From a virus (lineage: Duplodnaviria > Caudoviricetes): DNA of 64,000 nt. A program made the translations under genes and the position numbers. The notes below the pieces were generated by a model. That model did not search any database and was not told where the DNA came from. It saw only the letters and a list, made by a program, of their open reading frames with translations. How positions within the stretch are numbered: the first letter of the stretch is position 1; each line of letters begins with the position of its first letter. The DNA is taken from IMG/VR virus record IMGVR_UViG_3300037454_000974, positions 1,688 to 65,687 of that record; one strand, 5' to 3'. This document shows, piece by piece, positions 1 to 64,000 of the stretch.

Positions 1-171
1 ATGGCCTATCACCAAGAGCCCGACTATGAATAACGCCTTCGTCTCGAGTGTCAATCTTACTCTTAACAATAAGATAATCAATGCCCCTCTCGTCAAAGTT
101 GTGAGCCTTGGCAAGTAGGAGCATTGATTTGCCACTATTCATCGGAGAATAATAAAAATAGAGTTTCATGC

Positions 172-1230
172 TTAGAACGGTAAGTCTTCTGATTGCTCTT
201 CCTCCTCAATAGCCATTGCCTTCTTTGAGGCTTCTCTTATTTCAGTATTGGCTTCGTCGTTTTTAGCCTTGACAGCCTCTCTCTTACTGTTATCTTCATC
301 CTTTTTCTTTATCTTACTAATCCACTTACCGTGTATCTTATCAAAAAATGGAATTTCACCTTCACTGATAAGTTCAAGATATTCATAAGGCTTAACAGTA
401 AAGACATCGTACCACTTCTTTTCGTCGTCAATCCACTCGTCAAGTAAGTCATCGTCAGTTGAAACAGGCTTATTTTTGCCGTAATCAGCAATACTTATCG
501 AAGTCTTATTGGTACGCTTACCTTCCTTGTCGTAAACAGGCTTGATTGTTATCTTCAAATCCTTACCCTCATAAAGATCAAGAATGTTCTCGGGTGTAAA
601 ATCTTCAGGAACTGTTCCGCCGTTTTCTTCCTTAGCGACGTCTATGCTTTCCTGCTTACGTAACTCTTGTAAAGCCTTTATCTTGTGCATTGGATCCTCG
701 CCGTCTGAGCGTACGTTAAATTTCCAGAACTTCGGGCCGTCTTCCTCAGCATCACGTTCAATACAGCGTACAATGCAAACCTCTTGAGACTTGTATGACA
801 ATGAAAGATCACGATAACGCTTAATGTCAGCCTCAAGTTCGGCTTTCTTTGCATCATCGGTAGTTTCTGCTAAGGCTTTCTTAGCCTCACTCATCTGTTC
901 GTAATAAATGTGATTGAGTTCACAAAACGGGCACTTGTCACCATACTTCTCATGATCCACGTCCTCCTGTGCTAAGCAAACATAGGACTTCCAAGTGCTT
1001 GCGGAAATTTCCTTCGGCACCCGAACATTGTGCATCTTAATAATCTTGAAAGCGCTGGTTGATTCACCGTCGAATGGTAATAGGCGTATTTTTTTCTCTT
1101 TTTGATTTTCTGTGTCTTTTAATTTTACATCGAGATAATTTTTCTCGTTGAAACCTACGCCATAGGGTTTCTTTGTTCTTTCTTGCTGTTCGTCATCGTT
1201 TTCAAAACCGATGTTTCTTCTTTCGCTCAT
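172..1230 (-). CDS. Single-stranded DNA-binding protein, T4 gp32-like
   Basis: 352 aa; IRLLP motif, CPFCE zinc-binding motif, KFW, acidic tail ending EDLPF typical of phage SSBs. Confidence 0.75.
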   Translation of the reverse strand: MSERRNIGFENDDEQQERTKKPYGVGFNEKNYLDVKLKDTENQKEKKIRLLPFDGESTSAFKIIKMHNVRVPKEISASTWKSYVCLAQEDVDHEKYGDKCPFCELNHIYYEQMSEAKKALAETTDDAKKAELEADIKRYRDLSLSYKSQEVCIVRCIERDAEEDGPKFWKFNVRSDGEDPMHKIKALQELRKQESIDVAKEENGGTVPEDFTPENILDLYEGKDLKITIKPVYDKEGKRTNKTSISIADYGKNKPVSTDDDLLDEWIDDEKKWYDVFTVKPYEYLELISEGEIPFFDKIHGKWISKIKKKDEDNSKREAVKAKNDEANTEIREASKKAMAIEEEEQSEDLPF

Positions 1231-1314
1231 AAATTTTTCAAAGCATTTTTAAATATAGTTATTTTAAAATTTTTTCTGTACCAAACGTACAAAAATTATT
1301 ATTCACAAATTCAA

Positions 1315-1346
1315 TTTCTCGCCACTTTTCTCGCCACGTGGCGAGA
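1315..1346. repeat. Direct repeat plus perfect 18-bp palindrome upstream of SSB
   Basis: tttctcgccac at 1315-1325 and 1327-1337; palindrome tctcgccacgtggcgaga at 1329-1346. Confidence 0.8.
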
Positions 1347-1422
1347 TTTTTTAACATATATAAATACAAAAAAGGGTTCTCAAAAAGTATTGAAAACCCT
1401 CTTAAATTATGAAATAAAACGT

Positions 1423-2313
1423 TTAAAGTTTCATTATTTTGTCAAGTGTCTGATGATACATAAAGTCTTCATCGTCGAGTGAATCAGCGATTGCTTTCCA
1501 ATTAGTATCACCGTTAACGTCATTGGCTGTAATAACGTACTGTCCCTGATTTACACCATTTTCATCGTCCTCAGTTGAATAATTTGAAGTAGCCTCTTTT
1601 TCCTTCCAAAACTCCTCAGGAGTTACGTTGAAGGGGTAAGATTTTGCTGTCTGCATGCTGAGTTTTTCAACCTGTGTCGGGTTGCGTTTTTCAAATTCAG
1701 CCTTCAAATCCTCAATCTTTTCATCGTTGGAACGAAGGAGTTCTTCAAAAGCGCCGATAGCCTTGATAACCTTATCAAACTTATCACTTACCTTTGAAAC
1801 TTCATCTTCGATGTCTTCCTGTTTATCAGTAAGTTCAGTAACGTCAAGTACTTCATCGCCGGGTTGCTCTTGGTCGCCACCGCCGAAATCGGCTGCGCTT
1901 AAATCGCCCTGTGGATTAAAGCCCTCCGGTCCTGCTGCGGCAGCATCGCCGCCCATTGCACCCGGATCGCCACCCATGGCATTCGGGTCGCCTGCGGGAG
2001 CGCCACCCATTGCATTCGGGTCTGCTGCGCCGGGATCACCACCCATTGCACCCGGATCGCCACCTGCAGGAGCGCCGCCCATTGCATTAGGATCTGCGCC
2101 CGGATCGCCACCCATAGAACCCGGATCACCTGCGGGAGCACCACCCATTGCGTTAGGATCTGCGCCCGGATCCTGTTGTGCGTTGTCGTCAGCCTCGCCT
2201 ACGGTTAAACCCTTATTGAGATAAGTCATCTCATTGAGTCCAACACGTGCCTCATAGTCGCAAATAGTCTGAAATTTGCGAGCAATATCCTCATCTAAAA
2301 TATTCTTTTGCAT
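1423..2313 (-). CDS. Acidic protein with Gly/Pro/Asp repeats and C-terminal coiled coil, probably virion-associated
   Basis: 296 aa ORF; repeated GGDPGADPNAMGGAPA units; coiled-coil segment. Confidence 0.5.
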   Translation of the reverse strand: MQKNILDEDIARKFQTICDYEARVGLNEMTYLNKGLTVGEADDNAQQDPGADPNAMGGAPAGDPGSMGGDPGADPNAMGGAPAGGDPGAMGGDPGAADPNAMGGAPAGDPNAMGGDPGAMGGDAAAAGPEGFNPQGDLSAADFGGGDQEQPGDEVLDVTELTDKQEDIEDEVSKVSDKFDKVIKAIGAFEELLRSNDEKIEDLKAEFEKRNPTQVEKLSMQTAKSYPFNVTPEEFWKEKEATSNYSTEDDENGVNQGQYVITANDVNGDTNWKAIADSLDDEDFMYHQTLDKIMKL

Positions 2314-2469
2314 TATCCTAACAATATTTGCCTATTATCTTCGGTAAGGATTATTTTGTCGTCGTTCATCTTTTCCCTTTCTAAAAGTCCGGGTTCTTTT
2401 TTGATGTACTTCACATTTGAACTGCCAATGCCATCTATAAGAGACTTGGCCTCTGTTAACTTGTTAGTA

Positions 2470-2712
2470 TTAATTGGTTCCATTTTCTTCCGTGTTTTCT
2501 ATCTCGTTATTTTCAACCGTTTCCTCAATGGGGACAACGGTTTCCTGTATTTCTTCTTTTTTTGCTTTACGTTTACCTGATGCGGGCTTCTTTGCTGTTT
2601 TAGGGGTTTCTATTACTGCAGGCTCCGTCTTCACGATTTCCACAGTATCTTCTTTTCTTTTTAAGAAAACATGTTTAACCCTTTCATTTTGATTCCTTTT
2701 TCTTATAAACAT
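2470..2712 (-). CDS. Small hypothetical protein
   Basis: 80 aa ORF; TATTTATA motif just upstream on the coding strand. Confidence 0.55.
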   Translation of the reverse strand: MFIRKRNQNERVKHVFLKRKEDTVEIVKTEPAVIETPKTAKKPASGKRKAKKEEIQETVVPIEETVENNEIENTEENGTN

Positions 2713-2755
2713 GACTTAAAGTTTTTATTATAAATACTTTTAAGCCAATAAAAAG

Positions 2756-3439
2756 TCATTCAGTCTTTAAAAAATAGAGATATGGGAGATAAATCGAAAT
2801 GTTTGAAAAATATTTTTTCGTTTCGCGGAAAATGAAACTATCGCTTTCGATGGTAAAACAAGTATTATTAGATTTAATTTTATCAATAATTTTCTCGCGC
2901 TTTATACCAACATATTCGAGTTCATCAAGAGAAATTCCGAATACTATCTTTTTATCTGGGTTTGTGTTGGCATAAATATAGAGTTCTTTTTCATCAATAT
3001 AGACATATTTTCTGATTGAACTCTTGAAAAAACGTAGCAAACGTTTGATCTCGTTAAAATTTGTTCTGAATAAATCAAACGATGTATATTTGAAATTTTC
3101 CTTAATTTTATCAATAATTTTCTGATTAAATTCTTCTAAATCAGTTTCAAAATATTGACGGTTTTCTGTTTTCATGTATGTCCATGACAAATTATTATTT
3201 GGACTGCGATCAATAAAAGAAAGAGAATCACCAAGTATTTTCTTGGCATTCTCCTTTCCTATAATCAGCGTAGGCATATCGTCTTTCTCAGTATAGTCCT
3301 CTCGCTTTGCAACAAAATCGAGAGTCTTGAGATTTTTACTTTTTGTTATGATTCTGCCTAAATACATTTGCCGATTTTTTGCAAATGTACGAAAATTATT
3401 CTTTATTTTTGCAAGTAACGTCAGCGTCTTCCCGAACAT
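2756..3439 (-). CDS. Hypothetical protein (likely start at ATG 3367, MYLGRII)
   Basis: Long ORF colinear with neighbours. Confidence 0.6.
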   Translation of the reverse strand: MFGKTLTLLAKIKNNFRTFAKNRQMYLGRIITKSKNLKTLDFVAKREDYTEKDDMPTLIIGKENAKKILGDSLSFIDRSPNNNLSWTYMKTENRQYFETDLEEFNQKIIDKIKENFKYTSFDLFRTNFNEIKRLLRFFKSSIRKYVYIDEKELYIYANTNPDKKIVFGISLDELEYVGIKREKIIDKIKSNNTCFTIESDSFIFRETKKYFSNISIYLPYLYFLKTE

Positions 3440-4118
3440 TAACAGTTACTTCGATTGTTTTACACTCATCTTCGGGTACGTCCTCGGGTACGTCCTCGGG
3501 TAATTGTAATACTTCATCAGCGACAGAATAAGTTTCGTTTGGCATTTCTACGTAAATCGACTCAGACGCCATTTCATTTTCTTCTGCCGGCTTATCTTCT
3601 ATTGGATATGCTGTAATAACGGCGTAATCAACCGCTTTTTCACATTCATCCCTGAGATATTCAAAAAGCCCATTGATATCTTCTTGTTTTTTAGAAAACA
3701 TTTCGTTATTTTCATAATAATCATAAGGCTTTGTCATTGTGGCTATCGTAAAAAGTTGGTTTATGATATACGTTCTTGTATCTTCGATATCAGGCTCCTC
3801 CATATGCGAATATTCCCATCCGCAGAAAACGAGTTCCCCCTGGTCACGATAGTTACCGTCGGAAGTATCAAATTGTTTTGTTAACTGAACCTGTCTCTCA
3901 TGAACGTAGTAGTCCGCCAACTCACCAACATAACGTTCTATTTTAAATATGAAGTCGTTGAGAATTGCGTCATTTACCTTGTTAGGATCATTCTGACAGA
4001 ATACCATTACACGATATAAGATATGCTTCTCAGCATTCCTATTAAAACTAAAAATGTCCGGCGTTGCCCTGAATTTTTGAAAATTGTCTCTTGGCCTAAT
4101 ACGTAAACTGTATCCCAT
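3396..4118 (-). CDS. Hypothetical protein with PEDV repeats
   Basis: 240 aa ORF; acidic tail PEDVPEDVPEDE. Confidence 0.6.
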   Translation of the reverse strand: MGYSLRIRPRDNFQKFRATPDIFSFNRNAEKHILYRVMVFCQNDPNKVNDAILNDFIFKIERYVGELADYYVHERQVQLTKQFDTSDGNYRDQGELVFCGWEYSHMEEPDIEDTRTYIINQLFTIATMTKPYDYYENNEMFSKKQEDINGLFEYLRDECEKAVDYAVITAYPIEDKPAEENEMASESIYVEMPNETYSVADEVLQLPEDVPEDVPEDECKTIEVTVNVREDADVTCKNKE

Positions 4119-4159
4119 AATGTATCTTTTTATTTAAAGATATATTTAATTTTTAAAAA

Positions 4160-7100
4160 TTAAACCTTCAAATCAAAAACTTGATGTCTTTGTTCACCCG
4201 ATTCATTATATAGCCCAATATGAACCCATTGTGAGCCTTTACTATTTTTTTCAATTATACACTGATCAAAATGAACCCCATGATTTAAACAATATTCTCT
4301 TACTTGTTTTTGGAACTGCAGGAAAGAACCTTTTCCTGGTTGTAAATCAGCCGCGTAACCTAACCTATGAGCACTTGTTTTTGCGCCTCCCACGGCAGCA
4401 TTTAATTCAGGGCATCGGAATCCACTTGAGATAACAATCGGATAGCCTAAATAATCACGTAAGCCATCAAGCCAATATGCTAATTCTATTAAATGTTGAT
4501 ATTCAATAGTATTCGGAATATTTTTTATTCCTTTACTATTGGCAGTTGTGGAATATGTTAATTCTTCATAAGTAAACCACTTACTTATCTTTGTTCCTGA
4601 AACCACAAGCGGTGCCTCGGTTGTACCAGTATTAACAATATCCTTTGTTTGACTGCCATCACCGCCTGTAATACGTTCAACCATTTCTTCAATTTTCAAC
4701 GGGCACTTAACATATGGAACGGCATTCTTTGACATTCGTGTTCCAGAAAATTTAGTTGTCATATCGCCGGGCTTAATATGATGTTCAACCTTAGTAATCA
4801 TATAGGCGCCTTTAAATAACGGAATGTTGTTGAGTTGAAAATACATGGTTGGCATTATATTGGCACAGCCTAACATTTCAACATGGCAGTCATAACTACG
4901 ATTCGAGTATATTGAATACATATTTTGTCCCACAGTAACAGGTGAATTTACATCACCACGCTTTTCTTGGCCGGCCAACATAAATTTATTATATATACTA
5001 AAATCCGTCTGTCTCGGGCTATCCATATTAACACTGATATTCTTGAAATATGACTGATTTTGCCTTGCAAACGTTACACCGAATGCAGGAATCATTAGTT
5101 TTTCAATATTTCCGCCCTTGCTAAACACTTCACTTGCTTCCCTAGTTATAACTCCTAAGGTATCGGCTAAGTCATAGCCGTCGTCTCTATATCCAACGCC
5201 ATTTTTTTCATCTTCCTCTATGCCTAAATTGTGGCTTGCTTCGTGAGTATACATAAGAAGATACGTATTGCTTAATCTTCGTTCGCCACCATTGTCGCCG
5301 TCATAAATAAGATGCGGCTTAAACATCTCGTTTATTGTATTGGGGTTATGGAAATTATTATAAACCGGAAGCGCAATAAACAATAATTTATGCTTTTCGG
5401 CAATGTCTGAAATAAATTCAAGTGTACTACGGTTACGCTGTACGTCAGCATAGCCTATCTGTTCCATTAGAATATCATAGAGCACCTTGGTATCAACATA
5501 AAATGTCTGCCCAATTTCATTATAGAAAGAATCCATAAAAATGAAACTGTTATACTCTGTTCTTTGCTTAATAGTTAAACTACCACTTGTCTTTTGTTGT
5601 GAAATACTTCTATCAACGTCAGGAGAATTTAATAAAAAACGCTCCTTTGTAAGACAGCATAGCCATTTATCATAAAGTCCTTTTAACGTGTAGTATATTT
5701 CATTTTTAATTGTCTCGGCATCTTTTTCGCTTTCGGCCACTTCGTTTCTACCTTCCGGCTCTTCCTCATTAACGCTCGGATCAGCACTAAGTTTTTTATA
5801 AATCTCTTCAACAAATTTAGTTATAAGATAAAAGTTTAAATAAAAACTTTTTTTAAGTACTGATACCTGTATTGTATTAACTGTTTCTAAATAGAAATCA
5901 ATAAAAATATTCTGTAATTCTTTTGTTTTAATTACATCATAACAAATTGGCTCGGCCTTTCTTTGTTGTTCTTTTATATATTCACTAGTACTATATTTTT
6001 CAAAAATTTTATCTATTTCCTTAAATTCACTATTTACCCATTCAATAAATTCTGTTTTTAAAATTTCACCGCAAAACTCATCTATCTCTTCTATTGTTTT
6101 TTTATTAAAAGATTTAGCCGGTTTTTTACTTTTATCATATATGCCGTTTTTTGTAACCGTTATTTTGCCTTCTTTTATTTGGCTTCCTAAAAATAAGCGC
6201 ACAAATTTTGGCATCCTAAGAAAATACGTCTTTTCATCAATAAAATCTGTAATATCTGTTGTTCCAATTATAGTTGATAAAAAAATCGTGGCTCTTTCGG
6301 TAATATTAGATATTTTTCTAAAATTTTCTTCAAAATAAAGGTTTTTTATTTGTTTTTTATCAGTTCCAACCTGTAATGAAACAAACCGAACGCTTTCTTT
6401 TGACATGCCATTTGCTTTATCGATAACATTATTAATAATGCCAGAATAATTTTTATCGCCTATGTTGCCGCTATTGTAAGTTGGGCTAATACTGTTAGTA
6501 TACAAACGTAATCCCCCATACGAAAAACTTTCGTCTTTATTGTATGTCCATTTTTCAATGCCTTTCACTTTACCAAACTCTCCCGCAAACTCGCTATCGG
6601 AAAGTTTTGTTATATTTTTTATAGGATATGAACCTTTATAATATTTTAAACTATTTTGAAAATCTATTCTTTCTTTTCCTTCTGTATCCAAAGAATCATA
6701 TGCTTCATCCCTTTTTAAATCATAAACATTAGCAATTAACTCTTCAGGAAAATCTACTACAATGCGTTTAGTTGATATATCAGTTTTATATCTTTTCTTT
6801 AAAGTTTTATCGGAAAAGAATTTACATAAAATTTCACTTCTTTTATCAAATGTATTTGAATTAAATGTTTTTACTTCATTAAATAATCTTTTTTTATCGT
6901 CAATTGTTAAAACGCTAAAAAGATTATTTATCTCATTATTGAGAATTTCAAAATCTCCTTTTGCCGAAAAACCAATTTTGTCTATATCTTTTAAACTTTT
7001 GATGGCTAACGTGGTTAATATACGGTGTGTATAAACAATAACACTATCTTTCAGGAATTCCTGCCGATTTTCATTATCCTTAAGGCAATAATATGGGTTC

Positions 7101-9064
7101 TCACCATTGTATATAACATCTAACGGCGAAATGGCATTAAACCTTTGTATTACATCAAACGTGGGCGCCGTATTTCTATTCTCTGTTTCAGCACTAAACG
7201 TTTCATAAACTTTTGGAAGGCTCGCAATTCCCTGATATATCTGTTCTACAAAATCAACTTCCGCAAGATATCTGCCGTTACTTTTTTTATAATCGTTTGG
7301 ATACGACTTGTTTCTTAGTTTAGTTTCAGTATCGCGTTTGAAAAATCCGGTAAACGGCGGAAGATTGACTGAATCACCTTTTCCCTTAGTCATGATATCC
7401 GTACTTTCGGCAATATCAACAACAGGCTCAAGTCTGTCGTTGCGTCTTGAACTATTTAACATCTCCGTATTAACATTACTCAAGGTGCCATAGAACTGAC
7501 TCATATAACAATCTATATGAGCATATATCATACGAAATATATTCTCTAACGTAGGGACAAAACCTAAAACTGTTTTTGCTAACTCGTTATATTCTTCGGT
7601 ATTTTTTTCGAGGTTATCGTTTATTTCCTCTTCTAACTCCTTAATGCGTTCACGCACTCTTCCGAAAAAATCAGTAACACCTTCAAATTTTCTATAAACA
7701 ATGCAATAGAACGTCTGTAGCCTGTACGCGGTATTCTTTGAAACATCTGTTGAAAATACATTGGTTGTATCAGCCGTAATACTCTCATTAAAGGCGCGTA
7801 TGTCTTTTAACAAACCGCCAGAATAATGTATTATTTCAATATTTCCTTCATTTCCAATAGTTTTCAATTGAATAGGAGACGTAGATATAGCATCATTATC
7901 TTCCATATATTTATCAAGACAATAATTACCCTCTATATCTTCTTCATATTTAGCCTTGAAGTCATTATATGCCTTGATAATATTGTTATAGCCACCTTTA
8001 GGGATTGATAATTCTTTATTATCTTTTTTGAAAAGAATTATATAATCACCGGCATCTACTACCTCAGCATTACCTTCAGCAGCAAATATTCTTCTAATCT
8101 CGCGGTCATATTCATCTTTTGTTGAAATTATACTTTTAAGAAATGAAAGTTTACCTTTATTTTTAATAACTTCCGCAACGTTTTTAAAGCCGTTTCCGTT
8201 GGTTTTCATTGCAGTGGTAAAGGCATCATCAATGTTTCTGTATTTCTCAATGAATTTAATAAACGTCGGAATTTCGGTGCCGTCAATGAAGCGATACTTT
8301 CCACTATCTACACTATTTTGCCAATAATCATTTACGGCGTTATTTGAACCGCCTATATATGGAGCTATGATAAGATAGTTAAACGGTAAATCACTATAAA
8401 TGCCATACATGTGCCCAATGAATTTCACCGTTACATCAAAATTACCATTTGTTGAATTGAAACTTGCTTTAAAATCTTCGACGGAAAGAATAAAAGTTTC
8501 GCGGGTGCCATAAAATCCCTTTATGGTTAGATAAAATAAAGGGTATGGAAAATGAAACAGTGATCTGAAAAAATTTTCATAAGTTTCTGTTTTTTCTTTT
8601 CCCGCTTTTGCTGCAAGCCCTTCGGCATACGCTGACTCCTCGGGCATCATTAATGACGCACCCCTTACATCAGTAAACTTTATTGTAACCTGAGGAAAAA
8701 AATGAGAATCAAAATTGATATCAATAGACTCTACGCCTAAAAGTTCTCTTTCACCAGATTTGTTATTCTTAATCTCGCTATATGATACATTGACAAAAGA
8801 TGTAGACAAAAAATTATGTTTTTCGTCATCGCCAAACGGTTGCCCGCTAAAGAAAGAACGTTTAGGCTTAAGGAAAACAGTGCCCTCATCGGTGTAATCA
8901 CGCTTACCGCAATTATCCCTATCAGGTATAATTACTTGTATATCCACCGATATATTTAAATCTTCGGGGTTCCACGTCATATTATCCATAATGTTTCCAT
9001 TACGGATTGAAGCCAAATTATTAGGATCAACGTAAACCAGTCTGTCGTTGTTACTGTTTTCCAT
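4160..9064 (-). CDS. Large baseplate-hub/tail-associated protein with C-terminal peptidase M15A domain
   Basis: 1634 aa; C-terminus has SGFRCPELNAAVGGAKTSAHRLGYAAD and WVHIG (M15 zinc peptidase H-x6-D...H pattern); lies in tail module. Confidence 0.75.
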   Translation of the reverse strand: MENSNNDRLVYVDPNNLASIRNGNIMDNMTWNPEDLNISVDIQVIIPDRDNCGKRDYTDEGTVFLKPKRSFFSGQPFGDDEKHNFLSTSFVNVSYSEIKNNKSGERELLGVESIDINFDSHFFPQVTIKFTDVRGASLMMPEESAYAEGLAAKAGKEKTETYENFFRSLFHFPYPLFYLTIKGFYGTRETFILSVEDFKASFNSTNGNFDVTVKFIGHMYGIYSDLPFNYLIIAPYIGGSNNAVNDYWQNSVDSGKYRFIDGTEIPTFIKFIEKYRNIDDAFTTAMKTNGNGFKNVAEVIKNKGKLSFLKSIISTKDEYDREIRRIFAAEGNAEVVDAGDYIILFKKDNKELSIPKGGYNNIIKAYNDFKAKYEEDIEGNYCLDKYMEDNDAISTSPIQLKTIGNEGNIEIIHYSGGLLKDIRAFNESITADTTNVFSTDVSKNTAYRLQTFYCIVYRKFEGVTDFFGRVRERIKELEEEINDNLEKNTEEYNELAKTVLGFVPTLENIFRMIYAHIDCYMSQFYGTLSNVNTEMLNSSRRNDRLEPVVDIAESTDIMTKGKGDSVNLPPFTGFFKRDTETKLRNKSYPNDYKKSNGRYLAEVDFVEQIYQGIASLPKVYETFSAETENRNTAPTFDVIQRFNAISPLDVIYNGENPYYCLKDNENRQEFLKDSVIVYTHRILTTLAIKSLKDIDKIGFSAKGDFEILNNEINNLFSVLTIDDKKRLFNEVKTFNSNTFDKRSEILCKFFSDKTLKKRYKTDISTKRIVVDFPEELIANVYDLKRDEAYDSLDTEGKERIDFQNSLKYYKGSYPIKNITKLSDSEFAGEFGKVKGIEKWTYNKDESFSYGGLRLYTNSISPTYNSGNIGDKNYSGIINNVIDKANGMSKESVRFVSLQVGTDKKQIKNLYFEENFRKISNITERATIFLSTIIGTTDITDFIDEKTYFLRMPKFVRLFLGSQIKEGKITVTKNGIYDKSKKPAKSFNKKTIEEIDEFCGEILKTEFIEWVNSEFKEIDKIFEKYSTSEYIKEQQRKAEPICYDVIKTKELQNIFIDFYLETVNTIQVSVLKKSFYLNFYLITKFVEEIYKKLSADPSVNEEEPEGRNEVAESEKDAETIKNEIYYTLKGLYDKWLCCLTKERFLLNSPDVDRSISQQKTSGSLTIKQRTEYNSFIFMDSFYNEIGQTFYVDTKVLYDILMEQIGYADVQRNRSTLEFISDIAEKHKLLFIALPVYNNFHNPNTINEMFKPHLIYDGDNGGERRLSNTYLLMYTHEASHNLGIEEDEKNGVGYRDDGYDLADTLGVITREASEVFSKGGNIEKLMIPAFGVTFARQNQSYFKNISVNMDSPRQTDFSIYNKFMLAGQEKRGDVNSPVTVGQNMYSIYSNRSYDCHVEMLGCANIMPTMYFQLNNIPLFKGAYMITKVEHHIKPGDMTTKFSGTRMSKNAVPYVKCPLKIEEMVERITGGDGSQTKDIVNTGTTEAPLVVSGTKISKWFTYEELTYSTTANSKGIKNIPNTIEYQHLIELAYWLDGLRDYLGYPIVISSGFRCPELNAAVGGAKTSAHRLGYAADLQPGKGSFLQFQKQVREYCLNHGVHFDQCIIEKNSKGSQWVHIGLYNESGEQRHQVFDLKV

Positions 9065-9065
9065 T

Positions 9066-9383
9066 TTAATCTATTCCGTATAAGATATTTTGTCTATCTA
9101 TCAAGTTATTTAGATTTTCTAAAGTAATATTGAGAGGATACGGTATTCTCAATTCATATCCATCAGGTATTTTAAATTCTAAGCCGTCAAGTTCGGGATT
9201 AGCCATAAGAATAAGCCAATCATAACCTGGGTCACCGTAATAACCATACGATATTTTATCTAAACGAGATTGCCCCGCTATATATGTTTCAAAATAGTCG
9301 GTATCCTTTGGTTCAATTGACATAACGGCAGGAGTTAAAACCTTTCCATTAGTTCTGTATCTCTTATATCTATCGTATGACAT
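9066..9383 (-). CDS. Baseplate wedge/tail protein X-like (LysM-related, T4 gp53-like)
   Basis: RLDKISYGYYGDPGYDWLILMANP...LRIP motif. Confidence 0.7.
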   Translation of the reverse strand: MSYDRYKRYRTNGKVLTPAVMSIEPKDTDYFETYIAGQSRLDKISYGYYGDPGYDWLILMANPELDGLEFKIPDGYELRIPYPLNITLENLNNLIDRQNILYGID

Positions 9384-9414
9384 CTTTTTAAAAATATTCT
9401 TGAACTCTATTTAT

Positions 9415-12400
9415 TCAATTCTTCTTTATTGTTTCTTTCTTTTCTTCCTCCTTTGGATACGGTGCCCATAACGGTTTCTCATAATTTTCTGTAACTTCGT
9501 AGTTTCCATTTTCATTTGTGCTACCGCCTAATATAACTCTGTCTGCTCTGTCATCATATACTTCTGTGTTAGCATAGTAATTAAACGATACTGCATTTTG
9601 AAGCCTACTAATAGGTCCGCCTAATGATTGTCCGCCGAGTAGAATTATATCAAGAGTTATTTTTGCAAACATAGGCTGTACACCTATACCGGTTTTATTT
9701 AAGTCCCAATTAATTCCATCATCCGAAAAATCAATACCGAGTGAATTAATCAAAATTCGTGTGTTAATAAAATCACCTAATGAAAGAACACAAACCGGCA
9801 TTCGTCCAAAAGCAAGATTTCCTGCCGCCGCTGCAAAACCGTTTTTATCACTTGCTTCTATTGTATGTCCCTGTCTTGTGCATTGCTGTAAGAACGTAAG
9901 CCTTGCATTGAAGCCCTCGGGTGAAATTGAATGAAATGCAGGATTAAAATATTTTATTTTTTCAGTTATAGTATTATATGTTAAACTCTTTTCTTCTGTA
10001 ATACGTTCAAAATAATCGGCTTCGTTTTCATAACGACGAGAAGTGTTTTCTGTTTTATTATTTTCACCCCCTTGTGGCGGATTTTCATTTTGTTGATCAC
10101 TTTCTTCCTCTTGAGGTTCATAGCCATTATTTTGGTTAATTACATTATTAACGGTGTTTCCACTATTATCTTGAAGCCCGCCTGCGGTATTGCTTAATGT
10201 GGTTGTGTTTGATGTTTCAAATGAAATAGTAACATCTACACGACGTGCTCTTTTTTGTTCTTCACTATTTACATCTACATCATTACATTTTTCTACGAAC
10301 GGTTTTGTACTACGTGATACTTTAGTTAAAACATCTGAGCCTAAAAATGATTTTAACATGCTTAAAACGGCATATTCGCGTCTTTCTGCTATAATTTCAG
10401 CGTATTTCATATCTCCTTCAAATTCTGAAGCGTGACTTGAAATATCTATTTTCTCTATTTTATAGTTTTTGAAATAAGTTTCTATTTCATTTATCAATAA
10501 CACATCTATTGCGCCGGCACTACAAGCAAAACTTTCAAGCGGCTGATACTTAGAATTTTCATTTTTTAATCTTAATATTCCAAGAACCACTTCGGCAAAC
10601 GAAAAATGTTTTCCATCGCTATCTGCAATGTTAGTAGCACCATTAGGGACTTTTTGGCTATTTAACATTGAACTTGTAGTATCATAATACCAACTATTTC
10701 CAAGTAAACGTTGCCCCATGTCAAAATCTGTTCTGTATCTATATTGATGTTCTTCGTCTATATTACCTTCGGAATTATTTTTTCTCCATGCTGTTAATTG
10801 ATATACAGCATAATTTCCATCTTTTTTATCTTCACAACTTAAACAAGTTAAGCCGTTATTGGCACGCATTTCATAGCCGCGCCAATTTTCAAGAGGAACA
10901 GCATCCCCGTCCCATCCTTGTTCATTATCCCATCCTATATAACTGCAGTCGTTACCAATTAAAAGATAGCACCACCAATCAGGATCAATATATTGCGAAT
11001 AGTAGCTCTTAAAGTATGTTTTATTAATATTTTCAGAATCAGACACCATAAAAAGCCCTGAGTAGTTATTCGGAAAATATATACTAAAAGTTATTTGTTT
11101 TCCGTCTTTATCACCAGTGTATATGCTTGAATCTGTTCTTTTTTGTTCATGTTTCTCAACTACTATTTCTTCTTTTTGTGCCTTTGCTTGAAGAAGTTGT
11201 TCGCCCGCAAAAAACCTTAAATAATCTTCTTCTGTATTACCGCCCGTATATTTTGTATTTAAAATATTGGGATAATCAATTAACAAAAGAAAACTTATTT
11301 GTCCACGCCTGTCAGTATCGGTATAAGTGTATATTTTTTCACCTCTCCCAATAAATGTGTTAGGGTTCCAGTTTACAGAAATATTTTCATTAAAAGAAAT
11401 GTTATACGGCGGAAACCACATAATACGCCCGCCGTTAGGGCCACGCTGTTCTTCTGACAGATAATTAAGGTTATCAGGAACATCTTTCCACGCGAGATTC
11501 TCAATTGAAAACATGCATTTTTTAATATTTTCAGAGGTTCCATTACCTTCTTTTCTTCCCCTTACAATGTTAACAAAGCCGGTATTACGTAAAACAGTGT
11601 TTTGGGTTAAACTTATAACACCGCCTTCCGATCTAAAACTTGAATATCCTTCTTGAATATCTTGAATGGATAATAAAGAAGTGTTGTTTTCAGTTTCAAC
11701 TTTATAGTTACCTGCTAAATTTTTTACGGAATCGTTATAATTTTTATATTTACTCCAATTACGAACATAGGTGTTGTTATGTTTTGATTTTAAAATTTTT
11801 GTATTTGTGTTTTGAGTACTTCTCAAACGGTTATGTTTAAAAAGACGATTAGTGATAGTAAGTAAACTTTCGTGTACCTTTCCATTTTCACCTGTTTCTT
11901 CATTTTCCCACACTACTTCATGATTATAGATATCATTAATAATATCTTGTCGATTATTTTCTATTTTACCATAATCTACTTCTTTTATTTGGGGAATAAA
12001 AACATTATCTTCTTCTAAAAAATTTTCAGAGTCAACATTTTCTTTTGAATATTGCAACTTCCAATCATAAACAAATCTTCGCGATGGCTTTTCTTTTGTA
12101 TTATTTTCCTTCTTAGATTTTTCAATATTTTGAAGAAAATAATAAATTCCACCATTTTCTTCCTGTAATGTCGTTAAATCGCTATTTTCGTTTAATTCAA
12201 TAAAATGTACACCCTCGTTATAATCATCAACAATACGTCCTGTTTCTTTATGATATGTTCCGTTATGAGCGTTGAAAATATTATAATAGCCAATATTACC
12301 GTCTATTTGTGGATTGGTGCCGTAGAACTCGGTAAGACTTGGCGTAATGTATTTCTGAGAAAGAAATCTATCCTTGTTGAGATATGCGTTCAAACTCATT

Positions 12401-12585
12401 AAATTGACATACCTGAGGCTTGCATTATCTTCAAGATTATTATTTAGACTAAATATATCCTGATATTCTTGTTTTCCGTCTATATAGAAAAAGCCTTTAC
12501 TCGGGACTGCTTTTCTTCTTAGCATCTCGTTTCGTATTTCTGCATTTTTTGACAGAAGACCTCTGGTCTGAGCTGGATCTATCAT
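9415..12585 (-). CDS. Baseplate/tail structural protein with OmpA-C-like insertion
   Basis: 1056 aa; GRIMWFPPY and FIGRGE.IYTY tube/hub-like motifs; segment ISSHAS...AERREYAV...RARRVDVTI resembles OmpA peptidoglycan-binding domain. Confidence 0.6.
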   Translation of the reverse strand: MIDPAQTRGLLSKNAEIRNEMLRRKAVPSKGFFYIDGKQEYQDIFSLNNNLEDNASLRYVNLMSLNAYLNKDRFLSQKYITPSLTEFYGTNPQIDGNIGYYNIFNAHNGTYHKETGRIVDDYNEGVHFIELNENSDLTTLQEENGGIYYFLQNIEKSKKENNTKEKPSRRFVYDWKLQYSKENVDSENFLEEDNVFIPQIKEVDYGKIENNRQDIINDIYNHEVVWENEETGENGKVHESLLTITNRLFKHNRLRSTQNTNTKILKSKHNNTYVRNWSKYKNYNDSVKNLAGNYKVETENNTSLLSIQDIQEGYSSFRSEGGVISLTQNTVLRNTGFVNIVRGRKEGNGTSENIKKCMFSIENLAWKDVPDNLNYLSEEQRGPNGGRIMWFPPYNISFNENISVNWNPNTFIGRGEKIYTYTDTDRRGQISFLLLIDYPNILNTKYTGGNTEEDYLRFFAGEQLLQAKAQKEEIVVEKHEQKRTDSSIYTGDKDGKQITFSIYFPNNYSGLFMVSDSENINKTYFKSYYSQYIDPDWWCYLLIGNDCSYIGWDNEQGWDGDAVPLENWRGYEMRANNGLTCLSCEDKKDGNYAVYQLTAWRKNNSEGNIDEEHQYRYRTDFDMGQRLLGNSWYYDTTSSMLNSQKVPNGATNIADSDGKHFSFAEVVLGILRLKNENSKYQPLESFACSAGAIDVLLINEIETYFKNYKIEKIDISSHASEFEGDMKYAEIIAERREYAVLSMLKSFLGSDVLTKVSRSTKPFVEKCNDVDVNSEEQKRARRVDVTISFETSNTTTLSNTAGGLQDNSGNTVNNVINQNNGYEPQEEESDQQNENPPQGGENNKTENTSRRYENEADYFERITEEKSLTYNTITEKIKYFNPAFHSISPEGFNARLTFLQQCTRQGHTIEASDKNGFAAAAGNLAFGRMPVCVLSLGDFINTRILINSLGIDFSDDGINWDLNKTGIGVQPMFAKITLDIILLGGQSLGGPISRLQNAVSFNYYANTEVYDDRADRVILGGSTNENGNYEVTENYEKPLWAPYPKEEEKKETIKKN

Positions 12586-12672
12586 TACGGTAAGTTCTTT
12601 TTTCTTTTTTATTTATTTTTTCTTTTTTATATAATATACTAGTATACTATAAGTATCTAGGTATTCTAGGTT

Positions 12673-15588
12673 CTATGCGCCTCGGAATGGATTTGTTTCC
12701 TTATTGTAACCTTTTTCAATGCGTCTTGAAATTTCGTTATAGACTTGCTTATATATCATCTGAGTTAACTTATCTAAATCAGTTTGCGACAATTTGGAAA
12801 TATCCAAGGGTTTAGTCTGATTTCCACTTGTCAAATCTATTTTTCCGCCAATTTCAACTTTAAACGTATCAAAAGATATTTTTTCCGGTCCTTGGTACTG
12901 TTGAGCGCTGTTAACTGTCGGTGTAACCGAGATTGGGTTGAGCGTGTTTTCCTTAACGTTTGACAATGTAGGCCCAACTTCACTAACATTTTGTAACTTA
13001 GGCGCCGCAACTGTTATTGGATTATAACTAAACGGCATTTCAGCACCTCTTACATTAGGTTGAAAACCACCGGTAAGTGATATGTTTGGATTAAAACTAT
13101 TTCTTACGACAGTATTTCTCGGATTAGCATTCGGAGAAATTACAATGGGGTTATTTCCTAATGAAGTAATTGTTGGAACATTATGATCTTTGATATTCTT
13201 TAAGAAATCAGAACCATATCTGTATAAAACATCTTTTCCAAAAAGTGTTTCATCCTTTTCAATTTCAACAGGTTTGCCGTCATATATTGCAGGCACACCG
13301 CCGTTGATGTGATAATTACCTTGAACTATACCACTTGCTTTTGTTTCAACGTTATCATGACGATGTTTTAACCAATATTTATATTCATCGTCTAAGTTGC
13401 CGTCTTTCCATTTTGCATAAACTTCTTTTTTAGAAATACTTTGTTCGGGATGAGAACCACGATATTGATTCAAAAATTCTCTAACAGTTTCACCTTCATA
13501 TAATCCGCGCCCTAATTTTTCGTTAACATTTTCGGTTTCTTCGCCCATACCGACAGCCATCTTTGCTTGCCATTTTGAGCCGTATTTCTTTTTAAGTTCG
13601 GATTTTTCATCAGAACTAAGGTTTTTCCAATATCCCTTAGAAGCATCGCCGTCAAATTTTACACCTGCAATTTTCGCTACCCATCTTCCAAGTTGTGTCT
13701 GCAAGTATTTTAGCATATCATCTAAGGTTTCCTGAATGCCTTTGGTATGAACGTAAATATCGCCCATTGTAGCAGCATCCTTATCTTCCTTAGCCTTGGC
13801 TTCATTACGTATTTGGGCAGCATCAGCACTTGTAAGCGAAGAAACTGCTTTTTGAGTACCGTTAAGCGTTATACTTGCATATCCGTTTTTGTCAATTTCA
13901 GATAAATTTTTAATATATTCAATCGTATCTTTATCAAATTGGTTCTTGTTTGCAATCTGTGACTCGGTACGATTGAATTTTGCCTGATTCATTGCAAGGC
14001 TTATCATTTCACCCGGATCAACGCCCATTGCGGTTGCCGCCTGCTTCATAATATCCTTGGTAACAGGATTAATTTCAAATTCACCCTTCTCGTTATTCCA
14101 TTGAGCTTTATTGCCGTACATTTTTATCATACGGTCTTGTAGTGCTTCAATATCATTTAAACCCTCATACATCATTTGCATTGGGTTTGAATACATTGAA
14201 AACGAGCCACCTAAAACAGAAAGATCGGCTGCTGTTTTTATAGCGCCTTCAAACGTAGAAACTTTTTCAGCAAAAGTCATTGCCTGCTGTATGTTGAACT
14301 TCAACTGTGTTGAGCGTTCAGCCATACGTTCAAGTCCTTTTAAGCCATTTTGGAAATTATATTTCTGTGCGGCTTTTAAATTATCATTAACAGATTTAGC
14401 AACGTTCTTAAATGAGAGTCCACGCTTACTAACTTGTTTATACAAGTCAGTCATAAATCTGTCAGTTTCACTTATTGATTTACCAAAGGTATCAAAATTT
14501 GAAATAGCATCACCTTGAATGCCCATCTTTTTAAGAAGGACACTCGACATAAGGCTTTCGGTACTGAAATTAGAGACACTTCTTCCTATTGCTTCTGCAG
14601 TTTCACGAGCGGCTTTAATGACATCTTCTTGATTAATACCATAACCAGGTTTAGCCTGTTGTACGACATTCTGTGCAACGTTTAAAATCTGTTGTTTGCC
14701 ACGTTTACTTCCACCTATTGCACGTGCATAATCAGAAGCTTCTTTATCTTGTTTTGCAAATAAGTCAAATAGTGCTTTTATACCGTTAATTGCCGTACCT
14801 GCCCATGGTGCAAAAGTAGATACGCCTCCTGCAAGAGCGCCAACAACATTATTTGTTGTGGGATTTGAGAGTATAGCAGAAGTTATACCGCTTGCAGTTT
14901 TACGGAGTCCTTCTGGAATTTTAGAACGCCTTTCAGCTTGTTCTTCTTCTCTTCTTTTCTTTTTTTGCTGTTTATAATAGTCAGTAGAAGACTTTTTCTT
15001 ATGTTCTTCTTCTTCTTTTTGCTTTTGAACAGCATCTTTGGCATCTTGAATTTGTTTATAGTATCCTTCAAGTTCTCCTTCTTTAAAATTTTTTAAATCC
15101 TCAGGAGAAAGCCTAAGTTCCTGATTTATAACACTAGTGTGGAGTTTTTTTAATTCATCATAAATTTTATCAAAAATATCTGAAAAACCGCCAAGTGAAC
15201 TATTTTGAGGTTGTGCGTTTGTAATAGAAACGCCTGTTCCGCCCGTATTAGAGTTATTTTGAGGAGAGGAAATGTTAGAACGGGAACCAACGACAGCATT
15301 TTTAATTTCATCAATTAGATTATATAAGCTGCCGCCATTAGTTAATGAAGTTGAAATTAAATGAGTATTATCAGTTGTTCCTGTAATTTTTTCAAGGTTA
15401 TTTTCTATTTTTTGTATAGCGCCTAAATTGCTAAAGCTTTGTCCATTAATCTTTACTTGAACACCGTCTTGCACTTTAACGCCTTTATCGGTAACAACAG
15501 AATCCACATCGGACTTTATTTCTCCGATGTCATTTTTAATTTCTTCAACTTTATCCTTGATATCAATTATGTCTTGGTCGTTCGCCAT
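12673..15588 (-). CDS. Tail tape-measure protein
   Basis: 971 aa, helical Ala/Gln/Lys-rich; GNYHINGGVP motif; located between chaperone-like genes and baseplate genes. Confidence 0.7.
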   Translation of the reverse strand: MANDQDIIDIKDKVEEIKNDIGEIKSDVDSVVTDKGVKVQDGVQVKINGQSFSNLGAIQKIENNLEKITGTTDNTHLISTSLTNGGSLYNLIDEIKNAVVGSRSNISSPQNNSNTGGTGVSITNAQPQNSSLGGFSDIFDKIYDELKKLHTSVINQELRLSPEDLKNFKEGELEGYYKQIQDAKDAVQKQKEEEEHKKKSSTDYYKQQKKKRREEEQAERRSKIPEGLRKTASGITSAILSNPTTNNVVGALAGGVSTFAPWAGTAINGIKALFDLFAKQDKEASDYARAIGGSKRGKQQILNVAQNVVQQAKPGYGINQEDVIKAARETAEAIGRSVSNFSTESLMSSVLLKKMGIQGDAISNFDTFGKSISETDRFMTDLYKQVSKRGLSFKNVAKSVNDNLKAAQKYNFQNGLKGLERMAERSTQLKFNIQQAMTFAEKVSTFEGAIKTAADLSVLGGSFSMYSNPMQMMYEGLNDIEALQDRMIKMYGNKAQWNNEKGEFEINPVTKDIMKQAATAMGVDPGEMISLAMNQAKFNRTESQIANKNQFDKDTIEYIKNLSEIDKNGYASITLNGTQKAVSSLTSADAAQIRNEAKAKEDKDAATMGDIYVHTKGIQETLDDMLKYLQTQLGRWVAKIAGVKFDGDASKGYWKNLSSDEKSELKKKYGSKWQAKMAVGMGEETENVNEKLGRGLYEGETVREFLNQYRGSHPEQSISKKEVYAKWKDGNLDDEYKYWLKHRHDNVETKASGIVQGNYHINGGVPAIYDGKPVEIEKDETLFGKDVLYRYGSDFLKNIKDHNVPTITSLGNNPIVISPNANPRNTVVRNSFNPNISLTGGFQPNVRGAEMPFSYNPITVAAPKLQNVSEVGPTLSNVKENTLNPISVTPTVNSAQQYQGPEKISFDTFKVEIGGKIDLTSGNQTKPLDISKLSQTDLDKLTQMIYKQVYNEISRRIEKGYNKETNPFRGA

Positions 15589-15639
15589 GAAATGTTCTAA
15601 CTATTTTATATATAAATATCTAAAACCAAAAAATTGAGG

Positions 15640-15915
15640 TTATAGTAACCCCAATTCTTTGTTCTTTTGTTCAACTTTAGCATATGCATTTATACCAATG
15701 CCGGCTGTTGTTGACATTCCGCTTCCGTCCATTGACGGGCCCTGCTCTAACGCTTCTCTGTTATGTTTCTTTATCCAAAATTTTCTGATATATGTTGGAA
15801 GAGACATTACAGTTTCATAAGGAAGATTTAAATAATTTACGCAACCGTAAATTTCATTCCAAAATGATAATTCGTATTCACTACTGTAAACCAGTGATGA
15901 AAATAAACTGATCAA
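15640..15915 (-). CDS. Baseplate/tail assembly chaperone C-terminal partner (gp51-like position); no upstream ATG
   Basis: FWNEIYGCVNYLNLPYETVMSLPTYIRKFWI; overlaps the end of the upstream gene in the +1 frame. Confidence 0.55.
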   Translation of the reverse strand: MISLFSSLVYSSEYELSFWNEIYGCVNYLNLPYETVMSLPTYIRKFWIKKHNREALEQGPSMDGSGMSTTAGIGINAYAKVEQKNKELGLL

Positions 15916-17305
15916 GTTGCAGAAAGGTTTCTACGTAGCCACCCCCCAGACTACTCGGTTTTTCTACTTTGATGTTATAATCGATACCAGGCTCATTTTC
16001 GATAATGTACTTACGATAAGCCATGGCGTCTTTAACGTTCATATGAATAATATAATCAGCTATATATGCCCTATCTGTATTTCCATTAATAGAAATAGTT
16101 GAAAGAATAAGACGATTTGTTAAATCATGAGAGAATAATGCCTCATGCTCTTCCGTAAAAGTTTCCTTTAATTCTTCTTCAATGTTGTTAAGATATTCTG
16201 TAACTTTTTCATACTGAGAATTACTGATAAATTCATTTTCCGCAATAGCATCTTTTATTGTTTCAATAGAATCTTTTATATCAGTAACTTTCATTGAATT
16301 ATCGTCATCCTTTCTCATTTTGTCAAGCATCTTGACATCACGATTAGTGAGGAACTTAAACTTAACAGTATCCTTTGACTCAGGAAATGTGAAATCAAAA
16401 TGTCCGTTTTCATCACCCTTTAAAGTAAATTTCTTAAATTTTAATGACGATAAATCAACATGAGTGCGGTAAGTATTTCCTTTTTCATCTACCATATCAA
16501 CAGGATAGTCATTACCGTAGCCGCTTGCTCTTAGCCATATAATAATGGCATCTCTATCGCCTTGTATCAAATCATCCGGATCAATGCCGTCAAGAATCTT
16601 ATTTTTAAGGATATGTTCTAAGAAAGTGCCGTTCTTATAAAGATTTGGGGATAAAATCATATTTTCATCATAAGCACAGAGATGAGAAACCATAATTTCC
16701 TTCATCTTATTCTTATAACATTCTCCCTTTGAAGGTAACGTAACAGTATCATAGTTAGCTTTAGTACCTGAGGTATTGTAATCCTTTCTGAATTCGGGTG
16801 CCTCGTCTGTTGTACTTTTATATTCTTCTACTGTTGGTACTACAGGTGCCTTTGCTTTAATGACAGTTTCTTCATTTGAATAACGTTCCCTTTTAGGAGA
16901 CTTTTCGGAAGTTCGCGGTTCAACGCCTTTTTCTTCTTCTTTTCTCTGTTCAGCCATTCGTCTAGCATACTCCATCATATAATCCCTTCTATCTTCTGCC
17001 TCAAGTTTCTTTAACAGTTCTTCGCGTTCCGCTTTCTTACGTTTACGCTTCGGTATTAAATCTTCTTCCTTGCCACCATACGCAAGATATTTTTCTTTAA
17101 TATCTTTTTGCATAGTGTTAATAAGAGAAAGACTATCGGCTATCGTAGCGTCGCTATAAACGCGGTTACCCGCCTTATCGACTTTCTTTTTTGCATTAGT
17201 CAACGTATCTTCCTTTGAATTTTCATACATTTCATAGGAATTTCTAAGCGTTTCAAGCATAGATTGCCTTTTTTCCTCAGGCATGTTGGTTTCTACTTGT
17301 TTCAT
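15881..17305 (-). CDS. Baseplate hub assembly protein, T4 gp26-like, with long charged N-terminus
   Basis: YDTVTLPSKGECY, DENMILSPNL, DDLIQGDRDAIIIWLRASGYG motifs. Confidence 0.65.
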   Translation of the reverse strand: MKQVETNMPEEKRQSMLETLRNSYEMYENSKEDTLTNAKKKVDKAGNRVYSDATIADSLSLINTMQKDIKEKYLAYGGKEEDLIPKRKRKKAEREELLKKLEAEDRRDYMMEYARRMAEQRKEEEKGVEPRTSEKSPKRERYSNEETVIKAKAPVVPTVEEYKSTTDEAPEFRKDYNTSGTKANYDTVTLPSKGECYKNKMKEIMVSHLCAYDENMILSPNLYKNGTFLEHILKNKILDGIDPDDLIQGDRDAIIIWLRASGYGNDYPVDMVDEKGNTYRTHVDLSSLKFKKFTLKGDENGHFDFTFPESKDTVKFKFLTNRDVKMLDKMRKDDDNSMKVTDIKDSIETIKDAIAENEFISNSQYEKVTEYLNNIEEELKETFTEEHEALFSHDLTNRLILSTISINGNTDRAYIADYIIHMNVKDAMAYRKYIIENEPGIDYNIKVEKPSSLGGGYVETFLQLDQFIFITGLQ

Positions 17306-17886
17306 TCTACTATTTTTTCTACTATTATTGCAAACTTAAACGGATATTTTTTGTCAGAATAATCTTGCAGGATTTTACAGCCTTCAAGAATATATTCTTT
17401 ATTCTTAATTAATATTTTCAAACCACGTATCGGTAACGCTTTCAACCTGGTCTGGGTATCAATAAACTGATCGTTATGAATTCTCTTACTGTCATCAAGC
17501 CAAAAACGAATTTCACTCTCAGCATCAGGCTCCATATTAGGATTAATGTTTAAAATTAAAATAAACATTTTTCCGTTTTTAATATATGGCTCAAAAAATG
17601 TTTCATCTACACTTTGTTTTTTTGCGTCCTGTACAAAAACATCAGATTCAAAAAAGTTATATTTTATATCAGGAAATTCACGGTGTACCGTCGATGAAAA
17701 TGCTACATTTTGTGGCGTATTTAAAATACCACGTTTCATATTTTCAACAAAACGGTTCATCTGATTATTTGTTTTTAGAAACTTATCCATAACCATATTG
17801 CCGTAGTCTTCCCGCGACAGTTTACCGTTATAGGCAAACTTTCCACTTTCAGTGTCTATTACAGGTATTATAAGTTTTGTCAACAT
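17302..17886 (-). CDS. Hypothetical protein
   Basis: 194 aa ORF overlapping its neighbours at both ends. Confidence 0.6.
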   Translation of the reverse strand: MLTKLIIPVIDTESGKFAYNGKLSREDYGNMVMDKFLKTNNQMNRFVENMKRGILNTPQNVAFSSTVHREFPDIKYNFFESDVFVQDAKKQSVDETFFEPYIKNGKMFILILNINPNMEPDAESEIRFWLDDSKRIHNDQFIDTQTRLKALPIRGLKILIKNKEYILEGCKILQDYSDKKYPFKFAIIVEKIVE

Positions 17887-18401
17887 TTTATAAAATCTTT
17901 TAGTTTTATCCTAAGCCATTCCAAAACCTTATCAGGCTCATGGTTTAAATCATATTCAGATATTCTTATCAATGGTATTCCGTTTTTTGAACACCATTTG
18001 TTCTTTATTTCGTCAACGTAAAGGTTCTTTTTCTGTACTCGAGTTAAGTCTTTTTCCTCATAAAGCCTTGGGTCGGCGTGCCAAAAAGAGCCATCTATTT
18101 CAATTATAATTCGTTTAGTTGGGTGTTGTTCATTACCCTTTACCATAAAATCAAAATAACGCCCAATTGATTCAGCCTTATATTGATAAACATATTCTAC
18201 TCCTAATTTATCAAGATATTCAAGGGCAAAACGTGTTTCAAGTTTTGACGTCCCGTATTTTGGGTGCCGTTTTACTTTTTTAACAGTTTCTTTTGACTTT
18301 TTTGGGAGCCTTTTATCCGCGTTTTCCTTCACTGCTCTTTTCTTAACTGTTTTTGAACGCGGCTTCTGATATGTTCCTGTTTTTTTAATCGGTTGAGCCA
18401 T
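17880..18401 (-). CDS. PD-(D/E)XK nuclease, Vsr/DUF559-like
   Basis: YFDF...IEIDGSFWHADP...DEIKNKWCSKNGIPLIRISEYD. Confidence 0.7.
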   Translation of the reverse strand: MAQPIKKTGTYQKPRSKTVKKRAVKENADKRLPKKSKETVKKVKRHPKYGTSKLETRFALEYLDKLGVEYVYQYKAESIGRYFDFMVKGNEQHPTKRIIIEIDGSFWHADPRLYEEKDLTRVQKKNLYVDEIKNKWCSKNGIPLIRISEYDLNHEPDKVLEWLRIKLKDFIKC

Positions 18402-18424
18402 TAACGTTTTTTAAATAACTACTA

Positions 18425-18757
18425 TCATTTTAACTTTTTCGGAAAAAATTCATTATTTTTCATGGTTTCAACCATTTTTTCAATTTCTAAACAGTCTTTT
18501 TCAAAATTCAAAACCTGTTCAGGCGTGAGTTCAAACCATTCGTTCAAAACTTTCTCCCTTGAATATTTCAGATGAAGATGTTTTTCAATAAAAAACGGAT
18601 GTGGCGTTTGAAAATAGCGGCATAAATAAATTTCACCCGAATTACCGGTTTGGAGTTTCTTTATACGCCTTTCAATAGTTCCTTTCGTGACACCAATCTT
18701 GTAAATATTATCTTTTTCGGCGTCCGCAAGAAGATATACATATCCCTTTTTCTCCAT
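18425..18757 (-). CDS. GIY-YIG superfamily protein (T5orf172/MUG113-like)
   Basis: GYVYLL...YKIGVT...RIKKLQTGN...IEKHLH...EWF. Confidence 0.8.
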   Translation of the reverse strand: MEKKGYVYLLADAEKDNIYKIGVTKGTIERRIKKLQTGNSGEIYLCRYFQTPHPFFIEKHLHLKYSREKVLNEWFELTPEQVLNFEKDCLEIEKMVETMKNNEFFPKKLK

Positions 18758-18852
18758 CAGTAATATTTATTATAAAAATAAATTAAAAAAAGGACTTGTA
18801 AAGAGTTTATTTTTTTGACGATTAACTATTTATAACAAAGAAATCATTCATT

Positions 18853-19251
18853 ATGAGAAAAGACGAATACATGAAAACTTTGAATGAGGTTCAAGAATTA
18901 ATCGGAAAGGTTAAATCTGTAAATGAAGCCATTCAATTTAATGAAGATAATTTTGACAATGAGTTCGGTGGCGCCGAGGAAGAACCGCAGGTTCCTGCAG
19001 AAGAAGCACCTGAACAAAATCAGGATATGGCTGCCGCAGGTAGCGCAAATCTTGCTTCTATGAAACCCGAGGAACGTACAGAGGAAGACGGACTCCGTGA
19101 ATTAGGCGAAGTTGATACTATCCGCGAAATTGCATTAAAAGGTATGATTAAACTTTGCAAAAATCCCGAAGATGAAAGATATCAGGCTTTGAAGAAAATT
19201 TTCCAATTCTGTGATAAAGCCGCTGAATCAAAAGATAAGGAAAATATGTAA
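18853..19251 (+). CDS. Acidic hypothetical protein, probably late
   Basis: 132 aa; TATTTATA at 18827-18834. Confidence 0.6.
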   Translation: MRKDEYMKTLNEVQELIGKVKSVNEAIQFNEDNFDNEFGGAEEEPQVPAEEAPEQNQDMAAAGSANLASMKPEERTEEDGLRELGEVDTIREIALKGMIKLCKNPEDERYQALKKIFQFCDKAAESKDKENM

Positions 19252-19302
19252 TTTTCTTTTCTAACAGGTATTTATAATAAAAAGAAAAACACGTTATAGA
19301 TT

Positions 19303-19794
19303 ATGGCAAGTGATTTACTACTTAGGACCCCAATAGATTTTGAGCCAATGAGAAAAAACAGATGGCTCTTCCGTTTTCCGAGCGATCTTGGTATTTCCGA
19401 ATGGATGCTTTCATCAGCAAAACGTCCTTCAATTAAACAGACTTCAAAACCAATAGAGTTCTTGAATACAGAAGTATATGTTGCTGGACGTTATACATGG
19501 GATAGTATTCAGGTTACTTTCAGAGATTTTATTGCGCCGTCTGCTTCACAGGCTCTTATGGAGTGGATTCGTCTTTGTTCAGAGTCAGTGACCGGCCGTC
19601 AGGGCTATGCAGCAGGCTATAAAAGAGATATTGAATTAGAAATGCTTGATCCGAGCGGCGTTGCAATTTCAAAATGGATACTCAAAAACGCATGGATAAG
19701 TGATTGTGATTTTGGCTCACTTCAATATTCAGACGACTCACTTGCTGATATCACAGCAACTCTTGTAATCGATTACGCTATTCTTTGTTACTAA
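19303..19794 (+). CDS. Tail tube protein (T4 gp19-like)
   Basis: RKNRWLFRFP, GRYTWDSIQVTFRD, QALMEW, GYAAGYKRDIELEMLDPSG..KWILKNAW. Confidence 0.85.
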   Translation: MASDLLLRTPIDFEPMRKNRWLFRFPSDLGISEWMLSSAKRPSIKQTSKPIEFLNTEVYVAGRYTWDSIQVTFRDFIAPSASQALMEWIRLCSESVTGRQGYAAGYKRDIELEMLDPSGVAISKWILKNAWISDCDFGSLQYSDDSLADITATLVIDYAILCY

Positions 19795-19810
19795 TTTTAA
19801 TATAATTTAC

Positions 19811-19842
19811 AAGAAGGATGCCAATGGTATCCTTCTTTTTTT
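19811..19842 (+). terminator. Intrinsic terminator after tail tube gene
   Basis: aagaaggatgcc-aat-ggtatccttct stem followed by T run. Confidence 0.7.
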
Positions 19843-19856
19843 GTATATTTGAATAT

Positions 19857-21545
19857 ATGTATACCTTTAGTAAACTTATTAAAAAAGCAAAAGAAATACA
19901 TGGCGATAAGTACGTCTATGACGAAAGTACTTATGTTAAAGTTACCGAAAAAATGAAAATCATTTGTCCGGTGCATGGAGAATTTTGGCAAAGTATGCAT
20001 TGTCATATAGGTAAAAGACAAGGCTGTCCAAAATGCGGAAAAGAAAAGCCGCGCAAGAAATTTACACATAGAGGTAAAATTACGTCAGAAGATTTTATTG
20101 AACTTTGTCGAGAAAAATTCGGTGATAAATTTCAATATGAATTATCAAACTTTAAAAATGTCCTATCTGAGATAAAAGTTATTTGTCCTGAACATGGAGA
20201 AACGATTCAAAAAGCAATAGTGCATTTAAATAGCAAATATGGATGCCCACAATGTGCAAATGCTGCTATTTCTAAAAACAATCTTTACACAACAGAAGAA
20301 TTTATTAGAAAAGCAAAAGAAATACACGGAGACAAATATGATTATTCGAAAGTAAAATATGTTAATATACAAACGCCTGTTACTATTATTTGTAAAATTC
20401 ATGGCGAATTTAAACAAACTCCCACAAATCATTTAACTGGATGTGGCTGCCAAAAATGTGCCATAGAACGAACCAATATCGCTAATCGTTCAAATATTGA
20501 AGAATTTATAGAAAAAGCAAATAAAATTCACAATTTTAAATATGACTATACAGAAGCAGAATATGGCGGAAACCAAATAAAAATGGCTATTAAATGCCCG
20601 ATTCATGGAGTATTTCTTCAAGATCCTTCACACCATCTTCAAGGAGAAGGCTGCCCAAAATGCGGCAATCAATTATCTAATGCTGAGAATGATATTTATA
20701 ATTTCTGTTGTGACATTTTAGGAAAAGAAAACGTAATTCAACATGAAAATTTCACAATCAGGCCTTATCAAATAGATGTTTATATCCCTTCTTTAAAAAT
20801 CGGTATTGAATATAATGGCTTATATTGGCATGGTGAAAAGTTTGGGAAAGGTAAAAATTATCACCTCAATAAAACGTTAGCATGCGAAAAAAAAGGAATA
20901 CGTCTTATTCAAATTTTCGAAGATGAATATTTAAATCATAAGAAAATCGTATTTTCTAAACTAAAACATATTTTTCAAAAAGATTATGATCTTTCAAAAA
21001 TTTATGCTAGAAAATGTATAGTTACTGAAATAAAACGAAAAGACGCGGCGGCTTTTTTAGAAGAAAATCATATACAAGGTTCCGCCAATTCTACAGTTTA
21101 TCTTGGGTGTTTCAACAATGAGAAACTAGTTAGTGTTATGTCATTTAAAAGGACAAAAAATAAATGGGAGTTAACAAGATATGCGTCTGATATAAACATG
21201 CGTTGTGTCGGCGTTGCGGGAAAAATGCTTTCATATTTTATTAAAAACTATCACCCGAAAGAAATAAAATCATTTGCTGATAGAAGATGGACATCACTCA
21301 ATAGTAATCTTTATGATGAAATAGGCTTTAAGCAAGATAGTATTCTTTCTCCCGATTACCGTTACTATAAACGCGAAGATGGCCCGAATAGATTTCATAA
21401 ATTTGGATTTAGAAAAAAACTACTTCATAACAAATATAATTTACCGCTTACCATGACAGAGAATGAAATGGTAAACCAACTTGGCTATCAAAAAATATGG
21501 GATTGCGGACTTATTAAATATATTTATAAAATAAAAGAAGGGTGA
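19857..21545 (+). CDS. Free-standing homing-endonuclease-like protein (repeated CPxHG/GCPKC zinc modules, Vsr-like nuclease, Hef-like C-terminus)
   Basis: Four CP/CKxHG...GCPKC-type repeats; IDVYIPSLKIGIEYNGLYWH; FLEENHIQG...SFADRRW; own TATATTTG box at 19844-19851. Confidence 0.75.
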   Translation: MYTFSKLIKKAKEIHGDKYVYDESTYVKVTEKMKIICPVHGEFWQSMHCHIGKRQGCPKCGKEKPRKKFTHRGKITSEDFIELCREKFGDKFQYELSNFKNVLSEIKVICPEHGETIQKAIVHLNSKYGCPQCANAAISKNNLYTTEEFIRKAKEIHGDKYDYSKVKYVNIQTPVTIICKIHGEFKQTPTNHLTGCGCQKCAIERTNIANRSNIEEFIEKANKIHNFKYDYTEAEYGGNQIKMAIKCPIHGVFLQDPSHHLQGEGCPKCGNQLSNAENDIYNFCCDILGKENVIQHENFTIRPYQIDVYIPSLKIGIEYNGLYWHGEKFGKGKNYHLNKTLACEKKGIRLIQIFEDEYLNHKKIVFSKLKHIFQKDYDLSKIYARKCIVTEIKRKDAAAFLEENHIQGSANSTVYLGCFNNEKLVSVMSFKRTKNKWELTRYASDINMRCVGVAGKMLSYFIKNYHPKEIKSFADRRWTSLNSNLYDEIGFKQDSILSPDYRYYKREDGPNRFHKFGFRKKLLHNKYNLPLTMTENEMVNQLGYQKIWDCGLIKYIYKIKEG

Positions 21546-21614
21546 AAAATTACCCTCAATTTTTATCTATAAGCAGTAAAACTTCAGTATAACAAATAAT
21601 TATCTAACGGTAAC

Positions 21615-21652
21615 AAAAAGAGGGGCGATAAAAATCGTCCCTCAATCTTTTT
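21615..21652. terminator. Bidirectional terminator between endonuclease and sheath genes
   Basis: gaggggcgat/atcgtccctc stem flanked by A and T runs. Confidence 0.65.
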
Positions 21653-21664
21653 ATATAAATTCGT

Positions 21665-24655
21665 TTAGAATTTAATATCTTCAAACCTGATACCCTGAGG
21701 AGTAACAACGTAATTAATTTCGATGTATTCCAAAGTAGGAGTCGGTTTAACGAACAATGCGCAACTTAATTCATGAAGGTCCATTTGTTCAGGAGTCTGT
21801 GAAATATCGAGTTTGTAATCAGTGATTCCTCTATCCTTCTTGATTTGCTTCAAAATAGGCTCGATTATCTTTCTGTATTCATCTGCCAATGTTTCATCAT
21901 TAGGATCAAATATCAGATTACGAGAAGACTGATTAACAAGTTTACGCATGTAAAGCACGCAACGAACAGTGTTAACCCTATTCATCGGATTTGTCTCATC
22001 ACAGATATACATTGTCTTGTTACCCCAAACTCTTACGCCTTCCTGAGAATAGTTGATAAGCGGATTAATTCTGCCATCGTAAGCATTATCCCTATCTTCA
22101 ATAGTTGAAGGAGTGTGGAGTTTAGTGCAATCAACCTTACCACGTTCCATACCTGCAGGTGCTATCCACGGGAAACGCTTGTCATCGACTTCAGCCATGT
22201 TACGAAGTACGTCCTTTGTAGCAGGAAGATTGATATACATACTGTTTTCGCTGTCAAAGTATTTAACCCAAGGATAATATGTAGCAGCAAAGTAAGTATC
22301 TATGTTAGTTGACTCAAGATTTTCAGCGGCTTCAGCGGCAGTAAACATTTCTGCGGCATCGTCGCTTGCACCCCAAGGCTTATCCGGAGTAGTCGGAACA
22401 TAGAGAGTATCGCGCCTACTTTCAATTACGTCAATTGCGTCTTCTACCAACAATGTGTTATTCACATAGTCAATACCAGGAGTTGCAAACAAGTTAATTT
22501 CAATCTCAGTTGGATTAATAAACTCGTTAATACCGGCGAGATATGCGTAATAGTCAGAAGTTATGCAGTTACCTGAAAGAGCAAGACCTTCTTTACCTGA
22601 AATCTTTTGGAAGATTGATTTTCCGTTCTTCTGATTAACGATACCTTTATATTTTGAAGCCTTATACTTATCAGTATTAGTACGGGCGTCACGGTAAATA
22701 TCCCAACCGTCAAAACCACCGCACGGGTAAACCGTGAATTTACGCGCTCTGACGTTTTCGTATATAGTACCTGCCATGTTGGCTTCTGAACTGATATTAG
22801 GAATCTTTGAACTTCCTTCCAAGGTATTATCTATACTAACTGTTTGCCATGTCATACCAGTGTATTCCTCACCATCAATGGTTACAGTGGTTGTTGCAGA
22901 TTCGGCAAAATAGCCAAGCATTGAATCAAGGTGGAAGGCATCAGTATAACCCTTGTTATAATCTTCTGTATAAGCATCTTTACCCTTATAATTAAAGACA
23001 TCAACATCTACGCCGACAATATCAGATAAACCAAAGTATTGACGTCTATCCTTAACTTCAGGATCCCATATAGTGTTATACTTTAAGTATGGAGAGTTTC
23101 CATTAGTGCCATAGTCGCGTACAGGGTAGCCAAGGAAGCCTGCAGGAACGCACTGTGCCGTCATTTCATTTTCTATTACTTCAACAGCAACATATTTTGA
23201 CTTGATTTCATAGGCGCCGTCAAATGTACCGATTCTTAAACCGATATAGTTAGAAGTGCCGGGAACCATAGTAAGGTTACGATAGGTTTCAAGTACGACA
23301 GGACTTGCGTCGGTGTCGTTGAAGTCTCTAATGTAAACATCAAACAAGCCTTCATCAGGTTTAATGCCTTCAATAGAAATTTTTATTTGGCTATTTGCAA
23401 AGTTACCGTCAGAAATTGTGTGGAATCTGAACAATTTCTTTACTTCAATATTATTAGGATTACCTTTGATTTCAGAAACAATCCAAGGAGTTGAAGCATA
23501 ACGATACATTTCGTGATAGTCACTTAAATCATTTGCCAATTCGCTTACCGTAGTTCCTGAAGCATAAACGTAATTTTTAATGCTTTTTACGTAAACAACG
23601 TTATAAGTGTTAGTTTCTGCGCTATCAACAAGCGTGGTTGCTGAGAGTTTAACAGCCTCAGAACCATCTTCTAAAACTTGATATTTAAACGCATTTTCGC
23701 CATTCTTTTCTACTTTTACAATAGATAACGGTGTTATTGAACTATCAGCTAAAGTTGCTTCTCCGGAATTATAGAGATACAATTTACCGAGTTCCTTTTT
23801 AGTTAATTCACTTTCAGGAACGGCATAGCCCTCAACTTTAACTTCGTTTCCATTTACATAGATAGGTTTGTAATCAACAGGTTTTACAACTGCAACTGTT
23901 TGAGATATCTCTGTAATTTTGCCTTTATCTATTGCGTCAGCAAGCATTACATCGTATAACTCCTCAACAAAAACAGCAGCGCTTCCTTCGCCTGCGTTAC
24001 CACCGATTACATTATAGATATAATCTTTATCGCCTGCATTAAGAGAAACGGGATATTCTCCAATAGTGTCATTACCTTTCTTAGCTACAATTGTGAAACG
24101 CCCAAGGTTAAGTGAGTTCACGGTAAAGCCTTCTCCTTCCGTAGGAATAGTTGATTCACCACAAGTCTTGTAAAGGTTTGCTGAATAATATTGCTTCAAT
24201 TCTATCTTGTCGCATTTAAATTCCAAAGACTCAGCATCTACTGTATCACAGGAAATGGTTTCTGACTTTTTTCCGTATTCTGCTCTTGCACGAAGCACAG
24301 CAATAACGGTTCCGTCAGTTCCTTTAATTAAGAATGCAGGACCTGCATTGTAGCCACTAAGTCCGAGAACACGGCAAACATAAAGCTGATCGGAAGCCTT
24401 AAGATATTCTTTTGCTATGTAAGAAAGTTCAAACTTAGGATATTGGCTACCTTTGAACTTCTTGGTATTTCTACCGCCAAAGTAGTCAACGTACTCTCCC
24501 CATTTGGAAACCTTAATAGGCTGGAAAGCCGGACCTTTAATAGTCTCACCAACCAAAGCGGCAGTAGTAATACCCATGGTATTGGCTGCGTAGGAAAGAT
24601 CCGTTATCTTGTCAAAGATTCCGGGGCTTGAATGTGTTCCTCTAATTTTTCCCAT
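21665..24655 (-). CDS. Tail sheath protein (T4 gp18-like)
   Basis: 996 aa; N-terminal SPG, ALVGETIKGPAF; C-terminal WIAPAGMERG, RINP, VWGNKT, IFDPND, LEYIEINYVV. Confidence 0.9.
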   Translation of the reverse strand: MGKIRGTHSSPGIFDKITDLSYAANTMGITTAALVGETIKGPAFQPIKVSKWGEYVDYFGGRNTKKFKGSQYPKFELSYIAKEYLKASDQLYVCRVLGLSGYNAGPAFLIKGTDGTVIAVLRARAEYGKKSETISCDTVDAESLEFKCDKIELKQYYSANLYKTCGESTIPTEGEGFTVNSLNLGRFTIVAKKGNDTIGEYPVSLNAGDKDYIYNVIGGNAGEGSAAVFVEELYDVMLADAIDKGKITEISQTVAVVKPVDYKPIYVNGNEVKVEGYAVPESELTKKELGKLYLYNSGEATLADSSITPLSIVKVEKNGENAFKYQVLEDGSEAVKLSATTLVDSAETNTYNVVYVKSIKNYVYASGTTVSELANDLSDYHEMYRYASTPWIVSEIKGNPNNIEVKKLFRFHTISDGNFANSQIKISIEGIKPDEGLFDVYIRDFNDTDASPVVLETYRNLTMVPGTSNYIGLRIGTFDGAYEIKSKYVAVEVIENEMTAQCVPAGFLGYPVRDYGTNGNSPYLKYNTIWDPEVKDRRQYFGLSDIVGVDVDVFNYKGKDAYTEDYNKGYTDAFHLDSMLGYFAESATTTVTIDGEEYTGMTWQTVSIDNTLEGSSKIPNISSEANMAGTIYENVRARKFTVYPCGGFDGWDIYRDARTNTDKYKASKYKGIVNQKNGKSIFQKISGKEGLALSGNCITSDYYAYLAGINEFINPTEIEINLFATPGIDYVNNTLLVEDAIDVIESRRDTLYVPTTPDKPWGASDDAAEMFTAAEAAENLESTNIDTYFAATYYPWVKYFDSENSMYINLPATKDVLRNMAEVDDKRFPWIAPAGMERGKVDCTKLHTPSTIEDRDNAYDGRINPLINYSQEGVRVWGNKTMYICDETNPMNRVNTVRCVLYMRKLVNQSSRNLIFDPNDETLADEYRKIIEPILKQIKKDRGITDYKLDISQTPEQMDLHELSCALFVKPTPTLEYIEINYVVTPQGIRFEDIKF

Positions 24656-24734
24656 ATTTTTATTTTATTTAATTCTGTTATTTTTAGATAAATACTTTTT
24701 TTTCTATAAAAGTTGATTTACCAGTATTTAATAT

Positions 24735-25841
24735 TTAATTTTCTGAAGAAATTTTATCCGAAACCGGTGTTTCCGAAATAGAATTAGGATTATAGCCGGT
24801 TAAAATCATCACTGATTTGGAATTATTTATTTTACGCTGTATAGAAATTTTTACCTCAGAATCTTTTGCTAAAATCATCGGCGCCGCGTTTCCAAGATTT
24901 TCGTCATTTGATGAGATTGAAAACTTATCGGTTTTGATATTAAAGATTTCTATTTTTTCTACAACAAAATCTATATCGATAGTAAATTTTGATTTGTTGC
25001 AGTTAACGGGAAAATCTATTGTCAAAACTGCTTTTTGATAATCTTTAATACTTTCTCCCTCTGGTTCATCAATTTCCACATCGGGCTTTATAATATTCAT
25101 GATCGGAATGTTTACTTCGGCTTTTAATGGTAATTCCTCTGAACGATAATCGTCTTTTGTAATTATATAACCCATGGCTTTTATTTCAAAAGTTTGTGCA
25201 TAAAACTGCCTGTCGTCAATATTGTATTGAGAAGAGTCATTTATGCTTTCCAAAGTCATCGGAATATAATGTCCGTTAGGACAAATATATGCTTGCCGTG
25301 CGGCAAAGGCTTTATTCATCAAAGTATTAAAATCATTAAGATCAGTAAACCTTGTTGAGAATATTGAAACTTTGTATATAAAATCCACTGCAACGGGCTG
25401 CCTCATCTTAAGAATAAGTAAAGATTCGCTGCCATTATCGTCAAGCACACGTTTTTTCTTCATTGTGTAAAACCTGTCGCCTGGGATATTCCATAATCCA
25501 CTCTGTATTTTACCGCTTTCGGGGTTATTGTTTCTTGTAATAGTCTTGAAGTTAAGCAAAAGGTTGTTGTTTTTATCAAGATATTTCCAACTTTGTGAAT
25601 ATTCTGAAAATCTTTGATTACTGAATAATGACATCGTAGGATATTTATTCCCGTTTTCGTCAATGATTTCTAATTTTTCAATCCAGTCTTTAAACGCTTT
25701 ATCAATATCCTCATATGTTAATGTTTTAGGGAAAAAAGTGCCGCCCTCGAGTATTCCTTTAAGAGTCTCGAGCCGTCTTTCATCGCCAACTTTTTCTTTA
25801 TGAAGATGTAGAAAATTAAGATTTCTTTTTATGTTTTGCAT
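24735..25841 (-). CDS. Neck/tail-completion protein (gp15-like, tentative)
   Basis: 368 aa beta-rich ORF between neck and sheath genes; PVAVDFIYKVSIF and PMTLESINDSS segments. Confidence 0.5.
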   Translation of the reverse strand: MQNIKRNLNFLHLHKEKVGDERRLETLKGILEGGTFFPKTLTYEDIDKAFKDWIEKLEIIDENGNKYPTMSLFSNQRFSEYSQSWKYLDKNNNLLLNFKTITRNNNPESGKIQSGLWNIPGDRFYTMKKKRVLDDNGSESLLILKMRQPVAVDFIYKVSIFSTRFTDLNDFNTLMNKAFAARQAYICPNGHYIPMTLESINDSSQYNIDDRQFYAQTFEIKAMGYIITKDDYRSEELPLKAEVNIPIMNIIKPDVEIDEPEGESIKDYQKAVLTIDFPVNCNKSKFTIDIDFVVEKIEIFNIKTDKFSISSNDENLGNAAPMILAKDSEVKISIQRKINNSKSVMILTGYNPNSISETPVSDKISSEN

Positions 25842-26380
25842 TATAAATTAGCAGTTTCAGTTACATCACTTACAACCGTACAAACTACATTTCTGTAATA
25901 AGGAACGGTACCCCATAATGTGTGGGCATTATCATAATTCACTCTGCCGTCGTCGGCAACAATGAAATATTCCATATGTTCCGGAGTTACCTGCACTCCA
26001 ATATAATCTCCCCTCTTTATATCGCAATCGTTTTCTTCAAGTTCTTTTTCAAATATAGAAAACGTAAGTTTACCGAGTTTGACGTAATAGCCTTTCAAAA
26101 CGTTTGTGTCATACGTTTTTAATTCAGGTTTATCTATTTTATAAAGGACATTAAGTTCGACGGGGGTTTTGAATTTAAGATTTTTAAAATTGGCTTCTTT
26201 GTATATGTCGTCAATTTTTGTACGCTCCCTATCCACTTCATAGAGGACTACGGTTTGGTTAAGTACCCTGAGGTATTCCATACCCATAGAAACTTGAAGG
26301 TTCACCTGGTCTTGTGACGTAAACACATTATTTCTGTTAATTGGGTTCTTTCTTTTAATATTTTCGGTACTTAATTCCAT
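25841..26380 (-). CDS. Neck/head-closure protein (gp14-like, tentative)
   Basis: VLYEVD...DDIYKEA...IKRGDYIG...YFIVADDG motifs; position. Confidence 0.5.
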   Translation of the reverse strand: MELSTENIKRKNPINRNNVFTSQDQVNLQVSMGMEYLRVLNQTVVLYEVDRERTKIDDIYKEANFKNLKFKTPVELNVLYKIDKPELKTYDTNVLKGYYVKLGKLTFSIFEKELEENDCDIKRGDYIGVQVTPEHMEYFIVADDGRVNYDNAHTLWGTVPYYRNVVCTVVSDVTETANL

Positions 26381-26453
26381 TTTAACAATATTTATTCATA
26401 AATACCTTGGTTATATCAATAAAAGACAATATATTTGCAGTAAAATTAAGAAT

Positions 26454-27602
26454 ATGAATAAAGAAGCAAAACAACAGCTTGCAGAAATGCAACTCCTTAT
26501 GGAGAGAATGGATAGTCACATGACAAAAAGTCAAGTTGACAAAAGAACTGAGTTGATTAAAGAGTCAATTTATGAGGCTGACAATATAGGACGTATACAG
26601 CCCACCTCAATTGACGACTTATTAAGTAACTACGAGATTAAGCCCGGCGATTTTGTAAGTGTTGGTTATATTAAGCCGTATCCGTTAAGAAAGGTTTATC
26701 CAACATCGCCAGAACTAAAGTGGGGTAAAAACAAAGACTTAGATTATAAGACTTATTTTTCACAAATAAAAGGCGGTATTGATCCTAATTCTCCCGTATA
26801 CAGTAAGCTTGATGCAATGGAAAAAAATCCCGAGTTCACCAATCCAACGGGAAAACCATATAGAAAAATAAATTCAATGAATAACGTTGGATTTAACAGC
26901 GTCATTAAATCTTGTCACTATACTATAAACTGGCAAACACAAGATGGGTATTCAGAAACATATCAAAAATTAAGGGTAAATCCTGAAAATGATCTTCGTA
27001 CCCGTTTTAATATTGATAAAGACTTGATGATGTCATATCCGGCAGATGATTGGAGGCGAAAATATGCTGAAAGGCCTCATGATGATGACGATCCTAATGA
27101 CAAAGATAACGGTTATCAGAGAGAACCGGCAACAACGGCGCCTCTTTACACTCACGCCAATAAAGATGGTGTAACCAATAGATATTTAAGACTTATTAGA
27201 GATAAAGTGAACCCTAAAACAACATATTATTTAGTTGATAGTAATGGCGACATAGATGATGTTGAGGTAAGTCTTGCAAAACTTATGAGCAATATAACCG
27301 ATAAGTCTTATAAAAAAGAAACCGATAAAATTACAGCCGAAACAAGCCAAGATGAAGCAGAATTTTTACGTGAACTTGAAAAAATTAAAGAAAGTACACG
27401 CTTCAAATTTAATACTATGTTGTTGCAAAATATAGCCTTCATTATTGGTTTTGCTAAAAATATAAGAACTGGACAACAAGAAAAATTCAGATGGATAAAC
27501 AGTAATATTGATTTGGAAGGTGCAGGCCTTGATCCAAATACAAAAAATCAAATTATTCAAAAAGAATACGACGCTGCAAAGAAAGATTTGCCAAATTTCT
27601 AA
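26454..27602 (+). CDS. Hypothetical protein
   Basis: 382 aa ORF with TATATTTG box upstream. Confidence 0.65.
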   Translation: MNKEAKQQLAEMQLLMERMDSHMTKSQVDKRTELIKESIYEADNIGRIQPTSIDDLLSNYEIKPGDFVSVGYIKPYPLRKVYPTSPELKWGKNKDLDYKTYFSQIKGGIDPNSPVYSKLDAMEKNPEFTNPTGKPYRKINSMNNVGFNSVIKSCHYTINWQTQDGYSETYQKLRVNPENDLRTRFNIDKDLMMSYPADDWRRKYAERPHDDDDPNDKDNGYQREPATTAPLYTHANKDGVTNRYLRLIRDKVNPKTTYYLVDSNGDIDDVEVSLAKLMSNITDKSYKKETDKITAETSQDEAEFLRELEKIKESTRFKFNTMLLQNIAFIIGFAKNIRTGQQEKFRWINSNIDLEGAGLDPNTKNQIIQKEYDAAKKDLPNF

Positions 27603-27688
27603 AACAGCAACAGCCCGCTCTCTACTTATAGTAGATAGCTCACAGAGGTTTCGGACGCTGAACCAGTCAATCAGCGTTTAAAAAATAA

Positions 27689-27715
27689 CCGCAGGCTTTT
27701 CAGTCTGCGGCTTTT
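27689..27715 (+). terminator. Intrinsic terminator
   Basis: ccgcaggc-ttttca-gtctgcgg followed by T run. Confidence 0.65.
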
Positions 27716-27780
27716 ATATTTTATTTTTTATAAATACATTATAATCATTGAAAAATTAAATATTTTTAGTAGATTTATAT

Positions 27781-29784
27781 TTGATGGCAAGTGTTAAACG
27801 TACAACAGAAACGCTTGATATACTGAAATCATATCAAGGCGAAAATCCGTATATTCTTACTTTGAAACGCGACGTTTGTATAAATGGGCGCGAGATAAGT
27901 GATTTTATATGTGTTTATGTTTTACGTAACCACCAAATTAAGCCAAAACATATTGATAAAATCATACGCATCGCCGATTGGTACGGCGAAAGCCGACAGA
28001 AGGAATTAGAGATTGATTTTACGCCGAAAAAGTTAAAGATAATAACTTATTTAGGTGATACTCCAACTTCATATCACTGTTTTGTACAATATCGTAAATC
28101 CGTGGAGCCTGCGATGTGGTTTATACCCAAAAAAGCGGTGCTTACTAATTTCTTAGTCGAAGATTATAGTAAAATTGAAGTGGATTTCGACAGATATGAT
28201 AGGCTGTCAAATTTTCAACGCATATTGTTTGATCATCAAAAGGAGGCAGTTAAGTTCTTATTGTCTCGTAAGAAGTGTATTTTAGCGGATACTATGGGGT
28301 TGGGCAAGACAACGGCAATTTCTGTAGCAGCAATTGAAGGAAATTTTGATTCCGTTCTTGTGGTTTGTCCTGCTTCTCTTAAAGGTAATTGGAAACGTGA
28401 ATTGTCATTTTATATTCCTGAGAAAGATATCACGATAATTGATAGATTTGACGATAAAACTAAGGCGGAACTTGAAGAATTCTTGGGATACGCACCGGGT
28501 AAGTCAAATATGAAGCGTGACGAACTTCTTGCTGAAGCAAAAGCACGTGGACAATGGAAGTTTAACCGTTTTGTCATCATTAACTATGATATTCTTGACA
28601 AATTCTTTGTTGCAAAACGGACTTATACACAAAAGCAATTTGATGAAATGCTTGAACAAAGCCCGTTGCTTCAATTTATTCATAATAGAAAATCTCTTGT
28701 CATCATAGACGAGGCACATGAGCTATCGAGTTCAAAATCAATACGTTACAAAACTATACGTGGGCTTATACGTAAGGGAAATCCCAATAGTATATATCTC
28801 GCCACGGGCACGCCGATAACCAATAATCCCGCCAATTTCTTTTGTGTTCTTAATCTTATCGAAAATGAAATAACGGGGGATTGGGAATACTATATGAAGC
28901 ACTACTGCGGCGCCATTGAATTATTTAAAGATAAAGCAGAGCGCGATAGGTGGACAAGGGTTTATCTTGATGAACATAAAAAGAAATCGTGGTACGACTT
29001 AAACAGTGAAGAGAAACAGGATTTAAACAAATTCCTTCGTGAACATTGTGAATATAATATTATTCCCAAAGATCCTATGAATCTTGATGAATTAAGCGAG
29101 CGTGTATCGCATATCTATCTTAGACGAGAGAAGGATATTCTTACGTTGCCGAATAAAACTGTTCATGAAATATATTATGAACTTAGTAAAGAACAACGCC
29201 AAGAATATGAAAAACTTTGGGAAAAATATGAGGCTGAAAAGAAAAACGAGGAACCCGAAAAAGAATTAAACAAAAACCTTTTAGAGGGTGCCATTTATCG
29301 TCAATATCTTTCAAGAGAAATGGTTCCTCATACAATTAAACTTGCAGAAGAAATAATTGGAAGGGGTGAAAAAGTTGTTATTGCTTGTTGTTATGATGAA
29401 GAACTTTATACCTTACAAGAATATTTTGGCGATAAATGTGTTATCTATAATGGTAAAATGTCATTAAAAGAAAAAGATAATGCTATTGCTAAATTTATGA
29501 CAGATGACAGCATTATGGTGTTCATCGGTAATATAGATGCAAGTTCAGTAGGTATAACGCTTATCAGTTCTCACAATTTAATATTTAATGATTTCTCTTA
29601 TGTAGAAGTTCAAAATAGCCAAATGAGTGATAGAGTCCATCGTATTGGGCAAAAGAAAGACGTTGATATTTATTATCAACTATTTAGAGATACACAATAT
29701 GAGCGAATGTGGGAGATAACGTTAAGAAAAAAGATAATCGCGGAAACCGTAATCAGAAAGGAAGATGATAAGAAATATAGTTGA
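27781..29784 (+). CDS. SNF2-family (SMARCAL1/HARP-like) helicase
   Basis: HQKEAV, ILADTMGLGKT, IIDEAH, LATGTP, QMSDRVHRIGQ. Confidence 0.9.
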   Translation: MMASVKRTTETLDILKSYQGENPYILTLKRDVCINGREISDFICVYVLRNHQIKPKHIDKIIRIADWYGESRQKELEIDFTPKKLKIITYLGDTPTSYHCFVQYRKSVEPAMWFIPKKAVLTNFLVEDYSKIEVDFDRYDRLSNFQRILFDHQKEAVKFLLSRKKCILADTMGLGKTTAISVAAIEGNFDSVLVVCPASLKGNWKRELSFYIPEKDITIIDRFDDKTKAELEEFLGYAPGKSNMKRDELLAEAKARGQWKFNRFVIINYDILDKFFVAKRTYTQKQFDEMLEQSPLLQFIHNRKSLVIIDEAHELSSSKSIRYKTIRGLIRKGNPNSIYLATGTPITNNPANFFCVLNLIENEITGDWEYYMKHYCGAIELFKDKAERDRWTRVYLDEHKKKSWYDLNSEEKQDLNKFLREHCEYNIIPKDPMNLDELSERVSHIYLRREKDILTLPNKTVHEIYYELSKEQRQEYEKLWEKYEAEKKNEEPEKELNKNLLEGAIYRQYLSREMVPHTIKLAEEIIGRGEKVVIACCYDEELYTLQEYFGDKCVIYNGKMSLKEKDNAIAKFMTDDSIMVFIGNIDASSVGITLISSHNLIFNDFSYVEVQNSQMSDRVHRIGQKKDVDIYYQLFRDTQYERMWEITLRKKIIAETVIRKEDDKKYS

Positions 29785-30022
29785 AAAATCGATATATGGA
29801 TTAATCAAGGCATTCTATTTTCTACGCGGACTATGGCGTCTTGTATTTAAGTTTAGAAACCAAAAGATATACCATGGCGGCGCCGCTAACTGTCAGGTTA
29901 GATACATCGGTAAACGTCAGTTTTGGGAATTACAACAAGCGGGAGGCTTAGGCTTTGAATACTACGAACAAAAATTAAAAACATACCCTATATGGCAATT
30001 AGGGCTTTTTAAATGGAGATAA
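29765..30022 (+). CDS. Small hypothetical protein
   Basis: 85 aa ORF overlapping the helicase end. Confidence 0.5.
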   Translation: MIRNIVEKSIYGLIKAFYFLRGLWRLVFKFRNQKIYHGGAANCQVRYIGKRQFWELQQAGGLGFEYYEQKLKTYPIWQLGLFKWR

Positions 30023-30025
30023 ATT

Positions 30026-30454
30026 ATGGGAAAGTTATATCTAGTATACGGCGAAAGGATTACGAAAACCCTTAATTCAAAGGGATTATACGAATATGAA
30101 CTCTACTTTTCGGAGGCACCCGAAATAGTGTGGGGTGAAGATTGGAACTCAAATTGTCCGTCGGCATGCGATCCGGAAAACATACGGCCGGATGAAACGA
30201 CTTATCAGAAAATCATGCGCGTAGAAACAGAGGTGCCGCTTAACTGTATTGGAGATAACAGCTGCTTCAGTTGTCAAGATATGATGGATCAAATAGTGGC
30301 GTGCGTGTGGGAAGATATCAGTACTTATGAAGAGTATCCTGAGCCACTAAGACTTGTTTTTAAATATGGCGAAGAATTTGAAAAAGTTGAAGCAAAATTC
30401 AAACGACGAGACATTGTATTAGATATTGAAGAAAAAGAAAAACCGCAGGAATGA
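30026..30454 (+). CDS. Hypothetical protein
   Basis: 142 aa ORF. Confidence 0.6.
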   Translation: MGKLYLVYGERITKTLNSKGLYEYELYFSEAPEIVWGEDWNSNCPSACDPENIRPDETTYQKIMRVETEVPLNCIGDNSCFSCQDMMDQIVACVWEDISTYEEYPEPLRLVFKYGEEFEKVEAKFKRRDIVLDIEEKEKPQE

Positions 30455-30470
30455 TGCCTGCGGTTACTTT

Positions 30471-30890
30471 TTAAGAAAGTTCTATTTCGCCGTTTTTTAT
30501 TTCTGTAATAAAACCTTGTTCATTTACCCATTCTTCTGTGGCATAACCGTCAAGAGAAGGAGGTTCTATACTTGCAATTGCATTATCAACATATTCTTTT
30601 GTAGGAAGAATTGAAATCGCGTTATCTACATAATCCTTTGTAGCAAAATTTTCAGTATCTTCACCTACACGTTTCAAGGCGCCACCTGAAATTATAATAT
30701 AGGCATGGACGCCATCGTTTTCCTTAACAGATATTATTTGTCCGACATATGGCGCACCTTTCGTGAGTAATCTTCCGGCAGCATAATCTTGTGCGTCTGT
30801 CAAATTTTCCCACAATGAAGAATCATCAATAGGGTTTGCATTACTTCTTCGAAATACAAAGCCAAAGTCGAGATAAGAAATATAAGCCAT
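30471..30890 (-). CDS. Tail-fibre-associated small protein
   Basis: ATKDYVDNAI/PTKEYVDNAI/ATEEWV repeats typical of fibre proteins. Confidence 0.55.
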   Translation of the reverse strand: MAYISYLDFGFVFRRSNANPIDDSSLWENLTDAQDYAAGRLLTKGAPYVGQIISVKENDGVHAYIIISGGALKRVGEDTENFATKDYVDNAISILPTKEYVDNAIASIEPPSLDGYATEEWVNEQGFITEIKNGEIELS

Positions 30891-33800
30891 TATCCTATTG
30901 TAATTTTATACGTGTTATTAACGGTAAACGGTGCATCAGGAATATAATAATAAACCTTATATTCTATTGGAGAATATCCATTAACACCCCCTACCATGCA
31001 TGTTGTCATTTCAAAATTATTTTTTAGGTCAGTGCTATTATAGTTAACATCAAGAACCTCAATTAAGGTTTTATTTGAAGGTATTGCAATAATCACTTCT
31101 TTATTAAGCGCTGCTATTGATATAGTAAAACTATTTTCTGCTTGCCCAATAGTGTTTGTTTTTATAAACTCTTCGGTAAAGCCCGTTTGAGGTTCATCAG
31201 CAAACGCTTTTGCGAAAGAACATCTGTATCCTGTAATACTACTTGAATAACCTTTTTTTGTTCCAGCAGAAATTCCGGATTGTGTTTTACTTGGGTTACC
31301 AAGATTAGTATATGGCGTTACGCCTGAACTATGTTTTATAGATACTGAAAAACGATAATTTGTATCATCAGTTACAACAAATTCACTAGTAATAGTTCTT
31401 GGGAATCCTGTTGTCACCTCTTCTTGTTGCACACCAGTGACATCTGGTCCGTATTGATAACTTCCATTATTAAATGTATATGATGTTTCCGTAACCCTTA
31501 ATATAGTACCAACTTCAAAAGGTTTAGCCAACTCATTGTTAACTTTTAATATTGCAGTAACTGACGGCTCTATTATTTCACCGTCTTTTTCTATATATTC
31601 TATTAAAGCATTTATATCCTCACGGTTAGTAGTAACATCACCTGAAAGATTTAAAATATAATTATTTACAGTTTCAGCAGAAGTTTCTAAATTAGTAATA
31701 CGTGTTGTTAAATCTCTAACTATGCCACTTTCAGTAAAATCACCTATTGCCTCTCTTAAATCAACAATCAACTGAGAAATTTCAGTTATACTGCTTAATG
31801 TACCTGCAGAAAAAACATCAAAAGCGTCTTTATCAAGTTTAGTTGCTACAAAATCTGCTAAATCATTAATTTCTTCTTCTATTTCTTCTCGTAATGCCTC
31901 TATTGTTTGATTAATATAAGCAGTTATACTTGATGTTTCCGAAGATATAGCATTATTAATAGCATATTTTATACCGGTTGCATAAAGTTTTCCGTTTCTA
32001 AATGTGAGAAAGCCTTCTCCACCGCCCCCATTACCAAGCGCGATTGAAATAATATGGTTTTGGATATTTATACCGTTTCCTTCTTCGTATTCACTGAATA
32101 AGTCTTCTACATTTATTTCAGTACTAGAACCGCCGTTCCAAGTAAGAATCAAAACCGGTTTTCCGTCAAGGCCGGGTTGTACGTCCACGTTTTCGAGGAA
32201 GCCTTTTTGAATAAAGACATTAGCATCAATATATGATACAACCTTGCGGTTATTACCAAGAAGTTCGATATGGTTGTTTTCTTTATTAAACTTAAGTGTT
32301 ATAAAAGATGACAAATAATTACACTCTTGTGATAAGAAATCATCATTAGGATCAAGGTTAAGAACTATTTTACGTCTTGTTTCTCCACTACCGTCATCGT
32401 AATTCTGTATCACTACGCCCCATTTAACTTCCTCACCATTTTCATGCGGAATACTCCTATCATCAATATAAAGCCATTTGGCGTAGTTTTTAACTGAATC
32501 AATTTTTTGATTTATTACTGAAAGTTTGGAATTGAATTTAGACGTAAGCCTATAATCTTCATTGATTCTTTCAGATTTTTCATCACTAATGCGTCTTTCA
32601 AGATTACGGTTTGTTTCGTCAATAGTTCTCTTTATTGAAGTTTCTTCAGATATACGTGCATTTTTTTCAGTGTTTAGAATATTTCTAACATCTTGTACCG
32701 CGCTTTGTCTTGCCGAAGTTTCTGCGTTTATTTTAGTATTAAGATTACCAACAGAACGTTCCCTACTGCTTTTTTCCTCAGCAATAACTTCATTTAAATG
32801 GGTTTCTCTCTCACCGATTTTCTCTAATAGAATTCTATCATTTTGAGCACGCTCATTTTTTTCGCATTCTAAATTGGATTCCGCCTCTTCTTTATCTATG
32901 CAGATTTGCGAAACTATTCCATTCATACGTTGGTTTTGCTCGTTATTAATGGAATATAATTCGTTTATGTGCGAATGAGCATAGTTATCGTTTTCAATAA
33001 TTTTTCTTCTTAAAGCCTCCTCATTCTCATCATGGCGGTCATTGCTTTCTGATAATTCATTACGAATAACGTTATTATCAGCAAGGAGTTCCTCTTTTGT
33101 CCTGTTTAATTCTCGTGCAACAGTATTTTTGGTATTACCTATGGTTGCAAGCGCTTCTCTTAAACGCCTGTCAAGATCTGAAATAGAATTTTGGACAATA
33201 CTATCTATACGAACATTAATATCATTAATGATATTGCGATATGTTGAAACAAATTGTTCAAGAGTTTCATTATATTCTCGCTCTATTTCAGTTATACGGC
33301 TATTAAGATTCCTATCAGCCGCTTCACGATTTGTTATTTCCCTTTCAATCTTACTATTGATATCACAAAGTCCGTCCTCGATGTTTTGATATAACTCTGA
33401 TAAACGATTTTTAATATTTTCATCATTAGTAAGATAAACATTAACAACAAAATCATAGAATTCACTTGTAAATGTCATAAAATCCTCAGTTAGCGCCGAT
33501 ATTTCGTCGTCATGAGAAATTATATCAAGGCTTTGTATCAGTTCGATACAGGCTTCTGTGAAGCCAGTTATAAGATAAGGTTCGCTTCCGTTAACGGTAA
33601 GGCACAAAGTTCCGCCACTTTCAGGGGTGAAAGTGGAACCTGAGAATGAAAATACTTGTGAAAAGTCAGTTCCCTCAATTTCTATTAATTCGCCGGAAAC
33701 GCGTTTTAATACTAATTTTTTGTTTTCCGGATTCCATATACCAGATTCTATATCACTACCACGAAGGAAATTGAAGTTTTTATCCAATTCGCCTCCGGTG

Positions 33801-33943
33801 AGACTACAGTTTTTTGTAACGTCGTTACCATATGTAGTATTGCTGCTATCGTAACGATTAGTCAGTTTAAAATATGTTATTCCTGATGCTAAAGCCATTG
33901 TTTTTACAAACTGTTTTAAGTATAAATACCTGTTTAGAAGCAA
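30890..33943 (-). CDS. Long tail fibre / coiled-coil structural protein (likely start ATG 33898)
   Basis: Long heptad coiled coil with E..AR repeats, beta-rich C-terminus; LTGGELDKNFNFL N-terminal motif; TATTTATA at 33921-33928 places the start downstream of it. Confidence 0.65.
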   Translation of the reverse strand: MLLNRYLYLKQFVKTMALASGITYFKLTNRYDSSNTTYGNDVTKNCSLTGGELDKNFNFLRGSDIESGIWNPENKKLVLKRVSGELIEIEGTDFSQVFSFSGSTFTPESGGTLCLTVNGSEPYLITGFTEACIELIQSLDIISHDDEISALTEDFMTFTSEFYDFVVNVYLTNDENIKNRLSELYQNIEDGLCDINSKIEREITNREAADRNLNSRITEIEREYNETLEQFVSTYRNIINDINVRIDSIVQNSISDLDRRLREALATIGNTKNTVARELNRTKEELLADNNVIRNELSESNDRHDENEEALRRKIIENDNYAHSHINELYSINNEQNQRMNGIVSQICIDKEEAESNLECEKNERAQNDRILLEKIGERETHLNEVIAEEKSSRERSVGNLNTKINAETSARQSAVQDVRNILNTEKNARISEETSIKRTIDETNRNLERRISDEKSERINEDYRLTSKFNSKLSVINQKIDSVKNYAKWLYIDDRSIPHENGEEVKWGVVIQNYDDGSGETRRKIVLNLDPNDDFLSQECNYLSSFITLKFNKENNHIELLGNNRKVVSYIDANVFIQKGFLENVDVQPGLDGKPVLILTWNGGSSTEINVEDLFSEYEEGNGINIQNHIISIALGNGGGGEGFLTFRNGKLYATGIKYAINNAISSETSSITAYINQTIEALREEIEEEINDLADFVATKLDKDAFDVFSAGTLSSITEISQLIVDLREAIGDFTESGIVRDLTTRITNLETSAETVNNYILNLSGDVTTNREDINALIEYIEKDGEIIEPSVTAILKVNNELAKPFEVGTILRVTETSYTFNNGSYQYGPDVTGVQQEEVTTGFPRTITSEFVVTDDTNYRFSVSIKHSSGVTPYTNLGNPSKTQSGISAGTKKGYSSSITGYRCSFAKAFADEPQTGFTEEFIKTNTIGQAENSFTISIAALNKEVIIAIPSNKTLIEVLDVNYNSTDLKNNFEMTTCMVGGVNGYSPIEYKVYYYIPDAPFTVNNTYKITIG

Positions 33944-33992
33944 AAAAAGCCCGCGAAAACCGCGGGCAAAGTGAAATTATTGTTTTGAAATT

Positions 33993-34871
33993 TTAGTCTT
34001 TTACCTCAGTATCACCAGTTGGTGGAACAAATAATGAATGAGAATATAATTTGTTCCAAATTTTAACTTTATAGTTAAAAGTAATTCCGTCAGTTTCGCC
34101 GTTGTCAATTTTAGTGAATTCATCAACCACAGCGTCAACTTCACCGTGCCTTTTTATATTCGAATATGCAATTGCACAAACCAAGGCATCACATGAGTCG
34201 TAATTTTCTTTTTTAAGTTCGCCTTTTTTATTATATAGCCATGGAATATTCGGGTATTTATCGCTTACGGCGTTCATCATGATTTGTTTCTTTTCACAAT
34301 CAAAAGAATAAGAGCCAAAAAGTACAAGTTTACTGTCTTTCAATGCCTTTTCTATGTGCTTTAATGGATATACTTCGCCGCGTTTGTTAAACTTTCTAAT
34401 TGTTAGAAGTTCAGGAAAAGACGCCATTCTAGCATCATAACTCGAAATATAGAAAGGTATAATCTTCAACGTTCGATAAATAGAATCTGAAAGCATACCG
34501 TTAAATTGCAACAATGTGGCAACGGTAGCAGCATTCGAACCGCCTGACGCATATGTCATAGGGGATTCAATAACACATTCTGTAATCTTTTTAAGCGGGC
34601 AATCAAGACTTTTTGTAATCTCGTCTATCTGAAGCAAAAAATCGTTTTCAAAAATTTCTTTTCTAAGGAAAAGTGCTTCAATTCCGGTTTTTCCTTTATC
34701 TATCTTTGGAGATACATGGGAAATAAATTCAATGACAGGTTCATTTTCACCGTCATCGTAAATAATAGCAATACCTATACAGGCAGTACTTATATCCAAA
34801 CCCAATATCAAACTAGGATATTTTTTTTCGGGCGTGCTGTTTTCTATAACTGTGTTTTTTTTCATAATCAT
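33993..34871 (-). CDS. RuvC-like Holliday junction resolvase
   Basis: ILGLDISTACIG, CVIESP, YDSCDALVCA catalytic acidic motifs. Confidence 0.75.
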   Translation of the reverse strand: MIMKKNTVIENSTPEKKYPSLILGLDISTACIGIAIIYDDGENEPVIEFISHVSPKIDKGKTGIEALFLRKEIFENDFLLQIDEITKSLDCPLKKITECVIESPMTYASGGSNAATVATLLQFNGMLSDSIYRTLKIIPFYISSYDARMASFPELLTIRKFNKRGEVYPLKHIEKALKDSKLVLFGSYSFDCEKKQIMMNAVSDKYPNIPWLYNKKGELKKENYDSCDALVCAIAYSNIKRHGEVDAVVDEFTKIDNGETDGITFNYKVKIWNKLYSHSLFVPPTGDTEVKD

Positions 34872-34937
34872 TTAAAAAATATTTTCAAAGAGAAATAAAT
34901 CAATAAAATTTTGTATATTTAGCAAAAGTGTTTTATT

Positions 34938-35297
34938 ATGGCAGATATAGATAAAAAATTATTGAAAGAAATAAAAGAATACTGCGAGTTAAACAAACTT
35001 AAAACCGATGCTTTTATAAATCATTTATTAAAGGATGCTTTTATGAAAGAAAAATATGGCGATAGGCCAATGGTTATTCAGGCGCCTTTTACACGGGTAA
35101 TCGAAGAACCAAAAGAAGAAGTTATTAGTGTACCATTTGTACAGTTTGCTGATGATGTCACTGCGCAAACCATTAGTAATTATGAATACACTTCTGCAAC
35201 TACTGCTGTTTATGAAGGAAAAGAAGTGCCTAAGGAATATTATGAAAATATAAAAGTTGAACCGAAAACAAACAAATCAAGAAAAAGAAAACTTTAA
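34938..35297 (+). CDS. Hypothetical protein (N-terminal ribbon-helix-helix-like segment)
   Basis: 119 aa; IDKKLLKEIKEYCELNKLKTDAFINHLL. Confidence 0.5.
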   Translation: MADIDKKLLKEIKEYCELNKLKTDAFINHLLKDAFMKEKYGDRPMVIQAPFTRVIEEPKEEVISVPFVQFADDVTAQTISNYEYTSATTAVYEGKEVPKEYYENIKVEPKTNKSRKRKL

Positions 35298-37687
35298 TGG
35301 ATACAAAAGTAAATTTAGGAAAAAACGCTCAAGTATGCGTTAAATGGAATGTACTCCCTGTTGACAGGACAGATGAAAAAGAGGAAATAATTAAAGCCAT
35401 GATTGCCGAGAAATACGGCATTAATAAGGCAAACGTAGAAGTTACGCCTGTTTATAGAAGTATGTCGGGTAATCAGGAAGACGTACTTGTTAACGAAGTG
35501 TCTCAGAATATACAGGATCCAATTTTTCAGCAGTCCTTATTTAAGCCATTCCTTGAAAGTAAAGGTATAGAAGATTATGATTACGATAAAATAATTGAAA
35601 TTGATAATTTAATCAACAGCACAATCAATTACGAACTGTACGACAAGCACAAGAAGTATACTTTTAAATGGATTAAGTGGTCTAATTTCATGTCGTATGG
35701 CCCTGATAACTATTTTGATTTTACAACCTTGAAAGATTTAGTACTGTTGTCGTCAATCCCCGCAAATCAAGGTGGAAAGACAACATTTTGCCTTGATCTT
35801 TTAAGGTTTTTACTTTTCGGCAAGGTTACATCTCGCGAAAACGATTGGACTTTAGCGAGAGTATTCAATGACCATATTCCTGAAGCTACAGAAGTGTTAG
35901 TTGAGGGTTGTATAATGATAGATGGAGTGGATTATGTCATTAAACGCGTTATTACACGTCCGACGCTTGCAAAGAGAACTAACAAAAGTAAGGTTACACA
36001 AAAACTTAACTATTATAAGTTGATCAACGGACAATATGTTGATTTAATTGATGAAGATGCAGAAAATCTTGAAGGCTCAACTAATACCGAAACTAATAAA
36101 TTAATAAAAGAAGCCATTGGTAATGAACGTGATTTTGATTTAATGATTTGCGTGAGTTCGGACAACCTTAAAGGATTAATTTCTTTAAAAGATACTGATA
36201 GGGGGCGCCTTATGGCAAGGTGGATAGGATTGCTTCCCGTTGAAGAAAAGGATAAAAATGCCCGTGAATGGTACAATAAAAAAGTTCAGCCAACATTGTT
36301 GCTTAACAAATATAACAAGATTGAACTTCAATCTGATGTAAAAGAATTGGGCGAATCTAACAAGGAATATCAAATTACGCTTAAAACCGCTGAAGAGAAA
36401 AAGAAAGAAAGTGAAAAGAAACTTGAAGAACTGAAACAAAACAAAGACGCCTTACTTCAGTCCAAACGACAGATAGACGCCTCTCTTACCAAAGTTGACA
36501 TAACTACGGTAAAACAGGAAAATGAAAGGCTCACTAATGAAGGTATTACTAAAAAAGCCAAAAATGAATCTGATAAAAAAGAATATGAAAGTATAAAAGA
36601 CGTTCAGTTCAATATGGCTGATTATGAAAATAAATTAGCAGAAGATAAACAGTTATCAATTGAACTTAATAACGATAGAAACGATTGTAAACGAATTAGA
36701 AACGAAATAGACGCTCTTAAAAAAGGCGAATTTTGTCCGACTTGCGGCGCCCGTCTAAAGGACGTTGACAACTCAGCAAAAATCAGCCAAAAAGAGAAAG
36801 AATTTAACGTTTTGGCCGAGAATGGTAAAAAGAAAAAAGAAAAATTAGAAGCCCTACAGAAGGAAATCGAAGAACTTAAGAAAATCAACGATGTTTATAA
36901 CAAAAAACTTAGATTAGAACTAATTATTGAAAAGAATAACGTTGATTTAGAGAATCTTAGAAATAAAATTAAAGATAATAAGCGCCTTATCGCCGATATT
37001 CAGGCTAATGAAGATGCTATTATTGCTAATAACAAGATTGATGCCGCCATTAATGTGGCAAAAGCAAATATTGCAGCTGAAGAACAAATCAGGGACACTC
37101 AGCAATCAAATATTGAGGCAATAAAGGCTCAAATAAAGACAAATGAGGAAAAGATAACAACAAGCGAAAAAATTATAGCCACAATAGAGAAGGAGGAGGA
37201 ACTTGTTAAGGCGTGGAAAATATATCTCGAGATTATCGGCAAAAATGGAATTTCCAAAATGGTTCTCAGAAATGCGTTGCCGCTTATCAACAGCGAACTT
37301 AGGCGCCTACTTAATGGTGTATGTAATTTTAGCGTTGAAGTTGGTATTGATGACAGTAATGACGTTATGTTTTATGAAATACTTGATGGCGTAAAGCGCA
37401 GCCTTGGCGCCGGATCAGGATTTGAACAAACAGCGGCAAGCCTTGCGTTGAGAAGCGTGCTTAGTGAAATTTCAACATTCAGTAAACCGTCATTTGTAAT
37501 CTTTGATGAAATACTTGGTGGTGTAGCTGATGAAAATTATGACAATATGAAACTGTTGTACGATAAAATTGCTAAAAATTATGCATTCGTATTACAAATA
37601 AGTCATTTAAAAGCCCTCTCCGACTGGCATAGTGCTAATATAATTGTGAAAAAAGAAAACAATATATCAAAAATTGAACGTGCTTGA
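35297..37687 (+). CDS. SbcC/Rad50/T4 gp46-like recombination ATPase
   Basis: WSNFMSYG, Walker A NQGGKTT, CPTCG zinc hook, GSGFEQ signature, IFDE, QISH. Confidence 0.9.
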   Translation: MDTKVNLGKNAQVCVKWNVLPVDRTDEKEEIIKAMIAEKYGINKANVEVTPVYRSMSGNQEDVLVNEVSQNIQDPIFQQSLFKPFLESKGIEDYDYDKIIEIDNLINSTINYELYDKHKKYTFKWIKWSNFMSYGPDNYFDFTTLKDLVLLSSIPANQGGKTTFCLDLLRFLLFGKVTSRENDWTLARVFNDHIPEATEVLVEGCIMIDGVDYVIKRVITRPTLAKRTNKSKVTQKLNYYKLINGQYVDLIDEDAENLEGSTNTETNKLIKEAIGNERDFDLMICVSSDNLKGLISLKDTDRGRLMARWIGLLPVEEKDKNAREWYNKKVQPTLLLNKYNKIELQSDVKELGESNKEYQITLKTAEEKKKESEKKLEELKQNKDALLQSKRQIDASLTKVDITTVKQENERLTNEGITKKAKNESDKKEYESIKDVQFNMADYENKLAEDKQLSIELNNDRNDCKRIRNEIDALKKGEFCPTCGARLKDVDNSAKISQKEKEFNVLAENGKKKKEKLEALQKEIEELKKINDVYNKKLRLELIIEKNNVDLENLRNKIKDNKRLIADIQANEDAIIANNKIDAAINVAKANIAAEEQIRDTQQSNIEAIKAQIKTNEEKITTSEKIIATIEKEEELVKAWKIYLEIIGKNGISKMVLRNALPLINSELRRLLNGVCNFSVEVGIDDSNDVMFYEILDGVKRSLGAGSGFEQTAASLALRSVLSEISTFSKPSFVIFDEILGGVADENYDNMKLLYDKIAKNYAFVLQISHLKALSDWHSANIIVKKENNISKIERA

Positions 37688-37739
37688 TTTAACGTTTTCT
37701 TAAGTGAGTGATAATATGATTGTTTAACCCTTTAAATTA

Positions 37740-38432
37740 ATGAAGAATGAACTTATTGACGAAGGAACACGTAGTTATTTCAATAACTTAAAAGACATTA
37801 AACCTTTGACAAAAAGAGAAGAACGAAAATTGATGCTTCGTTATAAAAATCAAAACGACATCAATGCGAGAAATAAACTTATTACATCGAATCTAAAATA
37901 TGCAAGCCAAATGGCGTCTGCGTATAGGGATATGGGAATAAGTTATAACGAGTTGATAGCCGAAGCAAATGACGGCTTAATCAAGGCAATAGATAAGTTT
38001 GACATCAGTCAGGATGTAAAACTGATCAGTTATGCAAAATGGTGGATACGGCAGGGAATAGAAAATGCAATAAAGATAAAAAACCGAATGCCTGAAAGCG
38101 ATTTACCAGAAGATAGAAGTTTATATTTCGAAGGCACCGACGGCGACGATAAAGAAGAAAGATTAGACGACGCTTTTGCGGTGGAAAACGCTAATGATGA
38201 CGACCGTGAAAAAAATGAATTTATCGAGAATCTTATGGAGGTATTAAGCCCAAGAGAGGCTGACATCATAAATTTGTATTACGGCAGACGCGGACAAAAA
38301 GCAAAAACCCTTGAAGAAATTGGAGAAAAATATAAGTTAACTAAAGAGAGGGTTCGTCAAATAATGGAAAAAGCCTTACTCAAAGTCAGAAGTAAATGTA
38401 TGCTTGTTGATAGCAAATATACTTCTAATTGA
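37740..38432 (+). CDS. Sigma70-family RNA polymerase sigma factor (phage copy 1)
   Basis: LITSNLKY, ELIAEANDGLIKAIDKFD...ISYAKWWIRQ (region 2); TLEEIGEKYKLTKERVRQI (region 4). Confidence 0.9.
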   Translation: MKNELIDEGTRSYFNNLKDIKPLTKREERKLMLRYKNQNDINARNKLITSNLKYASQMASAYRDMGISYNELIAEANDGLIKAIDKFDISQDVKLISYAKWWIRQGIENAIKIKNRMPESDLPEDRSLYFEGTDGDDKEERLDDAFAVENANDDDREKNEFIENLMEVLSPREADIINLYYGRRGQKAKTLEEIGEKYKLTKERVRQIMEKALLKVRSKCMLVDSKYTSN

Positions 38433-38463
38433 AAATAATAAACTATTTATATAAAAGAATTTT

Positions 38464-38991
38464 ATGGCAAAAGGAAAAAAGAAAGACGAGGCTGTAATAG
38501 AGGAGCCTCAGGTAAACACTGAAAATTTAACAGGAACCGACATGGGCTCAAATGGTGCTTTTGTTGGCGAACTCGGCGACGAGGGTAAGACAGATGCAGA
38601 GATTAATGAGCAGCCTACGGAAGAAACAACTGATGCTCCTGATGTTTCAACAGAAACGTCTGAAACACCAAACCCTGCAGAGACAGAACCCGAGGAAAGC
38701 AACGAGCAAGGACCAGATGTTAACCCGCCTTCGGAAGACGCAGACAGTGAAGCTTTGATTGAGAAAGCAGAGGAAACATTGAAGGGCGAGGAACAGTTAG
38801 AAGAAGCGTTAAAGAATAACGATACCGATGCCGCAAAAGAAATTCTTGAAACCGAACTTAAAAAGGCAGAAGAAATCAAGAATGAACTTAAATCCGACAT
38901 TGAAAAGAAAGAAGAGCAATTAAGAAAGAAAAAGTTCCGTCAAAATTTTGCCGGTTTTTGGAACGGCGTAAGTAGCGGTTGGGATTATTAA
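38464..38991 (+). CDS. Acidic hypothetical protein, probably late
   Basis: 175 aa; TATTTATA at 38444-38451. Confidence 0.6.
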   Translation: MAKGKKKDEAVIEEPQVNTENLTGTDMGSNGAFVGELGDEGKTDAEINEQPTEETTDAPDVSTETSETPNPAETEPEESNEQGPDVNPPSEDADSEALIEKAEETLKGEEQLEEALKNNDTDAAKEILETELKKAEEIKNELKSDIEKKEEQLRKKKFRQNFAGFWNGVSSGWDY

Positions 38992-38996
38992 ATATT

Positions 38997-39491
38997 ATGA
39001 AAGACAAGGATTATATTTTAACAAAACAGATGTTCGAAAACATCGAACGTCTCAGTAAAAAACCTCTTAGGGAAAGTGAGGAAGACAAAGAGTCTTCAAT
39101 AGCAATAACTAATGATCCAAGGTTTGGACAAAATGTACTTCAAAATCAAATTGAAGCCTTCCGTAAATCTGTAAGCGGCGGCGCCAAATTTGCTGATGAA
39201 AATAATGACGATGCTGAAAGCAATCCGTTGGTATTTTATCCTAAGAGCGGAAACCTTGTCTTCACAGGTAGTATTCCAAATCTTTCAGGATTAAGATTTC
39301 AATTTAGTCTTAATGACGTAACTAATGCGCCTTATATTTTTGTTGATGGTTTAGCACTTACAGAAGATGTTCTAATGATACTTCAGCGACTTTCGGGAAC
39401 GTATAAGAATTGGGTCGAAGAGTGGCAGGCTTCTACAGATTTGCTTGACAAGTTAAAGAAAGAAGAAAATAAAAAACCACGTTTTAACTAA
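38997..39491 (+). CDS. Hypothetical protein
   Basis: ORF, ATG at 38997. Confidence 0.6.
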   Translation: MKDKDYILTKQMFENIERLSKKPLRESEEDKESSIAITNDPRFGQNVLQNQIEAFRKSVSGGAKFADENNDDAESNPLVFYPKSGNLVFTGSIPNLSGLRFQFSLNDVTNAPYIFVDGLALTEDVLMILQRLSGTYKNWVEEWQASTDLLDKLKKEENKKPRFN

Positions 39492-39493
39492 CA

Positions 39494-39755
39494 ATGTAAA
39501 ACGCAACGAGATGCAAGATGGTTCCCAATACAAAACCTGGCATATCCTGATGAAAACAATGATTACTGTGTCGGTAAAAATGTTGGCGGATTTCAGCAAT
39601 TTCAGAAATATAAACATCTTGGGTATAAGATGCTAATAATATACGATAAAAGTAAATCGGTAAATGACGAGTTTAAACGAGTGTTTGTAATTGCAAGAAA
39701 TGGACATTTATTTTGGGAACTATATACCAGTTGTCCAAAACAAATATATGGATAA
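39494..39755 (+). pseudogene. Open frame of 87 codons lacking an in-frame start (ATG-T-AAA...)
   Basis: Frame 39492-39755 is stop-free; removing one T after ATG 39494 gives MKTQRDARWF...KQIYG. Confidence 0.45.
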
Positions 39756-39771
39756 TATCTGAATAGTCAAG

Positions 39772-39807
39772 AAAAAAGCCGTGGGTTAATGACTCACGGC
39801 TTTTTTT
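39772..39807. terminator. Bidirectional terminator
   Basis: aaaaaagccgtgggt...actcacggcttttttt. Confidence 0.75.
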
Positions 39808-39808
39808 A

Positions 39809-40786
39809 TTACTTATATCCATAAGAATTCATTATGTCATCCGGATAAACAGTATATAGTTCATTTGGAATGCCAAAAACTTTACAAATGCCATCGGAAA
39901 TCATCTTTCTATCATTCGGATTAGTGACATTATGATTGTTGAGTTCTTCTTCTAATGCATCATATATTTCGTCGCCATAATAACCTCGGTGTGCCATATC
40001 CTGATATATAAGCCATGCGATATTTATCCATTGAGGGATATCGCGTTTATTAGCGCTTCTTTTTGAGAATAAGTTACGAAAGAAATCTATTATCCTATTT
40101 TCCTTAAGTATTTCCTCCGTGATTGGTTTCTTTTGCTCATTGAGTATTTTCTTTATGCTCTCAGCTATCATTTGCCTGAGTTGCGTTTCATTGATTTTAA
40201 TTGATTTTTTATTCATAGTTTTCTTTTTATTTTCTTTTAAATGAAACGGCATCGTACCGTAATATTTTCCGCAGGCGGTACACTTGTATATCGGCTCGCC
40301 CTGTATAAATACTGCAACCTTACCGCCACAGTCGCAATGCTCGGGTACTACCTTACCTTCGTCGTTACGTACCACCTTTTTTGGCTTTTTACTTTCGTTC
40401 ATGTACTCTTTTTCAATAAGTTCTTCTACTTCGTTATAACTTAACACGCGGCGGCTGATGATCGGTGACTTATCCCATAAACAAAGGCAAAAAGAGTCAT
40501 TTTCTCCCGCCATAAAACCATAACAGTTATATCCGGCTGCTAACGCTTTCTGCGCTCCTTCTTCTGACGGGCCTTCATAATAATCCATTTCTCCATATTC
40601 GCCAAACTCGTCCATTTCGTCAAGCGACGCAAGATTAAGTTTGTTACCATCTATGACATATTCTTCAACGGTATCGCCATATTCTTTGGCATACTCAATA
40701 TCGTCAGTCAGCCATAGCAAATGTGTGCGTTGACTGCCGTATTCTTTCTGATAACCGCGATAGTATATTTCAGTGCCGTTTTGCAT
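39809..40786 (-). CDS. Multi-domain protein with N-terminal ADP-ribosyltransferase-like domain
   Basis: YYRG...LWLTDDIEYAKEYG..VEEYVID; CDCGGK..CTACG zinc ribbon; INETQLRQMIAE motif; TATTTATA at 40791-40798. Confidence 0.55.
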   Translation of the reverse strand: MQNGTEIYYRGYQKEYGSQRTHLLWLTDDIEYAKEYGDTVEEYVIDGNKLNLASLDEMDEFGEYGEMDYYEGPSEEGAQKALAAGYNCYGFMAGENDSFCLCLWDKSPIISRRVLSYNEVEELIEKEYMNESKKPKKVVRNDEGKVVPEHCDCGGKVAVFIQGEPIYKCTACGKYYGTMPFHLKENKKKTMNKKSIKINETQLRQMIAESIKKILNEQKKPITEEILKENRIIDFFRNLFSKRSANKRDIPQWINIAWLIYQDMAHRGYYGDEIYDALEEELNNHNVTNPNDRKMISDGICKVFGIPNELYTVYPDDIMNSYGYK

Positions 40787-40833
40787 ATAATATAAATACC
40801 TGTATTTTAAGCAAAAAATTGTATAATTGTAAT

Positions 40834-41184
40834 ATGGGAAGAAAAAAATATCCAAACACAGTACAGATTGCCCGCATTACCGATGATAGTGAGGGACAAT
40901 GCGTCGTTGATTTTATCAATGGTATTATTGAGAAGTACGAACTACGGAAAAAATATCCAGAAGTAGAAGTCAGATGGCGAGGAATAAATTACGACACCTC
41001 AAGTCCGCACGCCACCGACGATAAAATGGTTCAACTCGTTTGCCAAAACCGTCTTATCGCAATGGTATATATGCGCCGCGATGACTGGAACTATACCGAA
41101 TTAACTATGGTTTTTGTGGGCGATGCCCTCAAGGCGTGCGAAGATTTTGAAAAGAAACTTGGTTTATTCAAGAAAAAGTTCTAA
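40834..41184 (+). CDS. Hypothetical protein
   Basis: ORF from MGRKKYP. Confidence 0.6.
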   Translation: MGRKKYPNTVQIARITDDSEGQCVVDFINGIIEKYELRKKYPEVEVRWRGINYDTSSPHATDDKMVQLVCQNRLIAMVYMRRDDWNYTELTMVFVGDALKACEDFEKKLGLFKKKF

Positions 41185-41275
41185 CTTTGTAACATGAAAG
41201 ATATAAATGTATGGCTATGGATTATCATACTAAATATTGTCAAACGAATAATAGACGAAAAATATCCGATAGAAA

Positions 41276-41710
41276 ATGAGCAACGAGAACAACAATAAAA
41301 CAGAAGAAGGCGTATCACCAAAACTTCTTTCGCTAGCCAAACACATCTCTGATTGGTTAGACCAATATACTGACGAAGAGTTCGACAAAGGGCACGGCGT
41401 CAGTGTGCTTCTTATGGCATTTGATAAGGATGTTGAAAATAGCCGCCTACTTTATACACTCTACGACAAGGCTGACCCTCAGGGTGATATGATACGCGCT
41501 ATTGATCATGGCATTGCAGGTTTTCTGAAAAACGACGAAGACGATAATACCCGAGACACACGTACCGTTTTCAATGCAATTTCAGAATTTATGGCGCTTA
41601 TATTTGCTAAGTATCCCGCTGTGTACGAAAAATTTGATACTTATGTTCAACATTATCGACAGAATATGTATGATAGCGCAACAGAAGGAAAAACAGGGAT
41701 TATAATATAG
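41276..41710 (+). CDS. Hypothetical protein
   Basis: 144 aa ORF. Confidence 0.6.
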   Translation: MSNENNNKTEEGVSPKLLSLAKHISDWLDQYTDEEFDKGHGVSVLLMAFDKDVENSRLLYTLYDKADPQGDMIRAIDHGIAGFLKNDEDDNTRDTRTVFNAISEFMALIFAKYPAVYEKFDTYVQHYRQNMYDSATEGKTGIII

Positions 41711-41927
41711 AATACACTAACGGATTGAAATATGAAAAATAAGGATTTTTGTCCTGCGACCATAGAAAAGATTTTGAGTTTAAAAAAGCCATCCGAAGTT
41801 CGTGAACTGACGTGGCATTATGGAGCAGAAAGTATTGCTGATTTAGCGGTTAAACTTTCACAACGTACAGAGTTAGTATAACCAATATAAAGTAAATTTT
41901 AATGTATTCGGAGATACACTCACAGAT

Positions 41928-42191
41928 ATGAAACGAAGTGAGAAGATAGTCAAAAGGCTTAATGATATGGGGGTTATACATGACCTTAACCCTCTCGTTT
42001 TTACACACAGAGGAAACCGCAATGGCTCATTCTCTTGGTGCGTATCAAGTGGCGTAATAGATATAGGTTCTACTTGTAGTATGCAAAAGTGCTTGAAGTG
42101 GAAACGTTGGATTTATAGCCCGAAATTATACGAGATATTTGAATATCACGAAGGCCAAAAGATTCACTATGGCGAAATCGTAGAAGATTAA
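41928..42191 (+). CDS. Hypothetical protein
   Basis: 87 aa; leader shared with next gene. Confidence 0.55.
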   Translation: MKRSEKIVKRLNDMGVIHDLNPLVFTHRGNRNGSFSWCVSSGVIDIGSTCSMQKCLKWKRWIYSPKLYEIFEYHEGQKIHYGEIVED

Positions 42192-42227
42192 AATTGAATT
42201 ATTGTTTTCGGAGATACACTAACAGAT

Positions 42228-42506
42228 ATGAAGATAAATATAGAAACAAAATTCAATATTGGTGATAAGGTTTGGAGAAAGAACCTTGTTACAAATGAGG
42301 CATCACAGGTTGAAATTACTCGCGTAGATGTTTACTACTTCTTTGAAGAAAATGGCAAGGAGAACTATTGTGTAATGTATCACGTTAAAGGAGATACTAC
42401 GATGTGTAACATATCTAATAAGGTAGATGCTAATAATGCGTTTGCAACACAAGAGGAGGCCGATGCTTGCCCTCCTTATGACAATGCAAACTATGCAAAA
42501 GTTTAA
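42228..42506 (+). CDS. Hypothetical protein (KFNIGDKVW, YopX/SH3-like start)
   Basis: 92 aa ORF. Confidence 0.55.
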   Translation: MKINIETKFNIGDKVWRKNLVTNEASQVEITRVDVYYFFEENGKENYCVMYHVKGDTTMCNISNKVDANNAFATQEEADACPPYDNANYAKV

Positions 42507-42536
42507 GTATTAGGAAATACAAAAACAAATTAAGGT

Positions 42537-42788
42537 ATGAGAGTTCCAGATAACATTTACCTACAAGTTTGTATGGAGTGTCCCAAAGAGGACTGCAAAA
42601 ATTGTCGGTTTGAGGATTTGGTTGACAATGTAACTTGGTGTAGAGATAGAATCTTCAAGAATGACTTTGAGTATATCAGCAAGAAATCCCTACTAAATTG
42701 GGCAACAACCTTTCACGCTATGTCACTAAATGATACGGAAAGAAAGACAATGCAGAAAGTCATTGATAAGATTGAATCGTATAAGTGA
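42537..42788 (+). CDS. Hypothetical protein
   Basis: 83 aa ORF. Confidence 0.55.
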   Translation: MRVPDNIYLQVCMECPKEDCKNCRFEDLVDNVTWCRDRIFKNDFEYISKKSLLNWATTFHAMSLNDTERKTMQKVIDKIESYK

Positions 42789-42818
42789 TTGCTAATATAT
42801 TGGGGAATACAAATAGAT

Positions 42819-43115
42819 ATGGGGTTGATACAATATAATGAAGAAAACCGGCTAAAGGTACTTGCATTTGGCAAGTATAAGGGCAGAAGTTTATCATAGG
42901 TTATTGGAAATTATCCTGATTATATCAAGTGGTGTCTTGAAAATGTAAAAGGCTTTGAACTTTCTAAAGATGAAATGGACAATTTGGCAATATCTCTTAG
43001 GAATAAACAAAGTTCTTATCGTGATTATTGCCCAAGTGGTGAAGCAAAGTGTGATGAATGGGAATCTTGGGCTTGGGGTGGAGCAGTTTCACCTTGGGGC
43101 TCGGATTTTATGTAA
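42819..43115 (+). pseudogene. DUF3820/ExoX-C-like small protein interrupted by in-frame TAG
   Basis: MGLIQ...FGKYKGRSLS*VIGNYPDYIKWCLEN...; TAG at 42897-42899; 99 codons to TAA. Confidence 0.6.
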
Positions 43116-43136
43116 TCAATATATTTTAGCAAAACT

Positions 43137-43325
43137 ATGACAGCAACTGAGCCAGCAAGAATTGCAACATATGGCAAAGGCAATTGCCGCAACTGCCCCT
43201 ATTGGGACCCCGCTCCTGATTATTGTGAGGTTTACCAAATGTTTATGAAAGGTAACGGGTATGAAGCAACATGCACATTCGAGGAACCCGTTAGCAACTA
43301 TATTCCGTCTGGGACCAGGTTTTAA
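43137..43325 (+). CDS. Small Cys-rich hypothetical protein
   Basis: CRNCPYW...C...C pattern. Confidence 0.45.
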   Translation: MTATEPARIATYGKGNCRNCPYWDPAPDYCEVYQMFMKGNGYEATCTFEEPVSNYIPSGTRF

Positions 43326-43510
43326 CATTAAAAAAATAAAATATGGAAGATTCGCACAAAGACAAAATCCTTTTTCATTTAGGCTTCTTTATCGGAAGCA
43401 TGTGTCAAGAATATGGCTATTCATTTAAGGAAGTCTATTCAATAGCAAAAGAGTACTTCGAAAATAATAAGTATTTCAATTAAAACAAAAAATTACCGTA
43501 TATTTGCAGC

Positions 43511-44092
43511 ATGACAAAAGCAGAAAAAATTAAAACGTTGCACGAAAAAGCCGATGAATGGCGCAAGGATACGTATCTTTTTGAAGGTGTAAAACCATAT
43601 TCCAAGTTTGAACAGGATTTGGTACAAACATACGAAAGCATGCGTGAAAGATTTGATTTCAGCATTGAAGACGTGAAGCCCGGTTCTAAAAAGTACATTC
43701 ACGTTTACACCATGTATCTCATCATTGCGCGTAGATTAACAAAAAGTATGCATCGCCCAATTACCGGTAAGGAATTGGATAACTTTATGACATCGGAAAC
43801 CATAGGCTCCTGTGTAGAAAGTATACTTGAGAAAGAAGAAAACGAATGGTGTAACTTATCAAAGGCAAAAAAAGTTTCCCATTCCTGGCTGCAATGCGTA
43901 TATAATACGTTAGTGTATTTTAGCGTTAATATCTATACCGTATATGGCTTCATTATTGAATTTTTTGACATAGACGGAAGGGATGAAATAAGAGAAAACT
44001 TTAATAATATATTCAAACACGCCTTGGATTTTGAAGCCGAAATGGTAAGCGTTATCGAAACCGCATTTGTATTAAAAAACAACAAAAAATGA
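43511..44092 (+). CDS. Hypothetical protein
   Basis: 193 aa; TATATTTG box upstream. Confidence 0.6.
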   Translation: MTKAEKIKTLHEKADEWRKDTYLFEGVKPYSKFEQDLVQTYESMRERFDFSIEDVKPGSKKYIHVYTMYLIIARRLTKSMHRPITGKELDNFMTSETIGSCVESILEKEENEWCNLSKAKKVSHSWLQCVYNTLVYFSVNIYTVYGFIIEFFDIDGRDEIRENFNNIFKHALDFEAEMVSVIETAFVLKNNKK

Positions 44093-44397
44093 TACTATAT
44101 TGCAAATACGAAGAGGATTTGTTACCGAACTATGTGGATCAGTTTCTTTATGACGCTGAGCCTATTTTCATGAATCCGCATCTTTATCCAATGTTCAATT
44201 TAGCTTTGTTTTATACGAATGAAAACAATGAGGTAAAACATAAATTGTTTGCCTTCGCAAAATCATGCAAAAGAAACCCCGATGGTTCTCTCATAGAATA
44301 TTTCGCCAATTATAGAAACAAAGTAAAAGAATTCCTTACCGATGGCGTAAAGAAACCCTTATGCATAATGATTCAACAAACATCAATCGACGACTAA
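44089..44397 (+). CDS. Hypothetical protein
   Basis: 102 aa, overlapping start. Confidence 0.55.
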   Translation: MILYCKYEEDLLPNYVDQFLYDAEPIFMNPHLYPMFNLALFYTNENNEVKHKLFAFAKSCKRNPDGSLIEYFANYRNKVKEFLTDGVKKPLCIMIQQTSIDD

Positions 44398-44398
44398 T

Positions 44399-44827
44399 AT
44401 GTGTTTAATATCCGAAAAAAGGTACCCGATACCGGCAGAACATAACATAACATGCTTCAAGGTGATGGTTTCACACCGCGCCTCAGGCCCCTATTTCACC
44501 CCGTATCGCAGCGCTGAAATGAAAGACAATTGCCTTAGCACTGAAGATAGCGAGGTGCAGTATGGCGTAGAAACATATCGCGGAAATGAATGGCAGGTTG
44601 ACTCGGGCTATATACATACGTTCCGCAGTTTTCTCGATGCCTACGATGAAGCCTTTCGCATCTATACACCCTATGTCGTAATCTTCGAATGTACAATACC
44701 GAAAGGAACACTATACTATGAAGGTAAGTATGGGCCGGATAATAGCCTTGCATCAAGAAAGATAATCTTCAATAGAATTGAAAAAACAGTAAAACACAAT
44801 ACTGAACCAAAAATAATGTTTTTTTAA
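44399..44827 (+). CDS. MCL-family paralog 1
   Basis: MCL...CFKV...TPY...GYIHTF...FECTIPKGT.YY.G. Confidence 0.7.
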   Translation: MCLISEKRYPIPAEHNITCFKVMVSHRASGPYFTPYRSAEMKDNCLSTEDSEVQYGVETYRGNEWQVDSGYIHTFRSFLDAYDEAFRIYTPYVVIFECTIPKGTLYYEGKYGPDNSLASRKIIFNRIEKTVKHNTEPKIMFF

Positions 44828-44901
44828 AAAAAACAACGGCTAATGTAAAAATTAGCCGTTCATTATTTAAGTGGTGTTCATTATTTCTGGACACGCCTGT
44901 T

Positions 44902-45318
44902 CTACTGGATAGGATGAATTAGTTCAACAAACCTGAGTTCCCTCGCACAATATTCGGTACCGTTCTCGAAATATTCCACCCCCGCAGGTATCTCACAACG
45001 ATAGATTAAAACTTTCTTGTAACGCCCGAACCTCTTTATTGCCCTTTTTCCATTACGGTAGGCATGAATATAACCTGGTCCAAAATCTAATATTTCATCA
45101 CCGGTGGCGGGATTAACCCAACGATCAGCAACCAGGTTCTGCCACTTGATGTTGCTGCGGTTTGCCTTTAGCGTCTCCTTTCCCTGAATAATTTCCTCAG
45201 GAATGCGGGTATTCGTGTAAAACGTCCTGATGTACTTGGTACCCTTCAACACCTTCTTGTAACATATTAGAGGCCTCTTGGTAATCTTGGGAGCCCTCAT
45301 TGTCGTACTTAAACACAT
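44902..45318 (-). CDS. MCL-family paralog 2
   Basis: MCL...CYKK...GYIHAY...YRCEIPAGVEYF. Confidence 0.7.
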   Translation of the reverse strand: MCLSTTMRAPKITKRPLICYKKVLKGTKYIRTFYTNTRIPEEIIQGKETLKANRSNIKWQNLVADRWVNPATGDEILDFGPGYIHAYRNGKRAIKRFGRYKKVLIYRCEIPAGVEYFENGTEYCARELRFVELIHPIQ

Positions 45319-45319
45319 A

Positions 45320-45769
45320 TTATTGTTCGTTTATAAATGAATAAACCATTTTGTCAAAAACTATCTGCCTTGCACAGATGTCGTTATCTTCACCTTCAAA
45401 ATATTCAGTACCTGCGGGTATCTCGCAACGATAAACAACTAGGCTGTTGTCATGTAAGTTAGCACAGGCACGCTTGGCGGCGCCTAAGGAATAGTAGGCA
45501 TGAATGTACCCGCTTCCAATCGCGGGATAGCTTAGCCAAAGAGTTCCCATCATCTTCACCAACGACGTCCACTTGCGTTTCTGATTGTTTGCCACGAATG
45601 GCTTGACACCATTGAGAATTTCGTGATCCAACTTGGTATTACGGAAAGGCGTGGTATAACGCATCTTGTCGCCGTGCATTTTTTGTACACGGATAACCTT
45701 GTAACAAACGCGGTTCTGCTTTGACTTTTGAGGCAAACCAAATTTAGCATCTTTAATTATTAAGCACAT
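45320..45769 (-). CDS. MCL-family paralog 3
   Basis: MCL...CYKV...TPF...GYIHAY...YRCEIPAGTEYF; ATG overlaps upstream TAA. Confidence 0.7.
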   Translation of the reverse strand: MCLIIKDAKFGLPQKSKQNRVCYKVIRVQKMHGDKMRYTTPFRNTKLDHEILNGVKPFVANNQKRKWTSLVKMMGTLWLSYPAIGSGYIHAYYSLGAAKRACANLHDNSLVVYRCEIPAGTEYFEGEDNDICARQIVFDKMVYSFINEQ

Positions 45770-46242
45770 TACCAATCTAAATTTATTTGTTTGACAATCC
45801 TGATCTTTTTCGAAGCAAAACCCTGATATTGATTAAAGCTTACGGGACAGATACCCCTATAATAATCTGTTCCCTTCGGAATTACGCATTCCCAAACTTC
45901 ATAAGCCTCGCAATCCCCAATATGAAGATGGGGAAAATATTTGGAAATAATACTCGCTTTAGCATCTTCAATGTTGGCGAAAGTGTGAATGTAACCCTCA
46001 TCAACTTCATATAAGTCACCATGCGCATAAACAGGAATACTCATGGCAGCATTGTTACACTCGGCTTCAAAGACGACGCCGTTAATGACATCGTTTATCT
46101 TGGGAACCTTCTTGCCATTAAACGGACTATAGAATTCGTCCTTCTTTCTATCCAAGAAGCCATACCTTACTTTGAATACCTTGTAACACTTCAGATTTAC
46201 ACGGCACTTTATCGGCTTGTTCTTCATACTTAATAAACACAT
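45769..46242 (-). CDS. MCL-family paralog 4
   Basis: MCL...CYKV...SPF...GYIHTF...WECVIPKGTDYY. Confidence 0.7.
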   Translation of the reverse strand: MCLLSMKNKPIKCRVNLKCYKVFKVRYGFLDRKKDEFYSPFNGKKVPKINDVINGVVFEAECNNAAMSIPVYAHGDLYEVDEGYIHTFANIEDAKASIISKYFPHLHIGDCEAYEVWECVIPKGTDYYRGICPVSFNQYQGFASKKIRIVKQINLDW

Positions 46243-46333
46243 TTGCTTCAAATTTTGATACAATGCAAAGATAGGCAAATTTATTTTAAAAACAAAAAAC
46301 CGTGAAACTTTTTCGTCTCACGGTTGATTAATT

Positions 46334-46897
46334 CTATATTTTGTCTTTCTTTAATATCTTTAAATCTTTTGGATTAAAAATGACGTAATTCGTATTTCCC
46401 TTGTCAACCCATTTAATCCCCTTGTAGCCCTCTTTATATAAGAACTCGGAGGTTTCCTTGTCGCTTCCGAATAAATGCGCCAGATCGCCGTAAATATCGC
46501 CACCGTTCTCAGCATCCAAGATATACTTGCACTGCTCTTCCCAAAACTCCCTCTCATGCCCGGCATACGCCTCTCTACCATATTCATTTTCTTCGGTGTA
46601 GTATTTGTAGAAATCCATTGCAATACGATTCACTTCAGTCCTTGAAATGCCTTCGTAAGAAAGATAACGCCCATCAGGGACTTTTACAGTATAGATATAA
46701 CCGCCCTGCGCGTAATCCTTCGCAACCTCAAGGCTGTCACTGAGATAAAAACCGTAACCGTAAGCCTGTTCCCCCCAACCACTGCCTAAATAGGCTAAGT
46801 CAAACTTGTCAAAGTCCGCCGCAGTGCCGTGAAAGAGATTCATTTCCTTAATTGTCTCACGGATGATTTTACGTATTATTCTTTCCTGCTTATCCAT
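46334..46897 (-). CDS. ADP-ribosyltransferase-like protein (ART-PolyVal type)
   Basis: LFHGTAADFDKFD...GEQAYGYGFYLSDSLEVAKDYA...IYTVKVP...GYKGI...NYVIFNP. Confidence 0.7.
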   Translation of the reverse strand: MDKQERIIRKIIRETIKEMNLFHGTAADFDKFDLAYLGSGWGEQAYGYGFYLSDSLEVAKDYAQGGYIYTVKVPDGRYLSYEGISRTEVNRIAMDFYKYYTEENEYGREAYAGHEREFWEEQCKYILDAENGGDIYGDLAHLFGSDKETSEFLYKEGYKGIKWVDKGNTNYVIFNPKDLKILKKDKI

Positions 46898-48161
46898 TAA
46901 TGATTTTTTGAATGGCTTCAGAAATTATTTCATCAATACGGAATTCGTTTAAAAAACTTTCTTTTACTACTCTGTCTAAAGCAGAACTATTATATTCGGT
47001 ATCATCCTCCATGTGATGCCTCAACGCTGCCACAATTAATGCCTTAACCTGCGGCGTAAAGCCATTCAAGATTTCATAACCTTCATCAGAAAGTTCCCAA
47101 CCGTAATAATTTTCATCATATTCCGGACCGGCCCAATAACTGGTACCCGTGTAACGCCCGTAGCCGTGACGAATAATACCGATACCATCAATAGGCAAAT
47201 CGTATTCTTCTATTATTTCTTCAATGTCATTGGGCTGCCTACCATATACCTGTTGAAATGCATAGGCGTAGTCATCAAGAGTCAATTCAATATTGTCTTG
47301 TTCGTCATATTCGTCATCGTCGGCGTCATGTGGAAATATATTATGCTCATTAATAGCAGCCCTAATGGCTTCACGTAATTGAGATTCACTAACAGTTTTA
47401 TATTGTGGCTTGTCATAATCCGGTGTACCATAGTCAGGCTTGTCATAGTTAGGAGTACTGTATGACGGAGCAACATTACCAAAACCCTGTTGCGTATTAT
47501 CATATTCAACGCTATCAGGCCCCACTACCTGAGGCTCTACCGGTTCAGTAGACTTTGGCGTCATCTTGTTTATAACATTAATTTTTCCAGAAAAACCATC
47601 GCTTTCATTAGACTTCGAAAGTATTCTTTCAACCATCTTAAGAGAACCTTCATCAGCCTTCGAAGTTATTACTATTTCAATGCCTTCAACAAACTTATCA
47701 AGCGGATATATGCCTTCACTGCAGTATAGCCTTTCTTCAGCCTCATATCTATTACTTGAATTAAATTTGTTTCCAAAATAATTATATGGAACTAATTTAG
47801 CGCCCCTTATCTTCATTAATGCATCAGCATCAAATGTTAAACGACAAAAGGCACCAAAAGATTGTCTTATATTAAAACTTTTATCCCTGGTGAAACATAT
47901 ATACGGCATTTCAGCACCACTTTCATCTAATACGCGAGATTGATTATATACGTTATCAAGTTCGGCTTCCCTGTTGTCGCGACGCCTTCTATCACGACGC
48001 CCGTCTTCGCCATCAGAATATTCAGCCTTTAAACGATTTTCACATATCATGCCATATAAACCCTGTAAAGTTGTGTAATGATATAGAACGCCATGATAAT
48101 GCTCAGTTAATACTGCCTTGATAGCTTCACGTATTTGAGATTCGGATATCTTGAATTTCAT
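46890..48161 (-). CDS. Protein with HYT-type ART-like domain and duplicated SESQLREAI motif
   Basis: LYHYTTLQGLYGMICENRL...YICFTRD...EAEERL; motif repeat at DNA level 47368-47387 and 48124-48143. Confidence 0.55.
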   Translation of the reverse strand: MKFKISESQIREAIKAVLTEHYHGVLYHYTTLQGLYGMICENRLKAEYSDGEDGRRDRRRRDNREAELDNVYNQSRVLDESGAEMPYICFTRDKSFNIRQSFGAFCRLTFDADALMKIRGAKLVPYNYFGNKFNSSNRYEAEERLYCSEGIYPLDKFVEGIEIVITSKADEGSLKMVERILSKSNESDGFSGKINVINKMTPKSTEPVEPQVVGPDSVEYDNTQQGFGNVAPSYSTPNYDKPDYGTPDYDKPQYKTVSESQLREAIRAAINEHNIFPHDADDDEYDEQDNIELTLDDYAYAFQQVYGRQPNDIEEIIEEYDLPIDGIGIIRHGYGRYTGTSYWAGPEYDENYYGWELSDEGYEILNGFTPQVKALIVAALRHHMEDDTEYNSSALDRVVKESFLNEFRIDEIISEAIQKIING

Positions 48162-48259
48162 ATGCTATTTTTGTTGTAAAATCTTTATTTGAAATATGTA
48201 ATTTAGTAATAAATATTTGATTCATATTGGAAATGTTATTAAAATATAAAGCCAATCGT

Positions 48260-48600
48260 AATTATTCCGAAAAAATTTATAAAAAAGTATCCTCAAAAAA
48301 TGATTTGAGAAAAGACGATGTTGTAGTATATATGTATTTGTATGAAGACGGCATTTTATATGACTATTATCCAAAGGGAAGGGTATGTAAAAAAATGTAA
48401 AAATTTCCGGAAAAATTTTTTTGAAAAAACGATTTTTTAGAAAAAGGGGGTACCCCTTTGAAAAAGTTGAAAAATTTCCCGGCGATTTGACGAAGCCCAT
48501 AGCCCCCCGCCATTTGGCAAAAAGCAGGAAGGGTAACGGGGGGAGTAACTTACGTAGGGGGGTTAAGGGGAGGGGGTACGTAGGGGTACTCCGTAGAAAA
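48260..48600. other. Non-coding boundary with A/T tracts, palindrome and six G-runs
   Basis: GGGGTACCCC 48447-48456; G-runs 48531-48586; tacgtagggg at 48551 and 48577. Confidence 0.7.
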
Positions 48601-48615
48601 AAACTTGCGAGATAA

Positions 48616-48654
48616 TTTGGTGGAGTCAGGTATCCTCTTATTTTAGGGAATATA
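48616..48654 (+). repeat. 39-bp element #1 (single)
   Basis: tttggtggagtcaggtatcctct-tattttag-ggaatata. Confidence 0.95.
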
Positions 48655-48810
48655 AACATCCAATTTTCACCGTTTTCCGCCGAAAAATGCAAAAAATGAA
48701 AGATTTGTAATTAACTGATTATCGATATATTATAATGTTAAAATCTGTGAAAATTCGGATAAAACCAACAGATTTCGTATGATTTTTCTGATAAAAAAGT
48801 GGGCGAAAGG

Positions 48811-49059
48811 CTTGGCTGAGCCAGATGTTCTGTTATTTTAGGGAATATAAGCTGTCCGGGAAGCGTGTCGTCCACATCCTGTGGCCGCCAGCGACAGCAG
48901 AGTTCCGTGCAGCAATACAGTCGTCGATGGTATATATTCTCTAAAATAATCTTCTCTTCGACTTGGGCAAGGATTCGTTCAAAAAAATTTCATTAAGGGT
49001 AATATTTTCTTGCGACAAGATTTGGTTGAGTCAAGCCTTCTACTATTTTAGAGAATATA
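48811..49059. repeat. 39-bp elements #2(+,48811-48849), #3(-,48933-48971), #4(+,49021-49059)
   Basis: Convergent pair around an 83-nt GC-rich insert, then a divergent copy. Confidence 0.95.
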
Positions 49060-49206
49060 TTACGCCGTCGTCATCCTCCTCTACGGCACTCTTGTAACTC
49101 GGAATCGGTTAAGACTTTTTAACAAAACTTTTTATCATAAGATTTGTTGGATTAAAATATAATGTTTATATTTGTCATAGTAATAACAATTAAAATTAAT
49201 TGAATT

Positions 49207-49350
49207 ATGAAAGGTTTTGTAATAGCATTATGCGCAATACTTTTAGTTAATGCGTTGATGATTGTCTCAATTATTCTTGGCGAGATAGCATATCAATGCT
49301 TAAGATGGATTGGGAGAAAGTTGGCATACTTCTTCTTTGATTCACTTTAG
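49207..49350 (+). CDS. Small hydrophobic protein
   Basis: 47 aa MKGFVIALCAILLVNALMIVSIILG...; own promoter. Confidence 0.5.
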   Translation: MKGFVIALCAILLVNALMIVSIILGEIAYQCLRWIGRKLAYFFFDSL

Positions 49351-49505
49351 TTGCTTGTGCACTTTTTTTTGAATAATAATTTTTCATATTAAAATTGTTT
49401 TATTATTATGTTTTGAAAAAGGCGCGTAGAGATACGTGCCTTTTTTGTTTTTATATATTTTGCCAGGATCGTTCCATTGACTTGAGAGTCTGAAGGCGGG
49501 CTGCC

Positions 49506-49619
49506 TATATTCTCTAAAATAATAAAGCCGCTGTATCCGCCAAATTATTAGAAAGAAATTTTCAAAAAGTTGTTCCAAAATTTGGATGATTGCGGGAAAA
49601 TACTTTTTTAGGGAATATA
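49506..49619. repeat. 39-bp elements #5(-,49506-49544), #6(+,49581-49619), divergent
   Basis: Both match consensus; #6 has TTTTTTAG. Confidence 0.9.
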
Positions 49620-49748
49620 AACGACAGAGACTCGGAGTGGGCACGGGAAGTTCGTGGCTAAAAAAAGTTTGAAGAAAGTCGGCTCAATGTTTGGTTAAAT
49701 CAAGGAAAAACCATATCTTTGTTAACGTAATAATAAACCTATAATGTT

Positions 49749-50135
49749 ATGAACGAGAATAAACTTTTGTACATTGCATCGGAAACCGCAAGTGTTTTTG
49801 GTATTTTGAGTAAGACTGATTCGGAAACACGAAAAGTGTTATTGGCGAAACTTAATGAGTTGCTTGGCAAAGAAAGCAAGTATGATTTCAACATGGATTT
49901 CGTCAATGACGGAATCACGGAAGTTTGCATGGTTGCGTATGACGGTGGGCGCCATCCCGAATATAATTCAACTATGTACAACACCGTCTATGGAGTGTTG
50001 AAGAAAAAGGGTAAATTCTATGTCAACACCGAAGAGGATAGCGAATATCCAATGAAGTATTTGACAACGGCAGAGGTTTACGGCGTGGTTATGGCAATGA
50101 TTGCCGATATGCAGCTTAGAGCTGAGCAAGACTAA
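49749..50135 (+). CDS. Hypothetical early protein
   Basis: 128 aa between promoter and terminator. Confidence 0.7.
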   Translation: MNENKLLYIASETASVFGILSKTDSETRKVLLAKLNELLGKESKYDFNMDFVNDGITEVCMVAYDGGRHPEYNSTMYNTVYGVLKKKGKFYVNTEEDSEYPMKYLTTAEVYGVVMAMIADMQLRAEQD

Positions 50136-50209
50136 AGTCTTTTCCATATCTTTGTGAAGTGCCTACCCAATTGGGTGGGCATTTTTTTTTGAAAAAAGTG
50201 TTGAGAACA

Positions 50210-50455
50210 TTTGGTAGAGTCAGCGGCTGTATTATTTTAGGGAATATCTGTCATCCGGAGGCAGCCTCTCCTTCCTCATTTAGTAATATAACTTATTGAA
50301 AAATAGCGAGTTAGACAGAAGCGAGGACGACGCCTTCGTCAAGGAGATGTTCGTGAATCGAATGATGTTTCTGAAAGAACGAGGAGTTGTGTGGAGACAC
50401 CCGTCGGTGAAGGCCATATATTCTCTAAAATAATAACTCTTCTGGCTTGAGCAAA
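50210..50455. repeat. 39-bp elements #7(+,50210-50248), #8(-,50417-50455), convergent
   Basis: 168-nt insert, GC-rich next to each element. Confidence 0.95.
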
Positions 50456-50548
50456 TTTCTTGCGATATTTTTTGAAAAAATATTAGTCGAAATATTTCGT
50501 GGAATCAAAATAAGTCCGTATATTTGTATACGTAAAAACAACATCGTT

Positions 50549-50764
50549 ATGAATAAGTGGAAAGTTACATTTTTGATACGCGGTAAGGATAACATTTCGG
50601 TGAATGTCAATAGTAACAATGAGTTGTTTGCTCGGCAGAACGCGATACGGAAATTGCTGATGCAGTACTCTCATCTTGGGTTGCAAAGTGGCGAATATCA
50701 AATAGTGTCGGCAAAGTTGATTTCAAAAGAGAGTACTTTCGGAAAGTATAAGATTTATACATAA
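50549..50764 (+). CDS. Hypothetical early protein
   Basis: MNKWKVTF..., TATATTTG box 50519-50526. Confidence 0.6.
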   Translation: MNKWKVTFLIRGKDNISVNVNSNNELFARQNAIRKLLMQYSHLGLQSGEYQIVSAKLISKESTFGKYKIYT

Positions 50765-50871
50765 CATTATAGGGACATAAAGATGTGGACTTGAAAGAGG
50801 TGCGTTGCGAAACGCGCCTTTTTTGTTATCCGTAGTTGAGGTTGAGTGGAGATATTCCTGAGGATACAGAT

Positions 50872-50999
50872 TATATTCTCTAAAATAGCAGGAAGTCTGG
50901 CTTGGCAAAATTTTTGGGTATAAAAATCGTACGTTTGTAATGAAAAAAGTTTGGTTGAGATTTGGTGGAGTCGATGGAAGTATTATTTTAGAGAATATA
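50872..50999. repeat. 39-bp elements #9(-,50872-50910), #10(+,50961-50999), divergent
   Basis: Consensus matches. Confidence 0.95.
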
Positions 51000-51127
51000 C
51001 GCCGTCAATGGACAGGTGCTGTATCGCAATTGTCTTGGCTAAAAAAACTTTGAAAAAAGTTGCTGATTTGTTTGGTAGTTTAATAGGGAATCATTATCTT
51101 TACGAAGTAATTAAAGATAGAAAGACT

Positions 51128-51298
51128 ATGGCAAAGTATTCGTATTTCATTTTAGCGAGTGAGAACGAGGGGAGCGAGCAAATCAATGATTATTGCACAG
51201 CATTCTCCGCGTTTCAAGTGAACAAAAGTCTTGGAGTTTCATCAACCCTTTATGGAGTAGATGCACAAGGCGAGCAGTCGGTAATTTTCTCATATTAA
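51128..51298 (+). CDS. Small protein, paralog of 61968-62126
   Basis: MAKY...STLYGVDAQGEQSVIF. Confidence 0.65.
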   Translation: MAKYSYFILASENEGSEQINDYCTAFSAFQVNKSLGVSSTLYGVDAQGEQSVIFSY

Positions 51299-51310
51299 AA
51301 CAATAGAATT

Positions 51311-51529
51311 ATGGAAAAGAAACATTGGGAAATTGCATTAGGCAGAACGTGGCAGAACAACAAGTCCATAGATGTAGTCTGCACTGATGAAGAGTTGAAA
51401 ATCATTTGTAACGCATTGGTGGATTATGAGGAAAAAATGGGTAGGACACCAACGTCTTGCGTAGCATTCTTGAATGGTGGTGCGTCACCTTATAGACAGC
51501 CTGATTATGTATATTGTGATTGTATGTGA
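51311..51529 (+). CDS. Hypothetical early protein
   Basis: 72 aa ORF. Confidence 0.55.
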   Translation: MEKKHWEIALGRTWQNNKSIDVVCTDEELKIICNALVDYEEKMGRTPTSCVAFLNGGASPYRQPDYVYCDCM

Positions 51530-51531
51530 TT

Positions 51532-51693
51532 ATGACTGACAAGGAAGTAAATCAAATCATCGCTGATGTCTTGGAGTTGGCAGATGCGGAAAAGCAGGAA
51601 TATGTTAAGCAGGACTTGGTGCTGTTCGCACGACAGCAGGTGTTACTTGGGAATACAAGTGTCGATAGTATAGTTAGCCATTTCTTTGGATAG
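51532..51693 (+). CDS. Small hypothetical protein
   Basis: 53 aa MTDKEVNQII... Confidence 0.5.
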   Translation: MTDKEVNQIIADVLELADAEKQEYVKQDLVLFARQQVLLGNTSVDSIVSHFFG

Positions 51694-51762
51694 TTATACT
51701 CAAACGAGTACCGATAACGGGTGACTTTTTTTAAGGTTGCCCGTTATTTTTTTGCCCGAACA

Positions 51763-51801
51763 TTTGGTGGAGTCGGCGATGATGTTATTTTAGGGAATAT
51801 A
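51763..51801 (+). repeat. 39-bp element #11 (single)
   Basis: tttggtggagtcggcgatgatgt-tattttag-ggaatata. Confidence 0.95.
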
Positions 51802-51942
51802 TTACACAGTAAACATCCGGTTGAACGAACAGTCCTGTTATTGTTGCGATCCTGGCAAAAAAATAATTTGAAAAAAGTTACAGATATATTTGGCGGTTTA
51901 AATTATAATATGTACCTTTGAGCATAAATCAAAAACAAAAAT

Positions 51943-52173
51943 ATGACAAAGACACGTATCGCAGCAGTCAAACAATTAGAACGAATCCGTAGGGGTTTGG
52001 AAAAAAGATGCTCAATGAATAGATATGGAGATTTGATAACTCCAAATGAAATCAAAATGCGTTATGAGAGCGCGTGCAACGCATTTGTTAGAATGTTCGG
52101 AGAGTTGCCAACGCTGAGAGAAACAGCATTGGCTTGTTATCCTACAAGTATGTTTGTTAAAAAACTTAATTGA
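51943..52173 (+). CDS. Hypothetical early protein
   Basis: 76 aa after promoter. Confidence 0.6.
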   Translation: MTKTRIAAVKQLERIRRGLEKRCSMNRYGDLITPNEIKMRYESACNAFVRMFGELPTLRETALACYPTSMFVKKLN

Positions 52174-52174
52174 T

Positions 52175-52603
52175 ATGGCAAAGTATGTATTAGACAATTC
52201 TGATGTTGAAGAAATTATCGGTACGATAGTTGAGTTGAAACGTACTTCATTACCGAGTGGCACCTGTCCGTATGCCGCGTTTGGTGACGGACACAAGTGC
52301 ATAGCAAAAGGGTGCGATGTTCACCAAGAACAATTTTGGGCGAACTACAAAAAAGAGTGGAAAGACTTTTTTAACGAGCGCAAGGAGAAAAAGAATAGCA
52401 AGCGTATCTATGTGATGAACGCGGATATGTTCGAGGAAAAGTACATTCAAGATATGACTGATGCGGAAATCAAAGAACTCTGCGAAAAAGACGAGTGCTG
52501 CGAAGAGCACAACGTTTACGATAGCATAGAGGAACTTTCCGCTTATTGGAATAGTGACGAGATTGATTCGTGCAATACCTATATGCGCATCATTGAAGAT
52601 TAA
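52175..52603 (+). CDS. Hypothetical early protein
   Basis: MAKYVLD...; CPYAAF...C...C cluster. Confidence 0.6.
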   Translation: MAKYVLDNSDVEEIIGTIVELKRTSLPSGTCPYAAFGDGHKCIAKGCDVHQEQFWANYKKEWKDFFNERKEKKNSKRIYVMNADMFEEKYIQDMTDAEIKELCEKDECCEEHNVYDSIEELSAYWNSDEIDSCNTYMRIIED

Positions 52604-52701
52604 CTGACACGGCTCCGAGATTGAAATGCCTACTCCGATTGGGGTGGGCATTTTTCGTATCAGAACCTGATGTCCACCACTGATGATGGTGAAGGCGAGC
52701 A

Positions 52702-52828
52702 TATATTCTCTAAAATAGCAGGATACTTGGCTTCACCAAATTTCCTCTGATGTTTTTTATGATTTTCGTATAAAAAAGTAGAACAAGAATTTGGCTGAGC
52801 CAGAACTTCGTTTATTTTAGGGAATATA
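52702..52828. repeat. 39-bp elements #12(-,52702-52740), #13(+,52790-52828), divergent
   Basis: Consensus matches. Confidence 0.95.
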
Positions 52829-53066
52829 CGAGCTTCACTGCAGTGATGAGATTCCTCACAGCGACAGCAAAATCCTTTGTGTTAAAGAAGTGTTAAAAGC
52901 AGAGATTCCGTGAAAGGTTTGAAAGAAAGCGCGGTATAACTATATAGAGAACGAAATTAAATTGGAGTTCATAAAAATTTTCCAAAAAAGTTGGTAAAAC
53001 GTTTGGTGGATTCACAGAAAACCCCTATCTTTGTCTTGAAGTTAAAAGCAAAAAGAAACAATAACT

Positions 53067-53504
53067 ATGATTAAAGACATTACAATTCCGCACCCTTGCA
53101 GTCCGTGCGAGTCGCATAGAGTAATAAATCTCGGCACCGTTAGTCGCGTGGAAATAACGTGCGGTGGTGGTATGGGTGGCTTACATTGGTACGTGTATGG
53201 CACGTTTGACGAAAAACCCCAAATTGGTAAAATGGCTTATCTTACCGATGAAATAAGCGGTGAGCAGATAACTATCAATCCGAACTACATTGTTACTATC
53301 AAAGAGAAACAATTAGTAAAAGTGGAGTCTGATGTTACGCCACACACCAACTATAACGGAAAGACTTGCAAAAAGCACATTAAGATTCAATACTATTGGT
53401 TTGACTTAATGGACAATATTACCGCAGGCACGAAATACGATGGTACCGCGTCTGATAAAATTAAAAACAATTTCATTTTGGCAGAGGACAAAATCACTAA
53501 ATAA
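53067..53504 (+). CDS. Hypothetical early protein
   Basis: 145 aa after promoter. Confidence 0.65.
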   Translation: MIKDITIPHPCSPCESHRVINLGTVSRVEITCGGGMGGLHWYVYGTFDEKPQIGKMAYLTDEISGEQITINPNYIVTIKEKQLVKVESDVTPHTNYNGKTCKKHIKIQYYWFDLMDNITAGTKYDGTASDKIKNNFILAEDKITK

Positions 53505-53551
53505 AATGGAAAGAAAAGACAACAAAGTACAAACCACTAAAACTAAAAGCA

Positions 53552-53812
53552 ATGAGTAAGAAGTTTTGGGCAGTAGTAGGCACGGAAGAGAATATGTACG
53601 AGCCGCAGGTAATGGAGTTCGGTAACAAGCGTGATGCGGAGAAGTATTGCGATGAGTTTGAAACCGAGTGTGAAGAGCAGGGCTACGATTCCTACATAGC
53701 AGGAGTAGCAGAGAGCGAGCAGGAACGTGACGAATTGGAGCGCGAGGTTCAGCAGTACCGCAGGGACACAATTTTGGGGAACTTTGGCGAGGACGTAGGT
53801 GAGAACGGCTGA
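53552..53812 (+). CDS. Acidic hypothetical early protein
   Basis: 86 aa, followed by terminator. Confidence 0.6.
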   Translation: MSKKFWAVVGTEENMYEPQVMEFGNKRDAEKYCDEFETECEEQGYDSYIAGVAESEQERDELEREVQQYRRDTILGNFGEDVGENG

Positions 53813-53907
53813 TGCCCAAGTGCCAAGAACAGATAGGCTATCCGAGAGGGTAGCCTTTTTTGTTTTCCGTGAGCAGGTGTGATACCCATCAACAGAAGGC
53901 GGCTGCC

Positions 53908-54023
53908 TATATTCTCTAAAATAATAGGAAGTCTGACTCAGCCAAGAGATTGGGTATCTTTTTTTAAAAAAAGTCAATGAAGAATTTGGTGGAGCCAAGG
54001 GAAACATTATTTTAGAGAATATA
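53908..54023. repeat. 39-bp elements #14(-,53908-53946), #15(+,53985-54023), divergent
   Basis: Consensus matches. Confidence 0.95.
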
Positions 54024-54157
54024 ATATAGCCCGTCGTCCTGATGAGCGTCAGCGTGGCTGTATAAAAAATATGTTTTTGAAATTAAGATTTTTTAATAAA
54101 GATAATTTGGATAACTGAATAAAAGTTCCGAACTTTACAACGTAACGAAAAAAAGAA

Positions 54158-54322
54158 ATGGTTATGAAGAATTTTTGTTATGTTTTAATAAAGGACAAAG
54201 CCCCGTGTCGTCAGAGTTTCGAAGAATACGAAGACGCGGTGCAGGCATTCAATGATAACAAAAAGGAAAATCCGTCATTGTTTCGCGAATATTATGAGGG
54301 TGGTTCAATTCAAATAATGTAA
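54158..54322 (+). CDS. Small hypothetical protein
   Basis: 54 aa MVMKNFCYVL... Confidence 0.5.
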   Translation: MVMKNFCYVLIKDKAPCRQSFEEYEDAVQAFNDNKKENPSLFREYYEGGSIQIM

Positions 54323-54326
54323 CATT

Positions 54327-54545
54327 ATGGCAAAGATTTATAGGATTGAAATTTGGTGCAGTGATGATAGTTGCACAGAGTTTTGGTTTGACAAACCGCT
54401 TTCTGATTTTTACACTGATAAAAAGGTAGCAGAAAACGAGTTAAAGAAGTATGACGGGCTTAACAGTGATGAACTTGCTTCAAAGTGCGATGTTTTATAT
54501 GTTGGCATCAATAAGCCCAATATTGTTGAATATGATTTATTATAA
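54327..54545 (+). CDS. Hypothetical early protein
   Basis: 72 aa ORF. Confidence 0.55.
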   Translation: MAKIYRIEIWCSDDSCTEFWFDKPLSDFYTDKKVAENELKKYDGLNSDELASKCDVLYVGINKPNIVEYDLL

Positions 54546-54548
54546 ATT

Positions 54549-54830
54549 ATGAAAACAAGAGAGTTTTTTGATTGGTTTCTTGAAAGAGTAAATGATTATG
54601 ATTTACTTCATACGATAGTTGTGCCCGATGAACCTGAGCAAACCGAAAATTGGTGGTGGGATAACGTGGGTAGTTTACCGCCTTCGCCAATACCTGCAGG
54701 TGAATATTTAATGGCGGTTCCCAATGAAGGCTATAATGCTCTAATATCTGATTTGTGCAGTCATTTCAATGCTGATGTTGAAATAGAAAGCGGTGACGGA
54801 TATGTTTATCTTTATAAGATTGAAAGTTAA
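54549..54830 (+). CDS. Hypothetical early protein
   Basis: 93 aa ORF. Confidence 0.55.
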   Translation: MKTREFFDWFLERVNDYDLLHTIVVPDEPEQTENWWWDNVGSLPPSPIPAGEYLMAVPNEGYNALISDLCSHFNADVEIESGDGYVYLYKIES

Positions 54831-54899
54831 AAAACCTTAAACGTTTGGTAGACTCAATCGAGTATATTATCTTTGTGGCAAATATAACACGAAAGCGAT

Positions 54900-55751
54900 A
54901 TGAAAATAATTGTAACACGAGAGTCAAGGTACACTGAGCGTACACCTGAGATTGAGATGTTTTTGCGTGAAGCACGCAGGTTCACACCCCATAGCATAGC
55001 CGAGCAGAAGGACTTGTGTATGAAGGCAAAGACAGGTGACAAGAAGGCGCAGGATGAACTTATCAATAGCAACCTCTTGTTCATTTTCTCCGTTTGCCAA
55101 AAGTATGCCAAGGGCAATGATGTACTTGATTTGATAGGCGTTGCGACAATTGGTGTCATCAATGCGATTCGTTGTTATGATATTAACCAAGGTGTATCTT
55201 TCCTTTCGTATGCCGTGCGTGCAATGCAGGATGAGATATTGCAGGTTATCAATAACAATACCCTTATAGTAAATAAGGCGGAATATAAACTGCGTCCCAA
55301 GATGTTAAAGTTACGCGATGCGTTCTTTCAGAGTGCCGAGCGTTATCCCACAGAGGGAGAAATGGTAGCATTACTTGAAGCCGAGGGTATGGACTCAAAC
55401 GAGTACCAAGTAATGCCGATGTCTTTTACATCATTCTCTGATGTCGTTGGCGATGACGATGCAACCATAGAAGAGTGCGGACAAATAGCAGTTGCTACTG
55501 CGACAACCAATGACGGAGAAACCACAATCCAAAGTTCTGATAATAAGATTCAGATTGAACGTTTGCTTGATAAATTACCGCCAATAGAAAGGCGTATTAT
55601 TGAAGGGTTGTTTGGTATTAACGGGCCAGAAGAACCGATTGACGAAATAGCAGAGAAGTTGGGTTTCACAACCGAGCGTGTGCGGCAGTTGAAAGCAAAT
55701 GCAATTGCTAAGATGCATGTTATGGCTAAAAGAGCGAAACTTGTTATATAG
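54900..55751 (+). CDS. Sigma70-family RNA polymerase sigma factor (phage copy 2, in the early cassette region)
   Basis: AQDELINSNLLFIFSV, DLIGVATIGVINAIRCYD...SFLSYAV (region 2); ERYPTEGEM (region 3); IDEIAEKLGFTTERVRQL (region 4). Confidence 0.88.
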   Translation: MKIIVTRESRYTERTPEIEMFLREARRFTPHSIAEQKDLCMKAKTGDKKAQDELINSNLLFIFSVCQKYAKGNDVLDLIGVATIGVINAIRCYDINQGVSFLSYAVRAMQDEILQVINNNTLIVNKAEYKLRPKMLKLRDAFFQSAERYPTEGEMVALLEAEGMDSNEYQVMPMSFTSFSDVVGDDDATIEECGQIAVATATTNDGETTIQSSDNKIQIERLLDKLPPIERRIIEGLFGINGPEEPIDEIAEKLGFTTERVRQLKANAIAKMHVMAKRAKLVI

Positions 55752-55859
55752 GTTGATGTTAATATTGATTATAGGTAAGAAAGAGGCGCGTTGTGAAACG
55801 TGCCTTTTTTGTTTGTCCGTAGTTGATGCCCACGCCGACTTCTGAGTCGTCCGGATGTT

Positions 55860-55898
55860 TATATTCCCTAAAATAACAGAACAGTTGGATTGCCCAAA
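55860..55898 (-). repeat. 39-bp element #16 (single)
   Basis: RC tttgggcaatccaactgttctgt-tattttag-ggaatata. Confidence 0.93.
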
Positions 55899-55994
55899 TT
55901 TTTTGATAGAAAATTTATCAAAAAAAGTCACTTTTTTATTTGGTGGTTTCAAATGAAAGCGTTATCTTTGTCATAGAATTAAGAAAGAAAAGAA

Positions 55995-56423
55995 ATGTAT
56001 CGCGCAGAAACAAACTACGGAGAGATTATCAAACACGCTTATAACTGCATTTCGCGGTTTGGGGGCGTTCTTATGAGTTTTCCAAAATCGGCTGATTCGT
56101 ATTTCCGTGTTGGCATACCCTATACGATTTGGGCACCATCAAATATGGCTATGTACGTATGGGGCATTAGGTACGACAGGATTGTAATCCACGTTGGCAA
56201 GAAAAACGGCAACGTAATTGAAGACATTAGTGGCGTTGGTAGTTTTGAAATGCCGTTAAAGGATTTAAGCAACGATTATTGTTTCCAACTTTGGTGTACT
56301 TACATTAGTACCATTAAAAGAGATTTGACAACTCACGGTTGGAATAGTTTTGCAGGACTTTTTACTGAAAAATTTGATTCGTATTATATTGACGTTACTA
56401 AACAAAACTATTTAAAGGATTAA
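55995..56423 (+). CDS. Hypothetical early protein
   Basis: 142 aa after promoter. Confidence 0.6.
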   Translation: MYRAETNYGEIIKHAYNCISRFGGVLMSFPKSADSYFRVGIPYTIWAPSNMAMYVWGIRYDRIVIHVGKKNGNVIEDISGVGSFEMPLKDLSNDYCFQLWCTYISTIKRDLTTHGWNSFAGLFTEKFDSYYIDVTKQNYLKD

Positions 56424-56427
56424 AGAA

Positions 56428-56628
56428 ATGGCAAACGAGAACAATTATCAAAAGTCAGTTGCAGGACACCGCCTGCATTACTTTTTCAGCGAAGATGCTG
56501 AAGGCTACGAGGTTTACAATGAGTTGGACGATTCCCTTGAGGCAGTGATTCCGTATAACGCGATTCCCCTGCTTGAGCATTGCTCCGATGATGACATTCT
56601 TTCTGCGATAGACAGATACGCAGTGTGA
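56428..56628 (+). CDS. Hypothetical early protein
   Basis: 66 aa, followed by terminator. Confidence 0.55.
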   Translation: MANENNYQKSVAGHRLHYFFSEDAEGYEVYNELDDSLEAVIPYNAIPLLEHCSDDDILSAIDRYAV

Positions 56629-56702
56629 CTTTCATTCTTTTACTTTTTTGGCACTCACCCTCACGGGTGGGTGCTTTTTTTTTAAAAAAAGTCAGCCGAA
56701 GA

Positions 56703-56949
56703 TTTGGTTGAGTCAGATCGCTGATTATTTTAGGGAATATATCACCTGGGAGAGTCGTCCTCCTCAACGCTTATGTTCAGAGTTAAGTTATTGATAATGT
56801 GTATTATGGGCAGCCGCAGCGGCCGGGTGATGACAGACGTCAGCGGGCTGAACCAAGATGCGATGGTGGTGAACAGGAGATACAGTCGGAACCTGTCGAT
56901 GGCGGCGGATCTTATTCCCTAAAATAACATCATCATTGGCTTCGCCAAA
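56703..56949. repeat. 39-bp elements #17(+,56703-56741), #18(-,56911-56949), convergent
   Basis: 169-nt insert. Confidence 0.95.
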
Positions 56950-57046
56950 TTTTTAGCAATGTTTTTTTATATCATTTTTCTCCTTTTTTATTTGGTGGAG
57001 TAAGAGAAAAGTCGTATATTTGCATAGAGATTAAAAAAGAAAAGGT

Positions 57047-57178
57047 ATGAAAGATATGTTAAGAAACACCCACAAAGCAATGGCTGATTACTACCGCCAA
57101 TATATAAATGGTGATGCCTACATTCCATTGCAGGATTTACCGCGTTACGAAAGAGCGTTTAAAAAAATCTATAAATAA
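57047..57178 (+). CDS. Small hypothetical protein
   Basis: 43 aa after promoter 56991-57022. Confidence 0.5.
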   Translation: MKDMLRNTHKAMADYYRQYINGDAYIPLQDLPRYERAFKKIYK

Positions 57179-57298
57179 AAAAGGATATGGGAAAGAAAAG
57201 TTTAGAGACAATGGTTGATGAATCAATGAACAAAGTTGCAAAATAATTTGGCGAAGTCAAATTAAAGTGTTATCTTTGTAGTATAAAGGAAAAAGGAA

Positions 57299-57703
57299 AT
57301 GGAAAAGTACAAACCCCTAACAAAAATCGAGGATATAGATTTATATATCATCGAGGAAGAGAACGGAAAGAAAACGGTTCGCCCCCTTGGTTACGGTTGG
57401 AGTGATGCCGTTGGTGACAAAGAAAATCCCACAATTTTTGCTTTTGTTGACATGATATGTGACAGGATTCCTATTGAGGAATTTGTCGAGAATATCAAGC
57501 CCGAAAAGAGTGCGGACTACGTTAACAACCTCTATGAGGGAGCGCGTCAGTATCAGACAGACTTCGACTCCGAGGAAGAACTATTGCAGTACATCAACAC
57601 CTATTTCAACGGCGAATGCGCTGACTACAGACTCGAATATAAAGACATTACAATAGATACCCCCTGCGGTTTCTATGCAGCATCAACATCAAATTTGGAA
57701 TAA
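57299..57703 (+). CDS. Acidic hypothetical early protein
   Basis: 134 aa after promoter. Confidence 0.65.
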   Translation: MEKYKPLTKIEDIDLYIIEEENGKKTVRPLGYGWSDAVGDKENPTIFAFVDMICDRIPIEEFVENIKPEKSADYVNNLYEGARQYQTDFDSEEELLQYINTYFNGECADYRLEYKDITIDTPCGFYAASTSNLE

Positions 57704-57705
57704 CT

Positions 57706-58155
57706 ATGTGCCTCTATCTTAAAGATATAAATTCGCAGATCGCCAGGAATGACATCGTTTGTTATAAGGTGATGTTTCACAACAAGCAGAATAACGTCAT
57801 ATGTACTCCGTTTAGATTAGTTCGCCCTAATGCAGATGTATTGAGTGGTTACGCTAATTTCAGAGCCGAGTTTGCAGAAACACCAGTGGAGAAACTTCTT
57901 GAGCCGATTAGACTCGATTCATGGTTCCATACGTACAATCCCGAATACACAGCACAGGTTGGTGAGGGATTCATACATACCTATATGTTTGCCAGTCATG
58001 CCGTAGAGGACATGGGCACCGAGTGTTTTGCAAGGAAAGATTACCTGCTTTACAGGTGTGTGATTCCAAAAGGTACGGAATATCTTGCAGGTACATATAG
58101 TGCTTATCCCTGCTATGCAAGCCGAGAGATAAGATTTGAAGGCATCGTAGATTAG
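57706..58155 (+). CDS. MCL-family paralog 5
   Basis: MCL...CYKV...TPF...GFIHTY...YRCVIPKGTEYLAG...YASREIRF. Confidence 0.7.
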   Translation: MCLYLKDINSQIARNDIVCYKVMFHNKQNNVICTPFRLVRPNADVLSGYANFRAEFAETPVEKLLEPIRLDSWFHTYNPEYTAQVGEGFIHTYMFASHAVEDMGTECFARKDYLLYRCVIPKGTEYLAGTYSAYPCYASREIRFEGIVD

Positions 58156-58290
58156 TACTCGATTGAGTACCCAAGCATAAACTTCTTTTCCCATTTCTTT
58201 TTCCGGAAGGGGCGCGTCAAAAAGATGCGCCCTTTCTTTTTGGCCGGCCCACGCCTGATGGATGATTTCCATCACGAGGAGGATACAGTT

Positions 58291-58329
58291 TATATTCCCT
58301 AAAATAACAGAACATCCGGTTCAGCCAAG
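58291..58329 (-). repeat. 39-bp element #19 (single)
   Basis: RC cttggctgaaccggatgttctgt-tattttag-ggaatata. Confidence 0.93.
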
Positions 58330-58460
58330 GATCCTTGGTTCTTTTTTCATAATTTCTGTGTTAAAATATTTAACGCAAATCTGTATTATTTTTAACAATT
58401 AAAATTTGGACAAACGGATTAAACCAATTATCTTTGTTATATAATTAAAAAAGGAAAGAT

Positions 58461-59288
58461 ATGAGTTACACAATTCTTTATCGCAGTATGTTTGTAAAAC
58501 TGAGTGACGGCAGGTTTATACCGATGATTGAAGCCGGCTGCAACAACGTATGGGAAGCAGACAATAAACGCAGAGTGCGCCATTGGCAGCAGGCAAACTA
58601 TCTTGTTCCTGGAAAGAATTTTCTTACCGAAGACGAAATCTTGACAGGAGTAGATAACTTTATCAATATAGTAAAGAGCTGCTATGTAGGAAAACCGAAG
58701 CCTGACTATGAGGGCGGAGACGGAGTTATTACTTATACTGACAAAGAGTTGGAAAACAGGTTCGGTTACTTTGAGGGTGTGTCTATCTATGGTAAAAGTA
58801 CCCACGTTACCACCGCGCAACAAATACGCAATTTCTTTAAAAAGGGTATTGAACGCGCCATTTCCATAGATGAAATTATGCTTCGCGTTCACTGGACGAT
58901 TAAATGGCCCGAAACTGAAAATAACTATCCCAAAACTGAGGACGAACTTTTTGCCATAGTTGAAGACGGGGAGAAAAGGGGATTTGACGTTTGGATTGAT
59001 TTTGCCGATCCTTGGAAAATAGAACGTATTTGGGATAGAAAAAAAGCAGAAGCCAAAAAGATACGTACGAAAAAAGAGCATACCAAAGGGTATGTAGTTA
59101 CATGTAACAGCCGTTATCTTGAAAAGGCAACGTCTCGCTATTTTCACCTAAGTAGCTATATCGAATACGCGCACGTCTATCCCTTACGCGCTACCGCAGA
59201 AAAAATGCAAAAACGCATATCACGCCGTTATACTTCAGAACTAATCGAAGTCGAAAAGGTAAACGGAAAGTGGCAACGCACGGCATAA
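58461..59288 (+). CDS. Hypothetical early protein
   Basis: 275 aa between promoter and terminator. Confidence 0.7.
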   Translation: MSYTILYRSMFVKLSDGRFIPMIEAGCNNVWEADNKRRVRHWQQANYLVPGKNFLTEDEILTGVDNFINIVKSCYVGKPKPDYEGGDGVITYTDKELENRFGYFEGVSIYGKSTHVTTAQQIRNFFKKGIERAISIDEIMLRVHWTIKWPETENNYPKTEDELFAIVEDGEKRGFDVWIDFADPWKIERIWDRKKAEAKKIRTKKEHTKGYVVTCNSRYLEKATSRYFHLSSYIEYAHVYPLRATAEKMQKRISRRYTSELIEVEKVNGKWQRTA

Positions 59289-59348
59289 CCAATTCGGAAC
59301 TAAATTAAAGATGCACCTCAAAAAGGTGCATTTTTTTTTGCCTAAAAA

Positions 59349-59520
59349 TTTGGTAGAGTCAGCGGCTGTATTATTTTAGGGAATACAACATCCCAGGACC
59401 AGCTGCAGTTGCTGGAGACCTGGCCGGTCTTTACCGGTAAAAAACTGGCAACTGTAGGAGATAACCTCCTCTGCAGGCAAGTATATTCCCTAAAATAGCA
59501 GGAACATTGGCTTGGCAAAA
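59349..59520. repeat. 39-bp elements #20(+,59349-59387), #21(-,59482-59520), convergent
   Basis: 94-nt insert; #20 identical to #7 over 37 nt. Confidence 0.95.
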
Positions 59521-59642
59521 TAATCAAGGCGAAAAATGCTTGGAAATATTGAAAAAATTTCGGTGTTAAATATTGTGAAAATATTTGGCGGAATCAAATT
59601 AAAGCCTTATCTTTGTTTCAGAAATCAAAAGAGAAAAAGAAT

Positions 59643-60167
59643 ATGGCAAACAGAGAAAGTGATTGGCAGGGGCTTCTCGAAGGATTCAACGAGACATTAG
59701 CACCGCAGGGAAAAGTAATCTTGGTTGAACAGAACGAAGACGAAAGCACATACAGTATCAGCGTTTCAATGCCTAATGGCAAAAAGGAACTTTACGCTGA
59801 CAACTACTACGAGGACGAATTGTGCAATTTGCTCCCTGACGTTTTGGCTTGGGCTTCCAACTATACAGTTTATGAGGAAGATATGACAAAGAGCGAGCCT
59901 GAAAAGGTAATTGTATTGAGCGTAATTGATAGCGATTGTGAGCGTCACCTTTTACGTGCATATAAAGGTAAAAGACTTGCCGACATAGAAGGCAAAGATT
60001 TGATACCGGCCCTTCGTGCCTTCGCTGACGATGATAGTTTTGCCGAAGAGTTTGAAAGCGAAGACGATTTGAAAAAAATGGCAGATATACTTGCCGCAAA
60101 TTCTTTTGCAGAAAGTGACAACGACTATACATACGAACTTCACTATGTTGAACTGACAACTTTTTAA
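59643..60167 (+). CDS. Acidic hypothetical early protein
   Basis: MANRESDW... Confidence 0.65.
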   Translation: MANRESDWQGLLEGFNETLAPQGKVILVEQNEDESTYSISVSMPNGKKELYADNYYEDELCNLLPDVLAWASNYTVYEEDMTKSEPEKVIVLSVIDSDCERHLLRAYKGKRLADIEGKDLIPALRAFADDDSFAEEFESEDDLKKMADILAANSFAESDNDYTYELHYVELTTF

Positions 60168-60171
60168 CACT

Positions 60172-60693
60172 ATGGCAAAATCAGTAAAGCAATCGCAACT
60201 TTTGTTATCAACCGATTGTGACGAAAAGGCTTGGCGCGAATCAGTTGTAGAGTACTGCAATGCAAACGAACTTGAAATACCCGAATTGGGTACTGAAGAA
60301 TCATTTGATTTGACACGTGAAATGATTGACGATGACATTGATTGTTTCTTCGACAACCTTAACTATTCAAAGATTAAGGATGCTGACTTTGTAATCACAG
60401 GTACACTTGGGTTATGGCACGGCATACATGAATTTGATAGTGCCCCCGTTATCAATGGTTTGGAAAAGGCTATCAAACGTTGTCTTGGCAGAGACATTGA
60501 GGACTACGATATTAAACTCAATAAGGGAGTTATCGAGGTATCAGCCCACCACCATGACGGAACGAACCATTTTGAAATCCGTAAATTGGGTAAGCGTGCG
60601 CCACAAATGATTAAGGATAAAGTTGGCACTTTGTTCTATGGCGAAGTCAAAGATTATTGGTTTGAAGAAATTAAAATCAATGACATTTTTTAA
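60172..60693 (+). CDS. Hypothetical early protein
   Basis: 173 aa; GTLGLWHG and SAHHHDGTNHF motifs. Confidence 0.65.
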   Translation: MAKSVKQSQLLLSTDCDEKAWRESVVEYCNANELEIPELGTEESFDLTREMIDDDIDCFFDNLNYSKIKDADFVITGTLGLWHGIHEFDSAPVINGLEKAIKRCLGRDIEDYDIKLNKGVIEVSAHHHDGTNHFEIRKLGKRAPQMIKDKVGTLFYGEVKDYWFEEIKINDIF

Positions 60694-60777
60694 CATTTAA
60701 AATTTGGTAGAATCAAATTAAATCCTTATATTTGTATCGTGAATCAGTTAGTAATATTAACCTTTAAAATTAAGGAA

Positions 60778-61026
60778 ATGGAGAAAAAGACTTTTGTAGT
60801 AACGCACACCGCGAATCACGAAGAGGGTGCAAGTGTAAGAATCGTTGACGTTACCGATGTAGCGGAGTTGGAGCAGTACGGCTTTGAGGTAGGTATTCCC
60901 TATCAGCGCGGTTTGTTCCCCTATAACCGCAATAAGAGCAAGCGCGGTTTCCGTTGCATAGAGGATATGCGTGTCGGCACTATCATCAAGGGAGAGCAGG
61001 GCGCATACCTTCAGAGAATCGCATAA
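60778..61026 (+). CDS. Hypothetical early protein
   Basis: MEKKTFVV... after promoter. Confidence 0.6.
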   Translation: MEKKTFVVTHTANHEEGASVRIVDVTDVAELEQYGFEVGIPYQRGLFPYNRNKSKRGFRCIEDMRVGTIIKGEQGAYLQRIA

Positions 61027-61140
61027 CCCCTAAGCCACCCCGAGCCGTTACACTTACCACCTGCGAGGTGGAGAGGACAGCCACTGACGGCTCATTATAA
61101 GGAGAATCTTCAAGGTTCTCCTTATTTTTTTGCCCTTTCG

Positions 61141-61278
61141 TTTGGCAGAGTCAAAAACTCGATTATTTTAGAGAATATATTCCCGTGGCAGCCCGCTGAG
61201 CAGAACCTGATGTCCATCACGAGCGTCCGCCTTCACCGTTATATTCCCTAAAATAGCAACAGGAACGACTCCACCAAA
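61141..61278. repeat. 39-bp elements #22(+,61141-61179), #23(-,61240-61278), convergent
   Basis: 60-nt insert, 38/60 G+C by hand count. Confidence 0.95.
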
Positions 61279-61386
61279 TTCTTGGCTAAAAATTTTTTCA
61301 AAAAAGACAGAAAAAAGTCGCTAAAATGTTTGGTGGATAAAAATAAAACGCTTATCTTTGTGTAGAAATCAAAAGAGAAAAAGACT

Positions 61387-61752
61387 ATGGATAAGAACAA
61401 GTATCTTGACGCTATTGCGAATACCGCAAGCGAATGCGCAAAAGAGTTAATATCACTCTTGCTTAATAAAAAGGTGTCTAAACTCACCTTTTCTTCAGAA
61501 GACGAAGAAGTTGAATACATTCCTACGATATGTTTCTATGACGACTACGACAACGCCGTACTTTGTGACTTGACGGAACTTGAGTTAGTCACCAACGAGG
61601 GCGAGCCTTATATCAAGATAAGCGGTGAGAACGATTGGGGCGTGAAATCCGGCGCCTATATAGACAAAGACGGCGGTGAATATTATGACCTCGAGCATAG
61701 TCTTGGCAAAATTTACGCTGCCGTTTTAGAGAAACTGGGTTTAGCCGATTAA
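61387..61752 (+). CDS. Acidic hypothetical early protein
   Basis: 121 aa after promoter. Confidence 0.65.
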   Translation: MDKNKYLDAIANTASECAKELISLLLNKKVSKLTFSSEDEEVEYIPTICFYDDYDNAVLCDLTELELVTNEGEPYIKISGENDWGVKSGAYIDKDGGEYYDLEHSLGKIYAAVLEKLGLAD

Positions 61753-61755
61753 ACT

Positions 61756-61956
61756 ATGGGTAGGCTTAAGGGTAGAGTAGTGAACGGCTTTCGCGTAAGC
61801 CGTGAAAAAGTAACCGAAAAAGGTTTGGGCTACGTTGTTTATAAAAATGGTATGCTCAAAGGTTTTATTCCAAGCAGTGAAATCCTTATGGAAGATTGGG
61901 CTTTAACTGACGAGATAATGATGAAATATATTCAGAAATTTTGTTTTACACGTTAA
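61756..61956 (+). CDS. Hypothetical early protein
   Basis: 66 aa ORF. Confidence 0.55.
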   Translation: MGRLKGRVVNGFRVSREKVTEKGLGYVVYKNGMLKGFIPSSEILMEDWALTDEIMMKYIQKFCFTR

Positions 61957-61967
61957 ATTATAAAGAA

Positions 61968-62126
61968 ATGGCAAAGTACGAAAATTTTACATTGGTAACT
62001 GAGACTGACAATCAGGATTATTCCAACTATCAGGATGCGTTTGGCGCATATCAGCGCACCAGAGAGAGCGCCACACTCTACGGCACAGACGAAGAGGGCG
62101 AGCAGTCAGTAATTCTTGCAAAATAA
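61968..62126 (+). CDS. Small protein, paralog of 51128-51298
   Basis: MAKY...ATLYGTDEEGEQSVIL. Confidence 0.65.
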   Translation: MAKYENFTLVTETDNQDYSNYQDAFGAYQRTRESATLYGTDEEGEQSVILAK

Positions 62127-62132
62127 AAGATT

Positions 62133-62648
62133 ATGGGCTATACACATTATTGGGGGTGGAGTACGCATCCCGCCGAAATTAAAGACTTTGAAAATAAGTT
62201 CAAGCGTGCATCGCTCATGGCAAAACAAGCCGTGGTACGAGCAAAGGATGTGCTTATCAAGCGTGGTGAAAATCCTAAGAAACTCGAGTTACATTGTTGT
62301 AATGGAAAAGATGAACCAATTTTCAATGCACAAGAAGTGGCGTTCAATGGCTCAACGAAATATGGGTGTGAAGCAATGTGGATAAACAACAATACCAATA
62401 AAGATGACTATCATTTTTATGATTATCAATTTTGTTGGATTCCGCAGTTTGACAAAGGTAGTTGGTTTACCAAAACAGACAGGCTTCCATACGGATATGC
62501 GGTAGCGGTAACGCTCCGGTGCTTCAAGAAAGTCTTTGGGAAAGATTTTAAATATTGGAGTGACGGACGCATGACGCCAGGTGAAAGACACGGAGAACAT
62601 TATGACGCGGATCCTGATTGGGTAATAGCAAATGAAATTGTAAAATAG
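62133..62648 (+). CDS. Conserved phage protein of unknown function (MGYTHYW family)
   Basis: MGYTHYW...FNG...FTKT.RLPY..AV motif pattern. Confidence 0.65.
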   Translation: MGYTHYWGWSTHPAEIKDFENKFKRASLMAKQAVVRAKDVLIKRGENPKKLELHCCNGKDEPIFNAQEVAFNGSTKYGCEAMWINNNTNKDDYHFYDYQFCWIPQFDKGSWFTKTDRLPYGYAVAVTLRCFKKVFGKDFKYWSDGRMTPGERHGEHYDADPDWVIANEIVK

Positions 62649-62748
62649 TACTCGATTGAGTACCTAAGTTATAAAAAGGACGGATAACCATTAAATGTGG
62701 CTATCCGTTTTTTTGACAAAATAGTATTTAATTATAAAATAGAAAAAA

Positions 62749-63297
62749 ATGAGTTCAAGCGAATATAAAGATTTAATACGTGTTGTTGCCACAATCTTTT
62801 TATTTCTTACATTATTTATTGCCGGCATAACGAACATTAAACATCGCCAAAATGTTGTTATTGGTACCGCAATAGAAATGTATGAAACAAAACTGCGTTG
62901 GTATAGTTATGCTGAATTCATTTATAACGAAAGCAGGAAAAATACCGACATTAATATTCAAGAATATCTTTCGTCAATTAATAATTCAAGGAGATTTTTT
63001 AAGATGCAAATCAATAGTTTGAAGCAAGGTTATGCTGAGGTGGTGCAACCTTTCTATGCCATAGAAAATTATAATCTGCATTGGGTGTTGGAATCTTCAT
63101 CTGATAATCTTAAAACAAAGAAAGACATTAAACATGCTTTGCTTAACATGGAAGAATTAGAAGAACAACTGATACTTCAAATTACCAATTACAACGATAT
63201 TGCCAAAAGATATAATAAGCGAATAAGGTGGAGTATTCTAAATGTGTTCTTGCAACGCCGGCCATATCCATTATTAAATCCCGACTTAAATGAATAA
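62749..63297 (+). CDS. LemA-like membrane-anchored protein
   Basis: N-terminal TM helix; EELEEQL...NYNDIAKRYNKRIR resembles the LemA C-terminal helix. Confidence 0.55.
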   Translation: MSSSEYKDLIRVVATIFLFLTLFIAGITNIKHRQNVVIGTAIEMYETKLRWYSYAEFIYNESRKNTDINIQEYLSSINNSRRFFKMQINSLKQGYAEVVQPFYAIENYNLHWVLESSSDNLKTKKDIKHALLNMEELEEQLILQITNYNDIAKRYNKRIRWSILNVFLQRRPYPLLNPDLNE

Positions 63298-63337
63298 CGG
63301 ATAATCTTCAAGGTTATCCGTTTTTTTTACCTGAAAA

Positions 63338-63376
63338 TTTGGTGAAGCCAGATGTTCGATTATTTTAGGGAATATA
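63338..63376 (+). repeat. 39-bp element #24 (single)
   Basis: tttggtgaagccagatgttcgat-tattttag-ggaatata. Confidence 0.95.
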
Positions 63377-63558
63377 AACACCTGCGATCCGATCCTTCTG
63401 TATAACATTTATTATCCACTTGTATAATTAAATTTTTTAACACTTTTTTATTGAAAATAATTGCCAAAATATTTTGTTGAATGAAAATAATGCCATATCT
63501 TTGTTTCAGTAATAAAAAGAAAAAGGTAGTGACAAATAATTTTTAATAATAAAGACTT

Positions 63559-63723
63559 ATGGCAAAGTATGGACTTTTCGAGAAAGAGAGTGCCGACGTT
63601 ATGTTCGGCGAGTTTACAAGTAAAAAGGCGGCTGACGCAGAAATGGCCCGTTATGAGCAGAGTGACAAGGAGCACAATTGCTATACCGAGGGCTACTACG
63701 AGGTTCGCAAGTTAACAGCTTAA
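63559..63723 (+). CDS. Small hypothetical protein
   Basis: 54 aa MAKYGLFEKE... after promoter. Confidence 0.55.
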   Translation: MAKYGLFEKESADVMFGEFTSKKAADAEMARYEQSDKEHNCYTEGYYEVRKLTA

Positions 63724-63776
63724 AACGCGACGATTATGAAGAAAAAAGGATATTAACAATTGCATTTACAACGATT

Positions 63777-64000
63777 ATGGCAGATACAATGATTCGTATG
63801 GCAAACGACAATTTGTGCCGTTTCATTACAAAAGAAGAGATACGTACAAAGGCGCCTTACGTATTTGCTACGGGCGCAACAAATCCCGCGGTATCGGGTA
63901 GATACGTGTTCGCCTCCACGGAAACTATTATAGATGATATGGCTAAACTCGGTTGGAACGTGGTTGACTGCAAGCAACAACGTGCAAACAAAAAAAGCAC
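63777..64000 (+). CDS. DUF932/DUF945-like protein, 5' part (runs off window)
   Basis: KAPYVFA...VSGRYVFASTETIIDDMAKLGWNVVDCKQ. Confidence 0.6.
   Translation, partial: MADTMIRMANDNLCRFITKEEIRTKAPYVFATGATNPAVSGRYVFASTETIIDDMAKLGWNVVDCKQQRANKKS

Follow-up and report, generated by a model that had tools for sequence, protein, structure and literature searches.

A family of promoter-like 39-nt repeats confined to the small-gene module of rumen myophages

The repeat family described here, F1, is probably a promoter class of the small-gene (early, 'host-takeover'-like) module of a rumen jumbo phage, read by a phage-encoded sigma factor, with copies on either side of the small early genes and in both directions. 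The phages carrying F1 form a clade of ~350-kb rumen myophages of Bacteroidota. The window analysed is a stretch of 64,000 nucleotides (positions 1,688 to 65,687 of IMG/VR record IMGVR_UViG_3300037454_000974), and within it F1 takes the form TTTGGnGGAGTCA-N10-TATTTTAG(G/A)GAATATA, with 24 copies (13 plus and 11 minus) spanning 48616-63376. A preliminary description of this DNA proposed an undescribed phage system, which is too strong: F1 appears to vary a known phage promoter and regulatory-cassette architecture, and its layout is better taken as a conserved, putatively regulatory arrangement than as a new kind of genetic system.

The window was searched for box B, TATTTTAGRGAATATA, allowing up to three mismatches. 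This gave 31 matches against 5.07 expected. At 48639-63376 there are 24 matches, with 0-2 mismatches; the remaining seven, elsewhere in the window, have 2-3 mismatches and all lack box A. A scan of the whole 65,687-base record found no further F1 copy outside 48616-63376. The number, orientations, length and span of the copies given in the preliminary description, and their absence from the first 48 kb, were borne out. The copies are as follows.

48616..48654, plus: F1 copy 1 (box A-N10-box B)
48811..48849, plus: copy 2, convergent with copy 3, the two separated by 83 nt of GC-rich DNA
48933..48971, minus: copy 3
49021..49059, plus: copy 4, F2 promoter at 49143 ~85 nt downstream
49506..49544, minus: copy 5, directed back at terminator 49414-49447
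49581..49619, plus: copy 6, one box B mismatch, divergent with copy 5, F2 at 49690 downstream
50210..50248, plus: copy 7, directly after terminator 50156-50185, convergent with copy 8 (168 nt)
50417..50455, minus: copy 8
50872..50910, minus: copy 9, directed at terminator 50793-50828
50961..50999, plus: copy 10, divergent with copy 9
51763..51801, plus: copy 11, after terminator 51713-51748, F2 at 51889 downstream
52702..52740, minus: copy 12
52790..52828, plus: copy 13, divergent with copy 12
53908..53946, minus: copy 14, directed at terminator 53835-53856
53985..54023, plus: copy 15, ahead of ORFs 54158-54830
55860..55898, minus: copy 16, directed at terminator 55779-55814, which lies behind the sigma gene
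56703..56741, plus: copy 17, after terminator 56650-56675, convergent with copy 18 (169 nt)
56911..56949, minus: copy 18, two box B mismatches
58291..58329, minus: copy 19
59349..59387, plus: copy 20, after terminator 59307-59335, convergent with copy 21 (94 nt)
59482..59520, minus: copy 21
61141..61179, plus: copy 22, after terminator 61097-61125, convergent with copy 23 (60 nt)
61240..61278, minus: copy 23
63338..63376, plus: copy 24, after terminator 63296-63322, F2 at 63473 downstream

Alignment of the 24 copies shows a fixed length of 39 nt. In box A, TTTGG occupies -23 to -19, the A at -15 never varies and -14/-12 are G/C; the next 10 nt form a variable spacer, and 13 of the 16 box B positions are invariant, among them the T-A at positions 12-13. 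Conservation reaches past the 39 nt to an A/T tract at -41 to -36. The pattern TTTG-N19-TATTTTAG is found in every copy, and the pyrimidine-A at the expected start is kept across three different box-B types. The Bacteroidota primary-sigma promoter consensus is TTTG at -33 and TAnnTTTG at -7. Its geometry is that of F1, which likewise has a TTTG box, 19-21-nt spacing (here 19 nt), a T-rich 8-mer beginning with TA and an A/T-rich upstream region. Unlike these promoters, F1 always has TATTTTAG as its 8-mer, followed by eight further near-invariant bases, and does not stand ahead of an ORF. The parts of F1 would accordingly be an A-tract at ~-55, a -33 box (TTTGG with a phage-specific extension), the fixed 19 nt, the -10/-7-like TATTTTAG and an invariant stretch whose terminal pyrimidine-A would be the transcription start. 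The two proteins or domains that were earlier proposed to bind at fixed spacing would be well matched by regions 4 and 2 of a single sigma factor.

A second repeat family, F2 (TTTG-N20-TAnnTTTG), is a host-type early promoter and lies 20-60 nt ahead of nearly every small plus-strand ORF. The pattern occurs 13 times in the array and 16 times in the whole window (1.7 expected), each time 20-60 nt before an ATG. The F2 sites, the module border and the two sigma genes are listed here.

49143..49174, plus: F2 promoter, ORF 49207-49350
49690..49721, plus: F2 promoter, ORF 49749-50135
50495..50526, plus: F2 variant with TTTC at -33, ORF 50549-50764
51071..51102, plus: F2 variant TATCTTTA, ORF beginning 51129
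51889..51920, plus: F2 promoter, ORF 51943-52173
53002..53033, plus: F2 promoter, ORF 53067-53504
54844..54875, plus: F2 promoter, sigma gene downstream
55939..55970, plus: F2 promoter, ORF 55995-56423
56991..57022, plus: F2 promoter, ORF 57047-57178
57247..57278, plus: F2 promoter, ORF 57299-57703
58405..58436, plus: F2 promoter, ORF 58461-59288
59584..59615, plus: F2 promoter, ORF 59643-60167
60703..60734, plus: F2 promoter, ORF 60778-61026
61329..61360, plus: F2 promoter, ORF 61387-61752
63473..63503, plus: F2 promoter, ORF 63559-63723
48530..48595, plus: G-rich (T)ACGTAGGGG repeats, left border of the early module
54900..55751, plus: sigma-70 family gene, 283 aa, regions 2 and 4, within the array under an F2 promoter
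37740..38432, plus: second sigma-70 family gene, 230 aa, outside the array

At least five related contigs from rumen phages share the F1 layout. The complete relative G001 (356 kb) has 38 copies, only at 155-192 kb, within a 37-kb small-gene module, as expected from the earlier prediction of confinement to one region. The G-rich repeats mark the same module border in G001 and in G006, a 121-kb fragment. Consensus strings and PWM cross-scores show that F1 shares its upstream half with the F2 of the same phage in the window, G001 and G006; scored with the F2 matrix of G006, the F1 of that phage reaches 22.3 bits, against ~1 bit for the F1 of the window and G001. Sharing of the upstream extension is not universal, the common part being TTTG(G) alone in the relatives L374 and L375.

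The 283-aa array sigma is a candidate reader of box B. Its orthologs (73, 52 and 50% identity) are on contigs that hold 15-16, 12 and 25-27 F1 copies, respectively. Box B is thus present in all three ortholog-bearing contigs with retrievable DNA, in line with the predicted co-occurrence with one gene family; in all of them it reads T(A/T)TTTTAGAGAATATA, while box A has drifted. In G001 the best match to the array sigma is only 27% identical, and box B is TATATTAAAnnCAAT within the same architecture. The second sigma of the window is 51% identical to a G001 protein, and Pfam models detected no phage RNA polymerase in complete G001. Because TATTTTAG breaks TAnnTTTG at the critical T and box B tracks the sigma orthologs, we infer that a phage-sigma holoenzyme reads F1.

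All 24 F1 copies sit between a terminator and the following F2 and none is within a credible gene; those that face the downstream cassette are sense copies, those that face back into the upstream cassette antisense copies. The claim that all copies are intergenic holds against the plus-strand gene set, but a few touch short or minus-strand ORFs, which are homolog-free and probably not genes. From a plus copy to the F2 -33 box the distance is about 86-112 nt in the window, with one of 189 nt, and 62-106 nt in G001. A start codon never lies directly downstream of F1, and unlike an ordinary temporal promoter class F1 is missing from all genes beyond the early module; this counts against the promoter reading. 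The ORFs at 54158-54830 have a degenerate F2, with F1 copy 15 as the only good promoter-like site upstream, and this operon probably relies on F1. The pair geometry is as previously claimed: the box A ends of five divergent pairs are 36-50 nt apart, and the box B ends of convergent pairs are 60, 83, 94, 168 and 169 nt apart. One additional convergent pair encloses a 47-codon ORF. The overlapping A-tracts of the divergent pairs suggest a built-in design rather than two independent insertions. Convergent pairs 52-170 nt apart have no obvious product, which counts against the promoter reading.

In the mechanism that we propose, the phage sigma would be made first, from its host-type F2 promoter, and host core polymerase with the array sigma would then read F1. 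Plus copies would add longer-leader sense transcripts across the next F2-gene cassette, minus copies would fire back over the upstream terminator to give antisense transcripts of that cassette's 3' end, and convergent pairs would yield 5'-overlapping transcripts or polymerase collision. The net effect would likely be a second-phase re-programming or shut-off of early cassettes.

Each F1 copy is followed, always on its box-B side, by a GC-rich non-coding tail of ~40 nt. Successive 10-nt bins have 58, 54, 53 and 48% GC versus 36% for the window, which bears out the GC-rich flank reported earlier. Of the previous suggestion of promoters for a bank of small RNAs, the promoter part is favoured by the geometry, the upstream half shared with F2 and the sigma-70 co-occurrence. 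The small-RNA part is not: as a class the tails lack significant structure, match neither Rfam families nor tRNAs and find no target in the rest of the phage genome, and plus copies have no terminator ahead of the next gene. Tails have segments in common that occur in either orientation, and the k-mers found in several tails show no strand preference with respect to F1, contrary to expectation for a functional RNA.

F1 could instead be read by the host primary sigma alone; the copies would then be immediate-early sites of great strength that attract or titrate host polymerase, and the phage sigma would be irrelevant to them. The TTTG at -33 and the 19-nt spacing resemble those of the host, and the octamer agrees with TAnnTTTG at five of the six specified positions; moreover, G006 has box B and no sigma-70 gene, in a fragment that makes up 32% of its genome. 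The position that disagrees is the third T of TTTG, which is A in all 24 copies of the window and in every copy in four other contigs, and the TTTG block is critical in mutational studies of Bacteroides and Flavobacterium promoters. Box B also follows the array sigma over 50-73% identity and differs at 27%. A further argument against host reading is that RNA contigs start at F2, not F1. Over ORF 49749-50135, which has F1 upstream, contigs in two runs begin at 49746/49747, ~20 nt past the F2 start, and stop short of the F1 tail. Assembled contigs reveal neither starts nor strand, but the pattern hints weakly that in these samples the main promoter was not F1, which also counts against the promoter reading as such. 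RNA contigs are deepest from 60731/60755 to 61089/61093, the stretch that leads from F2 at 60703 to the terminator at 61097-61125. On balance we consider reading by the host sigma alone unlikely, although the polymerase of Cellulophaga baltica (Bacteroidota) transcribed a T7 A1 promoter template and the middle promoters of the Bacteroidota phage phi14:2 are -35/-10-like (bioRxiv 10.1101/2020.03.07.982082).

There is a low probability that F1 copies are sites for a phage DNA-binding protein (a repressor, insulator or nucleoid-type organiser of the early module) with no transcription start, their promoter-like upstream half having come from F2 promoters by duplication. Box A has partial dyad symmetry (TTGGC..GCCAA-like), as have the F2 -33 boxes of G001 (TTTGGCCAAA) and G006 (AAAATTTT), which would suit a dimer, and the equal frequency of both orientations, the tail vocabulary without strand specificity and the limitation to one module are also consistent with binding sites. 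Taken whole, however, F1 is strongly asymmetric with its tail always on one side, the spacing to the -33 box is exact to the nucleotide, as in a promoter, and the start-position pyrimidine-A is retained; no candidate binding protein was identified.

It is quite improbable that F1 and its tail are a mobile or recombinogenic unit, either MITE-like with inverted F1 ends or a cassette-shuffling linker like the PeSLs (promoter-early stem-loop cassettes) of T4-type phages (PMC2839356, PMC4122927). Five short units (138-247 bp in total) are flanked by inverted F1 copies, and the tail segments common to both orientations would also fit. Cassettes are shuffled among relatives: two genes neighbouring in G001 are 10 kb apart in the window, and contigs of other rumen samples part from the window at cassette borders, one of them exactly at the first base of F1 (place 50209). 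Against this, target-site duplications were not found beyond A/T runs, conservation peaks at the inner end rather than the outer, the A-tracts of divergent pairs overlap and the DNA runs showed no strand-switching joints. No tyrosine recombinase, serine recombinase or Y1 transposase was found in the record, G006 or complete G001, and the preliminary description likewise saw none in the window; its suggestion of cassette recombination sites is therefore not favoured, and homologous shuffling at F1 repeats, as with PeSLs, is likely a by-product. Its ideas of polymerase decoys and of DNA pulling-in found no support, and copies in both orientations argue against the latter.

Precedents for the promoter reading of F1 are the phi14:2 middle promoters and the antisense-directed late promoters of jumbo phage AR9, and several known systems resemble F1 in part. 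The PeSLs are likewise repeated, conserved promoter-plus-terminator motifs of ~40-100 bp, clustered in hyperplastic regions of small orphan ORFs with one transcription unit per ORF, and are natural modular-shuffling sites (PMC2839356, PMC4122927). They directly precede the start codon and are all gene-directed, a match for F2 but not for F1, which forms a class of its own, lying ahead of F2 or facing backwards, with a ~40-nt GC-rich non-coding tail and a -10 box that departs from the host consensus. As in REP/BIME elements and MITEs, F1 copies are short, in both orientations, intergenic behind terminators and often in inverted pairs, but the unit is non-palindromic, carries promoter anatomy and has no cognate Y1 (RAYT) transposase or target duplications.

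In the lytic Bacillus myophage SPO1 the small early genes are clustered and a strong host-type promoter and a terminator go with each of them, and its early-encoded sigma gp28 makes host core polymerase use a new -10/-35 pair; Stewart et al. reportedly described its host-takeover module in 1998. The window has a similar early cluster with host-type promoters, terminators and an encoded sigma. The middle promoters of SPO1 mainly drive middle genes in other parts of its genome, whereas F1 is restricted to the early module itself and is about half antisense. Later-class promoters that oppose genes of another class and give antisense RNA are found in jumbo phage AR9, where seven late promoters do so (PMC5312081), and in LUZ7/LIT1 (PMC9163698). 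Those promoters are few and scattered, in contrast to F1, which recurs regularly at nearly every cassette junction and is paired convergently or divergently. The two orientations of F1 differ in L375, where AG at box B positions 7-8 is kept in all 15 sense copies and the G is lost in all 10 antisense copies; this split points to orientation-specific selection or homogenisation.

A search for box B, the downstream part of the oriented 39-nt element F1, returned 24 copies with zero to two mismatches (48639-63376), 13 on the plus strand and 11 on the minus strand, exactly as counted in the preliminary description. Their alignment also reproduces the consensus proposed there (TTTGG, an invariant A, G, Y and C, ten variable bases and box B); 13 of the 16 bases of box B are invariant. 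No convincing copy of box B was found by sequence search outside the array, either in the rest of the window or in the whole record. Conservation extends past the 39 nt originally delimited, to an A/T tract at -41 to -36. A -33 box TTTG lies at -23 to -20 relative to box B (T in 20, T in 24, T in 24 and G in 22 of the 24 copies), and its distance to the -7 octamer is 19 nt in every copy, within the 19-21 nt range of Bacteroidota promoters. The octamer reads TATTTTAG in 23 copies and TTTTTTAG in the remaining one, with A at position seven in all 24. Measured against TAnnTTTG, every copy thus departs at the same single specified position, where the third T is replaced by A. The end of box B is T-A (C-A in the versions of relatives), placed where transcription normally starts relative to the octamer.

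A second family, F2 (TTTG, 20 nt, TAnnTTTG), was returned by the repeat finder and is absent from the preliminary description. The array holds 13 copies on its plus strand and the window as a whole 16, compared with 1.7 expected. In the array, every copy is followed after 20-60 nt by the ATG of one of the small plus-strand ORFs, and another two copies are slight variants. TAnnTTTG with a -33 TTTG is the consensus read by the Bacteroidota primary sigma factor, and F2 fits this consensus. The assembled RNA contigs of two metatranscriptome runs, aligned with the sequence, agree with F2 being active as a promoter. The deepest contigs in both metatranscriptomes run from 60731/60755 to 61089/61093, corresponding to the interval from the F2 copy at 60703-60734 to the terminator at 61097-61125. 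For the ORF at 49749-50135, RNA contigs start at 49746/49747 in both runs, right behind the F2 copy at 49690-49721. The bins 48670-49336 and 52672-53338 hold no RNA contigs, which, for assembled contigs only, proves nothing about F1. In each of the two rumen metatranscriptome assemblies, coverage over the small gene at 60778-61026 far exceeds that of any other stretch (depths of 34 and 18 versus 2-6 elsewhere).

F1 and F2 have in common an upstream A-tract with GT and, in the window phage, an extended -33 box TTTGGTGGA.TCA. None of the 24 F1 copies lies less than 60 nt from a credible start codon, a range in which F2 is found at 13-15 sites. Leaderless ORFs starting at F1 were considered and dropped, since the final A of box B combines with a following TG to give an ATG where the transcript is predicted to start in only two of the 24 copies, the minus copies at 50417 and 52702; one of these opens a 150-codon frame that is antisense to a real gene. 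A 49-codon ORF (56773-56922, plus strand) fills the convergent pair at 56703-56949 and starts 32 nt past box B; like the two ATGs, it is probably due to chance.

The credible genes between 49 and 64 kb are all on the plus strand and follow a cassette plan in which an F2 promoter heads one to five ORFs and a hairpin terminator closes the unit. All F1 copies sit in the gaps between a terminator and the next F2, in four layouts.

Layout 1: terminator, tail (the GC-rich non-coding DNA on the box-B side), F1-minus, 36-50 nt, F1-plus, tail, F2
Layout 2: terminator, F1-plus, shared tail, F1-minus, F2
Layout 3: lone plus copy
Layout 4: lone minus copy

Given this position, every plus copy is directed by way of F2 into the following cassette, and every minus copy is directed backwards, at the terminator and gene that precede it. 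Of these predicted promoters, seven plus copies directly adjoin a terminator hairpin, while the minus copies are found 43-58 nt behind one. Only a few of the terminators upstream of minus copies have a U-tract that is usable in the reverse direction, so most minus-copy transcripts would run on as antisense RNA.

The best explanation of this anatomy and placement is that F1 is a class of early-module promoters predicted to fire both ways at cassette junctions. It probably depends on a phage sigma factor encoded in the early module, for which the sequence offers one candidate of two sigma genes.

54900-55751, plus strand: ORF of the array sigma, a 283-aa member of the sigma-70 family that has regions 2 and 4, within the array and behind an F2 promoter
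37740-38432, plus strand: the other sigma-70 family gene (230 aa; hereafter the second sigma), whose region 2 strongly resembles RpoD/RpoS/RpoH models

Orthologues of the array sigma were found on other assemblies by protein search, and the DNA of three of them (73, 52 and 50% identity) was examined. All three contigs carry F1 arrays of the same kind: 15-16, 12 and 25-27 copies were present in 8-12 kb, with the sigma gene among them behind an F2. Box B in these contigs is T(A/T)TTTTAGAGAATATA, while box A has drifted (GGATTCA, ..TCCGG, TACTTTG). In G001, a complete 356-kb relative, the nearest sigma is only 27% identical to the array sigma and box B is different; the array sigma of G001 itself lies at 161487-162224. 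A 121-kb fragment of another relative, G006, has no sigma gene and was left out of the co-variation scoring. Such co-variation would be expected were box B read by region 2 of the array sigma and TTTGG by its region 4; drawn from few, related genomes, it is a correlation and not proof. No phage RNA polymerase was found in complete G001 with PF00623, and the search there with PF00940, which had no positive control, is uninformative.

F1 was not found to precede a temporal class of genes: it is absent before all genes outside the early module, both in the window and in complete G001. Structural and other non-early genes, the sheath gene among them, have a third motif, (A)GGTATTTATA, 5-35 nt ahead of their start codons (window positions 2737, 19268, 24695, 26405, 33929, 40799 and others); this motif has no -33 box. 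It is probably a late promoter class and is possibly read by the second sigma, which is 51% identical to a G001 protein.

The 64-kb window encodes the gene content of a contractile-tail phage (tail sheath, baseplate hub, helicases, SbcC-like nuclease and homing endonuclease), and the 65.7-kb source record has an estimated completeness of 18% (CheckV). Phage contigs of 335-388 kb, of which four are rated complete, carry relatives of the sheath protein (39-61% identity), and near-identical DNA is present in bovine gut (rumen) metagenomes and two metatranscriptomes. The window is therefore a fragment of a rumen jumbo myophage of about 350 kb. The Bacteroidota-type promoters before its small genes point to a Bacteroidota host.

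The array was compared with G001-G006 and L297, a close strain of G001, and with two loci, L374 and L375. G001-G005 were found with the sheath protein, and G006 through L080, one of the single chance matches listed. A search of IMG/VR with the sigma protein gave no close relatives, a scan with the 16-mer of box B gave single chance matches among those listed, and the composite F1 pattern gave only single matches there; among the metagenome-contig matches listed it likewise hit no multi-copy locus. G001 (sheath 54% identical) has 38 copies of TTTGG..TYCAA, a spacer and TATATTAAAnnCAAT in both orientations, with a GC-rich tail behind each. They are confined to 155-192 kb, and the extended motif is absent from the rest of the genome. 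F2 promoters are common outside 155-192 kb too, so what F1 marks is the small-gene module rather than early transcription generally. G006 has 19 copies of CYTAAAATTTTTATA, 15 nt and TATTTTAGGRCATATA, in its first 30 kb only and in both orientations, which are interspersed with about 35 F2-type promoters bearing the same AAAATTTTTATA upstream box. For the window, for G001 and for G006, the upstream half of F1 resembles that of the F2 of the same phage, a likeness that goes no further than TTTG(G) in L374 and L375. Box B is absent from G002-G005, and the stretches of G004 and G005 that were examined have F2 only and no F1-like class. Two other motifs were rejected: TTGAATTAAA in G004 is merely a leader behind F2, and CTTTAGAATAGTCATA in G001 lies inside paralogous coding sequences.

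Variation within box B is patterned. At position 8 (G/A), the first six minus copies of the window have A and the last five have G. L375 has TTTTTTAG.GAATA in each of its 15 sense copies, and its ten antisense copies have without exception lost the G (TTTTTTA[ACT][TA]GAAT). These patterns indicate local homogenisation, and sense and antisense copies possibly differ in strength.

The tails are distinct in composition, with 48-58% GC in the 40 nt past box B compared with 36% for the genome. Structured small RNAs were dropped as a candidate product, as folding of the first 50 nt of 24 window and 39 G001 tails was only marginally above that of dinucleotide shuffles (mean z of about -0.55; three of 63 below -2). 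ARAGORN found no tRNA genes behind the repeats, and no Rfam match reached the gathering score, with only terminator-like matches due to chance at E values of up to 5. The idea that the tails act as antisense guides on phage genes was likewise rejected: their only significant matches within the phage genomes are to other tails. Convergent partners differ in their N10 spacers and would form no long stem between the arms. The tails are nevertheless not random, as 29 7-mers recur in at least four of 62 tails versus 0.8 expected. Eleven 7-mers, such as CGCCTTC, GTCGTCC and CCTCCTC, are found in two or more window tails and also in two or more tails of G001 (0.23 expected). This sharing is just as strong after one tail set is reverse-complemented, and the vocabulary is thus not tied to the transcribed strand. 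The tails of G006 are short and not GC-rich; L375 has nine convergent pairs with shared tails of 52-62 nt that fall into paralogous groups. Possible roles for the tails include duplex stability or spacing, a site for some further factor, or a shared pool spread by recombination among the repeats.

A more specific reading, which we offer tentatively and consider doubtful, is that the F1 units are a dedicated genome-encoded device for shut-off or timing, with the tail vocabulary as a factor signal. The sigma of the early module would switch on 20-40 short transcription units bracketing the early cassettes, and GC-rich leaders together with antisense RNAs, or colliding polymerases, would silence or insulate each cassette. 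The vocabulary common to the phages would be the recognition signal for a factor still to be found, and the whole would amount to modular, promoter-borne antisense control maintained throughout one clade of rumen jumbo phages.

That F1 is purely a protein-binding site is improbable, as this role leaves the promoter anatomy unexplained. Still harder to credit is a unit of site-specific recombination or transposition, an idea that in the preliminary description took the form of sites for cassette shuffling. Five units of 138-247 bp are bounded by inverted F1 copies, a trait of MITE, REP and BIME elements, but there are no target-site duplications and the flanks share only A/T runs. The enzyme is also missing: PF00589, PF00239 and PF01797 are absent from the whole record, as had been noted for transposases and recombinases in the window, and from G006 and complete G001, whereas the control genomes were positive. 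A CRISPR-like array is dismissed by the irregular start-to-start spacing of 195-2718 nt, the mixed orientations and the genes in between, so the original remark that the family is not tandem in that manner stands.

Homologous exchange at the F1 repeats is plausible as a side effect and has been shown for T4-type PeSLs (PMC2839356, PMC4122927). It would fit the gene order of the window, which is shuffled relative to G001, and the mosaic contigs of other samples. Rumen contigs from other samples match up to window positions 50209, 54108, 58460 and 62529-63085 and then continue into unrelated sequence. This divergence at cassette borders means that strains differ by whole cassettes. The breakpoint at 50209 is the base immediately before an F1, although the breakpoints overall are too few to be assigned to F1.

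The T4-type PeSL combines an early-promoter consensus with a stem-loop terminator, and some F1 copies do adjoin terminators, with the promoter role predicted. Its downstream end coincides with the start codon of an ORFan, which holds for F2 and fails for F1. It mediates the insertion, deletion and replacement of ORFans, for which the window offers a shuffled gene order relative to G001 and few breakpoints. Antisense promoters have a precedent in the jumbo phage AR9 (PMC5312081). The family is accordingly not categorically new, and the earlier label of an undescribed phage system gives way to a variant of temporal promoter classes, PeSL-like cassettes and antisense promoters. What remains of interest is the purpose of the sense/antisense and convergent bracketing and the function of the GC-rich tails. 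In the literature searched, no study of the transcription programmes of Bacteroidota jumbo phages was found.

If the array sigma reads F1, the two would form a clean sigma-promoter pair with natural co-variation, in which one box B is kept across 50-73% sigma identity and another accompanies a distant sigma. Such a pair would inform how Bacteroidota-type sigmas read the -7 element and could supply orthogonal expression parts for Bacteroides or Prevotella engineering. Regular sense/antisense bracketing of early cassettes would rank among the most systematic uses of antisense promoters by phages. If F1 initiates no transcription, the tails become a real puzzle, with a vocabulary common to phages yet not strand-specific. 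Whichever reading holds, the density of F1 and F2 is a practical marker of the early module in uncultured huge phages.

Several further features were observed in these genomes.

4160-9064, minus strand: 1634-aa protein with an endolysin-family match over its C-terminal 140 residues; its likely identity is that of a tail-associated lysin or tape-measure fusion
19818-21545, plus strand: HNH/homing-endonuclease gene adjoining the sheath gene
41928-42506, plus strand: two adjacent small ORFs with a near-identical leader (TTCGGAGATACACT.ACAGAT ahead of the ATG)
48530-48595: G-quadruplex-prone run of the G-rich repeat (T)ACGTAGGGG(G)

The shared leader suggests that the two small ORFs are probably a tandem duplication. 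In G001, a paralogous gene family has an identical 16-nt coding stretch at five places (57977, 58169 and 348406-349039). The G-rich run lies directly to the left of the first F1, where the leftward gene block meets the rightward early module. A similar element is present at the equivalent border in G001 (154960-155060) and in G006 (about 200-260). An origin, a genome end and a packaging-related site are among the possible identities of the run.
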